Shown: positions 1 to 64,000 of the stretch, in pieces | Layout of the letters: the number at the start of each line of letters is the position of its first letter | How positions within the stretch are numbered: the first letter of the stretch is position 1 | Assembly (NCBI GenBank): GCA_013202715.1 | Contig: JABMRF010000007.1 | Coordinates: forward strand, 72,566-136,565 | DNA: 64,000 nt | Reading direction: 5' to 3' | From: Candidatus Kuenenbacteria bacterium | GTDB lineage: Bacteria; Patescibacteriota; Patescibacteriia; UBA11705; JABHMO01 | Position numbers and translations under genes: made by a program | Notes under the pieces: model-generated | What the model was told of the DNA's origin: nothing | What the model saw: only the letters and a program-made list of their open reading frames with translations | Databases searched by the model: none

Positions 1-2
1 TT

Positions 3-446
3 ATCCCTCTTTTTCGAGGAGGAACGGCTGATCTAAATACGACTTTGGCTCTCTCTCTAGTATCTGTGATTGTGGCTAATATTTTTGGTATGGTATCCGT
101 GGGTACATTCAAGCATCTTAATAAGTTTATTAATCTAAAAGCATTGGCCCAAATTCCCGTAAAATTCAGAAAAGATCCAACCATTATTGTGGTGAATCCA
201 ATCAAGTTTTTTGTCGGTCTGATTGAAATAATAGGTGAGATTGCCAAGGTTGCTTCATTGTCGTTTCGTTTATTTGGAAATGTTTTTGCCGGTGAAGTTT
301 TGCTCACGTCAATTGCTGTAATCTTTGCATTTGGACTACCGATTCCGTTTATGTTTTTGGAAATAATTGTCGGAATAATTCAAGCCTTGATATTTGCTAT
401 GCTCAGTTTAGTTTATTTTTCAATAGCTATGAGTGAAGAACATTAA
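3..446 (+). CDS. atpB: F0F1 ATP synthase subunit a (5' partial)
   Basis: TADLNTTLAL and SLSFRLFGNVFAGE (essential Arg) motifs; first gene of the atp cluster; frame is open from the window edge. Confidence 0.95.
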   Translation: MPLFRGGTADLNTTLALSLVSVIVANIFGMVSVGTFKHLNKFINLKALAQIPVKFRKDPTIIVVNPIKFFVGLIEIIGEIAKVASLSFRLFGNVFAGEVLLTSIAVIFAFGLPIPFMFLEIIVGIIQALIFAMLSLVYFSIAMSEEH

Positions 447-505
447 TTAATTAATAATATAGTTAACTTGATAACGACTTTAAAAACAACATTCCAGTCG
501 ATTAG

Positions 506-736
<231 letters not shown>

Positions 737-803
737 TATTTTTGTTCTGCCTCGATATTTGTTCATCGAGGTAGACTCAAGAATATTAATCCCTAATAGA
801 AAT

Positions 804-1316
804 ATGGATGATTTAATAAAAACATTTTTCATTGATTGGCGTCTTCTTATCGCTCAAGTTATTAACTTTACAATTGTTATTGTGGTTTTGGGTGTCTTTG
901 CTTTGAAGCCATTGGTAAAATTAATGAAAGAAAGAGAAGAAAAAATTAGCAAAGGAATCACTGACGCAGAAAAAATTGAAGAGAAAATAAAGCAAATAGA
1001 AGTAGAAAAAGAACAAGAAATAAAAAAAGGAAGACAGGAAGCCCAAACAATCATTGTCAAGGCAGAAAAACAAGGCGATGAAGTGCGGATTGAAAAAACA
1101 GCCAAAGCGCAAAAAGAAGTTGAAAAAGTTATTGCAGATGCGCGCGCTCAAATCAGATCCGAGAGAACCTTGATGGTTAAGGATGTCAAAGATGAGCTTG
1201 GCGGGTTAATTTCTCTTGCGCTCGACAAGATCGTTTCCGGATCAATTGACGAAAAACAGCACAAAAAATTAATAGAAAAAGCAATTGCGGATTTAAAAGG
1301 AGCGGAGCTTCAATAA
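804..1316 (+). CDS. atpF: ATP synthase subunit b
   Basis: IDWRLLIAQVINF N-terminal TM followed by a coiled coil; start re-picked at MDDL. Confidence 0.93.
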   Translation: MDDLIKTFFIDWRLLIAQVINFTIVIVVLGVFALKPLVKLMKEREEKISKGITDAEKIEEKIKQIEVEKEQEIKKGRQEAQTIIVKAEKQGDEVRIEKTAKAQKEVEKVIADARAQIRSERTLMVKDVKDELGGLISLALDKIVSGSIDEKQHKKLIEKAIADLKGAELQ

Positions 1317-1318
1317 TT

Positions 1319-1858
1319 ATGAAAATTGCCAAGATAAAACATTACGCAAAATCACTCATAGAGATTGGACAAGGACACAATTGCTTTGAGGAAATTGTTG
1401 ACCAACTGAAAAACGTGGAAGAAAAACTTGCGGAAAATCCGGATTTCAAAAAGTATTTACTAAATAAACGAGTTGGTTTTATAAAAAAAAGAGAAGCGTT
1501 AGAGCACGTTTTTCAGGATTTTTTGAGCAAAAGGACATATAACTTTTTGTATTTATTGATTAAAAATAATAAATTAGTCAATCTTTCCGATATACTGAAC
1601 GAAACGAACAAGGTTAATCTTAAAAATAACAAAATTAAGGAAGTCTTGGTGGAGTCAGTCATTCCTTTGCCATCTGAAATAGAAAAAACAATTAAAAAAA
1701 TAATTGAGAAAAAAATTAACTCGGAAATTATTTTGCGCAATATTATCAATCAGGCGCTTCTCGGTGGGATGAAAATAACGATCGGAGATACGGTAATTGA
1801 TGGTAGTCTGTTCGGCAAGATTTCTAGGTTGCAGAGAAAAATGGAAAATTATGAATAA
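1319..1858 (+). CDS. atpH: ATP synthase subunit delta
   Basis: YAKSL N-terminus, LLGGMKITIGDTVIDGS C-terminal motif, operon position. Confidence 0.92.
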   Translation: MKIAKIKHYAKSLIEIGQGHNCFEEIVDQLKNVEEKLAENPDFKKYLLNKRVGFIKKREALEHVFQDFLSKRTYNFLYLLIKNNKLVNLSDILNETNKVNLKNNKIKEVLVESVIPLPSEIEKTIKKIIEKKINSEIILRNIINQALLGGMKITIGDTVIDGSLFGKISRLQRKMENYE

Positions 1859-1892
1859 ATATATAAAATACTAATTGTTAAATAACTATATT

Positions 1893-3425
1893 ATGTCGAA
1901 AAATAAAGATTTTGTAATCGAGAGTCTAAAAAAACAAATAACAGACTTTGATGACCACGTGGCTGTTGATAAAACAGGGCATGTAGTTGAAGTGGGTGAC
2001 GGTATAGCAAAGATTACCGGCCTTGCCGAAGTTATGTCCGCGGAAATGCTTGATTTTGGTGATAACGTTTTTGGCGTTGCCTTGAATTTGGAAGAGGATT
2101 TGGTTGGAGCCATGATTTTGGGTGATTATCTCAAAATTAAAGAGGGGACGGTTGTAAAAAGTACAGGAAGAATTTTGCAGGTTCCTGTGGGAGAGGGGAT
2201 GATTGGCCGAGTTGTAGATCCTCTTGGCGCACCAATCGATGGCAAGGGAAAGATTGAGGCTGCAAAACATTATCCAATTGAAAAAATAGCGCCTGGAGTT
2301 ATTACTCGAAAATCGGTACACGTACCGGTTCAGACCGGAATTAAAGCGATTGACTCAATGATTCCAATCGGTCGTGGACAACGTGAATTGATTATTGGTG
2401 ACAGACAAACAGGAAAAACCGCCATTGCTATTGATACGATTATCAATCAAAAAGGCAAAGATTTGCTTTGTGTTTACGTCGCTATTGGTCAAAAAGAATC
2501 GAAGATCGCTAAAATCGTTGCGAAGTTGGAAGCCGAAGGAGCAATGGACCACACGATCATTGTTGTTGCAGGAGCTTCAATGCCTGCATCACTTAGTTAT
2601 ATTGCACCGCAAGCCGGTTGTGCTATGGCAGAATATTTTATGGACCAAGGTAAGGATGTTCTGATTGTTTATGATGATTTGTCTAAGCACGCTGTAGCTT
2701 ATCGAGAAATTTCACTTTTATTGAAACGGCCACCAGGTCGAGAAGCTTATCCGGGTGATGTGTTTTATTTGCATTCACGGCTTTTGGAACGCTCAGCTAA
2801 TTTGAATGAGGATTTTGGTGGCGGATCAATTACCGCTCTCCCAATTATCGAAACTCAAGCTGGAGATATTTCAGCATATATTCCAACAAATGTGATTTCC
2901 ATTACTGATGGTCAAATCTTTTTGGAAAGTGATCTGTTTTATCAGGGAATTCGCCCGGCTGTAAATGTTGGTTTGTCAGTTTCTCGTGTTGGATCCAGCG
3001 CCCAGATCAAAGCTATGAAAAAAGTGGCTGGAAAATTACGCTTGGAAGTTGCTCAATATCGAGAACTGGCTGCCTTTGCTCAATTTGGGTCTGATCTTGA
3101 CGATGCAACCCAAAAGCAATTGGAAACCGGTAAGCGTATTACAGAAATTCTAAAGCAAGGCCAGTATCAACCGGTAGAAGTGGAAAAACAGGTTATTATA
3201 ATTTACTCAGTTATTAATGGACTGCTTGATGATATTCAGGTGGAAAAAGTTAGTGAGTTTGAAAAGGGCTTGTATAAATATTTTGATAATAGCGCAAAAA
3301 ATGTTTTGTTGGAACTAAAGAAAAAAGGTGTTATGGATGAAAAACTGGAAAAAGATATCATCAAAATTGTGAATGAATACAAAGGAACGGTTGAGGAAAT
3401 GTTATTGAAACCAGAAAAAGAATAA
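1893..3425 (+). CDS. atpA: ATP synthase subunit alpha
   Basis: GDRQTGKT Walker [22 protein letters not shown]. Confidence 0.99.
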
Positions 3426-3426
3426 T

Positions 3427-4386
3427 ATGGCAAAAGGCACAAGAGAAATAAAACGTCGATTGAAATCGGTCGGCAATACCCGCAAAATCACAAAAGCCAT
3501 GGAAATGGTTGCTGCAGCAAAAATGAGAAAGGCTGTTGATTCGGTTTTAGCGACTCGTGACTACGCCAATCTGGCCTGGGCAACGGTTTTGAATTTGTCT
3601 GAAAGAACTGATCAAGAGAAACACGTGCTTTTGGCCAAGAGAGACAAAGTAGAAAATGTTGCTTTGATTTTGATCGGTTCCAATCGGGGTTTGTGTGGAG
3701 GATTTAATCTTCAGGTTGTCCAAAAAGCCATAGCTTCAATAAAAAAACATGAAAAAAATATCAAAAACACAGAAGTGATTACACTTGGAGGAAAATCCAG
3801 AGATATTATTAAAGGGCTTGGTTATAATATTGTGGCTGATTTTGTAAAGGAAGATTTAACCACAAATTCTGATGAGGTTGCACCAATTGCGTCTATGATT
3901 ATAAAAGATTTTATAACGGGTAAATATGACAAAGTATTTGTCGCCTTTACTGACTTTGAATCAAGTATGAAACAGACTGCGAGAGTAAAGCAATTGTTGC
4001 CGATCGAATCTGAACCAGATGACTATCTTGGTGTCGTAGGTAAAAGTGATGGTGCGGGAGTGGGTACCAGAAAAGAATTTATTGACGAGAAAAGAGAAAA
4101 GTATTTGATCAAGGGAAAGTTTCAGTACGAGTATATATTTGAGCCAAGTGCAGAAGAAGTACTTGAGGAAATGCTTCCTCGTTTAATAGAAGTTCAGGTT
4201 TATCAAGCGGTGCTAGAATCAGATGCGTCTGAGCATAGTGCGCGCATGATCGCAATGAAAAATGCATCTGACGCTGCAGAGGATATGATTGATGACCTTA
4301 CATTATCGTTCAATCAAGCTAGGCAGGCCACGATTACTCAGGAAATTGCTGAGATCAGTTCCGGCGCCGTAGCATTGGGTAATTAA
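3427..4386 (+). CDS. atpG: ATP synthase subunit gamma
   Basis: KITKAMEMVAAAK, RGLCGGFN, RQATITQEIAEI. Confidence 0.98.
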   Translation: MAKGTREIKRRLKSVGNTRKITKAMEMVAAAKMRKAVDSVLATRDYANLAWATVLNLSERTDQEKHVLLAKRDKVENVALILIGSNRGLCGGFNLQVVQKAIASIKKHEKNIKNTEVITLGGKSRDIIKGLGYNIVADFVKEDLTTNSDEVAPIASMIIKDFITGKYDKVFVAFTDFESSMKQTARVKQLLPIESEPDDYLGVVGKSDGAGVGTRKEFIDEKREKYLIKGKFQYEYIFEPSAEEVLEEMLPRLIEVQVYQAVLESDASEHSARMIAMKNASDAAEDMIDDLTLSFNQARQATITQEIAEISSGAVALGN

Positions 4387-4426
4387 TTTGAAAATAATTT
4401 TTAATTTTATATATTTAAAACTTTAA

Positions 4427-5806
<1,380 letters not shown>

Positions 5807-5817
5807 AACCAGTTTAC

Positions 5818-6264
5818 ATGAAAATAAATTTTAAAATTGCTACACCTGAGCGAGTTGTGTTCAAGGATGACATAGATTCTGTCACCGTTCCCACTCAGAT
5901 GGGTGAAATTACGATCTTACCAAATCATATTCCATTGATTTCTATTTTGGTTGCCGGTGAAATTACGATTCGAAATGGTGAGGAGACGATAGCAATGTCT
6001 GTTGCAGGTGGTTTCCTCGAAGTTTTATCCACAAAGGTGGTGGTTTTGGCGGACAGGGCAGAGCGATCAGAAGAAATTGATGTAGAACGCGCAACAGAGG
6101 CCATGAAGAGGGCAAATGAACTTCGTGAGGAAAAAGCCGTTGATTCCCGTGAGTTTGCAGCTCTCAGTGCACAAATAGAAAAAGAGATGGCTCGAATCAG
6201 AGTCGGTCGAAAACATTCACGTCGAGTAGAACAACGTGGTTTTAATGTGAAAAAATATAAATAA
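5818..6264 (+). CDS. atpC: ATP synthase subunit epsilon
   Basis: IATPER, GEITILPNHIP, GGFLEV motifs. Confidence 0.96.
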   Translation: MKINFKIATPERVVFKDDIDSVTVPTQMGEITILPNHIPLISILVAGEITIRNGEETIAMSVAGGFLEVLSTKVVVLADRAERSEEIDVERATEAMKRANELREEKAVDSREFAALSAQIEKEMARIRVGRKHSRRVEQRGFNVKKYK

Positions 6265-6375
6265 CTCGGTTTCGTTATTCGTCTATAAGCTAACACCTAA
6301 CGCCTTCCGCCTACCAGTTATAACCTATAAACTAACAACCTAACAAGCTAACTTCCTAATTAGATATCTAACCTT

Positions 6376-6786
6376 ATGGCACACACATGTAATAATTTTT
6401 TAATGACCTGTATTGATTTCCGTTTTCACAGCGCAATTACAGATTGGGCTGAAAAGCAGGGGATTACGAAGGATTTTGATTTGGTGGCAATTGCTGGAGT
6501 TCAAAAAGCTATTTTGGATGACGATACTAGGAATGCCGCTATAAAACAACTGCACATTTCGGTCCGACTTCACAAGACAAGAACAGCAATTTTAATTGCC
6601 CATCAGGATTGCGGAGCATACGGTGGAAGTTCAGCCTTTGCCAACTGGGACGAAGAAAAAGCAAAATATACAGAAGACTTAAACGAAGCTGAAAAAGTCA
6701 TCAAAGAAAAATTCCCAGAACTGCAGGTCAAGAAGATGATTTTGACTTTTGATGAAAATGAAAAAGTTGAGATTATTGAAGTTTAA
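6376..6786 (+). CDS. beta-carbonic anhydrase-like protein
   Basis: CIDFR and HQDCG Zn ligands (CxDxR...HxxC). Confidence 0.8.
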   Translation: MAHTCNNFLMTCIDFRFHSAITDWAEKQGITKDFDLVAIAGVQKAILDDDTRNAAIKQLHISVRLHKTRTAILIAHQDCGAYGGSSAFANWDEEKAKYTEDLNEAEKVIKEKFPELQVKKMILTFDENEKVEIIEV

Positions 6787-6806
6787 TTTGAAAATTAATT
6801 TGATAT

Positions 6807-6855
6807 AAAAAAATCCCCCGTCTCGAGTTGATCGAGAGGCGGGGGTGTTTTTGTT
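6807..6855. terminator. bidirectional intrinsic terminator
   Basis: cccccgtctcga-loop-tcgagaggcggggg flanked by A and T tracts between convergent genes. Confidence 0.75.
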
Positions 6856-7335
6856 TTAGCGCATGAATGGATTTCTGCCGGGGCACATTCTCTCAGTGAG
6901 AATTTCATCAGCCATCTCCCTAAGTTCAAGAGAGTCGGCCTTGAATCGAATGAGTTTCAGTGTCTCGGTGTCTTTATTTACTAATTTTCGTGCTAACATC
7001 TTCGCCTCAATCGTAGAGCGAATCTCAGGACCGCCATCTTTCCAGAGCAGGAACTGCTTGATTCGGAGCGCATCGATAACCTCGTCAGAATTCATCTTCG
7101 TTTCCAAGTCAGCCTTGAGATGATCCAGTTTTCTCCATGCGTTTGGCATGGCATTGTCAAGCGCTCTTCGCGCAGGGTGCTTGTGACGGAGAATCTTCCA
7201 AAGGTTGTAAAGCTCCATTGGAGTATGTTCTTTTGATTCAACAACTTCGAGTGGCTTTGCAGCCATCACAACCTCGATTTGGAAATCGGTGAAATCGCCT
7301 TTAGCTTTTAATCTTTCTTTTGTGGTAAGTATCAT
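6856..7335 (-). CDS. orphan hypothetical protein (cassette A)
   Basis: ORF preceded by AGGAGG (7340-7345) and its own promoter. Confidence 0.7.
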   Translation of the reverse strand: MILTTKERLKAKGDFTDFQIEVVMAAKPLEVVESKEHTPMELYNLWKILRHKHPARRALDNAMPNAWRKLDHLKADLETKMNSDEVIDALRIKQFLLWKDGGPEIRSTIEAKMLARKLVNKDTETLKLIRFKADSLELREMADEILTERMCPGRNPFMR

Positions 7336-7382
7336 TCTTCCTCCTTTTGTGAACGATTTACAATGAATCACTGCAATGCTGT

Positions 7383-7459
7383 ATCTTAGCAGAGCCTAAT
7401 ATTTTTGTCAAGAGTTCGTTACAGATATTCCTTGACAAGCGTTTTGATTATGCTAAAAT
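7383..7459. promoter_or_regulatory. divergent sigma70 promoters for cassettes A and B
   Basis: Minus: TTGACA(7406-11)-17-TAAGAT(7383-88); plus: TTGACA(7432-37)-16-TAAAAT(7454-59); both with TGn extended -10. Confidence 0.75.
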
Positions 7460-7509
7460 TATATTAATTTAGTTTGTCGATATCTAAAGATTCAACAAAG
7501 GAGGATGTC

Positions 7510-8109
7510 ATGAAAAGATTGGTTTTAATCGGATTGGCAACATTGACAGGACTTGTTCTTTTGGAAATGTTTGTTTTTGGTCCTGTTAATGAATGTTATG
7601 GTGGAGAAAGTGATACAAAGGGAGAAGGTTTTAAAATTGTTGAATTAATCGATTGCTCCGGCGATAAGTTTAGCCCTGATGATGGCGATTCGTTTTACTG
7701 CGTGATAAATGATAAAAAGGTTTTTGTCCGTGTCTTGGGAATTGATACTCCGGAGACAATGCATGAAGAGCATGGAATTTGCGAAAATCAAAAGCTGGGA
7801 CCTGAGGCAACTAAGTTTGCCAATAATATTTTGATGAATGCAAAAAACATTACACTTGTTCACAAAGTCGGTGATGTCGGATCTTACGGCAGACCATTGG
7901 TTCACGTCCTGGTTGACGGTAAATTGTTTGCGCCGATGCTGGTTAAAGCCGGCCTGGCTTATTCAACATTGGAACACTATGGCGATAACGGATTTTCCGG
8001 TTACGCGGCTGAGATTAATCACGTTTGGGCGAACATGACACCTCCTGAATTTGAAAATCCTCATAAGTTTCGGAAAAAGATGCGAGAAAAGTGTCCGCAA
8101 CCGGAATAA
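7510..8109 (+). CDS. secreted/membrane-anchored thermonuclease (SNase family) (cassette B)
   Basis: N-terminal hydrophobic segment; DGDS, VRVLGIDTPE, YGRPL, LVKAGLA motifs; AAGGAGG SD. Confidence 0.88.
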   Translation: MKRLVLIGLATLTGLVLLEMFVFGPVNECYGGESDTKGEGFKIVELIDCSGDKFSPDDGDSFYCVINDKKVFVRVLGIDTPETMHEEHGICENQKLGPEATKFANNILMNAKNITLVHKVGDVGSYGRPLVHVLVDGKLFAPMLVKAGLAYSTLEHYGDNGFSGYAAEINHVWANMTPPEFENPHKFRKKMREKCPQPE

Positions 8110-8231
8110 ATTAGTTTTCCCTGTATGTTACACTACATCCAGGGATTTTATTTTATCATTTTGCGCATTGACAAGCTTTTTGGGGCGTGCTATTATCTCT
8201 CAAGTGTCACGGTTCTTTTTACGGAGGCAAA

Positions 8232-8672
8232 ATGTCACATAATTGTTCCGCTGTGATTATCACTTGTATGGATTTTCGGACTCAGCCTGCACTGCATAGG
8301 TTTATGAAAGAAAATGGCCTCATTGGTGATGCTGATGTACTATCATTTCCTGGTGGACCACAGCTTTTGGCCAATGATTTTAACAGAAACAGCAAATTTG
8401 CGTCCGAGATGGCGCTCCTGTCAGTTGGACTTCACAGTGTCAGGACGGTCTACTTGATTGCTCATGATGATTGTATGGCCTATGGCGGATCAGATGCATT
8501 CAAATCCAGAGCAGTTGAAAGAGAAGCATACATGACGGATCTCGTCGACGCTGCGGCTGAGATCAGGAGTTTAGCACCGAAACTTAATCTTGAGATTGTT
8601 TACAAGATTATTGTGATGGACGGCGATGGCTGGGTGGTGATCAATTTTACAGAGGGTGATCTCAATCCCTAA
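8232..8672 (+). CDS. beta-carbonic anhydrase-like protein (cassette C)
   Basis: CMDFR and HDDC motifs; promoter TTGACA(8168)-17-TATTAT; GGAGG at 8223; terminator 8679-8717. Confidence 0.8.
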   Translation: MSHNCSAVIITCMDFRTQPALHRFMKENGLIGDADVLSFPGGPQLLANDFNRNSKFASEMALLSVGLHSVRTVYLIAHDDCMAYGGSDAFKSRAVEREAYMTDLVDAAAEIRSLAPKLNLEIVYKIIVMDGDGWVVINFTEGDLNP

Positions 8673-8823
8673 GAAAGTAACTCTAGGTGGACAAATCCAC
8701 TTGGAGTTTTTTATTTTATAAAATAGTGTTATAATATGTATATTAAGAATATAAAGAGGTCTTCATAAGTCTAAATAATGCTTCGAATATACTTCTTTCG
8801 CCCTCTTTCGCCTTATTAATTTT

Positions 8824-9321
8824 ATGATAACGCTTGATTACATTTTACTTGGTTTAATTTTGGTAATTGCTTTTTTGGGCTACAAAAAAGGGTTTTTGGA
8901 ATCACTCGGTTCCATAATCGGAATTATTGCGGCCGTAATTGTGGCCGGTCGTTATTTCCCAAATGTAGCCGTCTGGTTTGGCGGTACAAATTTTTCTAAT
9001 ATTATTGCCTTCATTGTAATTTTCAGTTTAACAATAAAAATTGTCAGTTTACTGTTCTGGGTTCTGGGGAAAGTATTTAAAATTGTTACCGTTTTGCCAT
9101 TTATTTCCAGCTTTGATCGTTTACTTGGATTAATTCTTGGTTTTGTGGAGGGAATATTTGTCATGTCAATTATTTTGTATTTTATATTAAAATATCCTCT
9201 GAACGATTGGCTGATGTGGCAGATGTCAATTTCTGCGGTTGCAAAAGTTTTATTGACCGTCGGAAATATTTTTGTCCCTCTTTTTCCTGATGCGCTAAAT
9301 GCGGTGAAGTCGTTTATGTAA
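8824..9321 (+). CDS. cvpA: CvpA (colicin V production) family membrane protein
   Basis: LDYILL...GYKKGF...DRLLGLILGFVEG; 4 TM. Confidence 0.85.
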   Translation: MITLDYILLGLILVIAFLGYKKGFLESLGSIIGIIAAVIVAGRYFPNVAVWFGGTNFSNIIAFIVIFSLTIKIVSLLFWVLGKVFKIVTVLPFISSFDRLLGLILGFVEGIFVMSIILYFILKYPLNDWLMWQMSISAVAKVLLTVGNIFVPLFPDALNAVKSFM

Positions 9322-9416
9322 GTAAGAAGTTAAAAGTTTATAAAGTTCATAAAGTTGGAAAGTTTGAAAGAGAAAATTCAATTGCAACATTCTGAAAACG
9401 ACAATGGAGGTGGATA

Positions 9417-9638
9417 ATGAAAGTAAAAACAAAAGTGCTTGTGGGGAATTCATTTTACGCGCTGGCAATTTTATTGCTATTTGCTTTTAGTGCCGTTGAG
9501 GCCTTAGGGGGGCTAACTGCTTTAATTGGAGTCGCAGCATTGGCATTATGTTTTGGAACTATCGCCATAGTTGTTAAGTCCAATGTGCAGTGGAGTTTAT
9601 ACAAGTCGTTAACATTTGAAAATGGTAATGGCGGATAA
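9417..9638 (+). CDS. small 2-TM orphan protein (cassette D)
   Basis: GGAGGTG SD, two hydrophobic segments, downstream terminator 9652-9685. Confidence 0.6.
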   Translation: MKVKTKVLVGNSFYALAILLLFAFSAVEALGGLTALIGVAALALCFGTIAIVVKSNVQWSLYKSLTFENGNGG

Positions 9639-9732
9639 TTAATTTGCATTTAATTCCGTGTCGAACGTGGCACGGAATTTTTATTATCCCTTCCTTGCAA
9701 AATAGTGATATCTTGTGCTAAAATGAGAGCAT

Positions 9733-12690
9733 ATGAGTCTAATTTCTGAGTCAAACGAACAACAAAGGCAAGCGATTGTCCATGAAAATGGGCCTCAGCT
9801 GATAGTTGCTGGCGCCGGAACAGGAAAAACTCGCGTTATTACAGCGCGAATTGCTTATTTGATTACAGAAAAGGATGTTAATGTGGATGAAATTTTAGCT
9901 TTGACTTTTACCGAGAAGGCGTCTCAGGAAATGGAAGAGCGGGTGGATCAGATGTTGCCATACGGATATGTTGATTTGTGGATTTCAACTTTTCATGCCT
10001 TTTGCGATAAAGTTTTGAAAAGGCATGCGCTTGATATTGGCCTTGCTAATGATTTTAAACTTTTGGATCAAACTGAAACCTGGCTTCTCATTAGAAAAAA
10101 CCTGGACAAGTTTAATCTGGATTATTATCGACCAATGGGTAATCCTTCCAAGTTTATTCACGCCCTAATCAAACATTTTTCCCGGTGCAAAGACGAAGGG
10201 ATTTATCCGAAAGATTATTTGGAATATGCAGAAGAAATTAAGTTAAACAACGATGCTCGCGACCTGGTTAAAACTATAAAACTTGATAAGTTTTCTGATG
10301 AACAAAAAAAAGAGTTATACGCTACAGAAATTCTCCGCGTTGAAGAGGTTGCAAACGCTTATCATGTTTATCAACAAATTCTTTTGGAAAATAACAGTTT
10401 GGATTTTGCGGATTTGATAAATTGGACGATAAAACTTTTCAAGGATCGCCCATTAATACTGGAAAAATACAGACAACAATTTAAATACGTTTTGGTTGAT
10501 GAATTTCAGGACACAAATTTCGTACAGTATGAATTGATAAAACAGTTGTCTGCACCAAAAAATAATATCACAGTTGTGGGCGATGACGATCAGTCGATTT
10601 ATAAATTCCGTGGTGCGTCCATTTCAAATATCATGCAGTTCAAAGAAGATTTTCCGGATGCAAAAGAGGTTGTGCTTACTGACAATTATCGTTCATGCCA
10701 GGAAATACTGGATTTGTCATATAAATTCATTATCCAAAACAATCCGTATCGACTGGAAGAAAAGCTTGGCATTGATAAAAAATTGATTTCACACAAAAAA
10801 GAAAATTGTGAGATCGAACATATTCACCGGCAGTCGGTAGAAGAAGAGGCTGAGGCCGTTATTAAAAAAATTATCCAAATTAGAAATGATAAACAGGTGG
10901 AGTGGTCTGATTTTGCGATTTTAGTTAGAGCCAATAACAGCGCTGATCTTTTTATTAATTATTTGGAGCAAGCAAAAATTCCATATCAGTTTTTAGCCAT
11001 GAAAGGACTTTACAATAAACCGCTCATCGTCGATTTGATCAGTTATTTTAAATTACTTGTTGATTATCATGAAAGTTCAGCAGTTTTTCGAATTCTAAAC
11101 CTGCAGTTTTTAGATTTAGCACCAGAACAAGTTATCAAGCTGATTCATTATTCCAGAAGAAAGGCAGTTTCTCTGTATGAGACTTTGAAATTGGCCACAA
11201 GTATTCCTGGTGTGAATGAGAGTACAATTATTACTTTGAGTAAAATAATTGCTCAGGTCGAAAAAGATACAGCACTCGCACAAAATAAAAAACCATCTGA
11301 AGTTTTGCTCAGTTTTGTCTATGATTCAGGGTATTTGGAATATTTGAAAAACCTACCAGAAGCCAAAGCAAAAGAAAATTTGGATTATTTACAGCAGTTT
11401 TTTAAAAAAGTTCAAAATTTTGAAACCAGCGCAGAAGATCCTCGTCTAACAGAATTTATGGAAATGCTCGATATGGAAATGCAGGCCGGTGATAGTGGAA
11501 AATTAATGTTTGACGTGGAGACCGGTCCGGATATGGTTAAAATTTTAACAATCCACAGCGCCAAGGGTCTGGAGTTTGATTATGTTTTTATAGCAAACTT
11601 AGTTGATCGAAAATTTCCAACTGATGAGCGCAAAGAGCCAATCGAAATACCGAGCGCCTTGATCAAAGAAAGTATACCAGAAGGGGATTTTCATTTGGAA
11701 GAAGAAAGACGACTCTTTTATGTCGCCATGACCAGAGCCAGAATGGGATTGTATTTTTCTTCGGCTGATAATTATGGAGGCGCGAGAAAGAAGAAGTTGT
11801 CGCGTTTTTTGACGGAGCTCGGATACGAGAAGGAAAAGGTAATAGAAATGGGAAAGGAAAAGGGGATAAAAGTGGTAAAAGGGGAAAAAAAAGAAACCGG
11901 ATTTGTTTACGAAGTCCCGAAAAAGTTCAGCTTTTCTCAAATGCAAGCTTATGAAATGTGTCCGCTCAAATATAAGTATGCAAATGTGCTTAAAATTCCG
12001 ACTTTTGGCAGTCATTATTTAACATTTGGAATCACAATCCACAATACGTTGCAAAAATTTCTTGAACAAAGCTTTGCCGCGAATTTAGTTGCCCAGCAAG
12101 ATCTATTTGGAGGGAAGAAGAGTGAGGGCAGTACACTCCTGGGGCTTGAAAAGCTTAATGAGCTTTATGAAGAGTGCTGGATAGATGATTGGTATGAAAA
12201 TGAAACTCAAAAGCAGGAATATTATAAAAAAGGAAAAGAGTTATTAAATAATTTTCATGAGAATTTTAAAAGAAATAATCCCAAAGTGAAATTTTTAGAA
12301 CAATCGTTTAATATAAAGCTTGGCGGTTATTCTTTTGGCGGACGAATTGACCGAGTTGATGAACTTGAAAATGGTATGGCGGAAATTGTTGATTATAAAA
12401 CCGGACAGTCCAAGGAAAAACTTTCGACCGATGATCGTAGGCAATTGTTGTTTTATCAAATCGCGGCTGAAGAAGCTCTTAATTTAAAATTGGAAAAATT
12501 AACTTACAATTATCTTGAATCTGGAACTGAATTATCGTTTCTTGGAAAAGAAGCGGACAAGCAAAAATTAAAAGATCGATTTTTGGAAAATATTGAACAG
12601 ATCAAGGATCAAAATTTTGATCCGAAGCCCAGTGTTCACATTTGTGCGTTTTGCGATTACAAAAATATTTGCGATTTTAGGAAAATTTAA
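9733..12690 (+). CDS. UvrD/PcrA-family SF1 helicase fused to C-terminal PD-(D/E)XK nuclease
   Basis: AGAGTGKT, VDEFQD, VGDDDQSIY, TIHSAKGLEF, EERRLFYVAMTRA; C-terminal GRIDRVD...VDYKTG and CPLKY...CAFCDYKNIC. Confidence 0.92.
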   Translation: MSLISESNEQQRQAIVHENGPQLIVAGAGTGKTRVITARIAYLITEKDVNVDEILALTFTEKASQEMEERVDQMLPYGYVDLWISTFHAFCDKVLKRHALDIGLANDFKLLDQTETWLLIRKNLDKFNLDYYRPMGNPSKFIHALIKHFSRCKDEGIYPKDYLEYAEEIKLNNDARDLVKTIKLDKFSDEQKKELYATEILRVEEVANAYHVYQQILLENNSLDFADLINWTIKLFKDRPLILEKYRQQFKYVLVDEFQDTNFVQYELIKQLSAPKNNITVVGDDDQSIYKFRGASISNIMQFKEDFPDAKEVVLTDNYRSCQEILDLSYKFIIQNNPYRLEEKLGIDKKLISHKKENCEIEHIHRQSVEEEAEAVIKKIIQIRNDKQVEWSDFAILVRANNSADLFINYLEQAKIPYQFLAMKGLYNKPLIVDLISYFKLLVDYHESSAVFRILNLQFLDLAPEQVIKLIHYSRRKAVSLYETLKLATSIPGVNESTIITLSKIIAQVEKDTALAQNKKPSEVLLSFVYDSGYLEYLKNLPEAKAKENLDYLQQFFKKVQNFETSAEDPRLTEFMEMLDMEMQAGDSGKLMFDVETGPDMVKILTIHSAKGLEFDYVFIANLVDRKFPTDERKEPIEIPSALIKESIPEGDFHLEEERRLFYVAMTRARMGLYFSSADNYGGARKKKLSRFLTELGYEKEKVIEMGKEKGIKVVKGEKKETGFVYEVPKKFSFSQMQAYEMCPLKYKYANVLKIPTFGSHYLTFGITIHNTLQKFLEQSFAANLVAQQDLFGGKKSEGSTLLGLEKLNELYEECWIDDWYENETQKQEYYKKGKELLNNFHENFKRNNPKVKFLEQSFNIKLGGYSFGGRIDRVDELENGMAEIVDYKTGQSKEKLSTDDRRQLLFYQIAAEEALNLKLEKLTYNYLESGTELSFLGKEADKQKLKDRFLENIEQIKDQNFDPKPSVHICAFCDYKNICDFRKI

Positions 12691-12736
12691 AAAAGAAACA
12701 CGCCCGCAGTGAAGCAGGCGTGAAGTTGATTTTTCT

Positions 12737-13363
12737 CTACAGGTTGAGCTGCAACCGGAAAAGGAACATGTTCGTTTCCTTGTCCGCTGGCGAAATGTCG
12801 TAACCCAGCCAGAACATTGCCGAACCGGCGGAAATTCCTCCTCCGAATGCGGCTTCGAACCAGTCATCTTCACTGAGGAAATGTTCTGTGAAGAGGCCGA
12901 CGCCCCATTTCTCGAAATTGTACATGAGGGTCGAGAGGATGTAGTACTGCCTGAACGTGTGCTCTCCATCTCCCTCTGTCGAGAGAGGAAAGTAAACGTC
13001 GCCTTCCAGGAAGAACAGCAGTTCATCAAGGCCGAGTGTCTGTTCCATCCAGACTGAGGCCAGCGCGCTCGTGCCACCGTCAGGTGACATGAATGTGCCA
13101 CCGAGTAGCCAGAGAGTTGTCTTCGGTAGACTCAGCTTCGGCCCTACGTAGGTGAAAAGCATCGGAGTCATGGTTCCGAAGTCCATCAGCGCCGTTCCGT
13201 GTACGTAACAGCTGAGATGTGCACTTTTGCTGAGCTCCGCATCGCCGATGTCCCTGCCGACGGCGATCATCAGTTGCCCGGTGGTCGTGTGCTCCTCGGC
13301 AAGAACTGACGACGAGAGACAGATCAGACAAAGAACAAACGTGAACAGTTGCAGTTTTCGCAT
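12737..13363 (-). CDS. signal-peptide protein, probable outer-membrane beta-barrel (cassette E)
   Basis: Signal peptide, about 10 amphipathic strands, ends MFLFRLQLNL; GC-rich; promoter TTGACA(13446-51)-17-TATACT, AGGAGG SD. Confidence 0.6.
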   Translation of the reverse strand: MRKLQLFTFVLCLICLSSSVLAEEHTTTGQLMIAVGRDIGDAELSKSAHLSCYVHGTALMDFGTMTPMLFTYVGPKLSLPKTTLWLLGGTFMSPDGGTSALASVWMEQTLGLDELLFFLEGDVYFPLSTEGDGEHTFRQYYILSTLMYNFEKWGVGLFTEHFLSEDDWFEAAFGGGISAGSAMFWLGYDISPADKETNMFLFRLQLNL

Positions 13364-13475
13364 TTTTTCCTCCTAAGGTTGCGAAATCATCCATCGATCA
13401 AATCTTAATCACTTAATACAAGAGTATAGCATACCGTTATATAACTGTCAATAGGTAAGCTAAAATTAGATAAAT

Positions 13476-13793
13476 ATGCCGGATTCATTCAAAAATCTCG
13501 TAGCGGGTAGATTTCAAAAATCGCCCTTGGCCAATCAAATCCGGTCCAGTCTTGTGATTGAATATGCAAACGAAACTATTAGACAGTTCTGGGGAAAAAA
13601 GGGGGCAGAGCAAGCCAAAGCGGTTTCATTAAAAAGACAAATTATCAAGATAGTGTGTCAGAATTCTATAATTGCTCAGGAGCTGAATTTTAAGAAGACA
13701 AAGATTATTGAATTAGTAAATCAGAAATTTCTGGCAGATACCGTCAAAAAACTCCAAATTGTGCAAAAGGGGATTGAAAAAGACCCAGTTTAA
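13476..13793 (+). CDS. DUF721/DciA-like protein
   Basis: About 100 aa; pattern 'IVCQNSIIAQELNFKKTKIIELVN' typical of DUF721. Confidence 0.65.
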   Translation: MPDSFKNLVAGRFQKSPLANQIRSSLVIEYANETIRQFWGKKGAEQAKAVSLKRQIIKIVCQNSIIAQELNFKKTKIIELVNQKFLADTVKKLQIVQKGIEKDPV

Positions 13794-13807
13794 TGATAGA
13801 ATGGAAT

Positions 13808-13883
13808 TAGTCTAGAGTCAAAAGTCAATAGTCTAGAGTTATTACAACTCAAGACTTATGACTCAAGACTTTTGACTTGAGTT
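13808..13883. repeat. 7-mer (AGTCTAG/AGTCAAA) array with inverted arms
   Basis: agtctagagtcaaaagtcaatagtctagag ... ctcaagacttatgactcaagacttttgact; a related copy lies at 50229-50302. Confidence 0.75.
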
Positions 13884-14270
13884 ATGAGTGTAGTCAAATA
13901 TTTAATCATTCTCGGAATTTGCACCGGTCTTTGTTGGGTGTCTTGGTTTTTTGTAGTGTTATTTATGAATCCATTTGAAACCGGGATTTTAGCTTTTTTG
14001 TTTTTTTATCTAAGTCTTGCTTTAGCATTGATCGGTACGTTTTCAATATTGGGATATTTATTTCGAATGATGATTTTGAAAAAAGATGAAATAGCTCATC
14101 GAGGTGTGAATATAGCATCTCGTCAGTCAGTTTTATTTTCAATTTTAATTATTGCTGCTTTATTTTTGCAAAGTCAAAGATTTTTAACCTGGTGGATTTT
14201 AGTGATTCTACTTGTATTTTTGGCATTTGTTGAACTATTTTTCATTTCATATAAAAAAGTTAATAAATAG
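13884..14270 (+). CDS. 4-TM membrane protein, unknown function
   Basis: Four hydrophobic segments, 'ASRQSVLFS' loop motif. Confidence 0.75.
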   Translation: MSVVKYLIILGICTGLCWVSWFFVVLFMNPFETGILAFLFFYLSLALALIGTFSILGYLFRMMILKKDEIAHRGVNIASRQSVLFSILIIAALFLQSQRFLTWWILVILLVFLAFVELFFISYKKVNK

Positions 14271-14416
14271 CGGGGAAAGTTAAACAAGCTAGACAAGCCA
14301 GACAAGCCAGACGAGTAAAGCGAATTTTGAAGTTAACTTAATTAACTCAATTCGCTCAATTCGCTCTCCTTCTTTTCTCGCTTTTCTCGCTTGTCTGGCT
14401 AGTCTTGCTTTTAAAT

Positions 14417-15661
14417 ATGAGACAAAGTAAACTATTTACAAAAACAATCAAGGACGCGCCAAAAGATGAAGTGAGTGTGAATGCTCAGCTTTTGATTAAG
14501 GCCGGCTTTGTTGATAAATTAATGGCCGGAGTTTATTCGTATTTGCCACTCGGCCTACTTACTCTTCGAAAAATAAATGATGTTGTTCGTGAAGAGATGA
14601 ATGCGATAGATGGGCAGGAAATTTTAATGCCAGCTTTGTCACCAAAAGAATTGTGGGACAAGACCGGACGTTGGGAAGACCCGGGGACGGAAGTTATGTT
14701 TCAGTTCAAGGGGCGAAGTGACAAAGAACTCGGTTTAGGCTGGACTCATGAAGAGGTTGTAACCCCACTTGTTCAAAAATTTGTTAAGTCGTATAAAGAT
14801 CTCCCAGTTGCCGTCTATCAAATTCAAGACAAATTTCGTAATGAACCGAGAGCAAAGTCAGGATTGATGCGCGGAATTGAGTTTTCCATGAAAGACTTAT
14901 ACAGTTTTCATACAACTGAAGAGGATATGTGGGATTATTATGAAAAATCAAAGCAAGCATATTTAAACGTGTTCAATCGCTGTGGATTGGACGCCAAAAT
15001 TGTGGAAGCAAGTGGTGGCGCATTTTCAAAATATTCTCACGAGTTTCAGGTTTTAACAGAATATGGAGAAGATACAGTATTTTATTGTTCAAAATGTGAC
15101 TTTGCCCAGAATTCTGAAATATCGAAAGTGAAAGCAGGCGATAAATGTCCGAAATGCGGCGAATCAATTTCAGAAGGAAAAGCAATTGAAGTTGGAAATA
15201 TCTTTCCTTTGAAAACCAAGTATTCTAGCGCTTTTAAATTTAAATATACTGCTGAAAATGGGAAAGAACAGGATGTAATAATGGGCTGTTATGGCATTGG
15301 GCCGTCAAGGGTAATGGGCTCTGTTGTTGAAATTCATCATGACGACAAAGGGATGATCTGGCCGGAGGAAATTGCACCGTTCAAGGTACATTTGCTTTTT
15401 CTCGGAAAAGACGATAAGATAAAGGCTGCAGCAGAAAAGCTTTATTTGGGCTTAAATGAGGCCGGTATTGAGGTTTTATTTGATGATCGAGATGTTTCAG
15501 CTGGTGTAAAATTGAACGATAGCGATTTAATTGGTCTTCCATATCGGATTGTGGTCAGTGAGAAGACCCTAGCTGAGGATAGTGTTGAGCTAAAAAAACG
15601 TGCCGATGAAAAGGTTGACCTGGTTGAGTTGAAAAAGGTGGTGAAAATGCTTAGTGCTTAA
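14417..15661 (+). CDS. proS: proline--tRNA ligase (short form, no editing domain)
   Basis: MRQSKLF, THEE, KFRNEPR, EFSMKDLYSF, MGCYGIG. Confidence 0.95.
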   Translation: MRQSKLFTKTIKDAPKDEVSVNAQLLIKAGFVDKLMAGVYSYLPLGLLTLRKINDVVREEMNAIDGQEILMPALSPKELWDKTGRWEDPGTEVMFQFKGRSDKELGLGWTHEEVVTPLVQKFVKSYKDLPVAVYQIQDKFRNEPRAKSGLMRGIEFSMKDLYSFHTTEEDMWDYYEKSKQAYLNVFNRCGLDAKIVEASGGAFSKYSHEFQVLTEYGEDTVFYCSKCDFAQNSEISKVKAGDKCPKCGESISEGKAIEVGNIFPLKTKYSSAFKFKYTAENGKEQDVIMGCYGIGPSRVMGSVVEIHHDDKGMIWPEEIAPFKVHLLFLGKDDKIKAAAEKLYLGLNEAGIEVLFDDRDVSAGVKLNDSDLIGLPYRIVVSEKTLAEDSVELKKRADEKVDLVELKKVVKMLSA

Positions 15662-15758
15662 AATTTTAATAACAATAAATCACATTTAACTTTTGTTATT
15701 TGGTATTTGACATTAAATTGACATTTGTCATTAGGCATTTGTCATTTTGTCTATAACA

Positions 15759-16814
15759 ATGTTCAATAATTTCTTGAATAAATTTTCAAAGAAAATAGGT
15801 ATTGACCTCGGAACGGCCAATACCGTGATTTGTTTACAAGACAAGGGCATTATTATTCGTGAACCGTCTATTGTCGCGGTAAATAATCGCCTGGATCAAA
15901 TTATTGCTGTTGGCGAAGAAGCCAGAAAAATGGTTGGCAAAACTCCAGCCTACATTACTTTGGTTTATCCATTGGTCAATGGCGTTATTTCAGATTTTGA
16001 AGTAACGGAAAAGATGTTAAAGTATTTTTTTGATAAGATATTTCAGGAAAATTTTAATTTTACCGCACGGCCAAGCGTGATTATCGGTATCCCACTTGAT
16101 CTTACGGAAGTTGAAAAAAAGGCGGTAGAGGATGCGGCTCTGGGTGCAGGTGCGGGCAAGGTTTTCCTAGTTGATGAAATTATGGCTTCTGCGATTGGGG
16201 CGAGGCTTCCCGTTCAGGATGCATCTGGCAGTATGCTGATCAGTCTTGGCGGAGGAAAAACAGAAATTGCGGTTATCTCTCTTCATGGAGTTGTTCTCTG
16301 GAAGTCATTAAAAGTTGCAGGGGAGGAATTAAGCAAAAATATTGTTCAATATGCTCGTGATAATTTTAATTTATTGATTGGTGAAAAAATTGCAGAGACT
16401 ATTAAAATGAAAATCGGTTCTTCCCATGAGCAGACAGAGCAATTGACTGTGGAAATGAGAGGTCGAGATTTGATTTCCGGTTTGCCGCGAGAAATCATTA
16501 TCAACGATTATCAGGTGAGAGAAGCACTGTCCGATTCAATTGCCAGTATTGTGGATGCCATTAAATCCGTTTTGGAAATAACGCCACCTGAATTGGTCGC
16601 AGATATTTATGAGCGTGGAATTGTGCTGTGTGGCGGTGGGGCTCAATTGAAAGGAATCGATCAAACCATTGCAAAGGAAACCGAAATTCCGGTCAGGATC
16701 GCTGATGATCCAACAACTTGTTCTATTCGTGGAATAAATTTGTTGCTTGATGATGAAAAACTTTTGAAAGAAGTTTTATTGCCATCAGCAAATGATGAAA
16801 AGGTTGTTAGATAA
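15759..16814 (+). CDS. mreB: rod shape-determining protein MreB
   Basis: IGIDLGTANT, EPSIVA, RGRDLISGLPR, followed by mreC/D/pbp2. Confidence 0.95.
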   Translation: MFNNFLNKFSKKIGIDLGTANTVICLQDKGIIIREPSIVAVNNRLDQIIAVGEEARKMVGKTPAYITLVYPLVNGVISDFEVTEKMLKYFFDKIFQENFNFTARPSVIIGIPLDLTEVEKKAVEDAALGAGAGKVFLVDEIMASAIGARLPVQDASGSMLISLGGGKTEIAVISLHGVVLWKSLKVAGEELSKNIVQYARDNFNLLIGEKIAETIKMKIGSSHEQTEQLTVEMRGRDLISGLPREIIINDYQVREALSDSIASIVDAIKSVLEITPPELVADIYERGIVLCGGGAQLKGIDQTIAKETEIPVRIADDPTTCSIRGINLLLDDEKLLKEVLLPSANDEKVVR

Positions 16815-16931
16815 AACCCAAAACCCAAGGGAAATTAGAAGCACGAAATCAAAAACATAAAGGAGCTTCTTGGAATTTAAAATTTTTAATTTATCATTTC
16901 CTTTGAATTTTGAGTTTTGTGCTTTGAATTT

Positions 16932-17744
16932 ATGCTTAAGAAGTCTTCAAAATTAATTCTGATTACAGTAGTTACAATTCTTCTACTGTTTTTTTTGCAT
17001 TACATAAGAGTGTTAAGTCCATTGGAAAATCTGATTGTCTCGACAACCAAACCTATATTTCATGGCGTTTATAAAACATCGAATTGGATTGGTGAAAATT
17101 ATCTTGACTATCAGTCCAGACAAAGACTTCTCCAAGAAAATAAGCAATTAAAAGATGACTTAGTTACATTGCTAAGAGAAAAAAGCCAATATTTAGTTGA
17201 AAAAGAAGAGAATGAATTTTTGAGATCTCAACTAAAAGTATTACAGGATAATAATTACGAATACGAAATAGCTAGAGTTATTGGAAAAAACGTAGACAAT
17301 ACGCAAAATTCTTTAGTCATTGACAAGGGAACCAAAAACAATATTTTGGTTGGTCAGCCGGTCTTGGCTGAACAGGGTATTTTGGTTGGAAAAATAATCA
17401 AGGTTACCAAGAATAGCGCCATGGTTTTATTAATTAACGATGATTTGTCAAAAGTAGCGGCAAAAATTCAAAATGACGCGAAAACGATTGGAATTGTAGA
17501 AGGGGAATATGGACTGGGCATCAAAATGAGACTGATTCCCAAAATTGAATTAGTAAAGGAGACAGATATTGTGGTAACGTCCGGACTTGAAAAGTACGTA
17601 CCGCCGAACTTGATAATTGGACAAATTGACAATGTGGTCGATCAACCGGAGGCCCTTTTTCAGGAGGCATCAATCAACTCGATTGTCGATTTATCCAAAG
17701 TGACTTTAGTTAATGTTATTATTGAAAAAATAGAGAATGATTAA
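16932..17744 (+). CDS. mreC: rod shape-determining protein MreC
   Basis: TM, coiled coil, IDKG...GILVGKI, IVVTSGL. Confidence 0.92.
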   Translation: MLKKSSKLILITVVTILLLFFLHYIRVLSPLENLIVSTTKPIFHGVYKTSNWIGENYLDYQSRQRLLQENKQLKDDLVTLLREKSQYLVEKEENEFLRSQLKVLQDNNYEYEIARVIGKNVDNTQNSLVIDKGTKNNILVGQPVLAEQGILVGKIIKVTKNSAMVLLINDDLSKVAAKIQNDAKTIGIVEGEYGLGIKMRLIPKIELVKETDIVVTSGLEKYVPPNLIIGQIDNVVDQPEALFQEASINSIVDLSKVTLVNVIIEKIEND

Positions 17745-18276
17745 ATTTATAAAACATTTTTTGTTACTGTTCAGTTTATTGATTGCCCAAATAGCTGTTG
17801 TGCCGGCCTTGCCAGGAAATTTTAAAAATTTGAATGTTATTTTGATTTCATTAGTTTTTATTTGTATCGTTTACAGATTTTATCTTGGGGTGAGTTATGC
17901 TCTGATTCTCGGTTTTGTTCTTGAATTATATTCAGCTCTGCCGTTTGGAGCCATGATTTTAAGTTTAATGTTGACTTTGTACGTGATTTATAAAATTTTT
18001 CAACATTTGCTTACTAATAAATCGTTTTACACACTGGCAGGCTTGAGTATTTTGGCAACGGTTATTTACAATGGGTTTATTTATGTTTACTTAGTGGCTC
18101 TTTACTTCAATCAAACAAAAGATCTTCAATTGATAAAACAGCTGTCAGTTTTGTCGGGAGTAAATATACTCTGGCAGTTGTTATTCAATATAATTTTTGT
18201 AACTATTTTATTTATTTTCTTTCATGTTTCAAGTACCAGATTTAAAGCAGTTTTTGTGGACACGGTCAAGAGGTAG
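17737..18276 (+). CDS. mreD: rod shape-determining protein MreD
   Basis: Multi-TM protein between mreC and pbp2; GFVLELYSALPFG. Confidence 0.8.
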   Translation: MIKFIKHFLLLFSLLIAQIAVVPALPGNFKNLNVILISLVFICIVYRFYLGVSYALILGFVLELYSALPFGAMILSLMLTLYVIYKIFQHLLTNKSFYTLAGLSILATVIYNGFIYVYLVALYFNQTKDLQLIKQLSVLSGVNILWQLLFNIIFVTILFIFFHVSSTRFKAVFVDTVKR

Positions 18277-18440
18277 AAAATGAAGAGCAAAGATCAAAGT
18301 TCAAGGATCAAAGAAAGATTAAGGAGTAAAGCATAAAGAATAAAGGCAGGTGAAAAAAGAGCTCTATCTCTTTTTGCTTTAATCTTTAAGCCTTGCCCTT
18401 TCTTTGCTCTTTGCTCCTTGTCCCTTGACCCTTAATTAGC

Positions 18441-20471
18441 ATGTCAATTTTTTCACGAATCAAAATTAAATTCTTAAGACAAAGAAGTTCCGAAGGCGAG
18501 AATTTGTTTTTATTTTTAAAAGATGGATTGAGTTTACAAAGTAAAGATTTGGCTAATAGAAGGAGAGGGGACTGGGTTGAGTCCGCTTTTATTAATAATT
18601 CAGATGAAGATGTTGCGCGAACAGGGAAAAATTATTTGGGCTTGAGTTTGAGTAATAAGAAGTTGGTCTTGTTTTTGTTGTTTGTGTTAACAGGGATTGG
18701 TTTGTTGTTCGGGCGGTCAGCTTATCTTCAGGTTGTAAAAGGGGATTATTATTTGAATATAGCGGAAAAAAACAGAATTCGAATATTTAATATTACCGCT
18801 CCGCGTGGAATTATTTATGATGTAAATAATGAAGCGTTAGTGAAGAATGTCCCAAGTTTTGCTGTGTTCATTACTCCTTATGATATGAATTTTAATTCAG
18901 ACCAGATTGAAAACACCAAAAAATGGCTTTATGAAAATCTTGAAGAAATAGAAATAAAAGAGAATTTAGAAAAGATTTTGGAATTAAAACAAAATGTAAA
19001 GGAATATTTTGAGCCGGTAATATTAATTGATGGATTGGAATATGAAAAAGCATTAGCCATGCGGATAGATAGTATGAATTATCCAGGTGTGAATATTCAG
19101 GTGACTGCAAAAAGGCAGTATCTAACATATTTCAAATGGCAGCCGGTGAGTAGCTTGGCTCACGTTCTTGGTTATCAGGGAAAAATTAATCCGGATGAAT
19201 ATGAAGAATTACAAAATTCAGGTTATTTGTTAAATGACTATATTGGAAAAACCGGGATTGAAACTTCATACGAAGAACAGTTTCGTGGGAAATATGGAAA
19301 AGAGCAGGTGGAAGTTGATTCTTCGGGCAAGGCGGTCAAAATTATTGCTCGGGAAGAAATGCAAAAAGGCGATAATATATTCTTGAGTATTGATTTGGAA
19401 ATGCAGGCGAAATTGGAGGCAATTATACAGAAATATTTATGGAAATTAAATAAAACAAAAGCGTCCGCAGTAGTCATGAATCCTGAGACCGGAAAAGTAT
19501 ATAGTCTGGTGAGTCTACCTGGTTACGACAACAATTTATTTGCTCAGGGCATTTCTCAGGATAATTTTGACAATTTACTAAAAGACAAAGATCGCCCCTT
19601 GTTCAATCGCGTACTTAGTGGTGAATATCCGTCCGGGTCAGTTATCAAGCCGGTGATTGGCGCGGCAGCGTTAGAAGAAAACGTTATAAATGAAAACAGT
19701 TCATTTCTGAGTGTTGGTGGGATCAGAATTACGGAATGGTTTTTTCCCGATTGGAAAGCCGGTGGTCACGGAATTACGAACATCAGAAAAGCAATAGCAG
19801 ATTCGGTGAATACATTTTTTTATATAATTGGCGGCGGACATGGTGATTTTGAAGGGCTTGGTGTTTATAAAATGAAAGAATATGCAGAAAAATTTGGTTT
19901 GAGCAGTATTACAGGAATTGATCTGCCAAATGAACAGTCTGGATTCTTGCCAACACCGGAATGGAAGCTGGAAACAAAAAAAGAACGCTGGTATATTGGT
20001 GACACGTATCACATGGCAATTGGCCAGGGTGATTTGTTGGTCACACCGCTTCAGGTTGCAAATTACACTTCTGTATTTGCAAACAATGGTAAATTGATGA
20101 AACCTCAAATTGTTGATCGTTATTTGGATCAGGAAAGTGGACAAGAAGTTGTTTTGGGCTCACAAATTATCCGTCAGGATTTTATTGAGCAAGAAAATAT
20201 AAATATTATCAGACAGGGAATGCGCCAGGCTGTAACAAATGGTAGTGCGAAGATTTTGAATTCTCTACCGGTAACTTCAGCTGCAAAAACTGGAACTGCG
20301 CAGTGGGCGACTGACAAAACACCTCATTCCTGGTTTACCGCTTTTGCGCCTTACAATGATTCTGAATTGGTGATTACCATTCTTGTTGAAGAGGGCGGTG
20401 AAGGAAGCGCAGTGAGTGCACCGATCGCGTATGAGTTTTTGAGCTGGTACTTTCGGGAGTATAGAAAGTAA
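18441..20471 (+). CDS. mrdA: penicillin-binding protein 2
   Basis: APRGIIYD, SxxK (GSVIK), SxN (SVN), KTG motifs. Confidence 0.95.
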   Translation: MSIFSRIKIKFLRQRSSEGENLFLFLKDGLSLQSKDLANRRRGDWVESAFINNSDEDVARTGKNYLGLSLSNKKLVLFLLFVLTGIGLLFGRSAYLQVVKGDYYLNIAEKNRIRIFNITAPRGIIYDVNNEALVKNVPSFAVFITPYDMNFNSDQIENTKKWLYENLEEIEIKENLEKILELKQNVKEYFEPVILIDGLEYEKALAMRIDSMNYPGVNIQVTAKRQYLTYFKWQPVSSLAHVLGYQGKINPDEYEELQNSGYLLNDYIGKTGIETSYEEQFRGKYGKEQVEVDSSGKAVKIIAREEMQKGDNIFLSIDLEMQAKLEAIIQKYLWKLNKTKASAVVMNPETGKVYSLVSLPGYDNNLFAQGISQDNFDNLLKDKDRPLFNRVLSGEYPSGSVIKPVIGAAALEENVINENSSFLSVGGIRITEWFFPDWKAGGHGITNIRKAIADSVNTFFYIIGGGHGDFEGLGVYKMKEYAEKFGLSSITGIDLPNEQSGFLPTPEWKLETKKERWYIGDTYHMAIGQGDLLVTPLQVANYTSVFANNGKLMKPQIVDRYLDQESGQEVVLGSQIIRQDFIEQENINIIRQGMRQAVTNGSAKILNSLPVTSAAKTGTAQWATDKTPHSWFTAFAPYNDSELVITILVEEGGEGSAVSAPIAYEFLSWYFREYRK

Positions 20472-20713
20472 ATGTAAAATGCAAAAATCAAAACCACATA
20501 TAAAATAATTTATAAAAAAATATTTTTAATTTTGGTCTTTGATTGTGGTTTTACCCCGCGCACCGGGGTCCCGCCACGCGGGACGTTTTTCATTTTGCAT
20601 TTTCCCTTTGTGAATAAGTTGACATTCTCCCAAAAATATACTATGTTCTTAATATATAGAAATAAATAAATAAGATCAGGCCTTTTTGGCCTGACTTTAT
20701 ATTGAATCAAATT

Positions 20714-21178
20714 ATGTCAAACCAAATTATTTTGACTGAAGAAGGAAAGTTAAAGTTAGAAGCGGAAGTGAAAGAGCTAAAAGAAGTTCGGCGCCCGGAT
20801 ATCATTTCAAAAATTGAACAAGCCAAAGAACTAGGAGATCTTTCTGAAAATGCAGAGTATCATGATGCCAAGGATCAGCAAGGCCTTATGGAAGCTCGAA
20901 TTTCTGAAATTGAAGGGATTCTGAAAAAGGCAGTGATTTCTCAGGTAAGTGATTCAAAAACTGAGATCGGACTTGGCTGCAAATTTATCGTTGAAAATGC
21001 TGATGGAGACAGAAGGGAATTGACCTTGGTTGGATTTAATGAAGCTGAACCACTGGTTGGAAAAATTTCCAATGAATCGCCAATGGGAGTCGCTTTTCAA
21101 GACAAAAAACCGGGAGAGACAGTTGAGGTGGAAGCGCCAAAGGGGATTATTACTTACAAGGTTATTGAGATACTTTAG
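20714..21178 (+). CDS. greA: transcription elongation factor GreA
   Basis: GDLSENAEY, ISNESPMG. Confidence 0.97.
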   Translation: MSNQIILTEEGKLKLEAEVKELKEVRRPDIISKIEQAKELGDLSENAEYHDAKDQQGLMEARISEIEGILKKAVISQVSDSKTEIGLGCKFIVENADGDRRELTLVGFNEAEPLVGKISNESPMGVAFQDKKPGETVEVEAPKGIITYKVIEIL

Positions 21179-21315
21179 TTATAAGATAAAAAAGCAAAGC
21201 AATTGCGCTTGTGCTTTTTTGTTTGGATTGATAATTGACTTGAAAATGTAGTTATGATAAGGTAAAATGATTATGAAATGAGTTCTGTTCTTTCTAAACC
21301 GCCTGGAGGTGTACA

Positions 21316-21783
21316 GTGGGCTATTTCCTGATTACGTTTCTCATGTTTCTTGTGATGTTGTTTTTTTCAAGCAGTGCTCAACAGGATAGAGCCGGCTGGG
21401 CAGGGATGTACGTTGTTCTTGGTACAGCCTTTTCTGCAATGGGATTTTGGTTTTCAGCTTCGCTTGAATATTCCTGGTTTGGTCCGCCAATGGGAATAAA
21501 TGAATTTTGGGTAATTTTTAGCTTAACAATGCTTTGGTATGCAGGATCACTTTTGACCTGGTATGGTTCCTGGAGAATATTTTTTCCGTCAGGAAAGTTC
21601 ATTTTTTCTCTTGATACTTTGAATGTTCCTGTTGCAGAAGGGAGAATTCATTCCCAAATGCAATATTTTGAATTTCGTGACAGAATGAATCAAGCTCACA
21701 GACAATTCAAAGATGCTGAACGTAGAGGAGAAATTCAATCAGGACCGACTATATCGGAACGATCTGATGATGAACATAGATAG
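21316..21783 (+). CDS. orphan membrane protein (cassette F gene 1)
   Basis: GGAGGT SD before GTG, 3 TM; promoter TTGACT(21235)-17-TAAGGT. Confidence 0.65.
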   Translation: MGYFLITFLMFLVMLFFSSSAQQDRAGWAGMYVVLGTAFSAMGFWFSASLEYSWFGPPMGINEFWVIFSLTMLWYAGSLLTWYGSWRIFFPSGKFIFSLDTLNVPVAEGRIHSQMQYFEFRDRMNQAHRQFKDAERRGEIQSGPTISERSDDEHR

Positions 21784-21818
21784 AGTAACATTTTTCTCAG
21801 TTTGAACGGAGGTACAAC

Positions 21819-22139
21819 ATGTTTATTTATTCCATTGTAACTTTCTGCCTGATTTTTCTATTGCTTCATCTTGACAAAGGTGAAAAGTGGGCATTTGCAA
21901 TTCAGTTTGGCTCAATGTTCTCCAGTGCGATTGTGTTTCTGTATATGGTTGAGTTCGGCTACTTTTTCCCAAGTTTAGCCGAGTCGGGATATATGCTTAG
22001 GCACGCTGATTATTTCACATCCCTCAAGGTTTGCGGTTTCATGTTTTCTCTGCTGAATTGGATTCTGCTTTTCAAGTTGACTAGGGGTGGATCAAATAAT
22101 AGAGCGAAGCCAGTAGGTCTAATGCTACCAACTGTCTAG
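21819..22139 (+). CDS. orphan membrane protein (cassette F gene 2)
   Basis: GGAGGT SD, 3 TM. Confidence 0.6.
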   Translation: MFIYSIVTFCLIFLLLHLDKGEKWAFAIQFGSMFSSAIVFLYMVEFGYFFPSLAESGYMLRHADYFTSLKVCGFMFSLLNWILLFKLTRGGSNNRAKPVGLMLPTV

Positions 22140-22151
22140 AAGGGGGGCTGG

Positions 22152-22526
22152 ATGAAATTTGGTATCCAGGACAGGCAAGATGGGGGATCAGACTGCATTT
22201 CACTTGGCGGTGGTATACCAGTGCCAATACCAACCAGGTTTACAGACGAGATAACTGTTGAAACTGCAGCTGAAGTTTGGCAAAAAATTCTCAAGGCTGC
22301 TGAAGATTTCGGTGAAATTTCAGGTTCTTTCACTGAAGAACAAATTGCTCAGGTTCTTGGCTTTTTGAATCTGAAATTGAGCGATTTCGTTCGGCAGTTT
22401 GGTGAACATTTCGAAATCTTCTATGCTATTCATGATGATTATGACCCGGGTGGAATTTTCTACCGTATTTGTCATGATGTAAATGCCGTATTGAAGAGAA
22501 TTGGTCGAGATGACCTAAGAGATTGA
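22152..22526 (+). CDS. orphan hypothetical protein (cassette F gene 3)
   Basis: G-rich SD; terminator cccgcc-aa-gcgggg-T at 22536-22560. Confidence 0.6.
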   Translation: MKFGIQDRQDGGSDCISLGGGIPVPIPTRFTDEITVETAAEVWQKILKAAEDFGEISGSFTEEQIAQVLGFLNLKLSDFVRQFGEHFEIFYAIHDDYDPGGIFYRICHDVNAVLKRIGRDDLRD

Positions 22527-22595
22527 GAAAAACAATCCCGCCAAGCGGGGTTTTTTCTTTGCAAAATTTTGTTATTTAAGTTATAATCTTTTTAT

Positions 22596-23174
22596 ATGAA
22601 CGCAGGAATTACTATCGACCAAGCTCGTGAAATATTAAACAAATACATCAAAAACCCGGCAAATGTTAACCATTGCCGGGAATCTGAGGTTATAATGCAG
22701 GCGTTAGCAAAACGACTTGGCGAAAATGAAGAGTTGTGGGGGATTGCTGGCCTTTTGCACGACATTGACTGGGAATTAGTTCAGGATGATGTTGAACAGC
22801 ATGGAATGAAAATGCAGGATATTTTGAAAGATGAGGGAGTATCTGGTGAACTAATTCAAGTGATTGTTTCGCACGTTGGTGGTTTTACGAAACATTTACC
22901 AGAGAATAATCGAGCAACTAAATTTGAACATGCGCTCGCAGCTGCAGAAACAATAACCGGGCTGATTTATGCCAGCGCTCTCGTTCGCCCGGACAAGAAG
23001 ATTGTCGAAGTGAAAGTCAAGTCAATCAAAAAGAAAATGAAGGATAAATCTTTTGCAGCAAAAGTTAATCGAGATGTTATAATGGAATGTGAGAAGCTGG
23101 AATTAAGTTTAGATGAATTTATTGAGATTTCGTTGAATGCGATGAAGGGGATCGCGAACGAAATTGGTTTGTAA
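22596..23174 (+). CDS. HD/HDIG-domain protein
   Basis: H...GLLHDIDWE, KKKMKDKSFAAKVNRD; family often adjacent or fused to lysS. Confidence 0.85.
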   Translation: MNAGITIDQAREILNKYIKNPANVNHCRESEVIMQALAKRLGENEELWGIAGLLHDIDWELVQDDVEQHGMKMQDILKDEGVSGELIQVIVSHVGGFTKHLPENNRATKFEHALAAAETITGLIYASALVRPDKKIVEVKVKSIKKKMKDKSFAAKVNRDVIMECEKLELSLDEFIEISLNAMKGIANEIGL

Positions 23175-23182
23175 AATAAAAA

Positions 23183-23247
23183 TTTCTACCTGACTTCAGT
23201 CAGCTCAACTGCCCAGGGTGGTGAGCCCACTGGAAGTGGGGCGGAAA
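23183..23247 (+). repeat. four-way-junction structured element, copy 1
   Basis: Outer stem plus three hairpins; homologous to 54546-54642 (minus strand). Confidence 0.75.
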
Positions 23248-23255
23248 ATATCTAT

Positions 23256-24755
23256 ATGGAACAAAACGAAGAAGCGATTCGCTTACAAAAACTTGAAAAA
23301 ATTAAATCAATGGGAATGGAGGCATATCCGGCAAAGTTTGACAAAAAGCAAACACTGGCGGAATGTTTTGATTCCAAAGATGGCAAGAAAGTAAAAACTG
23401 CCGGCCGGGTGGTTATGTGGCGAGATATGGGAAAGCTCACTTTTGCGCATTTGAGTGATTTTTCCGGCAGAATGCAAATTGCTTTCAAGCAAGATGATCT
23501 TGGCCCCTCGGCAGGCTCGGGATTAAACAAAGATGAATATAAACAACTGCAAAAAATAATTGACCTTGGCGATTTTATTGGAGTTGAAGGTGGAATTTTT
23601 ACAACACACAAAGGTGAGCTGACTATTCTTGTTAAAAAGTGGACATTCCTTGGCAAGGCGTTGAAACCATTACCGGAAAAATGGCACGGCCTCAAAGATA
23701 TTGAAGCAAAGTATCGTCAAAGGTATTTGGATTTAATTTCAAATCAAGAAACAATGGAGCGATTTAAGTTGCGTAGTGATTTTATTAGGACTTTAAGAGA
23801 GTTTTACTGGAAAGAAAACTTTTTAGAAGTGGAAACTCCAACACTTTTGCATAGTGCAACCGGCGCTCATGCAAAACCTTACAAAACTCACAACAATGGC
23901 TTGGATATTGATGTTTTTCTTCGAATCTCGCACGAGTTGCCATTAAAACAACTTATTGTTGGAGGGTTTGATAAAATTTTCGAACTTGGTAAAGCGTTTC
24001 GTAACGAAGGTATTGATCCGTCTCATTTACCTGAGCATACTCATTTAGAACATTATTGTGCGTATTGGGACTTTGAAGACAATATCAAGTTTACAGAGCA
24101 GATGTTTGATTATATTTTTGATAAATTGAAAATTCCAAAGAAAATAAAAGTTACCGGCAAAGATGGTAAAGTTAGAGAAGTTGATTTTACAACTCCGTGG
24201 AAGCGGGTAGATTATATTGAACTGATCAAAAAAGATTGCGGTCTGGACGTCGCAAAATATGATAATCCGAAGGACCTAGTTAAAGATTTGAAAAAGAAAA
24301 AGATTAAAGTTGATGATATGGATAATATGGGCCTTGCAACTCTGATCGACAATCTTTACAAAAAGGTTTCCAGGCCGAAAATTGTTGACCCAGTGTTTTT
24401 GTATCACTATCCGATTGAGCTTCAACCTTTGGCTCGGCGGAATGACAAGGATTCTGAAATTGTTGACCAGTTTCAATTAGTTGTCGCCGGCTGGGAAATT
24501 GTCAAAGCGTATTCAGAGCTGGTTGATCCGCTGGATCAAGAAAAAAGATTCAAAGAACAAGCAAAGCTCAAAGAATCAGGAGATGATGAAGCAATGGAAG
24601 GTGACCCAGACTTTGTCGACTCCATGAAATACGGCATGCCGCCAATCTCCGGATGGGGGATGGGTATTGATCGGATTCTGACAATTTTGACTGAACAGGA
24701 AAATTTAAGAGATGTAGTTTTTTTTCCACTGATGAAACCAAAAGAAAAGGAATAA
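23256..24755 (+). CDS. lysS: lysine--tRNA ligase (class II)
   Basis: YRQRYLDL, FRNEGID, YGMPPISGWGMGIDR. Confidence 0.97.
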   Translation: MEQNEEAIRLQKLEKIKSMGMEAYPAKFDKKQTLAECFDSKDGKKVKTAGRVVMWRDMGKLTFAHLSDFSGRMQIAFKQDDLGPSAGSGLNKDEYKQLQKIIDLGDFIGVEGGIFTTHKGELTILVKKWTFLGKALKPLPEKWHGLKDIEAKYRQRYLDLISNQETMERFKLRSDFIRTLREFYWKENFLEVETPTLLHSATGAHAKPYKTHNNGLDIDVFLRISHELPLKQLIVGGFDKIFELGKAFRNEGIDPSHLPEHTHLEHYCAYWDFEDNIKFTEQMFDYIFDKLKIPKKIKVTGKDGKVREVDFTTPWKRVDYIELIKKDCGLDVAKYDNPKDLVKDLKKKKIKVDDMDNMGLATLIDNLYKKVSRPKIVDPVFLYHYPIELQPLARRNDKDSEIVDQFQLVVAGWEIVKAYSELVDPLDQEKRFKEQAKLKESGDDEAMEGDPDFVDSMKYGMPPISGWGMGIDRILTILTEQENLRDVVFFPLMKPKEKE

Positions 24756-24826
24756 AATATTTAAATATTATAAAAGAGCACCATGTGCTCTTTTGTGATT
24801 GTTGTATCAATGTGTGTTTAAAGATT

Positions 24827-25069
24827 CTAGCGATTTAGCCAAGAAGTTTGAACAGAGCTCAAAAAGCTAGGGGTTGCACCTTGTCCGACGCAAACTGCTA
24901 GAACTTCTTCTCTTGATTTGCAATGTGCGAGAGATCCTCTGATCTCTCGATGAAGTGAATTTACTTGATGTGCACTACGTCCCTGAAAATGTCCTACGGC
25001 TTCATTTCTGCTTAGAATTTTTTGAGTGACAAAAGTTTTGAATTGTCTTAGCGCAGCTCTTTCTCTCAT
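24827..25069 (-). CDS. small orphan protein (cassette G)
   Basis: AAGGAGG SD; promoter TTGACA(25137-42)-17-TAAACT; terminator 24772-24794. Confidence 0.6.
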   Translation of the reverse strand: MRERAALRQFKTFVTQKILSRNEAVGHFQGRSAHQVNSLHREIRGSLAHCKSREEVLAVCVGQGATPSFLSSVQTSWLNR

Positions 25070-25208
25070 GTTGGGCCTCCTTATGGCTAGTGAAAAGAAC
25101 AATTGAATAATTAAGTTTATCACAAGTAGAATAATATGTCAATATCGATTAAAAAAATAGGTCCGGGGCGAGGCCCGGACCATGGAAGGAAGAAGTGTTT
25201 ATTGGTGT

Positions 25209-26675
25209 TTAATTTTCTGACTGAAACATCGAGATTTGGTTGTTTGCTATGATTGAAGCAAAGAATGCTTCAGAATCAAACATTTTCATGAGCATGGCAA
25301 AACGATACTCTTCAAGTTCAGCATCGTTTGAGTCATTAGTCCGTTCGTACCGGCTAGTCAATTCTCTGCTGGCTGTGGCTGACAATTGATATAAGTCCGG
25401 TTTAGCTATTTTTGTGTTTATCCTGAAGTATTTATTCCACAAAACTCGAAAATGAAATCTTCCAGGAGCAGAAAAACCATCACTGAAGCGTTTGTCTTGG
25501 CTGTAGAAAAGGCCCAGCTTGGTCTCTTCAAAATCAATGCAGGAAAGAAAAAGGTCTTTGAACTGAAATGAGAAAGTTTTTACAAAACTTGAGAAAGCAG
25601 AATGAACATCGTTCTCAATACCGTAGCTGTTAATAATGTAAGTAAATGAAACTCGTTGGCGGCCATCAAGTGGTGGTGGATGTACACTGCTTTTTTCAGG
25701 ATTAATTTCACATTTCCGATGAAGAAAGATCCAACTACTGTAAATCCGCAAATCAAGATTTGTCTCGGTAGTAAAGCGAAATTCCAGAGCATGACTTTGG
25801 TTGTTGTAAAGAATGTCATAAGAAGTTGTCTTTGGAAAATCTGGCATAAACATCAAAACGTGCCATGGTGTTTTATCTAGGTATTTGTACGTCGGGTTGT
25901 AATATTTAAACCATTGATCAAGAGAAGAAGGACCCTTGCTTGTTCTTAATTCAGATATACATTGGTTTTCAACTAGATAATTCACAAAGCGGGTTTGATC
26001 AATAAATTGCAGAATGTTCTTGAAGTGTATGGTTTCATCGCTGATTCCATATCCAGCAAAAGAAACAAGTTCTGGTTCTTCTGTACTTTCTTGTTCTGGA
26101 TTGAAGCTGTCTGTTTTGCAAGTACAAGGTTGTATCTCATGCATTTGCCATAGGACGTTTATTCTAAAACCGTTCTTGTGTTGGCAGGTCTTACAGTTGG
26201 GTGGAACAAAGGCAATCTCAATGTCTGTTTTGGTCCAATCAATATATTGATACCAGTCGATAAAAGTATCTTCATCAATCTTGTTTGGATTTATTTCGAA
26301 TTCGCTTGATCCTAATGAATTGACTCGACTAAAAGTGACTGTGTAGCTTTCTATGTATTCATAGGGAGTGTTCATTGAATAAGCAGTTTTGATTGAGCCA
26401 TTTTTGATTTCAAAACTTACATCATCTTGCAGTACGAGTTTAGCTTGATAAAGTACTACATTGCCCAGACTATCGTCTTCGAATTGTAAAATGACCGTGT
26501 TGTTTTCTAGCTCTGCACTGAGTTGCAGTTTGTTGCCATATGGGGTCGGGACGGCTAGATAGGCTGACCAGAATGCTGAGCACTGGTCATTGCTTTGAAT
26601 TAGTGATTCAGCAAGAGTGACTCTAGAAAAACCAAGAACCAACAAGAGAGCCAGAACAGTACGTAGCTTCTTCAT
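25209..26675 (-). CDS. secreted orphan protein with internal domain duplication (cassette H)
   Basis: Signal peptide; AGGAGG SD; promoter TTGACA(26743-48)-16-TACACT; terminator 25150-25181. Confidence 0.75.
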   Translation of the reverse strand: MKKLRTVLALLLVLGFSRVTLAESLIQSNDQCSAFWSAYLAVPTPYGNKLQLSAELENNTVILQFEDDSLGNVVLYQAKLVLQDDVSFEIKNGSIKTAYSMNTPYEYIESYTVTFSRVNSLGSSEFEINPNKIDEDTFIDWYQYIDWTKTDIEIAFVPPNCKTCQHKNGFRINVLWQMHEIQPCTCKTDSFNPEQESTEEPELVSFAGYGISDETIHFKNILQFIDQTRFVNYLVENQCISELRTSKGPSSLDQWFKYYNPTYKYLDKTPWHVLMFMPDFPKTTSYDILYNNQSHALEFRFTTETNLDLRIYSSWIFLHRKCEINPEKSSVHPPPLDGRQRVSFTYIINSYGIENDVHSAFSSFVKTFSFQFKDLFLSCIDFEETKLGLFYSQDKRFSDGFSAPGRFHFRVLWNKYFRINTKIAKPDLYQLSATASRELTSRYERTNDSNDAELEEYRFAMLMKMFDSEAFFASIIANNQISMFQSEN

Positions 26676-26987
26676 TTCCCGCCTCCTGGGATTGAATTGT
26701 CAAGGACCAAAGTATATTGAAGTGTAGCATTATAAGTTGAATTGTCAACCCTTTGCTAAATTTGATAGATTTGGGTATAATATAAGTATGAATTGTGACG
26801 TATGAATTATGAATTAAGTAAATATAATTGGAACATCTCCCCTCGGGGGATTTATAAGAAAGTTAATTAGAAGTTAATTAAAGGTAATTTAAGTTACATA
26901 AAAGAAAGTTAATTAAAAAAAGGATTAAGGCCGAATATTTGGTTGTCTTGTTACACCTTGTTTCGCCCTTTTTCGCCTTATAAAAAT

Positions 26988-28256
26988 ATGTTAGATATCA
27001 AATATATCCGTGAAAATATTGAGCAACTGAAAAACGTTGCTCGCCACAAGAATATTGAAGTTGATTTAGAAAAATTGTTGGGGCTAGATGACCAGCGGAA
27101 GAAATTAACTCAAAAAATTGAAGAACTTCGAACAAAGAAAAATCAAGTTAGCAAAGAGATTCCGGGAATGCAGGAAGGTGAAAAGTCTGCTGCACTGAGA
27201 GAAATGAAAGAGGTTGACGCATTGCAGGGTGAATTGGAACAAAAATTCAAGCCAGTAATGGAAGAACTACAAACATTGTTACTAAAAGTTCCAATGTATG
27301 TTCATGAAGATGTCCCAGTTGGAATTGATGAGACTTCAAATGTTGAACTAGAGCGCATCGGCGAAGTTCCTAAATTCAAATTTGCGCCAAAAGATCATCT
27401 TCAACTTGGGAAGGATTTAGGTATCATTGACAATGAGCGTGCGGTCAAAATCGGTGGAACTCGATCTTATCTTTTGAAAGGTGACGGCGCGCGATTGGAA
27501 TTGGCACTCATGAAGTATGCTTCTGATTTTATTTCTAGAAAAGGTTATGACCTGATGAGCGTTCCGGTTATTGTAAATAGAGAAGCTCTCGAAGGAACAG
27601 GATTTTTTCCAGGCGCTGAGGAAGAAACGTATCATTTGGAAAAAGATGATAAATATTTGGTTGGTACCTCAGAAGTTGCGCTTGGCTCTTTTCATGCTGA
27701 TGAAATACTTGAAGAAAAGGATTTGCCAAAGAAGTTTGCCGGCTACTCAGTTTGTTTTCGTCGTGAGGCGGGAGCGTATGGCAAGGATACTCGCGGGCTG
27801 TATCGAGTTCATCAGTTTTTGAAAGTTGAACAGTTTGTGATTTGCAAAAATGATAATGAAGAAAGCATGAAAATGTTCAGCGAGCTTCTAGCCAATTCAA
27901 AAGAATTTTTACAAACATTGAATTTGCCATTTCGAACTCTGAATATTTGTACCGGTGATATGGGGCAGGGAAAATATTACATGAATGATCTTGAAACCTG
28001 GATGCCGAGTAGGGGAGACTATGGTGAAACTCATTCTTGTTCAGCTCTTCTTGATTTTCAAGCAAGGCGATTAAATCTTCGATACAAAGACAAAGAGGGC
28101 AAAGTTCAGTTTTGTCATACCTTGAATAATACTGTGATTGCCACACCGAGGGTTCTGATTCCGATTCTTGAATTAAATCAAACTGAAGACGGAAAGGTTA
28201 AGATTCCGGAGGTTCTTCAGCCGTATATGGATAATCAGCAAGTAATTGGAAACTAG
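26988..28256 (+). CDS. serS: serine--tRNA ligase
   Basis: MLDIKYIREN, GTSEV, FRREAG, GLYRVHQF, HTLNNT. Confidence 0.97.
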   Translation: MLDIKYIRENIEQLKNVARHKNIEVDLEKLLGLDDQRKKLTQKIEELRTKKNQVSKEIPGMQEGEKSAALREMKEVDALQGELEQKFKPVMEELQTLLLKVPMYVHEDVPVGIDETSNVELERIGEVPKFKFAPKDHLQLGKDLGIIDNERAVKIGGTRSYLLKGDGARLELALMKYASDFISRKGYDLMSVPVIVNREALEGTGFFPGAEEETYHLEKDDKYLVGTSEVALGSFHADEILEEKDLPKKFAGYSVCFRREAGAYGKDTRGLYRVHQFLKVEQFVICKNDNEESMKMFSELLANSKEFLQTLNLPFRTLNICTGDMGQGKYYMNDLETWMPSRGDYGETHSCSALLDFQARRLNLRYKDKEGKVQFCHTLNNTVIATPRVLIPILELNQTEDGKVKIPEVLQPYMDNQQVIGN

Positions 28257-28389
28257 AAACTGGAAACTTGGGTTGAGACTAATATAAAAAAGTAAGCAGG
28301 TTTTGTGAAAGCAGGGCCTGCTTTTTTATTGCATTGACATTGTCAACTTTATTTGCTATATTAATATATTAACAATTAAACAGCGGGAG

Positions 28390-28749
28390 ATGGTTATGAT
28401 AATGGGAATTGTAGCTACAGTAATGCTCTCAATCCTAAGTCTGTGGATTGCACTGCGATTTGACTTGGAAAAAGTACCGGTTCAAACCTGGTCGGATCTA
28501 TTTGTGATTTTTTCTGCTGTGTTGTTTACTCCGTACATGTTCTTTGAATGGTGCTTGTTTTCAAAGGAAGAAGACAAGGAATGGCATAAAAATCATTTGC
28601 AATATCTTCTGTTGGTTGTTATTAATTTGTTACTTTTGGGTATTATCGGCAGATATGTATTTGATGCCCTCAATCTGTACATCGTTCCAATGGTTTGCTT
28701 TATTGTGTATGCATCGGGATTTGCTTACAAAAGAATGAGGCAATCATGA
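28390..28749 (+). CDS. orphan 4-TM membrane protein (cassette I gene 1)
   Basis: Promoter TTGACA(28334)-17-TATATT; GGGAG SD (start may be 28396). Confidence 0.65.
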   Translation: MVMIMGIVATVMLSILSLWIALRFDLEKVPVQTWSDLFVIFSAVLFTPYMFFEWCLFSKEEDKEWHKNHLQYLLLVVINLLLLGIIGRYVFDALNLYIVPMVCFIVYASGFAYKRMRQS

Positions 28750-28922
28750 TTCGGCAAGATATAATTAGGCTTGCTTCAATAGTAGCTTTCTTGGATACCT
28801 TGTTTATGGATCCCCAATACTTTTATGTGTCAGTATTGGCAATAGCGATGATTATCGCCGGCTTTGAATATTTTCAGTACAAAACTAAAGATAGAACAAC
28901 CCTAAGCAATGACCAGTTATAA
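28746..28922 (+). CDS. small 2-TM protein (cassette I gene 2)
   Basis: ATGA overlap with upstream gene, GAGG SD, terminator follows. Confidence 0.5.
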   Translation: MIRQDIIRLASIVAFLDTLFMDPQYFYVSVLAIAMIIAGFEYFQYKTKDRTTLSNDQL

Positions 28923-28978
28923 AGTAGCTGGTTGTTTTTTTTGCGAAAATTTCATTTTTCAGGTAAAATGAACTGTAT

Positions 28979-30139
28979 ATGCAAGACAAGACCTGGGTCG
29001 AAATATCCCGAGAAAATTTAATTCACAATATCGAGCAATTCCGCCAAAGAGTAGGAGGGGAGGTTAAGTTGGCCGGAGTTGTGAAGTCGAACGCGTATGG
29101 ACATGGACTGGTGGATACGGTTAGCGTGATTGAGCAGTATGTAGATTGGATTGCGGTTGATAGTGTTGACGAAGCCTTGGAGTGTAACTCACTCCGTGAA
29201 GGCGACACGTCGACGTGTCGCCTTCACGTTCTTGTTTTAGGGTACACTTTATTTGACCGGTTGGAAGAGGTAGTTGAAAATGGATTTCATCAGGTCGTGG
29301 CGAATGTCGAAACGTTAGAAGAATTAATTCCGATTTGTGAGAAATTAAATAAGCCGGCTCACATCCATTTGAAAATTGAAACTGGAACTGCACGGCAGGG
29401 GATTTGGCAGGATGACTTACCAAGGTTTTTGGATAAATTTGATAATTGTGAACTTCTTAATATTGCTGGCGTTTCAACTCACTTCGCCAATATTGAAGAT
29501 ACCACTGATCATAGTTACGCTAAACAACAATTAGAAAAATTTAAACAAGCGGTTCAATTTATTGAGCAGTGGGGGAGTGGGAAGTATGAGGGACTAATTA
29601 AACACACCGCTTGCAGTGCTGCTACGGTTTTATTTCCAGAAACGTATTTTGATCTTGTCCGAATCGGAATCAGTATGTATGGCATGTGGTCGTCAACTGA
29701 AACTCAAGTCAGCGCCATGCAAAAGGGGATTCAGATAGATCTCAAGCCGGCTTTAACTTGGAAAACAAAAGTTGGGCATTTGAAAGTTTTACCAGCCGGA
29801 AGCGGAGTTAGTTACGGCTGTACTGAAAAAGTAACAACGGCAACAAAAATTGCCGTTTTACCGATTGGATATTGGGACGGATATGACAGAAAATTATCCA
29901 GTGTTGGGAATGTTTTAATTCGCGGTAAAAGATGTCGAGTTATTGGTCGAGTTTGCATGAATATGATTGTGGTTGATGTCAATCATGTGCCGGATATTCA
30001 GCTTGAAGACGAAGCTGTTTTACTAGGGAAACAAGGTGATGAAGAAATTACAGCGGAAGAGATTGCGCGCAAGGTTGGAACGATTAACTATGAAGTTGTA
30101 ACGAGAATTAATCCACAAATTAGAAGAGTGGCTGTATAA
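28979..30139 (+). CDS. alr: alanine racemase
   Basis: VVKSNAYGHG PLP lysine, IGYWDG, GRVCMN, TINYEV. Confidence 0.96.
   Translation: MQDKTWVEISRENLIHNIEQFRQRVGGEVKLAGVVKSNAYGHGLVDTVSVIEQYVDWIAVDSVDEALECNSLREGDTSTCRLHVLVLGYTLFDRLEEVVENGFHQVVANVETLEELIPICEKLNKPAHIHLKIETGTARQGIWQDDLPRFLDKFDNCELLNIAGVSTHFANIEDTTDHSYAKQQLEKFKQAVQFIEQWGSGKYEGLIKHTACSAATVLFPETYFDLVRIGISMYGMWSSTETQVSAMQKGIQIDLKPALTWKTKVGHLKVLPAGSGVSYGCTEKVTTATKIAVLPIGYWDGYDRKLSSVGNVLIRGKRCRVIGRVCMNMIVVDVNHVPDIQLEDEAVLLGKQGDEEITAEEIARKVGTINYEVVTRINPQIRRVAV
29195..29228. repeat. 34-bp perfect palindrome inside alr
   Basis: cgtgaaggcgacacgtc|gacgtgtcgccttcacg. Confidence 0.9.
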
Positions 30140-30146
30140 AGTTAGG

Positions 30147-30184
30147 GAGGTGTAAGGGTTCAAGATTTTGAACCCTTACACCTC
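30147..30184. repeat. REP-like perfect hairpin
   Basis: gaggtgtaagggttcaa-gatt-ttgaacccttacacctc (17-bp arms), no immediate U-tract. Confidence 0.75.
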
Positions 30185-30199
30185 TATATCTTTTTTCCT

Positions 30200-31024
30200 A
30201 TGTCTAAGATTAGTTCAAAGTATCAACACGATTACAAAAACATGGATTACAAAAATCCACGTCTGATTCGTGATAAAGAAAAGACTAAGAAAAGATTTAT
30301 GTCTTTTGTGTTTTGGTTGATTGGAATTGCTTTTTGTGGTGCGGTTTATGGTTTATTGTTTTCTCCTTTTTTTTATATTCAAAACATTCAAGTTAACGGT
30401 TTAGAAAAAGTTAAGCCGGAAAATATAAATAAAATTATAGATGAATACCGATTTAGTAAAAAATATTTTGTGTTTTCTAAGAATAATTTTTGGTTGTTTA
30501 ATAAAAATAATTTACAAGGAAAAGTTTTTGAGCATTATTATTTTGAAGAGTTCAAAATAAAAAAGAGATTGCCAAACAGAATCGAAATCAATTTAAAAGA
30601 AAAAGAATCTGCCATAAATTGGCTGACAAACAATTTGTGTTACCATCTGGATTTGACCGCCATGGCCATTGAATACTGTGAAGGCGGGAATGGTTTATTG
30701 ACTATTAAAGATTTAAGAAATGAAGAATTAAAAGTAGGGGACAGTCCTCTTGAAAAATCAGAATTGAAGTATATCGTTGAATTGAATAATCAAGTTAAAA
30801 ATATCGCCCTGGACAAGCTGCAATTAATAAATATTGAAAAAGATGACAATTTGCTTGACTTTACGACAGAGCAGGGGATTATGATTCGACTTAATTCCGA
30901 TTTAACTATTGGTGAGCAGATTGCGCGGCTGGATACTTTGCTCAATCAGCAGGAAATAAAAGACAATTTTGAAAACTTGAAATATATTGATTTGAGGTTT
31001 GGTGAAAAGGTTTATTGGAAGTAA
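30200..31024 (+). CDS. FtsQ/DivIB-like POTRA-domain protein
   Basis: Single TM, SPFFYIQNIQVNG, KKRLPNRIEINLKEK, C-terminal YIDLRFGEKVY. Confidence 0.8.
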   Translation: MSKISSKYQHDYKNMDYKNPRLIRDKEKTKKRFMSFVFWLIGIAFCGAVYGLLFSPFFYIQNIQVNGLEKVKPENINKIIDEYRFSKKYFVFSKNNFWLFNKNNLQGKVFEHYYFEEFKIKKRLPNRIEINLKEKESAINWLTNNLCYHLDLTAMAIEYCEGGNGLLTIKDLRNEELKVGDSPLEKSELKYIVELNNQVKNIALDKLQLINIEKDDNLLDFTTEQGIMIRLNSDLTIGEQIARLDTLLNQQEIKDNFENLKYIDLRFGEKVYWK

Positions 31025-31123
31025 ATTTTAGAAGGTCTTGACGGTCAAGTTAGTTTTTTCTAATCTCGTAAATCCAATAAAAAAGAGTCCAGTTCATTGA
31101 ACCGGATTCTTTTTGAGGTTTAT

Positions 31124-31639
31124 CTATTGTGCTGTAATACCATATAATTTGCAATTCACAGCTGCGCCATTACAGCGAACAATCTTTTTTGGATAAACTC
31201 GACGAAGGGTACCCTTGACGAACATCAGATGCGACCGAATCACTTCTGTTTCAAGGCTGAGCATAACATCATCTCTCCAAGTATAGGCTTCAAATGAACG
31301 ATCAGCCCATACTTCTCCTTTTTCAATGCACACCTTCACGGAAAAGCCCGCGCCAAAACCCTCGAAATACAGACAGTCATCAAGTGTCTCACTGGGGAAA
31401 ATCAGGCGTGCTGTCTTCTGCATCTCAGGGCCAGATACATGGTTGCCAGCATCTGGTACGTAGACCAGCTGGACGTCACGTAGATCTGCACTGTCCGGCT
31501 TGTCTGGCCAAGCCACAAAAAAACCGGGCTCTGTTTCCTTCTTGGTTTCAGTCTTGTCCTTGGCTACAGTCAGGGTTGTACCACCAAGCACCATCACCAA
31601 AGACAAAATTACCACCAAACAAGCTCTCAGACTCTTCAT
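31124..31639 (-). CDS. secreted orphan protein (cassette J)
   Basis: Signal peptide; AAGGAGGT SD; promoter TTGACA(31707-12)-17-TATACT; terminator 31078-31114. Confidence 0.7.
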   Translation of the reverse strand: MKSLRACLVVILSLVMVLGGTTLTVAKDKTETKKETEPGFFVAWPDKPDSADLRDVQLVYVPDAGNHVSGPEMQKTARLIFPSETLDDCLYFEGFGAGFSVKVCIEKGEVWADRSFEAYTWRDDVMLSLETEVIRSHLMFVKGTLRRVYPKKIVRCNGAAVNCKLYGITAQ

Positions 31640-31795
31640 GCATACCTCCTTTGCAAATATAGACACCAAAACCATTTCGCATAAGTATAGCATTATAATA
31701 ATATCCTGTCAATAGCATTTTTTTTGCCCTTGACATATTTAAATTAATTTGCTATAATATTTTGTGACCTTGATTTAAATCAAAAGGAGTACAAC

Positions 31796-32221
31796 ATGGG
31801 TCAATTTGACGAGTCAAGGACTGTTGACAAGATGGGTTTGGTTCGGAAGCTGGAAAGTGAACTTGGCTACCTTGAGGCACAGTACGGTTTTGTGATCGGA
31901 AGATCACTTGAATTCGTTTCACTGGCTGGCGCTCTCCTGGAAATGCGCAAGCGCGCACGAGAAGCGAACAAGAGGCGGGTTTTGTATTGGCGGAAAAAGG
32001 ACGTAGAGGCTTTCCTAAAGAATAGGGAAGTTGGAATCAAAATTTACTGTGTTTGTTTGGGCAGTGATTTTCGTATGCCAATGTATACAGATCCAGAAGA
32101 GATTGCCAACGCGGTCGGATATCTCAAACGCGAACTGCACATGGACGGCTTTCTTGTTGATTGGACAGGTGATACCAACGACCCAATCATGGTCAGGGAT
32201 AATGAGTATATTGAAGAATAG
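31796..32221 (+). CDS. orphan hypothetical protein (cassette K)
   Basis: Consensus promoter TTGACA(31730)-17-TATAAT(31753); AAGGAG SD; terminator 32241-32277. Confidence 0.7.
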   Translation: MGQFDESRTVDKMGLVRKLESELGYLEAQYGFVIGRSLEFVSLAGALLEMRKRAREANKRRVLYWRKKDVEAFLKNREVGIKIYCVCLGSDFRMPMYTDPEEIANAVGYLKRELHMDGFLVDWTGDTNDPIMVRDNEYIEE

Positions 32222-32363
32222 GTTAGATAGACAGTACAATGAGCTGAGCATTCAGAATGCCCAGTTCTTTTTATTTATAAAATATTGTTGACAGTATCCG
32301 TAAATTTATATAAGCTTAAACAATGAGTCAGTGATAGTTCCTTGACAAAAAGGGGGAGTGGAG

Positions 32364-33422
32364 ATGTTAGAAGTAGACGTAGCTAGAAATGTTAAGACGG
32401 TTAAACCGCCAGTTATTGGACTGGACATTGGCACATCAAGTGTAAAACTGGTTGAGTTACAGTCAGTTGACGATGGGTTGAAGTTGAAAATTTTTGATTA
32501 TGTTCCTTTAGACCCTGGTGTAATTGTAGATGGAAAAATCATTAATGCTGAGAATGTGGCAGTTCCAATCAATTTAATGGTTGTACGCCATAATCTTCAT
32601 GGTCGAAAAGCAGTGATAAGCGTTGGTGGATTAAGTGTTATCCATAAATTGATCAATCTGCCGGAAATGAGTCAAGCAGATTTAAATGCTTTAATGGACG
32701 CGGAAGCTGAAATTTACATCCCATTTGATATTGCAGATGTATATGTTGATTCAGTAATTATAGGATCTGATACCTCTGGTCATATGAAAGTCCTCTTGAC
32801 CGCTGCCAAAAGGGAACTGGTGGATAAATACCTGAACGTTGTGATTGCGGCTGGCCTGGATCCAATTTATATTGATTCAGACATGTATGCCATGTTCAAC
32901 GTGTTTGCTACCACATCTGAGTACTCGACTGACGATAAGGTTATTTTGCTGGATATTGGTGACTCGATGATGCGAGTCGTGGCCGTTAAAAACGGTGTGA
33001 TTGAGTTCATGCGTGAGATTCCTTTAGGGGGCGCTTTGCTAACTGAAGAAATTGCTCGAGAGCGGGGAATCAGTTGGCTAAAGGCTGAACAAATAAAATT
33101 GGAGACGAGCTCTTTCCCAGATGCGCTAGATTTACAAAAGGTGTATAACCGTGTAGTTGGATCTCTAGTTGAGGAAATTAATCGCGCAGTGGACTTTTAC
33201 ACTGCAGTCACAGTTGATGGTGGCCCGAGTAAAGTATTTGCTTTTGGCGGTGGAGCAAAAACTCCAACCTTACGAGAAAAGCTCGCAGAAAAATTGGGCA
33301 TCCCAGTTGAGCTTGGTCAACCATTACAAAGCATCAGAATCGACACAAGTTGGGCTAAGTCGCTCGAGGAGAGACAGGCTGATTTGGCTGTAGTTATTGG
33401 CCTGGCCATGCGCCAAGAGTAG
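32364..33422 (+). CDS. pilM: type IV pilus assembly protein PilM, copy 1 (cassette L)
   Basis: GLDIGTSSVKLVEL, EAEIYIPFDI, VLLTAAKRE, IGLAMR; no pilNOPQ nearby. Confidence 0.88.
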   Translation: MLEVDVARNVKTVKPPVIGLDIGTSSVKLVELQSVDDGLKLKIFDYVPLDPGVIVDGKIINAENVAVPINLMVVRHNLHGRKAVISVGGLSVIHKLINLPEMSQADLNALMDAEAEIYIPFDIADVYVDSVIIGSDTSGHMKVLLTAAKRELVDKYLNVVIAAGLDPIYIDSDMYAMFNVFATTSEYSTDDKVILLDIGDSMMRVVAVKNGVIEFMREIPLGGALLTEEIARERGISWLKAEQIKLETSSFPDALDLQKVYNRVVGSLVEEINRAVDFYTAVTVDGGPSKVFAFGGGAKTPTLREKLAEKLGIPVELGQPLQSIRIDTSWAKSLEERQADLAVVIGLAMRQE

Positions 33423-33553
33423 GTGAGTGACATAACCGTGTATCAGGGATATACGGTTTTTTATTTATAAAATATTATTGACAATTTTCGTAAATTTATA
33501 TAAGATTAAACAGTCAGTCAGTGGTAGTTCCTTGACAAAAAGGGGGAGTGGAG

Positions 33554-34795
33554 ATGTTAAAAACCAATCTGATTAACAGACGGGAAGAAAAAAACAAAAG
33601 TAGAACTTCTCGTAGATGGCATGAATCAAAAGCTGGTTTTGAGTTAGGTCTCATTATTGGTAAATGGCAGCCAAGAATTACATTCTGCAATCAAGGTTTT
33701 CCAGGTCTGTCGCGTATGACGCAATACATTACTCAATTACTCAAATTTCCTGCTCGACCACTTATCGGGATTGATATTGGTTCGTCGAGCATTAAACTTG
33801 TTGAATTAAAACAAGTCATGGGGAAAATGATCCTGAAGAAGTGTGATTGGATTTCTTTGGAAAGCGGAACTATTGTTGATGGCGCTGTGATGTATATTGA
33901 GATACTTCAAGATGCTATTGATGAACTTGTTGCACGTAATAATATCAAAGGTAGGCGAGTGGCCATTAGTGTTAGTGGAAACAGTGTTATTATAAAACGA
34001 ATTTGTCTGCCTGAAATGAACCAAGCTGAGCTCGAAAGTAGTATCATGTGGGAAGCTGAACAGTATATTCCATTTGATATTTCAGAATGCTACGTTGACG
34101 CTGTTATTACACAGCCGGACGTAGGTCAAGATCAAATGGCTGTACTTTTGTCAGCCGCCAAAAAAGTTGAGATTGATAATTATCTGGAGATTTTGAAGAA
34201 AGCAGGTCTTAAGCCAGTAGTTGTTGATATTGATACTTATACTTTGTTTAATCTATTTACCAATTCAGCTAACTATTCGGAAGATGAGACAGTGGTGCTT
34301 TTGAACGTTGGCAATTCTATGATGAATGTCATGGTTATTGAAAAGGGTCAGCTTGTTTTTACACGTGATATTACTGCTCTAGCTGGTAGTTTGTTGACTG
34401 AAGAAATCTCGCGTAAGTTTGCCCTGACCTATCAAGAGTCTGAGAGTTATAAAACCGGAGATTCAGAATCAGTTTTGTCGATTGGAGTTCAAAAAGAAAT
34501 TGATGGTCTGTCTGGGCGGGTAGCTTCAACTTTGACTACAGAAGTTCATCGGGCAATTGAATTTCACAAAGCGGTCTCAATTGGAGATAAAATTACAAAA
34601 GCCTATCTTTATGGTGGTGGATCAAACATGACCACTCTGAGAGAACAGATTGCTCAAAGACTGAAAATACCAGTTGAACTTGGTCAACCAATACAAGGAA
34701 TCGAAATTACTCATGGTCTTGCAAATAAAGAAATCGTAAAAGCCAAAGCCATTGAGTTTGGCGTAGCTATTGGCCTGGCCATGCGCAAAGGGTAG
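33554..34795 (+). CDS. pilM: type IV pilus assembly protein PilM, copy 2, with N-terminal extension (cassette M)
   Basis: GIDIGSSSIKLVEL, SIMWEAEQYIPFDI, VLLSAAKK, IGLAMR. Confidence 0.88.
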   Translation: MLKTNLINRREEKNKSRTSRRWHESKAGFELGLIIGKWQPRITFCNQGFPGLSRMTQYITQLLKFPARPLIGIDIGSSSIKLVELKQVMGKMILKKCDWISLESGTIVDGAVMYIEILQDAIDELVARNNIKGRRVAISVSGNSVIIKRICLPEMNQAELESSIMWEAEQYIPFDISECYVDAVITQPDVGQDQMAVLLSAAKKVEIDNYLEILKKAGLKPVVVDIDTYTLFNLFTNSANYSEDETVVLLNVGNSMMNVMVIEKGQLVFTRDITALAGSLLTEEISRKFALTYQESESYKTGDSESVLSIGVQKEIDGLSGRVASTLTTEVHRAIEFHKAVSIGDKITKAYLYGGGSNMTTLREQIAQRLKIPVELGQPIQGIEITHGLANKEIVKAKAIEFGVAIGLAMRKG

Positions 34796-34910
34796 GGAAG
34801 TGATATAACCGTGTATCAAGGATATGCGGTTTTTTTATTTATCCTATTGTAATATAATTTGATATGTGATTATATAAATACAGGCCACAATTTGAAAAGG
34901 AGCGTATAAG

Positions 34911-35390
34911 ATGTATCCCTTTGATCTCGAACTTTTAATCACTCTTTTGTGCAACTCTAAATTTTGGTGCGACAGACTTACGGATATCAACCTCGATAGA
35001 GTGTTTCCCGACTGGAACTTCATGGGAAGTGGGGGAGGGGCACATCCGATTGGCACAATCGACAACCACTGGAACTATGACGTAGTTGGATTTGAGAGAT
35101 GGAGACTGATCGTCTTTTGTCTCAAGTTCATCGCCCAGGGTGAGACACTTCAGCTCCCATACGAGCTTCTCCCACTGTGGTACCCAGATCGACCGGTACC
35201 CATCTGGAAAGTCCACCCAGACGGCCAGATCTCTATCCGTGGGCCACTGCCACCGTTACACGATCTGCAGCTTACCCTGGAGCCCTTTCAACTGAACCCG
35301 AAGTTGGGTATCTGTATATCCAACAGAGCGAAGTTTCTCCTCATCGAGGAAAGAATAGCCGCTCCTAGTGAATTTCCACTCTCTCTATGA
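34911..35390 (+). CDS. orphan hypothetical protein (cassette N), possibly frameshifted near the 3' end
   Basis: AAGGAG SD; higher GC; 31-codon ORF 35387-35482 follows before terminator 35490-35525. Confidence 0.6.
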   Translation: MYPFDLELLITLLCNSKFWCDRLTDINLDRVFPDWNFMGSGGGAHPIGTIDNHWNYDVVGFERWRLIVFCLKFIAQGETLQLPYELLPLWYPDRPVPIWKVHPDGQISIRGPLPPLHDLQLTLEPFQLNPKLGICISNRAKFLLIEERIAAPSEFPLSL

Positions 35391-36036
35391 AAGTGGCGAA
35401 AGAATCATCAGAACTGCTGGCGGAGCAGGGGATTGACTGGAAAACGCCCAGCGAGATGAATCCGGAAAGTCTTTTCGACTAGACAAACGTATCGAGGCAA
35501 TCTTGTTGCCTCGATTTTTTATTTGCTTAATTTTCCACCCTCTTGAAATATTTTACGACACTTAACTTTTTGGAAATAAAAAAAAGAGAGTGGAGTAAAA
35601 AGTTAAGAAAAAGATAAAAAACACAAAAAAGGGGGGCAATAGAGAAGTTCAAAAAAATCTTTAAAAACCGTATATGGTTTTTAAATTTTAAATTTAAAAT
35701 TTTAAAAATTATTTTAAATATAAGAATGTAAATATATTTATTATAGATATAAATAGCCTGAGTCAATGATTGTCTAAAATTAGCACTAAATTGGTCATTA
35801 TAAAGGATCCAACAAAGCCCATATTACCCTATTTTGAAGGTTTGTTAAGGCTAATGTATTGCCTAAATTTAGCCAAAAAACAAGCCTCAAAACTGCGCTG
35901 TAAAGCGCCCAAATATCCTTTGAATACCATGGCACCTGTGAACTCTTGTTTTTTATCTAAATTTAGTACAAATTAACTCAATTTCCGCCATAGGCGGATC
36001 AGCCTTTGGCTGAAACTTAATCAACTGAGCCCTTAC

Positions 36037-36045
36037 TTATCCACA
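36037..36045 (+). promoter_or_regulatory. DnaA-box consensus
   Basis: TTATCCACA exact match; second copy at 37140-37148 on the other side of the xer gene. Confidence 0.45.
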
Positions 36046-36104
36046 GATGAATAGGTATAGTGCTTGGAGCTAGAATTCAACTGTATTACAATATAAATAG
36101 GTTA

Positions 36105-36132
36105 GCGTCTATAAATTAGTATTATGCGACAC
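36105..36132. other. candidate dif-like Xer recombination site
   Basis: 11-6-11 layout GCGTCTATAAA-TTAGTA-TTATGCGACAC; right arm reverse complement GTGTCGCATAA resembles the E. coli XerC arm GGTGCGCATAA; 50 bp upstream of xer. Confidence 0.5.
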
Positions 36133-36182
36133 GGGCATACTTAATTTCTAATTAATCTAATTGCACTAATTTCTAATTTTCT

Positions 36183-37133
36183 ATGACTATCATAAAACTG
36201 ATCACCCACTTCCTCGATTATACTGACGTGGAAAAAGGATTGTCAAAAAAAACTCAGGAAAATTATGCCAGATGCCTGGAACGATTTAGGCGTTGGTTGG
36301 TTGACAGCAACATGCAAAATCTCCTCCCCCATGAGCTAACTAGCGAAATTGTTTGGCAATATAGACTTTTTTTGTCACGCAAAGCGATCTCAAAAAAAAC
36401 CAAAGCTGAACTGTCAAAAAAAACCCAAAATATGTATTTGATCGCACTCCGTGGGCTTCTCAGTTATTTCTCAGTGCGCGATATCCCTTCCCTCTCCCCT
36501 GACAAAATACGCCTTGCAAAACAAGAAAAAAATCATAGTGTACACTTTTTGTCTTTGGAAAAAGTCAAAAGATTACTTGATTCTCCGGCGGGAAATGATT
36601 TAACTTCAAAGAGAGATAAGGCAATTTTGGAATCATTGTTTTCTACAGGTTTTCGTGTTTCTGAATTAGTTCAATTGGATCGTGATCATATTAGTGTAAA
36701 AAATACAAATAAAGTGGTGGAGTATAGTGTCACGGGTAAAGGAAATAAAACTCGAACGGTCTATTTTTCTCTGAGAGCTCTCAGTGCAATACAGGCATAT
36801 CTTGGCGCACGCGAGGATATTGACCAGGCCATGTTCATAAATTATTCTCCAACTGCACCTGACGTTGGTTCTCGTCGGCTTACGGCCAGATCCATCGAAC
36901 GTATAGTAAAAAAGTATGTAAAATTAGCTGGTCTTCCCTTGAATACAACTCCTCATACTCTGCGTCATTCGTTTGCAACTGACCTACTAAATCAGGGCGT
37001 TGATATCCGTATGGTCCAGGAGTTCTTAGGTCACGAAGACATTTCAACCACTCAAATTTACACTCATGTTACCAACAAAAATCTTCGTGATATTTATACA
37101 AAATTTCACGGCGGGAAACGGTCTGAAAAGTAG
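36183..37133 (+). CDS. XerC/XerD-family tyrosine recombinase
   Basis: STGFRVSE (R), GKGNKTR (K), HTLRHSFAT (HxxR), LGH, TQIYT (Y). Confidence 0.93.
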   Translation: MTIIKLITHFLDYTDVEKGLSKKTQENYARCLERFRRWLVDSNMQNLLPHELTSEIVWQYRLFLSRKAISKKTKAELSKKTQNMYLIALRGLLSYFSVRDIPSLSPDKIRLAKQEKNHSVHFLSLEKVKRLLDSPAGNDLTSKRDKAILESLFSTGFRVSELVQLDRDHISVKNTNKVVEYSVTGKGNKTRTVYFSLRALSAIQAYLGAREDIDQAMFINYSPTAPDVGSRRLTARSIERIVKKYVKLAGLPLNTTPHTLRHSFATDLLNQGVDIRMVQEFLGHEDISTTQIYTHVTNKNLRDIYTKFHGGKRSEK

Positions 37134-37289
37134 TTATTTTTATCCACAGTTTACTTCAATTTACTATGAAGAGAACGAAAAAAATGGTATAATAAATATG
37201 TGATAAAAACTATGAGCATTTACGTACCGCTCTACAAATTAAGTTTTAAAAAACTTATTAATTTATTTTGATTATTAAGCATATTTTTT

Positions 37290-37538
37290 ATGAAAAAAAT
37301 TTGGCAATTCATAGGAGGACTCTTCATCTTTTTCCGTAAACATACCTGGATCACTCCCCTACTCCTGGTAGGTGTGATAATAATTCAGTTTGTTTTGTTG
37401 GGATTAATTTGTTTTCGGGTAAATAATTTTCAAAGCGATTTTGAAATTTATCGTAATGATAATTCAAAAAGAACAAACCAGATTTATAGTCAGGTTTTTT
37501 TATTGAATCAGCGAGTAGGACAAGTTCTTGAAAAATAG
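37290..37538 (+). CDS. small single-TM protein
   Basis: 82 aa, one hydrophobic segment, AT-rich T-ATG start. Confidence 0.55.
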   Translation: MKKIWQFIGGLFIFFRKHTWITPLLLVGVIIIQFVLLGLICFRVNNFQSDFEIYRNDNSKRTNQIYSQVFLLNQRVGQVLEK

Positions 37539-37669
37539 TAGGTAAACGGAGTACGAATATAAAATTATGATTATGAATCCATACATCCGTATCAATCCGT
37601 AATCCGTACAAAAAAAATAAAAAATTTATATATATAATAAAAAATAAAACTAAATTAAAATTTAAATTT

Positions 37670-40600
37670 ATGAAAAAAATCGCAAAAAACAAAATCTTTA
37701 CAGGGTTCATTGCTATGACAACAATTGTCTGGGCAATGGGTTTGGCTGGAGTTCTTACTCCCCTACTTCCCGCTCAGGCAGCAGTTACGGTTGCAACGGA
37801 AAACAGAATCTATTCGTCCTGGGATATGAGTGGCGGAATGATGAGTGATGTTGCAGCTTTTAAAGTTACTGCTGATTCTGGAGAAACATTGAATTCTATC
37901 AATGTCCGATTTAACAGCACTTATGGTACTGCAACTCCAGCTGCAATGCTTTCGGCTTTTAATGTGGCTGGTCAAGAAGGAGCAACTGACGTCCAAGGAT
38001 TGTCTATTTACAAAGATTCTAATGCAAATGGCTGGTTTGATCCGGGCGGAGGTGATATCGTAGTACCTTGGGAAGTTCAACCAACTTGGACTGATAATGG
38101 AAACGGTACGTTTGATACCTCCCTGAATATTGTTGATGATACTTTACCTACAAGTTATGCCGGTGATTGGAACTATTTTTTACATATGCAAATGGCCGCG
38201 TCCCCTGATGCAGGCAAATCATTTAAGTTTCAATTTGGTGCTGGCGCTGGTGGAGCAATTGTAACTTCTGGAACATCACCAAGTATTACTGCATTTGAAA
38301 CAAATTCAATTAATAGTAGTGGTGGTGGTGGTGGTGATTATACAGTTTCTCCTCGAATTACTGATATATTTTTCAAGAGTCCCACTTCATTAGTCCTAGA
38401 TTTTGATATGGACATGGATACTACTTCAGTAAACTGTAATGAAGTCCTTATTCCGGGTAGTTGTTCCAGTAAATATACTTTGTTTACTAGAGATGGTGCT
38501 GATAATCAAACAATTATTACTGCTGTCCGTGGAGTTGTTGGGGACAATACTATGGTAACTTTGACAGCACACGCTAATGCCAGAATAGGTTTGTCATCAC
38601 AGGATTATTTAGTTGTTAGTACTGATCCAGCACAGGCACCTAGAGATGCAACGAATGGTATGAGTTATAATGAGGACGGAGTGATTAATTTCCATATAAA
38701 CAACGGAAGTGCTGTTATTTCAGAAATTAAAATTGGTGGATCCGCTACCACGGATGAATTTATCGAGTTATATATAACAGATTCCGGTGGATCGGTCGAT
38801 TTGGATGGGTATAAAGTAACAGCATTGGTTTCAAATGTATATGTTACATTGGCAACGTTAGGACCAACCTCTTTAGATACTGGTAAGCATTATTTATTGG
38901 CAAATAAGGCAAATGATTATAATATGGCAGTAGATGGAGTTGCTATGTTGGCCGATTTTAACTTTTCCGGCGTGGACTTAGCAGATAATGATACTATTAT
39001 TTTAGTTGACAACAACGGTGTTGTTATTGATTTGGTTGGCTTTGGTGCAGCTGCCACGATTTATCAGGGTTACTCTCCGGCAGATTCTCCGGCTCCGAAT
39101 GGTTCAATTGAAAGAAAGGCTGTATATTCCTCTACTGGTCAGTCTATGTCAGAAGCAGATGTAGACGGTGGAAATGGTTATAATAGTTTGGATAATGGGT
39201 ATGATTTTGTGAGTAGAAACGTACTTGACTCTGATCCACAACCATCAACAGCCACAGCAGAAAGTTCCGGTATGCTGGAAGATGATTATGTAAATAGCAC
39301 TCCAACAATAGAACATATGCCTATTGCTATGGCAATAGCCGGACAAAGTATAACAATAGATGCCTATATTTACGATGTAGAAAATTCTTTTAATGCATTA
39401 ATAACAAAGCAATTGTGTTACAAAGCTCCAAATGGATCTTGGCCAGGAACTTGTGTGACCGGTACAGACGAAGGACAAAATAGAGTAGAGTTTTATATCC
39501 CAGCTTCAGAAGTCACTATAAGTGGGCTTAATTACTATATTGAAGTTATTGATTCAGGGACTTTTGCGGCTTATGCCTCTTCTAATCCTACGTCCACAAC
39601 CGCTGTCATGGCAAAATTAAGTCCTTTTTTAATAAATATTTCCGCTATTGCTGGCTCCAGGATGATTAGTGGTACAGTTTATCAAAGCGATTGCATAACA
39701 CCAATTTATAATGCGAATGTTTATGTGAAAGGCACAGGACTCAGTTCTATTAGTTCCGCTTCCGGTGTTTTCACAATTACCGGAGTTTCGGACGGAACAT
39801 ACAATTTAGAAGCAACAGCAAGTGGATATCTTTCCAGTGAAATTTGGGGAGCGTCTGTAGGTGTTAATAATCCAAATTCATCGGGCTGGGTATTTTGTCT
39901 ATCGTCAGGAACAGCTGGGCAAGGTGGGGATTCTGAAGCACCGCAGGTGATTATGTCAATGCCAGGTGATGGAATGATGGGAGCTCCAATTGATATAGTT
40001 ATTGATCGCGCTCCGATGTTTTTTATGCTTGATAAGGAAATTGATATGACCACCGTAAGCTGTACAGACTGTGATGCCGCTACAGATAATATTAAGTTGA
40101 AAAAGGTCAGCGGAGGTTCTATTACTAACATTACAGATTACAATGTTAGTTTCGATACTGGTCTGGGTGCAGCCAGTAGAGGGCAAACAGTCCAATTCGG
40201 AGGTAGTACTTCTAATCCTGTAATTGTTATTGATAAAGTTGCACTTTTGGAAATAGGAACAGATTATATAATTGAAATTACACCAGGGGTGAAAGATATG
40301 GCTGGTAATCCTCTTGAGGGAAACCGACCTGGTGGCGGACATACCATATCGTTTACTACTCAATCAACCAGTAATAATTTTAGTGGTAGTTCTGGGTTTG
40401 ACTTTACTGAAGATGAAACTTTTTGGCAAACTGGTGATTTCTCCAGTATGACCGAGGACGCTGGATACGCTACAATGATGGGAAATTTTGATGCAGACAA
40501 GGGTATGTGGGCCGGAGGTGCATATAGCCCTCTGTATGTTTATGGCTCCCAACCATCTCCTGGTAGCTGGAATGTACCTACAAATTTAACAAAAATTGTT

Positions 40601-43600
40601 ATAGAGTTTAGCGAACCAATTGATACCAATAGTGTTAATAAAGGAGCTTTTAATTTGTACTCTGTCAGTGGCGGTGTTTATACAGATGTAACCAGTACTT
40701 CTATTGTGGATGCTATATTGAGTTCAAATAAGTTATATGTAATTATGGACATTAATGGTACTTTGCCTGTTGGTGAATATGAAATAAGAGTCAAGGGTGG
40801 AGTCAGATCAATGTCAGGCATTACACTCGGCGATCCAAATAATCCGGGAAATGATCATTACATGTCAAATTTTACTGTTACCAATACAACTGATGTAACT
40901 GCCCCTACAATGAATGGTAGTTGGCCTGAAAATAATGATATGTCAGTACCAATGGACTTTGGCTTTATTGATATAGGATTTGCTGAAGCATTGGATCCAA
41001 CTAATATTAACACTACAAATGTCACTTTGAAAACTGGAACATCAACTGTGCCGACCAATGTTGAATACGATGCGATGAGACAGTCAATCAAAATTATACC
41101 TACTACCGGTTTGACTCCAGGTGTAGCATATACTGCAACTATTAGTTTTGGCGCTTCTGCCATTCAAGATTTAGCAGGATTACCCATGGATCTATCTGGA
41201 CTTCTACTCACATTCAAAATGACTACAACGGCAGATAGTACTCAGCCTGTGCTTGAGTTTGCGAATTGTGATAGCTATAGTTGTGCAATCACTTTTAATA
41301 AAGGCATGAGCGCACTCAAGCAAAGTGAAGCTTCATCAAACGCTAACCTTTGGACTGGCAGTGTGAGAAATCCGGCCAACTATGCTTTGACTTTTGGTCC
41401 AGGTGGAACTGATACCGTAGAAAGTCTTACGGCCAGTGGTGTGTCCTTTAATTATGAATATGATACCAATACCGTATTGGTTGAAGGATTATCATTTACA
41501 GGCTTAAATGCAGATACAGATAAATTTGTTTTAACAGTAACCAATGTATTAGATCTTTCAAATAATCCAATCAACACTAGTGCCAATACAGCCGGTGGAT
41601 ATATTATGGATTCATCCAAGTCCGGCGGTATGATGGGACCTGGTGGTGGTGGATTTATGGGAGGTGGTATGATGGGTGGCGGAATAATGACCGGTGGCCC
41701 AAGCGGATTTGGTGGATTTGGTGCCAAAGAAGCTATGATGATGGGCGCAGGTGTGATGCCAATGAATATGACAGCCGGCGCAACTACTACATACTTTATT
41801 GACTTCCCTATGCCTCCATCAGGTGGAACTGCTAATAAACTTGATGATGGTTCATATTTTAAATTGACCTTTCCAAAGGGAACTACTTTGACTGGTGCAA
41901 TTCCAGATCCATACAATCCAAGTAAGACTGATCTTAATATGAATGGTGATGCAGTGGTTGTTCTGTCTGAATCTGGAATCGCTGCAGATTCAGTTGCTGC
42001 AACTCAGGCTGGTGCTATCAATGATGGAGTTACAGTTTCAGGTCAAACTATGACCTTGTGGTTAGATACAAATAGCGGAACAACTAGTGATCCAGATATG
42101 TTCCACTTTGAAGTCAAGGGCATTGTAAATCCAAAGGCTCAGGATTTTAATTCTTCAGGATATACAGTAGATATGAAAGCATATAATAGTGGCGGTACAT
42201 TGATAGAATCTATGACTTCTATGCCGTACTTTATAAATGCCGCGGGGTCAAATAATATTACGATTAATGTAACTGCTGAAGATGGTCTTGGTGATATGAC
42301 TTTGATGATGGGATCACCAATGTCCGGTCCAATGGACGCAGATGTATCTCTCATGGCTGGTGTGGGAACTCAAACTTGGTCAAATTTGAATGATGGTTGT
42401 TATCATATTTTTACTGAGCCAACAATTACTCTTGGTATATATAAATATTCAGGTCAGATGAATCCGGAACCGATTTGTTTGCCGGGTTCCGGCGCAAACT
42501 GGACTGAAGCTACGAGTACATTAACCAAAGCACTTACCTTTACAAAACGTAGCGCTGCTAATTCAGCTCAGCTAGCAGTATTAGTCAGTGGTACCTTTGC
42601 AGACGCCGGTGAAGACGTAGATATTTTTGCTTTTGGCCCAAATGGTGGAACCGTTGAAACTGTGACTTTTGGCGGTGAAGTTGTAAATAATTCCACTACC
42701 CTCTTTCTTCCATCCAATGGTGATTACAATATTGGTATCGGTCCGGCAATGCCAAAGGGTCCGATGGCCGGTCCCCCACCAATGCCTGATTGGATGCCAC
42801 CTATGACAACTGCGATCACTGTCAGTGGTGTCGGTGGAACTCCGGTAATTAAACGAAACGACACCAATGCTACTATTACTGAATTACCTATATCAATTAC
42901 CAGCGCTACAAAAGAAATTCGTGGACTGGTGGTCTCCAAGGGAACAACTATAGGTGCAAGTTATACTGCAGCTGCGACAAGTCTAACCTTAACCAGTGGA
43001 AGTGGCTTTGCGGAAAATGACTTTATTTATATATCTGATGGAACAAATACCGCTACTGATAAGATTCTGTCTATCAGTGGTACAACTGTGCAATTAACCA
43101 GTGGAATGGGTACATCCTTTGCTTCTGGTAGCGCAGTCTATAACATCATTCCTGACACTGAATTATGGGCTAATCAGCCAATGGGCTTTGGTGGTATGGG
43201 ATCTCACGCAACTTCACAAGCTGATGGTTCATTTGTGTTAAAAGTTGCTTCAAATGGTACTTATGATATTGGTGCTTGGAAGTCAGGAATTGGTGATGCT
43301 CCTTCTAGTTCGGCAACTGTCAAAGATAATAATGGTGGTACAGTAGATGGAAATAGTACAGCCGACGTTAAGGTTAATGGAGCTAACATTACTACTGTAA
43401 ACCCGTTCCTAATAAAAATAGGTAGACCAGATTATGTAATCTCTGGGCGAGCTATTGATTCCAGTAATAATCCAATGCAATATACTCATGTGATGGCAGA
43501 AGAAACTACAACTCGCCAAATGGCACATTCAAATACAGATTCAGATGGTGATTATATCCTCAATGTTAGTGCAGGTACCTGGAGTATTCAGGTAGATACA

Positions 43601-46312
43601 CCTCCTAGCTTTGATGGCTGTGGATCGACCTCTGCTACTGTTGTTGTTGCCGAAGCAACTGGAGATATGAATAATCAGACATTGCAACCAGCCACTACAA
43701 CTTGTTATACAATTTCAGGAAATGTGTCTGTAGGTGGAAATCTTCAGACTAATGTGCCTATTATGGTGGAAGCCTGGGACACAGATAATGACTGGCCATC
43801 CGGAGGTTATAATCGACATGAAATGACTGATACTGCTGGTAATTATGCCGTAAAAGCTGGAGCTGGAACATACCGAGTTTCTATGTGGTCACCTGATTAC
43901 GGTGAGGTTGGATCCAATGTAGTAATTACCAGTGCTAATGTAACTCAAAATATTAGTTATGATGCTTCTGAGTTGAAAACATTGACTATTGCCTTTACCG
44001 GTGGAACAGCAAGTCAGAGAGGTTTTGTAGAAGCAAAATCAACTACAGGGTCAGGTCGTCGTGGTATACCAGTCGCTGATTTAAGTAGTAGCACAACAAT
44101 GAGTTTACCCGTCGATACATATAAAGTAATGGTGTTTGTTGATGGCCTTGGTGATTACTCCCCTTCTTCAGAGGTTGATCTCACAACAACTGATCAAACT
44201 GTAACTATAAATCTTTCAACTGAAACTTCACATGCAGTAAGTGGAACAATTTTAGATAGTAGTGATAACCCGGTTTCTGGTGCAGCAGTACTTCTTGTAA
44301 ATGAAACTACCGGGCTAGCTAAACAAGCAACTACTGATGCTAATGGTGATTATTCCGCCACTGTAAAGGAAGGAACATTTACTATCAAGGCAGAGCACAA
44401 GGATTATGCTTCATTACCAAAAGCAACTCTAGCTGTAACTTCTGATATTAACTATGATTTTGATAGTGATTCAGAAAATGAAGATATTGCTGTAGATAAT
44501 GATTTAGTTGAAAAAACTGTAAGTATTAGTGGTACGATTTATAAATCTGATGGTACAACTGAAATGAATACCGGCGGATTTGTTTACGCAACAGATTCAG
44601 TGACTGGATCAAAGGCTAAGGCCAATATTCAGGACGATGGAACATATATTCTTCCAGTTACTGCTGGAAATTGGACAGTCATAGCTGATGGACCACTTCA
44701 CTCCGAGACAACTCTTAGTACTGCTGTGTCAGTGTCAAGTACAAATGTAGCAAGTGAAGATATTACATTGACTGAAGATGCGACAGATATTAAAAAGTCA
44801 GAATCATCAACCTTTACCCCATCCTCGGGTGTTAATGTAAATGATGAAAACAATACCGGTTTTGAAATTACGGCCAGTTCAGGTTCGCTTGGTCAAAACA
44901 GCACAGCTACTTCTGGAACAATTACCCTCGAAGAAGTTGATATGCCTGCTTCTGATAATTTGGTGCCTGTTGGAAACTTTGTAGATGTTTCAATGAGAAC
45001 TACCACTTCATCAGGTACTTCAGATATTAATCAGTTGACCGGTAATGGTGCTGAAATCGTGTTTCACTATACAGCTGCTGATATGACTGCTGCCGGAATA
45101 ACAGATGAATCAATGATATCCTTGGCCTATTATGATGATACTACTGAAACTCTTATGCCACTCGATAATCTCGCCCGTGATACAACTAATAATACAGTAA
45201 CTGGTACAATTACTCATTTGACAGAAGTTGGTTTGGTTGCTCCGCCGTTGGTGTCGTCTTCAGCTCCGCGTAGTGTTATGCCAAGCGCGGGATCGGCTGT
45301 AATTACCACTCCAGCCACAGATGAAGTTACAGACGTAGTTGAAGATGATACATCTGTAGTTACAGATACAGATATTGATACTGTTACCACTGTTGTTACA
45401 GATGTCAAAGAAGTAACAAAAACAGTTATCGCTGAAACAACCGCTGTCACAAGCTTTGTTCCTGAAAAACCGGCAGATCGATCACTTGCTAAAGAAAGTT
45501 TAGCAGTCGGCGATTACATCAAGTTAACCAGAACAGCACCAGATTCAGCTGAGGAGTGGAAAGTGATTGATTACATGGCCTACGGAACAACTGCCAAGGT
45601 TAAATCAATGACTAACGGAGAAAGATTTGGACTGCTCGAAGATTACAAGATCGTTTACAACCGATTGCCTGCAGCTGATACTGACTGGGAATCACTTGGC
45701 AAGATGGCGCAAGGAACTACTCCGGCCCGAATTATCGGCCGGGAAGCTGAAGCGTTGAAAGCATTTGTCAAAGTATTTGGCCGAGTTGTAGACTTTAGTA
45801 AGTCAGCTGAAGAAAAGTTCATTCACAGCGTTGCTTATTACTTGCGCCCTGCTGAGCGTGATATGGCAAAAGAACAAGCAGCTTTGGGAACATTTGCTGA
45901 TGCTTATAACAAGCTTCCAAACACAAGTTTCTTCTGGTCAGTACTTCGAGGTGTTGCTTATTCTGGTGTAGAAAAGAATGCACCAGTCCCTGTCCCTGAA
46001 ATACCGGCAGTTGAAGTTACGGCTCCTGCTCTAGACAATGCGTCTAATGTTGTTCCAGCTCATCCCGCAACTGCTGACAGAAACTTGAAAGCTGAAATTA
46101 CCGCAGTTAGTGATTATTCAGCCTTGATGGGCGGAACTCCGGATTCAGCTGGTTGGAGTACAATTTACTTTATCTCTTACGGAAGTACTGATGCCAGCAT
46201 GGCCATGACTTCAGCTGAGAGATTGGAGATTATCAAGACTTACAAGAGTCAGAACGACAAATTGCCAACAACCGATAGTGACTGGCAAGCTGTAGCAGAT
46301 TTAGTTCAATAG
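37670..46312 (+). CDS. giant secreted surface/S-layer-like protein
   Basis: Signal peptide; lamin-tail-like domain (VISEI...DEFIELY), several Ig-like (Big_5-type) and carboxypeptidase-regulatory-like beta-sandwiches, G/M-rich tract, repeated C-terminal helical modules. Confidence 0.85.
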   Translation: MKKIAKNKIFTGFIAMTTIVWAMGLAGVLTPLLPAQAAVTVATENRIYSSWDMSGGMMSDVAAFKVTADSGETLNSINVRFNSTYGTATPAAMLSAFNVAGQEGATDVQGLSIYKDSNANGWFDPGGGDIVVPWEVQPTWTDNGNGTFDTSLNIVDDTLPTSYAGDWNYFLHMQMAASPDAGKSFKFQFGAGAGGAIVTSGTSPSITAFETNSINSSGGGGGDYTVSPRITDIFFKSPTSLVLDFDMDMDTTSVNCNEVLIPGSCSSKYTLFTRDGADNQTIITAVRGVVGDNTMVTLTAHANARIGLSSQDYLVVSTDPAQAPRDATNGMSYNEDGVINFHINNGSAVISEIKIGGSATTDEFIELYITDSGGSVDLDGYKVTALVSNVYVTLATLGPTSLDTGKHYLLANKANDYNMAVDGVAMLADFNFSGVDLADNDTIILVDNNGVVIDLVGFGAAATIYQGYSPADSPAPNGSIERKAVYSSTGQSMSEADVDGGNGYNSLDNGYDFVSRNVLDSDPQPSTATAESSGMLEDDYVNSTPTIEHMPIAMAIAGQSITIDAYIYDVENSFNALITKQLCYKAPNGSWPGTCVTGTDEGQNRVEFYIPASEVTISGLNYYIEVIDSGTFAAYASSNPTSTTAVMAKLSPFLINISAIAGSRMISGTVYQSDCITPIYNANVYVKGTGLSSISSASGVFTITGVSDGTYNLEATASGYLSSEIWGASVGVNNPNSSGWVFCLSSGTAGQGGDSEAPQVIMSMPGDGMMGAPIDIVIDRAPMFFMLDKEIDMTTVSCTDCDAATDNIKLKKVSGGSITNITDYNVSFDTGLGAASRGQTVQFGGSTSNPVIVIDKVALLEIGTDYIIEITPGVKDMAGNPLEGNRPGGGHTISFTTQSTSNNFSGSSGFDFTEDETFWQTGDFSSMTEDAGYATMMGNFDADKGMWAGGAYSPLYVYGSQPSPGSWNVPTNLTKIVIEFSEPIDTNSVNKGAFNLYSVSGGVYTDVTSTSIVDAILSSNKLYVIMDINGTLPVGEYEIRVKGGVRSMSGITLGDPNNPGNDHYMSNFTVTNTTDVTAPTMNGSWPENNDMSVPMDFGFIDIGFAEALDPTNINTTNVTLKTGTSTVPTNVEYDAMRQSIKIIPTTGLTPGVAYTATISFGASAIQDLAGLPMDLSGLLLTFKMTTTADSTQPVLEFANCDSYSCAITFNKGMSALKQSEASSNANLWTGSVRNPANYALTFGPGGTDTVESLTASGVSFNYEYDTNTVLVEGLSFTGLNADTDKFVLTVTNVLDLSNNPINTSANTAGGYIMDSSKSGGMMGPGGGGFMGGGMMGGGIMTGGPSGFGGFGAKEAMMMGAGVMPMNMTAGATTTYFIDFPMPPSGGTANKLDDGSYFKLTFPKGTTLTGAIPDPYNPSKTDLNMNGDAVVVLSESGIAADSVAATQAGAINDGVTVSGQTMTLWLDTNSGTTSDPDMFHFEVKGIVNPKAQDFNSSGYTVDMKAYNSGGTLIESMTSMPYFINAAGSNNITINVTAEDGLGDMTLMMGSPMSGPMDADVSLMAGVGTQTWSNLNDGCYHIFTEPTITLGIYKYSGQMNPEPICLPGSGANWTEATSTLTKALTFTKRSAANSAQLAVLVSGTFADAGEDVDIFAFGPNGGTVETVTFGGEVVNNSTTLFLPSNGDYNIGIGPAMPKGPMAGPPPMPDWMPPMTTAITVSGVGGTPVIKRNDTNATITELPISITSATKEIRGLVVSKGTTIGASYTAAATSLTLTSGSGFAENDFIYISDGTNTATDKILSISGTTVQLTSGMGTSFASGSAVYNIIPDTELWANQPMGFGGMGSHATSQADGSFVLKVASNGTYDIGAWKSGIGDAPSSSATVKDNNGGTVDGNSTADVKVNGANITTVNPFLIKIGRPDYVISGRAIDSSNNPMQYTHVMAEETTTRQMAHSNTDSDGDYILNVSAGTWSIQVDTPPSFDGCGSTSATVVVAEATGDMNNQTLQPATTTCYTISGNVSVGGNLQTNVPIMVEAWDTDNDWPSGGYNRHEMTDTAGNYAVKAGAGTYRVSMWSPDYGEVGSNVVITSANVTQNISYDASELKTLTIAFTGGTASQRGFVEAKSTTGSGRRGIPVADLSSSTTMSLPVDTYKVMVFVDGLGDYSPSSEVDLTTTDQTVTINLSTETSHAVSGTILDSSDNPVSGAAVLLVNETTGLAKQATTDANGDYSATVKEGTFTIKAEHKDYASLPKATLAVTSDINYDFDSDSENEDIAVDNDLVEKTVSISGTIYKSDGTTEMNTGGFVYATDSVTGSKAKANIQDDGTYILPVTAGNWTVIADGPLHSETTLSTAVSVSSTNVASEDITLTEDATDIKKSESSTFTPSSGVNVNDENNTGFEITASSGSLGQNSTATSGTITLEEVDMPASDNLVPVGNFVDVSMRTTTSSGTSDINQLTGNGAEIVFHYTAADMTAAGITDESMISLAYYDDTTETLMPLDNLARDTTNNTVTGTITHLTEVGLVAPPLVSSSAPRSVMPSAGSAVITTPATDEVTDVVEDDTSVVTDTDIDTVTTVVTDVKEVTKTVIAETTAVTSFVPEKPADRSLAKESLAVGDYIKLTRTAPDSAEEWKVIDYMAYGTTAKVKSMTNGERFGLLEDYKIVYNRLPAADTDWESLGKMAQGTTPARIIGREAEALKAFVKVFGRVVDFSKSAEEKFIHSVAYYLRPAERDMAKEQAALGTFADAYNKLPNTSFFWSVLRGVAYSGVEKNAPVPVPEIPAVEVTAPALDNASNVVPAHPATADRNLKAEITAVSDYSALMGGTPDSAGWSTIYFISYGSTDASMAMTSAERLEIIKTYKSQNDKLPTTDSDWQAVADLVQ

Positions 46313-46330
46313 ATTTGAATAGAAAAAATA

Positions 46331-46363
46331 AAAAACGAGCCTCATTGTACGAGGCTCGTTTTT
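46331..46363. terminator. bidirectional intrinsic terminator
   Basis: aaaaacgagcctc-attgtac-gaggctcgttttt. Confidence 0.85.
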
Positions 46364-46374
46364 GTTACCCATCA

Positions 46375-46454
46375 CTTACCCCGCGTCTTTAGACCGGGAG
46401 TATAGTGTTCAGCTTCCTGTGCTTTTCATTCCCAGTCTGAAGACATGGGGTAAG
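46375..46454. repeat. inverted doublet of REP-like hairpins
   Basis: cttaccccgcgtctttagaccggga versus reverse complement of tcccagtctgaagacatggggtaag (21/25 identical). Confidence 0.65.
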
Positions 46455-46838
46455 TTAGATGTCGCGAAAATGCATTCCCAACACTGGGTCTTTTTTTATT
46501 TTTTCAATATTTTTATCAACCTGTTCATAAAATTCAGGATAATGTTGACGGGCAATCCATCTGCCTTGATATCGCTGTCGGTACGGCGGTTTTTGCAGGT
46601 GCGCAACTTCATGCGCCACTGTGCGGATCAAGCCGTTAAGGCTTTTTGGTTTCATTGTCTTGGGCGTATAAATATCCAGAACAACTGTTTTCGTTTGCAA
46701 ATTAATATAGCCAAGTGTATAGCGTTTATTACTCTTACTCCCCTTTCGGGCCATTATTTTTAATTTCAAACCTTTTACCTTTAGGATTTGGCAGATTTTC
46801 TGGAATAGGATTTGGGCCAGGTCTTCGTGATTTTGCAT
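46455..46838 (-). CDS. small zinc metalloprotease-like protein (SprT/WLM-like)
   Basis: TVAHEVAHL HExxH plus downstream HYPEFY. Confidence 0.7.
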   Translation of the reverse strand: MQNHEDLAQILFQKICQILKVKGLKLKIMARKGSKSNKRYTLGYINLQTKTVVLDIYTPKTMKPKSLNGLIRTVAHEVAHLQKPPYRQRYQGRWIARQHYPEFYEQVDKNIEKIKKDPVLGMHFRDI

Positions 46839-46913
46839 ATTGACAAATTGATCATTCTTTACTAAAGTATAGTAAATGATTGGTTCTTTGTAAACCCCAA
46901 CTTAGGAGAAAAC

Positions 46914-47324
46914 ATGAGACTTTTGCATCACATTCGTGAAGTGCTGGCGTTGGAAAGTGATACCTTTTTACTTATCGATCAGAGTCAATACGAAGAGTGC
47001 TCTGTATATCCGTTGTTTGGGATAGTTAACCGAGCCGTATGTTCTGGTTGTACTTCAATAAGTCAAGTTGAAGCTACACTTAATTTGCGAGATTCTAGAT
47101 TGAGTGGAACAGCTTGTAGTTTGTCAGGAGAAATTGTAGATGTTAATGTCGTAAGTGGTGTTTTCGGTTGGTATCGTATTTATGTCTTAACAGCGGCTGA
47201 AGCTATGCACGTTTTTATGCTTCTAACAAAAAAGGATACTACAACTTATTTTTCGAATCCGACCGTGTTTAGACAAAGAATGAAAATGAAAGAGCCAATG
47301 GCTCCTCTCCGTCACGTAACATAG
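46914..47324 (+). CDS. orphan hypothetical protein (cassette O)
   Basis: TTGACA(46840)-17-TAAAGT, boxA-like TGGTTCTTTGTAAA, AGGAG SD, terminator 47338-47366. Confidence 0.65.
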   Translation: MRLLHHIREVLALESDTFLLIDQSQYEECSVYPLFGIVNRAVCSGCTSISQVEATLNLRDSRLSGTACSLSGEIVDVNVVSGVFGWYRIYVLTAAEAMHVFMLLTKKDTTTYFSNPTVFRQRMKMKEPMAPLRHVT

Positions 47325-47388
47325 AATCAAAGTTAATAAAATAAGCCTAATCTAAGGCTTATTTTTACGTTATATGAGGTTTATTCAT

Positions 47389-48582
47389 CTAAGGAAGGTA
47401 ATCGAGCGCATTGACCGGAATTCCGTTCACGCGGACTTCAAAGTGAAGATGAGCGCCAGTACTTAAACGTCCGGCCCCAGGTGTTCCTGGCATTCCGCCG
47501 GTCAAGCCGATCGTTTCGCCTTTGGCCACATATTCGTCTTCTTCGATCAGAATTTTACTGACATGACCGTAAACTGTTGAGATCCCTTTTGCGTGAATCA
47601 ATGAAATATAGCTGTAACCCATTCCAGAGTCCTTGGCTTTGAGAACATATCCTTCGGCAGGTGCCTTTATCACAGTCCCCTGTTTGGCTCGGACATCAAT
47701 GGCCGGATGTTCAAATAAATATCGAAATGGATAGCCCGGATCATGAAATGTTGAAGTAATCTTGTTTTGCGGAATAGGCCAGCTCAGCTGACTGTCAGTC
47801 AACTGAGGTTTGTCAGATTTGATTTGTTTAAGTTTCTCTCTTGCCTTTTTTTCAAGCTCAACTAAGTTGTTGCTGATCTGCTCCTGTTCTTTTTTTGCTT
47901 GCCAATAAAGAGTGGTAAACTTTTGTTCAGATTCCTGAGTGTCCACTAGGAGCTGATCCTTGAATTCATTTTCTCCCTGTAATTCAACAGTTTGCAATTC
48001 GAGGTCTTCTTTTAATTGTACAAACTGAATTTTTTTGTCTTCCAGTGCTTGTTTGTTTGCAAGTAAATCCTTTTTTTCTACCTTTACATTGCTGAGTGTT
48101 TTTTGAAGACTATTTTGCAGTTCTTTTGTATATTCAGCTTCATTAAAAAAATCTGACAAAGAATCATTGGACAAGAATATTTTTAATGGGTTTTGTGAGT
48201 CAGCCTGATGGATCTGCTGAACCGTTTCGGATAAAATAAGTTTTTGTCTGGAAATAGCGTCTTCAGTTTCCAATATTTGAAGTTCTTTGTTTCTGGTTTC
48301 AAGTTGAATTTGCTCAATCTCAATTGCGGTTGCTTTCACATCCAGTTCAGTTTTGGCAATTTGATTTTCCAGAATGCTAAGCTGGTTTTTCAATGACATT
48401 GCTTCTTCTTGCTTGGTTCTAATGTTTTTTTGATAAATTGCAGTTTGTTTTTTTAAATCATCAACTTCCTGCTTTTTTTCTTCAATTTGTTGATTTAGTT
48501 CAGTTACATCCTGTGCTAATAAAAACTTTGGCATTATCAAAATGCAAACGGCGATTATTAAAATTATGCCGAGTTTTTTCAT
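47389..48582 (-). CDS. coiled-coil M23 peptidase (murein hydrolase/activator)
   Basis: Signal peptide, long coiled coil, HPAID, YGH, STGAHLHFEVR. Confidence 0.92.
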   Translation of the reverse strand: MKKLGIILIIAVCILIMPKFLLAQDVTELNQQIEEKKQEVDDLKKQTAIYQKNIRTKQEEAMSLKNQLSILENQIAKTELDVKATAIEIEQIQLETRNKELQILETEDAISRQKLILSETVQQIHQADSQNPLKIFLSNDSLSDFFNEAEYTKELQNSLQKTLSNVKVEKKDLLANKQALEDKKIQFVQLKEDLELQTVELQGENEFKDQLLVDTQESEQKFTTLYWQAKKEQEQISNNLVELEKKAREKLKQIKSDKPQLTDSQLSWPIPQNKITSTFHDPGYPFRYLFEHPAIDVRAKQGTVIKAPAEGYVLKAKDSGMGYSYISLIHAKGISTVYGHVSKILIEEDEYVAKGETIGLTGGMPGTPGAGRLSTGAHLHFEVRVNGIPVNALDYLP

Positions 48583-48696
48583 ATATTAGTATTATAGCAA
48601 ATTATTTTGTAACTTGCTACACGTAATTTGCCTTTGGCGTAATTTAACTTCGTTGTAATTGATTGTACTTACTACCAATTACCTAATTACAATTAA

Positions 48697-50223
48697 TTAC
48701 ATCAATTTCGTTATCGCTAAATTAATCCGTTCGACCGTTTTTTCCTTGCCAAGAGCCTGTGCGATTTCAAACGGATCAGGAGAGTTGTCCCTCCCTGACA
48801 GAGCATAGCGCATTGGCCAGAGCATACTGCCGGTATCGATGTTATTTTCCTGAAGGAGGGCCGTAATAAGTTTTTTGAGATTTTCACTTGAAAAATCAGA
48901 TTCATTGATTTCATTCAGTAGCTTTTCAAGTAGTTTGAGGTTTTTAAGACTGTCAGTTTTATTTGATTTTTTCCAGACCAGTTTTTTTGGGTCATAATCA
49001 AGTTCTTTTTTGAAAAAGAATTCGAGAACTTCTCCCACTTCAGTAAATTTTTTTATTCTGGTTTGTTCCAGCGCCAGTATATTTTTTAAATAAGAAGATT
49101 TTATTTCTTCACCAGTATCTTTGATAACAAGTTTTTTGTTTTTTTCAATAATCAACTTTGCTTCAATTAAATATGGTAAACATTGTTCATAAAAATCATC
49201 AAGTGACAATTTTCTAATGTACATACCATTGATCCAGTCAAGTTTATCAACATCAAATACAGCACCAGATTTGTGGACATTATCGAGGCTAAACTGTTTT
49301 GTTAATTCATTCAAGGTATAAATTTCCTGTTCTGTCCCTGCGTTCCAACCGAGTAGAGCAATGAAATTAATAATCGCCTCTTTCAAATAACCTTTGTCAA
49401 TAAAGTCCTGAACTGAGACATCGCCGTCACGTTTACTCAGTTTTTTTCCATTTTTATTTAACAAAACCGGTAAATGAGCAAACACAGGCGCGTGCCAACC
49501 AAACGCTTCATAAAGTAGCGCATGTTTTGGCGTTGAGGCAATCCATTCATCACCGCGCAGGACGTGCGTGATTTTCATCAGATGATCATCTACGATGTTG
49601 GCAAAATGATATGTTGGAAAGCCGTCAGATTTTATGAGAACATAATCATCCATGTCTTTTGTTTTTACACTGATCTGGCCACGAATAAGATCCTCAAAAA
49701 TAACCTGTTTGTTTTCCGGCATCTTGAATCTGATCACGTGGGGTGTTCCGGAATTTAGTAGAGATTGAACTTCAGTTTTTGACAAGTTTCGGCAGAAGCC
49801 GTCATATTTTGGTGGCAGTTTTTGTTTGCGCTGTTCATCTCTCAGATCATCAATTCTTTGTTTTGTGCAAAAACAATAGTAGGCCTTATTTTTGTCCAAT
49901 AATGTTTTGATGTGTGTATTATAAATATCTAGACGCGCAGACTGAGTGTATGGTCCGAATTCTCCGCGTTCTTTTACTTTGTTGTCTTTTGTTAAATATG
50001 GGCCCTCCTCCCCTTCTATCCCCGCCCATTGTAGAGATTGAAGTAAATTTTCAATAGCTCCTGGCACAAGTCTTGACTGGTCTGTGTCTTCGATTCTAAT
50101 TATAAACTTGCCTTTTTCGTGGATTGCAAAGAGGTAATTATAGAGGATTGTGCGTAAATTGCCGACATGTACAAATCCGGTTGGACTTGGTGCAATTCGG
50201 ACGCGAATGATTGATGATTTCAT
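48697..50223 (-). CDS. gltX: glutamate--tRNA ligase
   Basis: RIAPSPTG, HVGN, RIEDTD, KLSKR. Confidence 0.97.
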   Translation of the reverse strand: MKSSIIRVRIAPSPTGFVHVGNLRTILYNYLFAIHEKGKFIIRIEDTDQSRLVPGAIENLLQSLQWAGIEGEEGPYLTKDNKVKERGEFGPYTQSARLDIYNTHIKTLLDKNKAYYCFCTKQRIDDLRDEQRKQKLPPKYDGFCRNLSKTEVQSLLNSGTPHVIRFKMPENKQVIFEDLIRGQISVKTKDMDDYVLIKSDGFPTYHFANIVDDHLMKITHVLRGDEWIASTPKHALLYEAFGWHAPVFAHLPVLLNKNGKKLSKRDGDVSVQDFIDKGYLKEAIINFIALLGWNAGTEQEIYTLNELTKQFSLDNVHKSGAVFDVDKLDWINGMYIRKLSLDDFYEQCLPYLIEAKLIIEKNKKLVIKDTGEEIKSSYLKNILALEQTRIKKFTEVGEVLEFFFKKELDYDPKKLVWKKSNKTDSLKNLKLLEKLLNEINESDFSSENLKKLITALLQENNIDTGSMLWPMRYALSGRDNSPDPFEIAQALGKEKTVERINLAITKLM

Positions 50224-50408
50224 ATTGATAGTCTAGAGTCTTGAGTCAATAGTCAAAAGTCGGAAATCTAACTCAGGACTTTTGACTCTAGACTTTTGAC
50301 TTTATTATAGCGTAATTATATTTAATAGTAAATAGCCTTATGTTAGCTAAAACTAACGGGTTACCTAGTGTAAATTTAGATAATTTTATGAATATTAATT
50401 CATAGGTA

Positions 50409-50462
50409 TTGACAAATTTTTGAAACTATGCTATAATGCTGTATCAATTGGTTCTTTGAAAA
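50409..50462 (+). promoter_or_regulatory. consensus sigma70 promoter plus boxA-like motif
   Basis: TTGACA(50409)-17-TATAAT(50432) with TG extension; TGGTTCTTTGAAAA at 50449-50462. Confidence 0.8.
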
Positions 50463-50571
50463 ATCGCTTGAGTACAACAGAAAGACCTTATTTACAATTA
50501 TCTATTGTATGTAGCGTCTTTTTGTTGTGTCGAGAGTCAACAATTTTTCAAAACCTTAATTGGAGGAAAGC

Positions 50572-52281
50572 ATGAAGAACGGAGAAAAGACGCTGAATGG
50601 AATCGTTGGTCTGTACAAGGAGTTTGGTCCCGACCTTCCGGTCGTGACCATCCAGGGAGTGCAGGTTGTCCGTCTGCCCAGCACCGTGACGGTGCTGGCG
50701 GACATGAAGGACGAGACGGTCCTCCAGCCCCTCAACCAGGCGAGGATTTTCCACGCCACTGACAGGCAGGGACAGTTTTTCCTGCTCCTCACCGAGGATG
50801 GCGCTGCCAAGATGGCATCGCTCATCGCAGAGGACCGGAACACCCGGGGTGAGGTTCTGACCGTGGCCGACGGCTACACCAAGTTCGTCACCTACACGGT
50901 GGCCATGGCAGCGGCAGCCGCCGCAGCCAAAGCCAAGAAGGCGGCAGCGGAAGCCAAGTCCCAGGCCAAGGCAGCAGCCACAGCCAAGCGGCTCGAGTCT
51001 TACAAGCTCATGGACCTGATCCGGTTCGGGCAGAGGGACTGCGTCCTCCTGCCCTCGGACGAGGTGGCGGAGATCCCGCTGCTAAAGGTCAAGCCCCTCC
51101 TGGGGACCATGGCTTCGTTCGTGAGGACCAAGCTGGAGGCAGTGGCCGAGCAGTACGAGGCCGACTACTCAACAGCTATCGCCGAGGCGCAGAAGGACAA
51201 GCCCTTCGCGCACGGCGGAGAGCTGGTCGACTGGGAGCGGGAGTTCCGTGCCCAGTGGGCTGACAAGAATGGCAAGTCCGCCCCGACGATGTGGGGTATG
51301 ACGGTTCTTCTCAGAAACTTCGACGATTACGGCGAGTTCGCCATGATCATCCGGTCGGATGACAAGGAGGCCATTCTGGGTCTCACCGGTTCGAGGTTGA
51401 TCTCTATGGGCGAGCCCATGCACTGGAGGCTCCGGAAGAAGTACTTCTTCGATCCGCGCGCAAAGGCGGCAGAAGAGGCGCGGAAGCTGGAGGCCAAGCT
51501 GGCTCGGGAAGCCAGGGCCAAGGAATCAGCGGAAAAGCTGCAGACCAAGGTCGAGGCCATGAAGGCCACCGGCAAGAACTTCCACACGTGTCAGGGCGAT
51601 ACCGTCTGGACACCTGTGGAATCCTTCGTGCGGATGTCCATGGACGATCTCGTCGTCTGCCCCGTCCTGGGGGAGATGAGCGAGGATGACGTCCTGGCCT
51701 GTATGGACGAGAAGTTCGTCGATGCGTACGAGTCCGCTCTGGACCAGGCGCAGAAGGCCGGCCCTCTCGGCGTGAAGGACTACTTCTCGTTCGAGGGGAA
51801 GTTCCGGAACGAGTATGCGAAGTCCAGCGGTGGTGCCACTCCCGGACTGGCGGACTTCGTCGTGGTGACGCGATACTTCCGTCGGGAAGGCGTGTGTTGC
51901 GCGGTCGTTCACAGGGACGATCTCGCGGCATTCAAGGCCATCGCGGGCAAGGGGACGAACCCCAACACCCGGGAGACCTACGAAGTTCCTCTTCGGGATC
52001 ACAGTGATCCCTTCTGGTGGATGCTCCGAAAGGAGCACTTCTTCGATCCCCTTTCCCAGCGAAAGGATCAGGAGAGGCAGGCAGAAGAAGAGGTCGTCGC
52101 GGTCCGGAAAGAACAGACGTTCGACCAGATGGGTGATCTCATCGGCGCTGAGCGACTGAAGGAGATGCGCGCATCGTTGGCTTCGGCCGACGAGGTCATC
52201 GATGATCACAAGTCTGCCGGCCGGCAGAAGTGGGACCGCCGGAAGAACGGTGGCGGCAAGAACCGCGGCAAGCGCGGCTAG
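50572..52281 (+). CDS. GC-rich orphan protein with two internal repeats (cassette P)
   Basis: GGAGG SD; strong GC3 bias; two ~150-aa repeats ending W.LRK..FFDP; basic C-terminal tail; terminator 52317-52349. Confidence 0.8.
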   Translation: MKNGEKTLNGIVGLYKEFGPDLPVVTIQGVQVVRLPSTVTVLADMKDETVLQPLNQARIFHATDRQGQFFLLLTEDGAAKMASLIAEDRNTRGEVLTVADGYTKFVTYTVAMAAAAAAAKAKKAAAEAKSQAKAAATAKRLESYKLMDLIRFGQRDCVLLPSDEVAEIPLLKVKPLLGTMASFVRTKLEAVAEQYEADYSTAIAEAQKDKPFAHGGELVDWEREFRAQWADKNGKSAPTMWGMTVLLRNFDDYGEFAMIIRSDDKEAILGLTGSRLISMGEPMHWRLRKKYFFDPRAKAAEEARKLEAKLAREARAKESAEKLQTKVEAMKATGKNFHTCQGDTVWTPVESFVRMSMDDLVVCPVLGEMSEDDVLACMDEKFVDAYESALDQAQKAGPLGVKDYFSFEGKFRNEYAKSSGGATPGLADFVVVTRYFRREGVCCAVVHRDDLAAFKAIAGKGTNPNTRETYEVPLRDHSDPFWWMLRKEHFFDPLSQRKDQERQAEEEVVAVRKEQTFDQMGDLIGAERLKEMRASLASADEVIDDHKSAGRQKWDRRKNGGGKNRGKRG

Positions 52282-52360
52282 CTACCCAAACCTACCTAGG
52301 GACGTCCGTCCCAAAAGTCCCCCCCGCACTCGGGGGGGACATTTTTTTTGTCCGGATTTA

Positions 52361-52469
52361 AAAGGGGGCTCCATAGTTGCGGAGCACTGTGGAGTCCATA
52401 TAGGGATGTTTTAACGGTGATTTTGTGGAAGTTCTTTAAATTTTCCAACAGGACTATGGAGCCCCCTTT
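52361..52469. mobile_element. MITE-like element
   Basis: 17-bp perfect terminal inverted repeats aaagggggctccatagt / actatggagcccccttt enclosing 75 bp; no clean target duplication. Confidence 0.5.
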
Positions 52470-52611
52470 ACTTTGTGTTTTTTGCGATTTTGCCTGTTTC
52501 GCGCTTTTGCGTTTATAGCTTGACAACTTAGCAATTTATACCTATACTAAGAAAAAGGACATGTTCGTTAAATTTGAGCCCCATGTTGCTAATTTGACTA
52601 GAGGAGGCTTG

Positions 52612-53286
52612 ATGATAAGGGTAAGTAAATCAAACTTGGTTTCGCCAATAAGCGATGCGTTTTGGCCGGTGTTTTTCTCAAGTGAATTGATTGTTCGTTT
52701 CGTTGCTCAGGCAGTTTGTTTTGCCTTGTGCGATAAAAAGAAAAAACCACAATTGATTTTTGTTTATCCATATGAAGGGTCTTCGAGTCGACCGACCGCT
52801 GGTCAGCTTTTGCAAGTTTTTCAGAACTGCAAAGATCCTTGGCGAGAGTTTAGACCATTTGCTCTGCCGGTAAAAATGTCTGACCTTCTCGATCTGACCG
52901 GCGTGAATATTGAATGTGTCCAGGATGATTCGCGAGAAGTGGTTATTCTGTATGCGAACAAACAACCGAAGGATGAAATTGATTTCTCTGATTCGATGCT
53001 TGTTAGCGGGTATGCAAAGGCCGATCTTATTGATATGAGATCGTGGCCAGAAAACCCGGAAGAATATACGGTTCATTCTGCGGGATTTGAACCTGATGGA
53101 TGGAACTCTGAACATTACAGGCTTTTCGTAGAAAACTACGTTGTTCAAGGGGATCATATTTGCAGGATTCTCGCCTTAGCCAGAATTGGCTGTGAGGTTG
53201 AACTCTCCCCCACTGTGCGTATCAACGCCAGGTCCAAGATCATGATTAACCCTCCAATCAAAGACGAACATCGAATTGTTCACTAG
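52612..53286 (+). CDS. orphan hypothetical protein (cassette Q)
   Basis: TTGACA(52520)-17-TATACT; GAGGAGG SD; terminator 53297-53320. Confidence 0.65.
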   Translation: MIRVSKSNLVSPISDAFWPVFFSSELIVRFVAQAVCFALCDKKKKPQLIFVYPYEGSSSRPTAGQLLQVFQNCKDPWREFRPFALPVKMSDLLDLTGVNIECVQDDSREVVILYANKQPKDEIDFSDSMLVSGYAKADLIDMRSWPENPEEYTVHSAGFEPDGWNSEHYRLFVENYVVQGDHICRILALARIGCEVELSPTVRINARSKIMINPPIKDEHRIVH

Positions 53287-53336
53287 GAAATAAAAAGTCC
53301 CCCATCACTGGGGGCATTTTTCTTTTAAATATATAT

Positions 53337-54533
53337 CTATAAGTGTGCAATAATCTTTTTTGCGAATTCTTGACGGTGTGGATGAATGAATTGTAATATT
53401 TCATCTTTGCTCACCCACTTGATTTCCTCAACCTCTTCTGAATCTGAAAAGTCAATGTTTGAATCCTTACCTTGGAACTCCAACAGAAAGGCGGTTTGTT
53501 CTTGGCCTTTGAAACCTTTTAAAAGATTTTGATATTCAGCTGGATTGTCGTATCTGTGTTGTTCTGGGATTTTTTTTATTAATTTAAATAATTTTTCTGA
53601 CGCCCCAACCTCTTCGCTTGATTCTCGAACTACCGCTGTTTCTGGGGTTTCTTCTTGGTCAACTCCGCCTTGAGGAAATTGCCAATGATTTTTTCCAAAG
53701 CGTGGGTTTCTTATTATTAAAAATTTCCCTTCTTTGTTTTTAGTTACTCCAATGACATTTTGCCTGTATTCTGACTGAATTCTTTTTTTCCATTTGTGAC
53801 AAACAAGTAAGAAATCAGCTGTGGCGTTTTTGATTCGTTTCAATCGGCTTGGTTCCTGATAAAGTCGATAGGCCCATTCCAATCCCGAATCGCGAACAAG
53901 TTTTGGCGCTCGCTTGATTTTTTCTGTCAGAAAATCAATACTTCCACCTATTCCAATTGCGACTTTTACACCTGGAATTAGTTTTATATATTTGTTGATC
54001 CAAAACTCTTGTGCCGGCGCGCCCAAAGTTACAAATAGTATTTTTGGTCCAAAGGTATTGATAGAATTTAAAACTTCATCACAATTGTCTGGGTTTTTTA
54101 TGTCGATCTGGCTGATTTGGAAGTTTAGTTTTGGATATTTTTCCTTGAATAGTTTTTTTATGTCAGCTTCAGTGGACAGGGAGTCGTTTCTTAGAACGAT
54201 GAAGACTTTAGTTTCTGTATCTTTATATTTTTCCAAAATTTCTTTTGTTAAGTCTGAGCCTGCCACCCTGTTCTCGAGAGTTTCACCCAGAATCTTGGCG
54301 CCAAGTTTCAAACCGATCCCGTCAGGGATGTTTATATCGGCTCGATTCAAAACGTGTCGGTACTCATCATCTTTTTCCGCTTTTAGGCAGATTTCTGGAT
54401 TTGGAGTATATATTTTGTGCTGGTCATTGGAATTTAAAAATTGGTCAATTTTTTGTAATACAAAATCCATTGGCTGGTCGGTGATTTGAACGCCGAGGAT
54501 AATTGATTTGTTTTGGAACTCGGGAGGACGCAT
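53337..54533 (-). CDS. WecB/TagA/CpsF glycosyltransferase fused to RppH-like NUDIX hydrolase
   Basis: TPNPE, PDGIG, RVAGSDL, LGAPAQE, GLEWAYRL...EP; then YRQNV...WQFPQGGVDQEETPETAVVRESSEEVG...KGQEQ. Confidence 0.88.
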   Translation of the reverse strand: MRPPEFQNKSIILGVQITDQPMDFVLQKIDQFLNSNDQHKIYTPNPEICLKAEKDDEYRHVLNRADINIPDGIGLKLGAKILGETLENRVAGSDLTKEILEKYKDTETKVFIVLRNDSLSTEADIKKLFKEKYPKLNFQISQIDIKNPDNCDEVLNSINTFGPKILFVTLGAPAQEFWINKYIKLIPGVKVAIGIGGSIDFLTEKIKRAPKLVRDSGLEWAYRLYQEPSRLKRIKNATADFLLVCHKWKKRIQSEYRQNVIGVTKNKEGKFLIIRNPRFGKNHWQFPQGGVDQEETPETAVVRESSEEVGASEKLFKLIKKIPEQHRYDNPAEYQNLLKGFKGQEQTAFLLEFQGKDSNIDFSDSEEVEEIKWVSKDEILQFIHPHRQEFAKKIIAHL

Positions 54534-54545
54534 ATAGAAAAATAA

Positions 54546-54642
54546 TTTCTACCCCACTTTCTGCGATCGCCGTAATTTTATATGAAGGCGATAGTGGGCT
54601 CACTAATGCTACCAGTTGAGCTGACTAGAAGTCAGGCGGAAA
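54546..54642 (-). repeat. four-way-junction structured element, copy 2
   Basis: Homologous to 23183-23247 with an extended third hairpin; overlaps the thpR stop codon. Confidence 0.75.
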
Positions 54643-55170
54643 TTTTTTTAAAATTGAATAAATTGGGCCGGCTGGGGTAAGGTCGCTCTTTATAAGTTCA
54701 ATGGATTTCACCGTAAAGGAGAGTGCCTCAGTTTCCACTTGGTATCGAAGTTTGGCGCTGGCAGTTTTGATTCGTCCTAAAGTGATATGTGGCAAGAACG
54801 GACGATTGTCCACCTCAAGACCATTTTTTTGAAAAATATCTTTTACCGCTTCATGAATTTTTTTAAGTTTTTTTTCTGGGTCTAATATCTTAATTTTAAT
54901 TACCCGAGGTTTTTCTTTATTTGGGAATGATCCCGGCCTCTCAAGCGTCAAAATTAAATTCTCCGGAACACTAATGGATTCTAGATCTGTCTTTATCTTG
55001 TTTAGGGCTGCCTCTTTAATATTTTCAATAAAACCCAGAGTCAAGTGCAGATTCTCTGGCTCGACCCACTTGATGTTGACCCTCTGGTTTTCTTTGTCAA
55101 TTTTAAAAATAAGATCTTCGAGGTAATCCTGGACTTCTTTCGGTAAATTTATAGCTAGAAATGCTCGCAT
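54625..55170 (-). CDS. thpR: RNA 2',3'-cyclic phosphodiesterase (2H family)
   Basis: MRAFLAI, two HxT motifs (HLTL, HITL), SDLTPAGPIY. Confidence 0.9.
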   Translation of the reverse strand: MRAFLAINLPKEVQDYLEDLIFKIDKENQRVNIKWVEPENLHLTLGFIENIKEAALNKIKTDLESISVPENLILTLERPGSFPNKEKPRVIKIKILDPEKKLKKIHEAVKDIFQKNGLEVDNRPFLPHITLGRIKTASAKLRYQVETEALSFTVKSIELIKSDLTPAGPIYSILKKFPPDF

Positions 55171-55293
55171 AATGTGATTGAATAATAGCATATTATCTGG
55201 TAAAATGGAAGTGAAGATAAGTTGTCCCGCGCGGCGGGATCCCGCTACGCGGGATAAGTTGTAGAGTTGTAAATAGCAATTTGGAAATAAAAT

Positions 55294-56172
55294 ATGAAAG
55301 AAGCACTACTTTATACAAAGGAATCAAATAGGATCGTTCACTGCCTTTGCTGTGAGCATCATTGTGTTATTCGGAATGGTGCCGTGGGTGTTTGTAATGT
55401 TCGGAAAAATGAGGATGGTAAACTGTACAGTTTAGTTTACGGAAAAATAATTGCTCAGCATGTGGATCCGATTGAAAAAAAGCCACTCTATCATTTTCTA
55501 AAAGGTTCACTCACCTATTCGATCGCCACAGTTGGTTGTAATTTCAAATGTAAGCATTGTCAAAATGCGGACATTGCGCAGTTCAGGGAGCACGTTGGTG
55601 AGGAGGACTGGATTCCCGGCGCTCTATTAAAGCCTGTTGATATTGTCCGATTTGCCGGGGAAAATAACTGCGAGAGCATTGCCTATACTTATACAGAGCC
55701 AACGATATTTGTCCAGTTTGCGCTCGAAACAATGAAGCTGGCGCGCCAAGCTGGATTGAAAAATGTTTGGGTGTCAAACGGATACTTTTCAAATGATACT
55801 TTTGAATTGATAAAATATTATTTGGATGCGATTAATATTGATCTTAAGTTTTTCAATGACCTGACTTACAAACAGATTTGCGGGGCGAAGTTGGAGCCGG
55901 TTTTGCGAAGCATCCGCTCGTGTGTTGCAAATAATATTCACACTGAAGTTACAACTCTTGTGATTCCTGGGATGAACGACAGCAATACTGAGCTTCATCG
56001 GATTGCAGATTTTCTGTACAATGTTGACCCGGAAATTGTTTGGCATTTGTCCGCATTTTACCCTGCGAGTGAAATGAAGGATGTTTCCCCTACTTCGATC
56101 GGAACTCTGAACCGAGCCTTGAAAATTGGCTTAGCCGCAGGCCTGAAAAACGTGTATTTAGGGAATGTTTAG
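55294..56172 (+). CDS. amrS: AmmeMemoRadiSam system radical SAM enzyme
   Basis: DPIEKKPLYHF, CNFKCKHCQN (CxxxCxxC), AYTYTEP. Confidence 0.9.
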   Translation: MKEALLYTKESNRIVHCLCCEHHCVIRNGAVGVCNVRKNEDGKLYSLVYGKIIAQHVDPIEKKPLYHFLKGSLTYSIATVGCNFKCKHCQNADIAQFREHVGEEDWIPGALLKPVDIVRFAGENNCESIAYTYTEPTIFVQFALETMKLARQAGLKNVWVSNGYFSNDTFELIKYYLDAINIDLKFFNDLTYKQICGAKLEPVLRSIRSCVANNIHTEVTTLVIPGMNDSNTELHRIADFLYNVDPEIVWHLSAFYPASEMKDVSPTSIGTLNRALKIGLAAGLKNVYLGNV

Positions 56173-56263
56173 TTTGTAGGTAAAATGTAAAAGTTAAAAG
56201 TATGGACCCTGGAATGGGTTTTTAAAAATACTTGACAAATTTCTAATTTCTTATATACTGGGG

Positions 56264-56290
56264 TTGGCACTCTCTACTTCCGACTGCCAA
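56264..56290 (+). promoter_or_regulatory. CIRCE operator (HrcA) downstream of a sigma70 promoter
   Basis: TTGGCACTC-N9-GACTGCCAA versus consensus TTAGCACTC-N9-GAGTGCTAA; promoter TTGACA(56232)...TATACT directly upstream; precedes clpB. Confidence 0.85.
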
Positions 56291-56332
56291 TATTACTATC
56301 AACTTTTACATAATAACTTTTACCTAATTTCT

Positions 56333-58954
56333 ATGGATATCAGAAAATTCACTACAAATTCACAACAAGCTCTTCAATCAGCGCAAGCGCTTGCTTTTGA
56401 GTACAAGCATTCACAAATTGATACAATTCATTTGCTTTGTGCACTACTTGAACAAGATGAAAGTATTGTTTTGACCGTATTAAAAAAACTGGAACTTCCT
56501 GTCGAGCAAATGATTCAGCAGGTCAAATCTATTTTGCATAAATTTCCAAAGGGCCGAACTCCTAGCGCTGCTGGCGGTCAAGTTGCCGTGACTCCGCCAA
56601 TGAATTATGTTTTGGTTAATTCGGAAAAAGAATCCAAGAAGCTGGGCGATGAATTTGTAAGTACAGAACATTTATTGCTGTCACTTTTGAAAGTTGACTC
56701 CCCTGCTTCTGAACTTCTGAAAATGTTTAATGTTGATTATGATACAGTTTTGAAAATTCTCTCTGATGTGCGCGGTGATGAAAAAGTTGACTCCCCTGAC
56801 CCAGAAAACAAAAGGGATGTTTTGGATAAGTTTACCATGAACTTGACTCAGGAAGCGCGGGAAGAAAAATTAGATCCAATTATCGGGCGAGACGACGAAG
56901 TTCGACGAATTTTACAAGTACTTTCTCGAAGAACAAAAAACAATCCAGTTTTAATTGGAGAACCTGGCGTTGGAAAAACTGCAATCGCCGAAGGATTGGC
57001 TCAGCGTATTGTTTCCGGCGATGTTCCGGAAAATCTTAAGAACAAGGAAGTTTTAAGTTTGGATATTGGCTCTCTTGTGGCCGGATCAAAATTTCGTGGT
57101 GAATTTGAAGAAAGAATGAAGGCTGTCTTGAAAGAAATTCAAAAGAACAAAGACAAATACATCATATTTATAGATGAATTGCATACAATTGTTGGAGCAG
57201 GCTCAATCGAAGGCTCACTGGACGCTTCAAATATGCTCAAGCCAGCGCTTGCTCGTGGAAATTTGAGATGTGTTGGCGCTACAACATTAAAAGAATATCA
57301 AAAATATATCGAAAAAGACGCCGCACTGGAGCGAAGATTTCAGCCCGTGATGGTATTGGAGCCTGATTTGGATGATACAATTGCAATCCTTCGTGGAATC
57401 AAGGAAAAATATGAAGTCCACCATGGTGTGCGCATTACAGATGATGCAGTTGTGGCAGCAGCAAAACTTTCTCAGAAATATATTACCGACCGATTTTTGC
57501 CTGACAAAGCTATTGACCTTGTTGACGAAGCAACATCAGCTCTTCGAATTGAGCTGAACAGTATGCCGATCGAGCTGGATCAATTGAAACGTAAGATTAT
57601 GAAATTGGAAATTGAAAAGCAAGCCATTGCCAGAGAAAAAACTGACACAGCAAAGGCAAAGCTGAGTGGCATCGACAAAGAATTAGAGGAACACAAGGAA
57701 AAAGCAAATCAACTCGAAATTCATTGGAAAAAGGAAAAAGAATTGATTGAGCAAATTCAATCTGCAAAAAAAGATATTGATAAATTAAAACAAGAAGCGG
57801 AAATTTTGGAAAGAAAAGCCGAATATGACCGAGTCGCGGAAATCCGTTACGGAACAATCCCTGAACTTGAGAAAAAGATCAAAAGTCTTCAAGCTCGTTT
57901 TCGAAAAGTGCAGTCAGGTCCTGGTGGTCGGAAAATTTTAAAAGAAGAAGTAACTGAAGAAGATATTGCTAGCGTAGTCTCAATGTGGACAGGCATTCCT
58001 GTTACAAAGATGCTACAAAGCGAAATAGAAAAATTGGCGCATGCGGAAGACGAGCTTGCCACTCGAGTAATTGGTCAGAAAAAATCAATTGCCTCGGTTG
58101 CCAATGCACTTCGTCGTTCCCGGGCTGGATTGTCAGAAGAAAATCGACCAATTGGTTCATTCCTCTTCCTCGGTCCGACCGGAGTTGGTAAGACTGAGCT
58201 GGCAAAATCGCTTGCTGAGTTTATGTTCAATAGTGAAGAAGCAATTATTCGCGTCGATATGTCTGAATACATGGAAAAGCATTCAGTTTCAAAGCTGATT
58301 GGATCTCCTCCAGGATACATTGGTCACGATGAAGGTGGGCAGTTAACTGAACGCGTTCGTCGGCGTCCTTATTCAGTAATCTTGTTCGATGAAATCGAAA
58401 AAGCTCATCCAGAAGTTTTCAATTCTCTATTGCAAATCTTGGACGACGGCAGGCTGACTGATTCAAAGGGCCGAACCGTTAATTTCAAAAATACAATTAT
58501 CATCATGACATCAAATATCGGCTCAGATACAATTCTGGATGCGATTAATAAATCTGATCTTGGCTTTGGAAATCAGGAAGCAAGTCAAAAAGAATCAATT
58601 GACAAAAAAATCCTTGGTCGCCTAAAAGAGCATTTCCGTCCTGAGTTTCTAAATCGAATTGATGAGATTATGATTTTTGATGCTTTGAATAAAAAAGAAC
58701 TGCGAAAAATTGTTGACCTTCAGCTGGAAATTGTTGGTAAACGTTTGGAAGAAAAAGAAATTCAGATCAAATTTAGCTCAGAAGTTAAAGATATGTTGGC
58801 GGAAAAGGGCTATGATCCACAGTTTGGAGCTCGGCCACTAAAACGATTGATTCAAACGATGATTCTCGATGAGCTTGCTTTGCAGATTATCGAAGGAAAG
58901 ACTAAGAGTAAAGTTAGCGTTGAGCTTTCGAAAGGAAAAGTAGTCTTTAGGTAA
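56333..58954 (+). CDS. clpB: ATP-dependent chaperone ClpB
   Basis: Two AAA+ modules ([16 protein letters not shown]), long middle coiled coil with AEIRYG. Confidence 0.95.
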
Positions 58955-59065
58955 AATGTAAAATGTAAAAGTTAAAAGTATATAACAAAGGAGCTTGGAA
59001 AAAGCTCTTTTGTATTTGAATTAACGAGTCTTGCTAAAATTCCTCTTTTCCATTATAATTACAGT

Positions 59066-60436
59066 ATGCGAAATACAAAAAAGATCGTAATTTTTACTTT
59101 AATTTTAGGTTTGATTTTTCCTTTTCAAACCGTTTTTGCGGTTGATTTTAACAATGGCTATATAATTTCAGATCAGGATTTAGTGAATTCAAGTGCCATG
59201 ACTTTGGGCGAAATTCAGAATTTTTTAGATAGACGAAACGGGACACTTGATACTTATACAGCAATCGATGATGATGGAGAAATAATAACAGCAGCGGAAA
59301 TTATTTTTAATGCATCTGTTGAGCATGTTATCAATCCAAAGTTTTTGTTGGTCATGTTGCAAAAAGAACAAAGCCTGGTTGAAGATTCTTCACCAACTCA
59401 AAAACAGTATGATTGGGCAATGGGTTATGGAATTTGTGACAGTTGTGATATGGATGACCCGAGTCTTTTGAAATTCAAGGGGTTTGCAAATCAAGTTGAT
59501 AATACTGCCGGAGCAAACCGTTGGTACATTGATACCGAAGAAAACTGGATCAAACGTCCCGGCAATACATATGAAATTGATGGTGAGCAGGTCAATATTA
59601 TGAATCAAGCCACCGCCAATCTATATAACTTCACTCCTCATATTCACGGAAATTATAATTTTTGGAAAATCTGGAATCGCTGGTTCAATCAAAGTTATCC
59701 GGACGGATCATTGTTGCAAGGCGAAGGAGAACAAGGTGTTTGGTTGATAGACAATGGAATGCGCCGTCCTTTTCATTCGAAAAGTGCACTGGTTTCACGT
59801 TATGATCTAGATAATATTATTATTGTCAGCAAAAATGAAATAGATAAATATGAAATCGGTCGGGCGATTAAATTTGCAAATTATTCCCTTTTACAAATCC
59901 CAACTGAAGATGTTTATTTATTAGTAAATGACGAGCTTCGCAAGTTCGAATCAAAAGAAGTTCTGCGCACACTTGGATTTAATCCGGAAGAATATGAGCA
60001 GCTCAGCCTTGTAGACTTTGAGGAGTATGAACTTGGTGAACAGATCACAATGACAAGCGCGTACCCTGCTGGCGGATTGCTTCAGGATAATACTACTGGA
60101 GGAGTTTTCTTTGTTCAGGATGGACATAAATACGCGATTATTACCAAAGACATTTTTGAAATAAATTATCCAAACTACACCTTGACTTCAGTCACACCGG
60201 AAGAGTTGAGTAAATTTCCACGTTGGGGTGAAGTTCGACTGAAAAACGGAATTATTGTAAAGTCAGTTGAGTCACCTATTGTCTACGTTATTTCAAATGA
60301 AAAAAAGCGTCCTATTGTCTCTGCTGATGTTTACGAGCGACTTGGCTATAAATGGGAAAACATTAAAGTTGTAAGTGAGAAAAGTTTGTCGAACATGCCA
60401 CTGGGCAGTGCGGTGGATCTGGACTTTAAGAAATAA
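59066..60436 (+). CDS. secreted protein, putative cell-wall hydrolase domain plus C-terminal repeats
   Basis: Signal peptide; INPKFLLVMLQKEQSL...ATANLYNFTPH domain; four repeats of the DGSLLQ...VWLI.NG.RRPF type. Confidence 0.7.
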   Translation: MRNTKKIVIFTLILGLIFPFQTVFAVDFNNGYIISDQDLVNSSAMTLGEIQNFLDRRNGTLDTYTAIDDDGEIITAAEIIFNASVEHVINPKFLLVMLQKEQSLVEDSSPTQKQYDWAMGYGICDSCDMDDPSLLKFKGFANQVDNTAGANRWYIDTEENWIKRPGNTYEIDGEQVNIMNQATANLYNFTPHIHGNYNFWKIWNRWFNQSYPDGSLLQGEGEQGVWLIDNGMRRPFHSKSALVSRYDLDNIIIVSKNEIDKYEIGRAIKFANYSLLQIPTEDVYLLVNDELRKFESKEVLRTLGFNPEEYEQLSLVDFEEYELGEQITMTSAYPAGGLLQDNTTGGVFFVQDGHKYAIITKDIFEINYPNYTLTSVTPEELSKFPRWGEVRLKNGIIVKSVESPIVYVISNEKKRPIVSADVYERLGYKWENIKVVSEKSLSNMPLGSAVDLDFKK

Positions 60437-60586
60437 ATATAACGCGAATGTCACTAATTTTAACGCGAATATCGCGAATCGCGAATGTTGCGAATAATAA
60501 TATTCGTGTTATTCGCGATTTGCCGTTCGGCCACGAGCTCACGGCCGAGTGGCGTCATTCGCATATGTTCATATTCGTGTAAATCT

Positions 60587-61375
60587 ATGCTCACCTTTGC
60601 GGCCATTGTGCCTCATCCACCGGTCTTGATTCCAAGTATCGGTAAAGAAAATATAGATAAATTAAAAAAAACCATTAGTGCTTTGGATATTCTTGAGGAA
60701 GAATTAAATCAAGCGAATCCTGATACTATAATTGTGATTTCTCCGCATGGCGAAATTAATTTTGAAGCATTTACAGTTAATACTAATGAAAAATATACAG
60801 CAAGATTTGAAAATTTTGGCGATTTTACAACCAAGCTGGAATTTAAATCAGATCTGGGATTTATAAATCAGCTAAAAGCGACAAATGAAACAAAATTACC
60901 GGTCCAACTGATTTCACAAGAAAATCTTGATCATGGTGTGTCGGTCCCCCTTTATTACTTGACTCGAAAAAATCAAGATCGCAGAATTGTGCCGATCAAT
61001 TATAGTTTTTTGAATTTTAATAAACATTTAGAGTTTGGCGAATTGATAAAAGAAGCCATTTTTTCTTCAGACAAAAGAGTTGCAATTATTGCTTCCGGAG
61101 ATCTATCACACAAGTTGAGTTTGCGAGCGCCAGCAGGATTTTCTCCACACGCAAAAGAGTTCGACAAAAAGCTGATTCAGGTTTTGAAAAAGAAAAGTGT
61201 GCAGGGAATTTTGGATATGGATCCGGCCTTTATCGAAGAGGCTGGCGAATGCGGTCTACGCTCATTCCTGATCCTACTTGGAGCGATTAAAAACATGAAA
61301 TATGAATTTGAAGTTTTGAGCTACGAAGCACCGTTTGGGGTTGGCTATTTAGTCGGAGAGTTCAAGTTTGCGTAA
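60587..61375 (+). CDS. amrB: AmmeMemoRadiSam system protein B (MEMO/LigB-like)
   Basis: PHPP, SPH, DHG, ASGDLSH, ECG, YEAPFGVGY. Confidence 0.88.
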   Translation: MLTFAAIVPHPPVLIPSIGKENIDKLKKTISALDILEEELNQANPDTIIVISPHGEINFEAFTVNTNEKYTARFENFGDFTTKLEFKSDLGFINQLKATNETKLPVQLISQENLDHGVSVPLYYLTRKNQDRRIVPINYSFLNFNKHLEFGELIKEAIFSSDKRVAIIASGDLSHKLSLRAPAGFSPHAKEFDKKLIQVLKKKSVQGILDMDPAFIEEAGECGLRSFLILLGAIKNMKYEFEVLSYEAPFGVGYLVGEFKFA

Positions 61376-61658
61376 TGCGAATATAGATAAATGCGAATGA
61401 CGCGAATCGCGAATGATGCGAATAAAGAATAAAAGTACAAATATCGTCTTTTGGGGCGATTTTGTGATTCTAGGGCTTGTTTTTAGGTAAACTTAGTCAA
61501 CCCTTTGACAAATCAAGAAAAATCATGTATAATGCTACTTAAACAAGTTCCTTTCAAAGTATCGAAAACTGTGTGTTTCAGTGGACCCCTCCGGGTCTGT
61601 CTGTGGTTAGGGTTTGCATGTGCAAGCCCATCTGTTTGTTAACCGTATGGAGGTAGAG

Positions 61659-63182
61659 ATGACAGTAGATCGAGGAAGTATCGTTTCAGCTGAAGTGCTC
61701 AGAATGCTCATGTCCTCACCGGGCGAAGATGAAGAACTCAGCGGTGAGATTGTCAGCATTGGAGCCAAAGACTTTGCGTTCATTGGGAATGTGAAGGACT
61801 CACGGGGCCGGCCGGTTGATACCGGCGCTGGCGATGTGTTTCTTCACCAGGAGGAACTCCTTGGTGGAAAAATGGAAGTTGGGACGGTCCTGAAGTTCAG
61901 GGTTGTTCCCGATGAGAGGAGACTCGGTAAACTGCGAGCGCTTCAGGCGCACTCAGTCGATCTGGCTCTGGTGCCGGTGAAAAAGGAAGTTGTGTTTCCG
62001 GTGTCAGTCGTTACCGGCGCACAGTCGTTCTACCACGTGCGTGCCAAGAAGATTCTGCCGGAAATCGTTGACCAGGCTGACAACAACAAGCCGTTTGACG
62101 GTGTCTTCCGACCGACTTCCCAGGCAGATGCGATCAAGATTGCGAACCGAGATGTCCTGGCCGACGTGATCAACGTTTGGCTGAAGGCGAGCTTCGCGAT
62201 GTTCGAGAGCTTCGGTGTGAACTTCGATCTGCGCCAGCCAGTGACGGATGAAGAGCGGGACATGATCGAAAAGTACGCCCAGTCGTTTGGCAATGGTGGC
62301 ATGGATGCTGCAGCTCGGAAGCTCAAGCAGCAGTTCGAGACGTTCTTGAACACCAAGGATGTCTTCAACTACCTGTACAATTCAAATCGCCTCCTGCCCC
62401 AGAGCGTACTCAGTGTTGACTACCTGCCTGACATGATGATGGCCGCGCCGGTCTGGTTCGCACGAGGGAAAGAGGAATTCCCCAACAAACAGGATAGACA
62501 CGATCCAATGCCGGACGAGTTTGTTCAGTACATGTGCGGACTGGGCAAAACCCAGCGCATGGCAAACCTGATGCAGCTTTTCAATCGGCGCACACGGCCG
62601 TTTGACATGTATGAGGGAGACGTGATTCCTCCTCATATCTGGGAGACGATCCAGGCCTGCTCAAACAGAGACAACCTGTTGTCAAAGTTCGATTACCTGG
62701 TGATTGCCACTCCGTATCACAACATTGCCAGCAAGGAATGGGCTGATCCCAACTGGCAGGGCATGATTGATCCTTACCTGCTTGCATTCTCAAAGGATGT
62801 GCCTGAATTTTTCTTCGTGCTTGGTCGTTGGAGTGACACGGGGCTTCTGCCGCTAGTTAGCGAGATGACGGCCGATACCGTGAATTTCACGAGAGAGCAC
62901 CTTGAGGGAATTGAGAACTTTTCTCAGCCCTACTGGCACATTGAGGCTGGTGACAAAAAGGATAGTGATCCAGAGGATGATGAAGGGTCTCGGATTGCGG
63001 CTGATGGTACACATTATAATCAGAGTTTAAAAGACGGTGTTCCTGCTCCATATCTCAAGGATGGTTCATTGCCACAATTTGCCAGGGAATTGATCGAGCG
63101 TTTCGAAAAGGGTGACCTTTTCCCCTGGCTGACGGATGACACTTACACCGGAGAGCCGGATGAGACGACACCTGAAGGTTAA
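61659..63182 (+). CDS. cold-shock-domain fusion protein, otherwise orphan (cassette R)
   Basis: RNP1-like KDFAFI and RNP2-like DVFLH; TTGACA(61505)-17-TATAAT; GGAGGT SD; terminator 63195-63226. Confidence 0.75.
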   Translation: MTVDRGSIVSAEVLRMLMSSPGEDEELSGEIVSIGAKDFAFIGNVKDSRGRPVDTGAGDVFLHQEELLGGKMEVGTVLKFRVVPDERRLGKLRALQAHSVDLALVPVKKEVVFPVSVVTGAQSFYHVRAKKILPEIVDQADNNKPFDGVFRPTSQADAIKIANRDVLADVINVWLKASFAMFESFGVNFDLRQPVTDEERDMIEKYAQSFGNGGMDAAARKLKQQFETFLNTKDVFNYLYNSNRLLPQSVLSVDYLPDMMMAAPVWFARGKEEFPNKQDRHDPMPDEFVQYMCGLGKTQRMANLMQLFNRRTRPFDMYEGDVIPPHIWETIQACSNRDNLLSKFDYLVIATPYHNIASKEWADPNWQGMIDPYLLAFSKDVPEFFFVLGRWSDTGLLPLVSEMTADTVNFTREHLEGIENFSQPYWHIEAGDKKDSDPEDDEGSRIAADGTHYNQSLKDGVPAPYLKDGSLPQFARELIERFEKGDLFPWLTDDTYTGEPDETTPEG

Positions 63183-63280
63183 GTTGTAAAAACAGAGCCC
63201 CCCCGCATCGCGGGGGGGCCTTTTTCTTCCAAAAAATTGGACTGGATTTTTGTGTAATTTTTGTTATAATACAAGCACCT

Positions 63281-64000
63281 ATGAAAAAGATCGCTCAAAT
63301 TATTCCCATAAAAAAGCTGCCAAGGGGTATGCGGTTTTTTGATTACTGGGAAAAAGAAGGCGAAAGAGGGCGAAAGAAGGCGAAAGAAGATGGAGACATT
63401 GAAATTAAGGTTGGGGATATTGTGAACATTCCTTTTCGCAAGAATATGATGATCAAGGGAATTGTGCATTCTTTCAAGGATACAACCGATTTTCCAGAAG
63501 CAAAGGAGATTGACAGCTTGGATGAAGATTATGGCGGACTGCTCCCCTATCAGCTAGAATTAATTTTTTGGTTTTCCGAGTATTATTACCATTCTTTGGG
63601 CTCTACCGCTGACATGTTTTTTCCGGCCGTTCCGAAACGGGCGGTAAAGATTTCTGATGCAGAAGATGAAAAGATACCTACTTTGAACGACCAAAAAAGC
63701 GATTCAAAAGTGATCAGTTTATCTGAACAAATAAATAGTTCAAAAGAAAAAAAATATTTACTGTTTCCGTACGATTTGGAAATGAAAGAACAGTTTTATC
63801 TGGAACTGTGCCGACAGGCAATCAAAAACAAAAAGCAAATCCTAATTTTATTTCCGCAAGTATATAAAGTGGAAGAGTTTGCTCAGAAGTTACCAAATGA
63901 ACTTAAAGAAAAAACTGCCGTGCTCACTTCTGATTTATATACGGCCAAATCAAGATATTTTCGAACCTGGAAACAAATCAAGGAAAATCAAAAACAGATC
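63281..64000 (+). CDS. priA: primosomal protein N' (3' partial)
   Basis: Translated by hand: FFDY...VGDIVNIPFRK...GIV...QLELIFWFSEYY; KQILILFP motif Ia; frame open to the window end. Confidence 0.8.
   Translation, partial: MKKIAQIIPIKKLPRGMRFFDYWEKEGERGRKKAKEDGDIEIKVGDIVNIPFRKNMMIKGIVHSFKDTTDFPEAKEIDSLDEDYGGLLPYQLELIFWFSEYYYHSLGSTADMFFPAVPKRAVKISDAEDEKIPTLNDQKSDSKVISLSEQINSSKEKKYLLFPYDLEMKEQFYLELCRQAIKNKKQILILFPQVYKVEEFAQKLPNELKEKTAVLTSDLYTAKSRYFRTWKQIKENQKQI

Follow-up and report, generated by a model that had tools for sequence, protein, structure and literature searches.

Self-contained Shine-Dalgarno-led gene units in a Kuenenbacteria genome and their possible translation in a host cell

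In the genome of a Candidatus Kuenenbacteria bacterium, about one fifth of the genes, roughly 200-290, belong to a class of self-contained units led by a Shine-Dalgarno (SD) sequence, a feature that the core genes lack. The units retain GGAGG despite the ACUCC 16S rRNA tail of the family, while the organism's own rpsA uses GGAGT; this retention is the new observation of the present analysis. We tentatively read the units as a gene set translated by a host cell, to which it would be delivered as RNA or DNA. The units were analyzed in a stretch of 64,000 nucleotides (the window; GCA_013202715.1 JABMRF010000007.1:72566-136565), in the whole genome, in a relative genome (G003) and in wider sets of genomes.

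Promoter, SD and terminator signals in the window

An earlier note on this DNA had described a dispersed family of about 18 expression cassettes with signals that the core genes do not use (Table 1). All 15 −35 sites for which it claimed an exact promoter match TTGACA-N16/17-TANNNT in the window, and the TTGACT promoter at 21235 is likewise present; of the two promoters it called weaker, that at 34911 is doubtful and none was recognizable for 9417. The whole window holds 19 exact matches, against 1.9 ± 1.5 (maximum 8) in the shuffled window, and the four outside the units lie at greA (20619), at clpB (56232) and within genes (5342 and 17320). Full units of promoter, GGAG and start number 15, against 0.11 (maximum 1) in shuffles. 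The GGAG motif stands 4-10 nt before the first ORF in 18/18 units; two downstream ORFs lack it, that at 22152 having GGGGGG and that at 28746 having GAGG overlapping the preceding stop. A hairpin with a T-run was detected by a scan after 17/18 units, and the terminator of the 18th (34911) was recognized by eye. The claim that these signals are not used by core genes holds for the SD and fails for the promoter, since greA, clpB, other core genes and the rRNA operons of relatives use the same type; the promoter is thus not foreign.

Att-like or flanking repeats beyond chance were not found at the 17 window units tested, except in the tandem PilM frames; a XerC/D-like recombinase does occur in the window, but as a core gene. 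Pfam matches were obtained for 4/21 window unit ORFs (staphylococcal nuclease, putative carbonic anhydrase and two PilM), in agreement with the nuclease and the two PilM proposed earlier; PilM is Myxococcales-like. The proposed beta-barrel remains putative, its look-alikes being predicted structures, and the proposed cold-shock-domain fusion found no Pfam match at E<=0.5 among the window unit ORFs.

Table 1. Units and core-gene controls in the window (r, reverse strand, left end of the hexamer given).
Feature	Position	Strand	−35 site	Content and comparison with G003
Unit 1	6807..7411	-	7406r (7411-7406)	SD; orphan ORF 6856-7335 (159 aa); terminator 6815-6845, of a 3-site family; no G003 match
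Unit 2	7432..8153	+	7432	Staphylococcal-nuclease-family ORF 7510-8109, hydrophobic N-terminus; back-to-back with unit 1; no G003 match
Unit 3	8168..8716	+	8168	SD-led second copy (8232-8672) of putative carbonic anhydrase, native copy 6376-6786 without SD; SD-led counterpart at same place in G003
Unit 4	9400..9687	+		SD; membrane ORF 9417-9638 (73 aa); terminator; two unrelated SD units at G003 junction
Unit 5	12691..13451	-	13446r	Signal-peptide protein 12737-13363 (208 aa, GC3 0.67), outer-membrane beta-barrel-like (DUF2490-like)
Unit 6	21235..22560	+	21235 (TTGACT)	Orphan ORFs 21316-21783, 21819-22139, 22152-22526; terminator; G003 site empty
Unit 7	24767..25142	-	25137r	Orphan ORF 24827-25069 (80 aa); lysS/serS site empty in G003
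Unit 8	25152..26748	-	26743r	Signal-peptide orphan ORF 25209-26675 (488 aa); boxA-like leader
Unit 9	28334..28940	+	28334	Small membrane ORFs 28396-28749 and 28746-28922; unrelated SD unit at serS/alr junction of G003
Unit 10	31076..31712	-	31707r	Orphan ORF 31124-31639 (171 aa) with signal peptide
Unit 11	31730..32275	+	31730	Orphan ORF 31796-32221 (141 aa); back-to-back with unit 10
Unit 12	32288..33470	+	32288	Myxococcales-type PilM, alone, 32364-33422
Unit 13	33478..34845	+	33478	Second lone PilM 33554-34795; same locus in G003, 39% identity
Unit 14	34847..35525	+	doubtful	SD; orphan ORF 34911-35390; terminator ~35495-35520
Unit 15	46840..47371	+	46840	boxA-like leader; orphan ORF 46914-47324; two-way terminator
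Unit 16	50409..52352	+	50409	Long leader; orphan ORF 50572-52281 (569 aa, GC3 0.81), word-index search found only itself; terminator of ~33-site family; same locus in G003, 29% identity, GC3 0.85
Unit 17	52520..53323	+	52520	ORF 52612-53286 (224 aa), no family; in G003 at same locus with 34% identity, SD retained
Unit 18	61505..63226	+	61505	Long leader; ORF 61659-63182 (507 aa, GC3 0.60), N-terminus cold-shock-like by eye only; terminator family of unit 16; G003 site empty
greA (core control)	20619..21178	+	20619	Exact TTGACA promoter; SD-less
clpB (core control)	56232..58954	+	56232	Exact TTGACA promoter; SD-less
XerC/D-like tyrosine recombinase	36183..37133	+		Syntenic core gene, unlinked to units

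Two gene classes across genome and phylum

The earlier proposal of a distinct expression class was supported, with odds ratios of 14 and 20 in two genomes. Genome-wide, a TTGACA-type promoter was found for 150/307 SD-led genes versus 65/1042 other genes, and a terminator follows 114/136 units versus 124/402 core genes. Codon use differs as well, the share of TTA falling from core to units from 0.25 to 0.09 and from 0.20 to 0.05 in the two genomes, and the core start context is A-rich and SD-less with T at −1. The pattern is phylum-wide (181/401 genomes), the counted genomes being kin, so that the counts are not independent. Conserved gene pairs were called SD-led in both genomes in 14 of 392 cases, several of them mis-started. 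Three core genes (rpsA, tuf and rpsU) carry a differently formed SD, which in rpsU reads AGAAAGG in 3/3 genomes examined, and in an acquired polysaccharide island 35 of the 37 genes lack an SD.

Several other candidate discriminators were rejected. The spacing of the SD is about 9 in tuf and 9-12 in rpsA, yet about 7 in rpsU, as in the units. Boxes of the −10 type at 6-8 nt occur in about 5% of core genes versus 2%, an excess too weak to call these genes mostly leaderless, only their SD-less status being established. BoxA-like motifs are abundant in unit leaders (22 versus 0.6 shuffled), but similar motifs in the rRNA leaders of relatives make them ambiguous as a host-type signal; Rho was found in 0/5 genomes, and NusB and 3-5 sigma factors are encoded. 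Lipoprotein cargo does not discriminate, as Lgt and LspA occur in the genus and lipoboxes are also present in core genes, and the leading-strand share is uninformative (0.64 and 0.60 for units versus 0.68 and 0.67 for first core genes; p 0.5 and 0.2). TGA recoding could not serve as a test because internal TGA occurs in 0/78 gyrA matches from 80 unit-bearing genomes. A phage origin of the units was discarded, just 7/94 cargo proteins matching PHROG.

The units appear to turn over rapidly, and some of them are old. No match in G003 was found for 149/185 promoter+SD genes, and several junctions hold unrelated units there. Vertical conservation at the same loci, which the earlier note had held against its proposal, was seen for 27/35 shared units, and these old syntenic units refute recent capture, not a separate class. 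As judged from syntenic pairs below 55% identity, in which the SD is kept in 15/21 and the leaders are at chance identity (27%), selection maintains the unit signals. Unit GC3 is higher and variable and tracks the resident genome (0.45 versus 0.56). Some parts are shared: about 17 unrelated ORFs follow one hairpin that is fused to the SD, four follow another, and about 33 sites end in terminators of a single family. Most leaders have only the promoter consensus in common, and the SD-fused hairpin is absent from G003 unit leaders.

Unit SDs, the 16S tail and envelope cargo

Inspection of the 16S 3' end for CCUCC had been suggested earlier. No 16S is assembled in this genome; in family relatives the tail reads ACUCC, not CCUCC, in 8/8 cases; CCUCC was found in 39/42 tails from outside the family. 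With the family tail ACUCC, a T would be favored at the fifth SD base. However, this base is G in 68% and 85% and T in 9% and 2% of units in two genomes, and promoter units carry GGAGG over GGAGT by 505 to 35 in 16 family genomes and by 240 to 25 in 10 other genomes of the order, with no shift in the family. For 160/185 and 103/105 units, pairing is better with the canonical than with the family tail. At rpsA, AGAAAGGAGT, which pairs better with the family tail, is carried by 8/14 family loci, whereas the native form AGAAAGGAG occurs in 0/185 and 0/105 units of the two genomes; canonical-tail relatives also lack GGAGG at rpsA, so the rpsA covariation is one-sided. The family tail can nevertheless pair with GGAG (mean −8.4 kcal/mol), and thus the organism's own ribosomes could translate the units.

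The product of unit 5 combines a signal peptide with an alternating residue pattern, and its Atlas model (pTM 0.73; TM 0.75-0.78 to DUF2490 barrels) resembles an outer-membrane beta-barrel; a single-sequence fold was discarded (pLDDT 34). Word-index search found no homologues, and searching PDB sequences with a profile of the barrel gave 0 solved relatives. Among 38 family members, two have weak Pfam barrel matches and only eight a C-terminal Phe. The barrel-like family occurs in 17/301 genomes of the class, is SD-led in 15/17 and recurs as a unit across many families of the class; G003 has a second barrel-like unit. Omp85/BamA was found in 0/5 genomes and in 0/35 genomes, the latter including all 17 barrel carriers, so that a signal-peptide barrel in the organism's own cell would have no evident assembly route.

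The promoter, leader and terminator of units 12 and 13 are nearly identical, and their proteins, both of Myxococcales type, are 43% identical. Native PilM copies are SD-less in 22/22 cases, whereas Myxococcales-type copies have promoter and SD in 6/6, on long branches in a quick tree. Judged by this affinity, PilM is clearly of outside origin. In the donor-type loci, pilM continues directly into pilN (16/16), without such a promoter and without a terminator.

Proposed host translation and its rivals

Of the three options offered by the earlier note, expression by host machinery has gained the most support, short of proof, from the anti-SD mismatch, the barrel without BamA, the lone host-type PilM and the SD-less island. 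A host lifestyle, the identity of the host, translation there and any transfer and its route are what we infer. The organism is tiny and uncultured and probably lives on other bacteria. Translation of its own genes starts without an SD, the anti-SD being in use at a small number of genes, rpsA, rpsU and tuf among them, and the second set would be a fast-turning host-directed repertoire, carried as insulated one-to-three-gene units at tolerated core-gene junctions. Each unit joins a strong sigma-70 promoter to a GGAGG SD with canonical spacing and to an intrinsic terminator, and many also have a boxA-like leader. The unit mRNAs would be read by host ribosomes with a canonical CCUCC tail. Either transcripts made by the parasite polymerase from rRNA-type promoters or DNA would be passed to the host, perhaps by a relaxase-less type IV secretion system. 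A PrgI-VirB4 locus is present, a VirD4-type coupling protein (PF02534) was not found in G000, and the phylum for the most part lacks relaxases (PMC12102498). The host would be a bacterium with an outer membrane, Myxococcales being the lead candidate, and the products, which would include a channel in its outer membrane, pilus components on their own, nucleases and regulators, would remodel it. Cargo such as the NAD salvage set and uridine kinase could serve the parasite's own cell, and the match of unit promoters to its own rRNA promoters (seen in relatives) counts against this reading.

It is possible, and nearly as likely, that the units are a second program of the parasite itself. They would be both transcribed and translated there, perhaps not before the parasite touches a host, or by ribosomes with an uncovered anti-SD, by analogy with Bacteroidia lacking bS21, and many products would then be exported as effectors or surface proteins. 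In SD-blind translation of the Bacteroidia type, bS21, bS18 and bS6 hold the anti-SD at the 30S platform. The rRNA-like promoters and boxA-like leaders, NusB and several sigma factors, SDs in use at rpsA, rpsU and tuf, persistent GGAG pairing, the resident-like GC3 and an encoded secretion system all fit such a program; the retained G at the fifth SD base, the lack of the native SD form in units, the barrel without an assembly route and the SD-less state of ordinary acquired genes do not. A dedicated capture system, the second option of the earlier note, was not borne out, no att sites or integrase being found, although unrelated ORFs reuse leader and terminator parts. That recombination between intergenic parts common to the units loads ORFs into ready frames of promoter, leader and terminator, the signals being those of the frame, appears improbable as the whole account: the shared hairpins and terminator, the tandem PilM units and the unrelated units at G003 junctions speak for it, but flanking repeats at chance level outside the PilM frames, leaders with little beyond the promoter consensus, the missing G003 hairpin and the core Xer recombinase speak against it, and it leaves the G retention unexplained. 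Such shuffling may still have assembled the units if one of the two readings above is right. Least probable, and largely refuted, is a series of separate, ordinary horizontal transfers with undecayed donor signals. The many genes unmatched in G003, the higher and variable GC3 and the outside origin of PilM would agree with it, whereas donor-type pilM has neither promoter nor terminator, signals survive in syntenic pairs of 25-55% identity, the acquired island is SD-less, PHROG matches are few and many families of the class have the barrel-like protein as a unit.

Partial parallels exist among known systems. Phage morons are single extra genes with their own promoter and terminator between conserved genes, with cargo that includes outer-membrane and pilus-interfering proteins. 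The units likewise surround an inserted gene with these signals, but they number hundreds in a cellular chromosome, among housekeeping genes syntenic with G003 and not within a prophage, and their SD differs from the start signal of resident genes. Agrobacterium T-DNA carries bacterial genes with the expression signals of the recipient cell, delivered by type IV secretion as one bordered plasmid block with a relaxase, a coupling protein and a plant recipient. Host translation of the units would work similarly, with carrier-kept genes bearing the recipient's signals; however, the units are dispersed, unbordered and chromosomal. Their SD agrees better with the canonical tail than with that of the family, and their promoter would suit carrier and recipient alike. 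The cassettes of integrons stand in arrays beside intI, mostly lack promoters and are bounded by attC. The units resemble them in being orphan-rich, variable and single-ORF, but are dispersed and self-promoted, end in a hairpin and T-run, and lie in a window whose recombinase best matches XerC/XerD, with no integron integrase. In T4-type phages RB49/phi1, PeSL cassettes place modules of a strong sigma-70-like promoter and a terminator around host-read orphan ORFs, and their shared parts can drive shuffling (PMC2839356). Unlike this one conserved phage repeat, the units share parts in subsets only. Bacteroidia have SD-blind ribosomes, an SD only at rpsU and one strong-SD gene in Flavobacterium (PMC13000453). 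SD-less core genes and an rpsU SD that pairs with the extreme 16S tail are common to both, whereas here rpsA and tuf also carry SDs and about one fifth of genes are SD-led and mismatched to the family tail.

If the units are host-translated, this would be bacterium-to-bacterium gene expression parasitism, of which we found no description in the open-licence literature searched. With due caution, Patescibacteria could then be regarded as 'cellular phages'. Their payload, hundreds of dispersed genes that evolve fast and suit the ribosomes and envelope of the host, would be delivered as mRNA or DNA for the host to make the proteins. The finding touches on how Patescibacteria exploit their hosts, on the cargo of their essential relaxase-less type IV secretion system and on the abundance of orphan genes. 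The rule of promoter, GGAGG and terminator singles out the class. If the host-translation reading is true, the SD-led genes could be read in any such genome as a list of host-takeover genes and would let the host be predicted, here Myxococcales; even if the units are expressed in the parasite's own cell, the rule allows candidate effectors to be listed and a host to be predicted.

Expression units in the window and across genomes

The units, in which a TTGACA-N16/17-TANNNT promoter, a GGAG(G) Shine-Dalgarno signal (SD), one to three ORFs and an intrinsic terminator follow one another, are a real feature of the window. All 15 promoters that the earlier note had listed as exact match the consensus, and the window contains 19 exact promoters and 15 complete promoter-GGAG-start units, compared with 1.9 ± 1.5 and 0.11, respectively, in 100 shuffled sequences. 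As claimed, each of the 18 units has its own terminator (17 found by scan, one by eye), the cargo is mostly orphan (a Pfam family for 4 of 21 ORFs), and no att sites stand out at the units. Flanking repeats do not stand out either. The weaker promoter proposed for the unit at 9417 was not recognisable there, and the proposed cold-shock domain fusion was not confirmed. Another gene in the window, conserved in the same-genus relative G003, encodes an SD-less surface protein of 2880 amino acids that combines lamin-tail, Ig-like and carboxypeptidase-regulatory repeats.

The genome under study, G000, comprises 1.30 Mb in 60 contigs (C), the window being part of C33. Its small size, the 16S of its relatives and a PrgI-TrsD-VirB4 locus, which adjoins comF, recG and radA, fit class ABY1 Patescibacteria as described in PMC12102498. 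The units form a genome-wide class. Using a first gene-call set from a simple ORF script, an exact promoter was found within 150 nt of 150/307 SD-led versus 65/1042 other genes in G000 (odds ratio 14), and at 83/198 versus 37/1044 in G003 (odds ratio 20). GGAG peaks 5-8 nt upstream of start codons, and T precedes the start in 749/1042 SD-less versus 49/307 SD-led genes. A terminator lies 3' of 114/136 units versus 124/402 core genes that have a free 3' gap. In both genomes TTA, AAA and TpA are avoided in the units, whose GC3 lies about 0.10-0.14 above the core; the core genes of highest conservation share neither feature. Unit-like genes number about 291 and account for 186 kb out of 1131 kb of coding sequence. 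Pfam matches were obtained for 13/77 SD-led genes from eight stretches of G000 and for 74/200 in G003 (one 2298-aa gene excluded); some of these matches are to core genes whose start was wrongly called at a GGAG inside the gene. A strict form of the pattern occurs in 181/401 genomes of the phylum, with the highest count (55) in G000, and in 31/31 nearest relatives; the reversed pattern gave 2 and 0 matches, respectively.

Origin and maintenance of the unit signals

The promoter is native and the SD is non-native. The claim that core genes use neither signal holds largely for the SD alone: rRNA operons of relatives begin at TTGACA-17-TATACT/TATAAT, and greA, clpB and further core genes carry the unit-type promoter. 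An SD was called in both genomes for only 14/392 conserved gene pairs, units and mis-starts included. Genuine core SDs precede tuf, rpsA and rpsU; at tuf, GGAG is followed by A or T in 25/30 loci and GGAGG occurs in none. The rest of the core lacks SDs; those of rpsA and rpsU pair with the very end of the 16S tail. These genes recall Bacteroidia as described in PMC13000453, and autoregulation as in that group is possible by analogy. Rho was not found in G000-G004 (5/5), although NusB is and unit leaders are enriched in boxA-like motifs.

Several parts are reused among units. A REP-like hairpin fused to the SD, 15-20 nt upstream of the start codon, precedes about 17 unrelated ORFs; it also occurs behind tRNA genes and directly abuts several stable-RNA 3' ends. 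A second SD-leader hairpin precedes four ORFs, one terminator family recurs at about 33 sites, including two window units with long-leader ORFs (16 and 18), and the tandem PilM units share a common frame. This resembles PeSL shuffling (PMC2839356), but the parts serve only subsets of units and are absent from G003 leaders, the REP-like hairpin being found there only behind tRNA-like ends. Matches to Y1 transposases were weak.

The core backbone runs collinear with that of G003 and shares about 70% identity with it. No match in G003, compared over its whole genome except 2.6 kb, was found for 149 of 185 units; this set and a 105-unit set derive from second gene calls favouring SD-plus-promoter starts and were preselected for GGAG and an exact promoter. 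The greA/HD and lysS/serS junctions are empty in G003, as the proposed synteny comparison had sought, and unrelated units occupy serS/alr, ftsQ/pilM and cvpA/uvrD. Four window loci have a G003 counterpart (29-44% identity). Conservation at the same loci, which the earlier note took as contrary evidence, applies to 27 of the 35 shared units but not to the 149 without a match. Among 21 syntenic shared units below 55% identity, the SD call is kept in 15 while upstream leaders are 27% identical (ungapped), so the signals are maintained rather than left over. One unit, of the UbiA family, has a conserved leader and reaches 91% identity between the two genomes, well beyond the core median, reflecting either recent inter-lineage exchange or strong constraint.

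The lone PilM shows such maintenance directly. Its closest named relatives are from Myxococcales (46-48%), where pilM overlaps pilN in 16/16 loci and an exact promoter is found in none, whereas Myxococcales-type copies in Patescibacteria have promoter, SD and downstream hairpin-T-run in 6/6. Native PilM is SD-less (22/22) and forms its own clade on a quick tree, whose long branches leave the number of separate acquisitions unsure.

Coordinates of features in G000, G003, further relative G004 and individual sequence stretches (L)
Feature	Location
REP-like hairpin, unit leaders	G000 C9, C10, C17, C23, C25, C27, C29, C31, C33, C38, C46, C52, C57, C59
REP-like hairpin, behind tRNA/tmRNA	G000 C16, C21, C28, C45, C56, C60
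Core SD, rpsA	L148-L175
Core SD, tuf	L178-L207
Core SD, rpsU	G000 C28:26811; L267; L268
2880-aa surface protein	window 37670-46312
UbiA-family unit	G000 C52:45032-46792; G003 C2:253278-255038
SpoT-like HD hydrolase	G000 C38:40590-41243; L073:6974-7624
NAD salvage set	L125 (G000 C25:2920-16113)
RpoD-like sigma factor	G000 C55:9468-10493; L141 (G004)
Zinc-ribbon and MopE-type cargo	L058:13995-16070; L075:3682-6666; L111:3264-5438
tRNA-Ile (UAU anticodon)	G000 C43:8781-8856
16S tails of family genomes	L031-L039

Cargo of the units

The product of unit 5 has a signal peptide, and its Atlas model resembles DUF2490 outer-membrane barrels (TM 0.75-0.78); the product of one G003 unit is predicted to resemble porin-like barrels. 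The barrel-like family, assigned from predicted folds and with a terminal Phe in 8/38 members, occurs in 17/301 class genomes, is SD-led in 15 of the 17 and has a near-exact promoter in nine; one named member comes from Patescibacteria, and no related solved structure was found. Outer-membrane barrels of this type are assembled by BAM from the periplasm. Omp85/BamA was detected in 0/35 genomes, including all 17 with the barrel, and in 7/7 diderm controls. CPR cells so far described are monoderm (PMC8871954).

Elsewhere in G000 and G003, unit cargo includes a PilB that carries a c-di-GMP-binding motif, response regulators that stand alone, a SpoT-like HD hydrolase, a sigma factor and a complete set of NAD salvage enzymes; this is compatible with host manipulation without requiring it. 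The stand-alone hydrolase forms an SD unit of its own and shows 74% conservation in G003. The salvage set (PncA, PncB, NadD, NadE and NadK, with a kinase and a PP2C phosphatase) is almost entirely SD-led, missing from G003 and reminiscent of phage NAD reconstitution pathways. The additional RpoD-like sigma factor has promoter, SD and terminator, and a near-identical leader in G004. Long arrays of double zinc ribbons and metal-binding repeats of the MopE type occur in some SD-led G003 cargo. G000 also has a tRNA-Ile with a UAU anticodon.

The 16S tail and the readings of the units

The 16S 3' end, proposed as a check, could be read in relatives of the same family, where the tail is ACUCC in 8/8; G000 has no assembled 16S. 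Among 80 other genomes sampled, 38 gave no tail and 39 of the remaining 42 have CCUCC. In the entire family the anti-SD core has thus changed from CCUCC to ACUCC, which sets it apart from most of the other Patescibacteria whose tails were read. Ribosomes ending in ACUCC would be expected to prefer GGAGU, a preference followed by rpsA in 8/14 family loci. The units do not follow it: in the two genomes GGAG is followed by G in 68% and 85% and by T in 9% and 2%, although genome-wide G is the rarest base there. GGAGG exceeds GGAGT by 505 to 35 in 16 family genomes and by 240 to 25 in 10 other genomes of the order, all counts, like those of the tails, coming from genomes related to one another. The canonical tail is the better partner for 160/185 and 103/105 units of the preselected sets. 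Parts of Parcubacteria have lost the anti-SD, as stated in PMC9297842, PMC12641261 and PMC6851277.

On these grounds we tentatively favour translation of the units by host ribosomes. Against the mismatch argument, the family tail still pairs with GGAG (mean -8.4 kcal/mol), and rpsA of canonical-tail relatives likewise lacks G after GGAG; a second programme of the cell itself, using the native promoter, is a serious if somewhat less probable alternative. As for a transfer route, a search of G000 for a coupling protein came back negative, and relaxases are rare across the phylum (PMC12102498). A capture system, to which the reused parts and the junctions with unrelated units might point, is improbable as the main cause, given hairpins confined to subsets of units and the lack of conspicuous att sites. 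Ordinary transfer would suit the Myxococcales-type PilM, yet a 37-gene polysaccharide island, mostly unshared with G003, is SD-less in 35 genes, so foreign origin alone brings no SD, and we consider this explanation very improbable. An integron, a prophage moron set and decaying transfer were each rejected as the identity of the units.

Our search of the open-licence literature found no description of such a class. For host translation, the closest working likeness would be T-DNA or phage early genes, carried by one genome and written for another cell.

Follow-up and report, generated by a model that had tools for sequence, protein, structure and literature searches.

RESULTS

The window, which is the whole 64,000-nucleotide stretch of DNA that was analyzed, belongs to a tiny, uncultured bacterium of the candidate phyla radiation (CPR). 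Nine boxA-like strings had been listed in the window by a sequence-only reading, and all nine are present, with agreement in coordinates and strands: 8211, 21286, 25089-25101 (minus strand), 26697-26709 (minus strand), 32336, 33526, 46881/46882, 50449/50450, and 61546. Each lies 3' of a TTGACA-like -35 element and a TAnnnT -10 element (a TTGACA/TATAAT-type promoter), with 12 to 20 nt between the -10 element and the G of the motif. On the plus strand, a promoter (TTGACA..TATTAT) and the weak motif GGTTCTTTTTACG (8211-8223; 6.2 bits) span 8168..8223 in the leader of a Pro_CA_2 gene, a putative carbonic anhydrase, and a promoter with TGTTCTTTCTAAA (21286-21298; 9.9 bits) at 21240..21298 heads three ORFs without a Pfam family that are inserted between greA and HD-lysS. 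On the minus strand, TGTTCTTTTCACT (25089-25101; 8.8 bits) and its promoter (25089..25142) form the leader of a small no-Pfam ORF, and TGGTCCTTGACAA (26697-26709; 10.5 bits) and its promoter (26697..26748) form that of a 488-aa no-Pfam ORF. Two tandem PilM genes on the plus strand have near-identical, duplicated promoter-leader regions, 32288..32348 for paralogue 1, with AGTTCCTTGACAA at 32336-32348, and 33478..33538 for paralogue 2, with AGTTCCTTGACAA at 33526-33538 (12.6 bits). Because of that duplication, we count eight independent sites rather than nine.

The remaining sites on the plus strand are a promoter with GGTTCTTTGTAAA (46882-46894; 11.1 bits) at 46840..46894, before a 136-aa no-Pfam ORF, and two perfect consensus promoters. 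The first, at 50409..50462, carries the best motif, GGTTCTTTGAAAA (50450-50462; 13.5 bits), at the 5' end of an approximately 110-nt leader of an ORF of 54% G+C and no assigned family; the second, at 61505..61558, carries AGTTCCTTTCAAA (61546-61558; 8.4 bits) at the 5' end of an approximately 100-nt leader of an ORF of 46% G+C, likewise with no assigned family. One good site had been missed, a promoter with TGTTCGTTAAATT (52562-52574; 9.9 bits) at 52520..52574 (plus strand), in the leader of a no-Pfam ORF that likely starts further downstream, after AGGAGG. Two further sites, both weak, are on the minus strand: a promoter with GATTCATTGTAAA (7357-7369; 6.6 bits) at 7357..7411, before a 171-aa no-Pfam ORF, and a promoter-like site with GGGTCTTTTTCAA (13774-13786; 7.0 bits) at 13774..13821, which is doubtful because it is placed at the 3' end of a dciA-like ORF on the opposite strand. 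Overall, GTTCYTT occurs 40 times in the window, compared with 28.3 ± 4.3 in 100 shuffles, none of which reached 40.

The motif is also found throughout the genome. De novo EM motif search of the 45 nt downstream of 252 predicted promoters returned only two motifs, the Shine-Dalgarno (SD) sequence and TGTTCTTTGAAA, and the PWM from these segments has the consensus tGTTC(T/A)TT(G/A)A(A/C)AA. When the PWM was scanned over the very segments on which it had been trained, the motif scored at least 8 bits after 81 of the 252 promoters, about a third; the controls gave 11 in the reverse complement, 5 upstream, 2 in shuffled sequence, and 6 at 150 nt further downstream. Simple words behaved similarly. 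GTTCNTT started 10 to 24 nt past the -10 element at 46 of 829 promoter-like sites in the whole genome, and bins beyond 5 to 24 nt held 0 to 5 each. Moreover, an exact TTGACA-N16-18-TANNNT promoter was followed 8 to 20 nt on by GTTCWTT in 37 cases genome-wide, by its reverse complement in 2, and by the reversed word in 1. Thus, the boxA-like motif exceeds shuffled expectation far beyond chance in both window and genome.

The motif is strand specific and anchored to the promoter, with a single orientation relative to transcription. It follows the -10 element by a median of 14 nt (interquartile range, 12 to 19) and a genome-wide span of 9 to 22 nt, a variation of approximately 13 nt, and it still lies 7 to 18 nt past the -10 element in 15 of 24 long leaders. 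Within the 8-nt core, information is concentrated at G2, U7, and U8, next to which stands a purine, and many copies contain TTGACA or TTGAAA. The mRNA copies favor GTTC (41 of 79 GNNCWTT matches), and core position 6 has A as often as T, a departure from the boxA consensus. We conclude that many transcripts carry the motif as a genuine, strand-specific element at a predicted position of about +5 to +20. Asymmetry and variable spacing from the -10 element are easier to reconcile with an RNA site than with a rigid DNA element.

Which genes carry the motif bears on what it might do. Window carriers are mostly lineage specific, with no assigned family and with a promoter and terminator each, and the greA-lysS interval, which holds one carrier leader, is variable within the genus. 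Both observations suit the proposal of the sequence-only reading that the motif tags unrelated gene cassettes as one system, perhaps for RNA export or joint control. Genome-wide, however, carriers include ordinary metabolic and housekeeping genes, first genes behind the motif include MetK, sigma-70, NAD kinase, uridine kinase, and PilM, and first genes have any Pfam family in the same share whether they carry the motif (20/88) or not (15/70). No export machinery was tied to the motif. As the motif is equally common, with dozens of copies per genome, in other members of the genus and family, the tag is disfavored and scarcely credible. A weaker form of the idea stands, in that the frequency of the motif before strong-SD genes (41/105) is 2.4 times that before no-SD genes (31/192). 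The motif is lacking at the EF-Tu/S10, rpoB, and gyrB promoters and at most tRNA promoters.

The preference for strong-SD genes could alternatively indicate that the motif acts in translation, by masking the ribosome-binding site as an anti-SD partner or by serving the 30S subunit (protein S1) as a U-rich enhancer or standby site. Indeed, the motif lies upstream of the SD sequence, its G a median of 36 nt ahead of the start codon, and UUCUUU could pair with AAAGGA. Predicted motif-SD pairs in 60 leaders nonetheless numbered 1.77, versus 2.01 expected from a shuffled core (Wilcoxon P = 0.17), and the common GTTCATT variant breaks the pairing. Moreover, the position of the motif tracks the promoter and not the SD sequence, and the motif is also found in untranslated rRNA leaders. 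We consider a translation element very unlikely.

Among relatives, the motif is common in the genus, the family, and part of the order, and it is rare elsewhere in the phylum. Its sense-strand asymmetry was repeated in 30 relatives. A motif that follows about a third of strong promoters and recurs in many relatives is a lineage-wide leader signal and not the mark of one cassette system. Expansion into mRNA leaders is nevertheless patchy, with 0 to 1 matches in the genus g8 and five other families, and two close relatives with the same promoter type have the motif at 0 of 37 promoters (G017) and at approximately 3 of 32, counted by eye (G015). NusB is encoded in 30 of the 31 genomes of the class sample; with NusB near universal and the expansion patchy, the presence of NusB alone does not explain the distribution.

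Resemblance to boxA was tested on rRNA leaders of the clade, and relatives' loci were used because the organism's own rRNA genes are unassembled. The relatives' 16S loci shown carry boxA-like G(A/T)(A/T)C(A/T)TT(G/T/A)ACA after the promoter, 10 to 15 nt past the -10 element, the same distance as in mRNA leaders; GAGAACATTACAAC is a same-genus example. In 6 of 6 23S loci inspected in relatives, the leader carries GATCATTGACAA, GAACATTGAAAA, or GAACTTTGACAA approximately 130 nt ahead of 23S and far from the promoter. Thus, the same motif family is present in both 16S and 23S leaders of relatives, and this likeness, as seen in relatives, supports the boxA resemblance put forward in the sequence-only reading, whose cassette-system and export-tag parts are not supported. 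Both rRNA and mRNA copies have the unusual A/T at core position 6, whereas same-genus rRNA leaders read GAAC or GATC where mRNA copies prefer GTTC.

That the relatives' 16S promoters carry the motif at the same place might also be expected if the motif belonged to the promoter or initially transcribed region as DNA and tuned promoter escape or promoter-proximal pausing, including by re-binding of sigma region 4 to the internal TTGACA or TTGAAA found in many copies. Position follows the -10 element and not the start codon, which favors such an element. The spacing, however, varies by approximately 13 nt, and the strongest positions are the G and the TT that precede the -35-like word, not that word itself. 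Furthermore, the 23S-leader and nusB copies are not promoter proximal, and the close relatives G017 and G015 largely or entirely do without the motif despite the same promoter type. A DNA-level element is improbable.

Candidate partners of a boxA are encoded in part. The organism's own genome encodes NusB (C10:73341-73853), S10 (NusE; rpsJ), and NusA. NusB is canonical (E value of 1e-26 to a solved NusB); in the alignment, it keeps the U8-stacking Phe and has Asp in place of Glu81, a substitution shared with Thermotoga. Searches for Rho and SuhB were negative: Rho_RNA_bind matched in 0 of the 31 genomes of the class sample, including the organism's own (99.99% completeness), and Inositol_P/SuhB had 0 matches in the latter. 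The suggestion that the motif shields mRNAs from Rho is therefore inapplicable, and with Rho missing, the motif cannot serve the classical anti-Rho function. Cold-shock-domain proteins, the other known binders of GUCUUU-like words, were searched for and none was found.

The gene for NusB itself carries the motif in an unusual place. Of 21 genomes of the order, 18 have G[ACT][AT]C[ACT]TT no more than 30 nt from the nusB ATG, mostly within 10 nt, compared with 45 of 719 long ORFs as a control, and an SD sequence precedes nusB in 0 of the 21. At nusB, a Nus-factor gene, a boxA-like copy thus abuts an SD-less start codon in most of these genomes and is conserved across species. The copy is kept in the genus g8, even though g8 is without the general expansion. 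No boxA-like motif was seen before tuf-rpsJ in the organism's own genome.

These observations also bear on whether the motif is instead the site of a lineage-specific global regulator, DNA or RNA binding and distinct from NusB-S10, that acts just past the start site and resembles boxA by convergence on a T-rich word. Patchy distribution despite near-universal NusB, anchoring to the promoter, and enrichment on one gene class, the strong-SD genes, would all be consistent with such a regulator. Against it, the asymmetric motif keeps a single orientation with respect to transcription, and members of its family recur in the 16S and 23S leaders and next to the nusB start codon, even in lineages without the expansion. 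With no candidate factor identified and no cold-shock-domain protein found, we regard another regulator as unlikely, if less so than the other alternatives.

DISCUSSION

How a boxA-like motif came to head so many mRNAs may be explained by the rRNA machinery. We lean toward the reading that the motif is a boxA-type NusB-S10 site that spread, in a lineage lacking Rho, from rRNA to the leaders of many mRNAs, and it likely recruits the NusB-S10 transcription factors. In gammaproteobacteria, the boxA consensus is GYTCTTTAANA, according to Baniulyte et al. 2017 (PMC5725501), and NusB-NusE recognizes an 8-nt boxA core in which U8 is read specifically and a purine stands at position 9, according to a second study (PMC3177189). 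The motif agrees in sequence with both the consensus and the core. Moreover, the placement at the nusB start matches the logic of Nus-factor autoregulation presented in PMC5725501, and this analogy supports the boxA reading.

Several observations point the other way. The mRNA copies read GTTC where same-genus rRNA leaders read GAAC or GATC, and neither SuhB nor Rho was found. Tight anchoring to the promoter also suits a DNA-level or polymerase-linked element. Finally, the EF-Tu/S10, rpoB, gyrB, and most tRNA promoters are without the motif.

If the motif is a boxA-type site, the NusB-S10 (NusE) heterodimer would bind it on the nascent leader once the leader is out of RNA polymerase. Together with NusA and NusG, bound NusB-S10 would then give polymerase the Nus-modified form of elongation complex known from rRNA, in about one in three transcription units that begin at a promoter. 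The predicted payoff is that expression would be tuned through the Nus factors. In nusB, whose SD site is replaced by the element, binding may autorepress translation. At other genes, the element may tether the 5' leader to polymerase and alter pausing, processivity, and ribosome access, in the pattern described for E. coli suhB. Through such a tether, it would be chiefly the SD-led accessory genes whose expression follows the amount of free NusB-S10 and, with it, ribosome synthesis. More speculatively, a Rho-less CPR lineage might have co-opted rRNA NusB-S10-boxA as a general mRNA leader signal that places a third of its units, chiefly SD-led accessory genes, under an rRNA-type Nus-modified polymerase as a global regulon tied to ribosome synthesis, with nusB translated from boxA in the place of an SD sequence; we offer this fuller scenario only tentatively.

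The rrn boxA/antitermination complex (NusB, NusE/S10, NusA, NusG, S4, and SuhB) is the nearest known system. Alike are the sequence family G-Y/W-T-C-T/A-T-T-purine-A, the location on the transcribed strand of the leader, the presence of the motif in relatives' 16S and 23S leaders, and the encoded NusB, S10, and NusA. Unlike rrn boxA, the motif here heads dozens of protein-coding units and not rRNA alone, it sits at the extreme 5' end, neither boxB nor boxC was noted, and its mRNA copies differ from the rRNA copies of the genus as described above. Rho-directed antitermination on the E. coli model also differs, with Rho in 0 of 31 genomes and SuhB at 0 in the organism's own.

Nus factors are known to regulate genes other than those for rRNA, and Baniulyte et al. 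2017 describe boxA in the mRNA leaders of suhB, rpsJ, and ribH-nusB of E. coli/Salmonella and of a parE-like toxin gene of Citrobacter (PMC5725501). Those cases share with ours a boxA in the 5' untranslated region that lies near a Nus-factor start codon, which here is that of nusB, in 18 of 21 genomes. Where that source gives 0 to 7 putative sites per gammaproteobacterial genome and expects few targets per species, we find 37 exact-pattern and approximately 80 PWM sites in a 1.3-Mb genome. Furthermore, the suhB mechanism, as presented there, ends in Rho termination, which is impossible here.

Leader signals of phages and accessory operons provide further parallels. In phage lambda nut (boxA plus boxB, with N protein), an early-leader boxA loads NusB-S10 on polymerase for the remainder of the transcription unit, as we suppose may happen here. 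Unlike nut, neither a boxB hairpin nor an N-like protein was evident, the genes are chromosomal, and a PHROGs scan of six window proteins gave no match. The ops/RfaH and LoaP-type signals are leader signals for processive antitermination, and ops acts as nontemplate DNA in a paused complex and requires a NusG paralogue. They resemble the system that we propose, in which a short leader-proximal signal would specify a modified elongation complex for selected, often accessory, operons, but their sequence is unrelated to the motif.

Thus far, boxA and Nus factors have been viewed as serving rRNA and phages, with only a few mRNA targets in any one genome, the 0 to 7 putative sites per genome noted above from PMC5725501. 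Here, in contrast, a genome of 1.3 Mb without detected Rho or SuhB has a boxA-like word behind dozens of its promoters. Full-text search of a limited literature collection found nothing on boxA or NusB in connection with Patescibacteria or the CPR. If NusB-S10 binds these leaders, Nus-modified elongation complexes would be a genome-wide control of mRNA transcription or translation, near-universal retention of NusB in Rho-less bacteria would have a rationale, and there would be a first handle on gene regulation in the CPR, where transcription factors are few and genetics is lacking. Finally, the conserved boxA-like element in the place of an SD sequence at nusB is a compact, directly testable candidate for an autoregulatory circuit.

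A boxA-like motif is anchored to promoters

All nine boxA-like strings quoted by the sequence-only reading were found where it had placed them in the window (8211, 21286, 25089 to 25101 and 26697 to 26709 on the reverse strand, 32336, 33526, 46881/46882, 50449/50450, and 61546). Each follows a TTGACA-like -35 box and a TAnnnT -10 box, and the G of the motif lies 12 to 20 nt past the -10. At 6.2 bits, the 8211 site is weak, and one good site (52562 to 52574) and two weak ones had been overlooked. Because 32336 and 33526 fall in duplicated, nearly identical promoter-leader regions, the nine sites represent eight independent ones. The duplicated regions belong to tandem PilM-family genes (32280 to 33560, forward strand), and the near identity of promoters and leaders indicates that the duplication took in the expression signals. 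The word GTTCYTT occurred 40 times in the window vs 28.3 ± 4.3 times in shuffles, none of which reached 40, and the excess approximates the number of promoter-proximal copies.

The window (contig C33, 72566 to 136565) comes from a metagenome-assembled genome of 1.30 Mb in 60 contigs (about 39% G+C; completeness, 99.99%; contamination, 3.19%), in which GTTCNTT started 10 to 24 nt past the -10 at 46 of 829 promoter-like sites and bins beyond 5 to 24 nt held 0 to 5. When 252 promoters, each with two mismatches or fewer and with a Shine-Dalgarno site and an open reading frame downstream, were searched de novo by expectation maximization from 60 random seeds, the 15 best runs returned the Shine-Dalgarno site and TGTTCTTTGAAA and no other motif. 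With a 13-position matrix trained on the same 252 windows that it scored, matches of at least 8 bits occurred in 81 of the downstream windows vs 11 of their reverse complements, 5 upstream windows, 2 shuffled windows, and 6 windows moved 150 nt downstream; raising the cutoff to 10 bits left 47 vs 2, 1, 1, and 2, respectively. Independently of the matrix, among 373 exact TTGACA-N16-18-TANNNT sites, GTTCWTT followed at 8 to 20 nt in 37 cases, its reverse complement in 2, and the reversed word in 1. Thus, the motif is enriched downstream of promoters relative to shuffled and control sequence. Genome-wide, matches of at least 11 bits were promoter proximal in 49 cases, coding in 117, and noncoding without a good promoter in 33.

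The motif lies a median of 14 nt from the -10 (interquartile range, 12 to 19) and 36 nt upstream of the start codon (interquartile range, 28 to 52), and among 24 long leaders, 15 still had it 7 to 18 nt past the -10. We conclude that its position tracks the promoter and not the start codon. Given the usual distance to the transcription start, the motif would fall at roughly +5 to +20 in the transcript. Its information profile is asymmetric, and a palindromic operator was rejected on that ground. That the motif might instead pair with the Shine-Dalgarno site or enhance translation is very improbable, as its position is independent of that site and, in 60 leaders, predicted pairing reached 1.77 pairs vs 2.01 expected from a shuffled core (P = 0.17); pairing no better than that of a shuffled core led us to reject the anti-Shine-Dalgarno version.

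The motif precedes unrelated genes

The genes that carry the motif are diverse. A Pfam family was found in 20 of 88 first genes with the motif vs 15 of 70 without, and the former include those for S-adenosylmethionine (SAM) synthetase, a sigma-70 factor, NAD kinase, uridine kinase, a CDP-alcohol phosphatidyltransferase, a major facilitator superfamily (MFS) transporter, and PilM. Promoters without the motif include those of EF-Tu, RpoB, GyrB, ParA, and ScpB. The motif therefore marks no functional gene group. Its one bias was toward genes with a strong Shine-Dalgarno site. With start codons called without requiring a Shine-Dalgarno site, and calls that are crude, matches of at least 8 bits accompanied 41 of 105 promoters of genes with a strong site, 8 of 46 with a weak site, and 31 of 192 with none; promoter-like sites within open reading frames had the motif in 0 of 36 cases. 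Among 36 tRNA and tmRNA genes, 9 had a promoter-like site and one an 8-bit or better match, far from the -10, and a general promoter part of stable-RNA genes was rejected on that count.

Variable gene content was found between greA and HD-lysS, an interval that differs within the genus (20700 to 24760 in the window; loci L136 to L145). In the window, a promoter, the motif, and three open reading frames without a Pfam match occupy 21240 to 22530, and greA and HD-lysS adjoin in three relatives (G001, G003, and G009). In a fourth, G002, the interval holds a different small zinc-ribbon-like open reading frame, also after a promoter and TGTTCTTTCAAAT, and thus the motif accompanies promoters of unrelated genes. 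The interval gives some basis to the proposal of variable cassettes but does not show that their genes work jointly. The further idea that the motif tags the cassettes as one system is disfavored, both by the list of carrier genes and by the spread of the motif across the lineage. Alignment-based footprinting of the PilM region gave a single short DNA match across five relatives, and the greA-lysS interval was not alignable for motif conservation because its gene content differs between relatives.

The motif resembles rRNA leader boxA and precedes nusB

The rRNA genes of this genome are unassembled, and therefore the leaders of relatives were compared. There, 16S genes have a TTGACAT-N17-TATAAT promoter followed 10 to 15 nt on by a boxA-like word, which is GAGAACATTACAAC in both same-genus genomes and TGTACGTTGACAA, GGATCTTTGAAAC, TGAACTTTGACAG, TGAACATTTACAA, TGATCTTTACAAT, or GAGAACTTTAACAA in others. 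A boxA-like word also lies about 130 nt upstream of 23S, with the nearest promoter some 200 nt away, at all six loci inspected (GATCATTGACAA in the same-genus locus and one other; GAACATTGAAAA, GGTCGTTGACAA, GAACTTTGACAA, and TTGCTTTGACAA in the rest). The 16S and 23S genes are unlinked in the order; in G004 (L011/L019), G017 (L006/L020), and G019 (L005/L018) they lie on opposite strands tens of kilobases apart, and each gene has a promoter and a boxA-like leader element of its own. Together, the words define a clade rRNA boxA of G-(A/T/G)-(A/T)-C-(A/T)-T-T-(G/T/A)-A-C-A-A, and against these leaders of relatives the likeness to rrn boxA that had been proposed holds, as the mRNA motif is of the same family. 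The two differ mainly at positions 2 and 3: for GNNCWTT after promoters, NN was TT 41 times, AT 14, AA 7, TC 4, and any other pair at most twice. By inspection, there was no clear pattern of covariation between rRNA and mRNA variants across the lineage.

The genome encodes NusB, S10 (NusE; contig C30, 743 to 1027), and NusA, and NusB aligned to the solved proteins of Thermotoga (E = 1e-26) and Aquifex (E = 2e-21). No Inositol_P (SuhB) match was found in the genome, and Rho_RNA_bind was found in 0 of 31 genomes of a class sample, 30 of which have NusB. Thus, of the factors on which the earlier proposal drew, nusB and nusE are present and rho and suhB were not found, and shielding of the mRNAs from Rho loses its ground. 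Cold-shock proteins prefer GUCUUU; no cold-shock domain match was found in the genome, on which basis a cold-shock-protein site was rejected. In PMC5725501, the gammaproteobacterial boxA consensus is GYTCTTTAANA, and in PMC3177189, the Aquifex NusB-NusE-BoxA crystal structure has an 8-nt core in which U8 is read specifically, purine 9 has no base-specific contact, and Ser128 contacts the position-6 pyrimidine. Matrix information was highest at G2, U7, and U8 and dropped past the purine. NusB keeps the U8-stacking Phe, and Asp replaces Aquifex Glu81, likewise in Thermotoga. An unusual A/T at core position 6 is common to the mRNA motif and the clade rRNA boxA, and the counterpart of Ser128 is Gly130 in one alignment, which would be compatible with A/T at that position.

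The nusB gene (contig C10, 73341 to 73853, in a region to 73940 outside the window) has two GATCTTT copies 13 and 23 nt upstream of its ATG and no Shine-Dalgarno site. In 18 of 21 genomes of the order, G[ACT][AT]C[ACT]TT is no more than 30 nt, usually within 10 nt, from the ATG of nusB, as GATCTTT, GTTCTTT, GCTCTTT, GTACCTT, GAACATT, or GTTCATT, and a Shine-Dalgarno-like word was absent at nusB in all 21. By comparison, the pattern was within 37 nt of the first ATG in only 45 of 719 long open reading frames of the genome. The gene next downstream of nusB has GTTCTTTGAATT immediately before its ATG. A promoter-proximal element acting at the DNA level would suit neither the variable spacing from the -10 nor the copies at 23S and nusB, which lie away from promoters, and we consider it quite unlikely.

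The expansion is patchy in the lineage

Matches to the promoter plus GTTCWTT pattern numbered 37 in this genome, 11 to 36 per genome in the same genus, and 8 to 31 in other genera of the family, except genus g8, with 0 and 1. Family f2 had 6 to 26 per genome, family f3 had 0, 3, and 18, family f4 had 0 and 2, and five other families of the class had 0 to 1; the reverse-complement control gave 0 to 3 in every genome counted. When 200 further genomes were sampled broadly from the phylum, 77 had at least one match; most counts were 0 to 3, and at least 8 were found only in G096 (13), G142 (10), G183 (9), and G071 (8), vs 0 to 1 per strand for the reversed pattern. Thus, the expansion is a trait of the family and parts of the order, with smaller expansions elsewhere. 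De novo search of 400 kb each from motif-poor G017 and G015, small samples of 37 and 32 promoters, found only Shine-Dalgarno-like words and neither a variant nor a replacement motif; by eye, about 3 of the 32 G015 leaders were motif-like. Genus g8 (G011 and G015) has the nusB copies without the general expansion. A site for a lineage-specific regulator would account for the patchy distribution but leaves the rRNA and nusB copies unexplained, and it is an unlikely alternative.

A boxA-type RNA element is the simplest account

The simplest account, which we hold to be somewhat probable, is that the motif is a boxA-type RNA element, because it is strand specific, variably spaced, matched to the rRNA leader elements of the clade, and tied to nusB throughout the order. 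Our confidence is limited by the patchiness of the expansion despite near-universal NusB, by the preference of mRNA copies for GTTC, and by the tight anchoring to promoters. NusB-S10 would bind the motif as it emerges from polymerase and, with NusA and NusG, could form a modified elongation complex of the rRNA type. As Rho is absent, the outcome would be Nus-dependent tuning instead of protection from Rho. For nusB, translational autorepression would be likely since the element stands in for the Shine-Dalgarno site, and at other motif-led genes elongation, ribosome access, or both may be affected.

Control by boxA and Nus factors is already known for a few mRNAs, with 0 to 7 putative sites per genome in PMC5725501. 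There, Baniulyte et al. show that a boxA at the start of suhB is autoregulatory and propose the same for rpsJ and ribH-nusB, and the arrangement here is alike in that a Nus-factor gene, in this case nusB, begins with a boxA-like word. In the literature searched, we found no report of boxA expanded to dozens of leaders in a lineage lacking Rho and SuhB or of a nusB without a Shine-Dalgarno site preceded by boxA across an order.

Other features of the window

The window has gene content typical of the candidate phyla radiation, including an ATP synthase operon, DciA, MreBCD, two PilM proteins, a 2,880-amino-acid surface protein, and many open reading frames without a Pfam match. The nearest named records of its seryl-tRNA synthetase are from Patescibacteria metagenome-assembled genomes (72 to 79% identity) and a "Candidatus Falkowbacteria" one (64%). 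Neither Rfam families at gathering score nor tRNAs (ARAGORN) were found in the window, and thus the 54% G+C stretch past 50449 is an open reading frame and not a hidden rRNA operon. A look for RNA data over 45500 to 53500 returned no data set. That frame (50409 to 52400, forward strand; 569 amino acids, in a 39% G+C genome) and another at 61505 to 63260 (forward strand; 507 amino acids, about 46% G+C), both of unknown family, are each preceded by a perfect TTGACA-N17-TATAAT promoter with a leader of some 100 to 110 nt and followed by a C7/G7 hairpin terminator. The two showed no mutual relationship and no Pfam or PHROGs match, and none of six window proteins matched PHROGs. The clpB promoter (56232 to 56300, forward strand) lacks the boxA-like motif and is followed by TTGGCACTC-N9-GACTGCCAA, an inverted repeat one mismatch short of perfect that resembles a CIRCE/HrcA operator. 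Finally, the spacers at about 13790 to 13860 and 50260 to 50335 contain similar fold-back repeats built of AGTCAAAAGTC- or GACTTTTGACT-like words.
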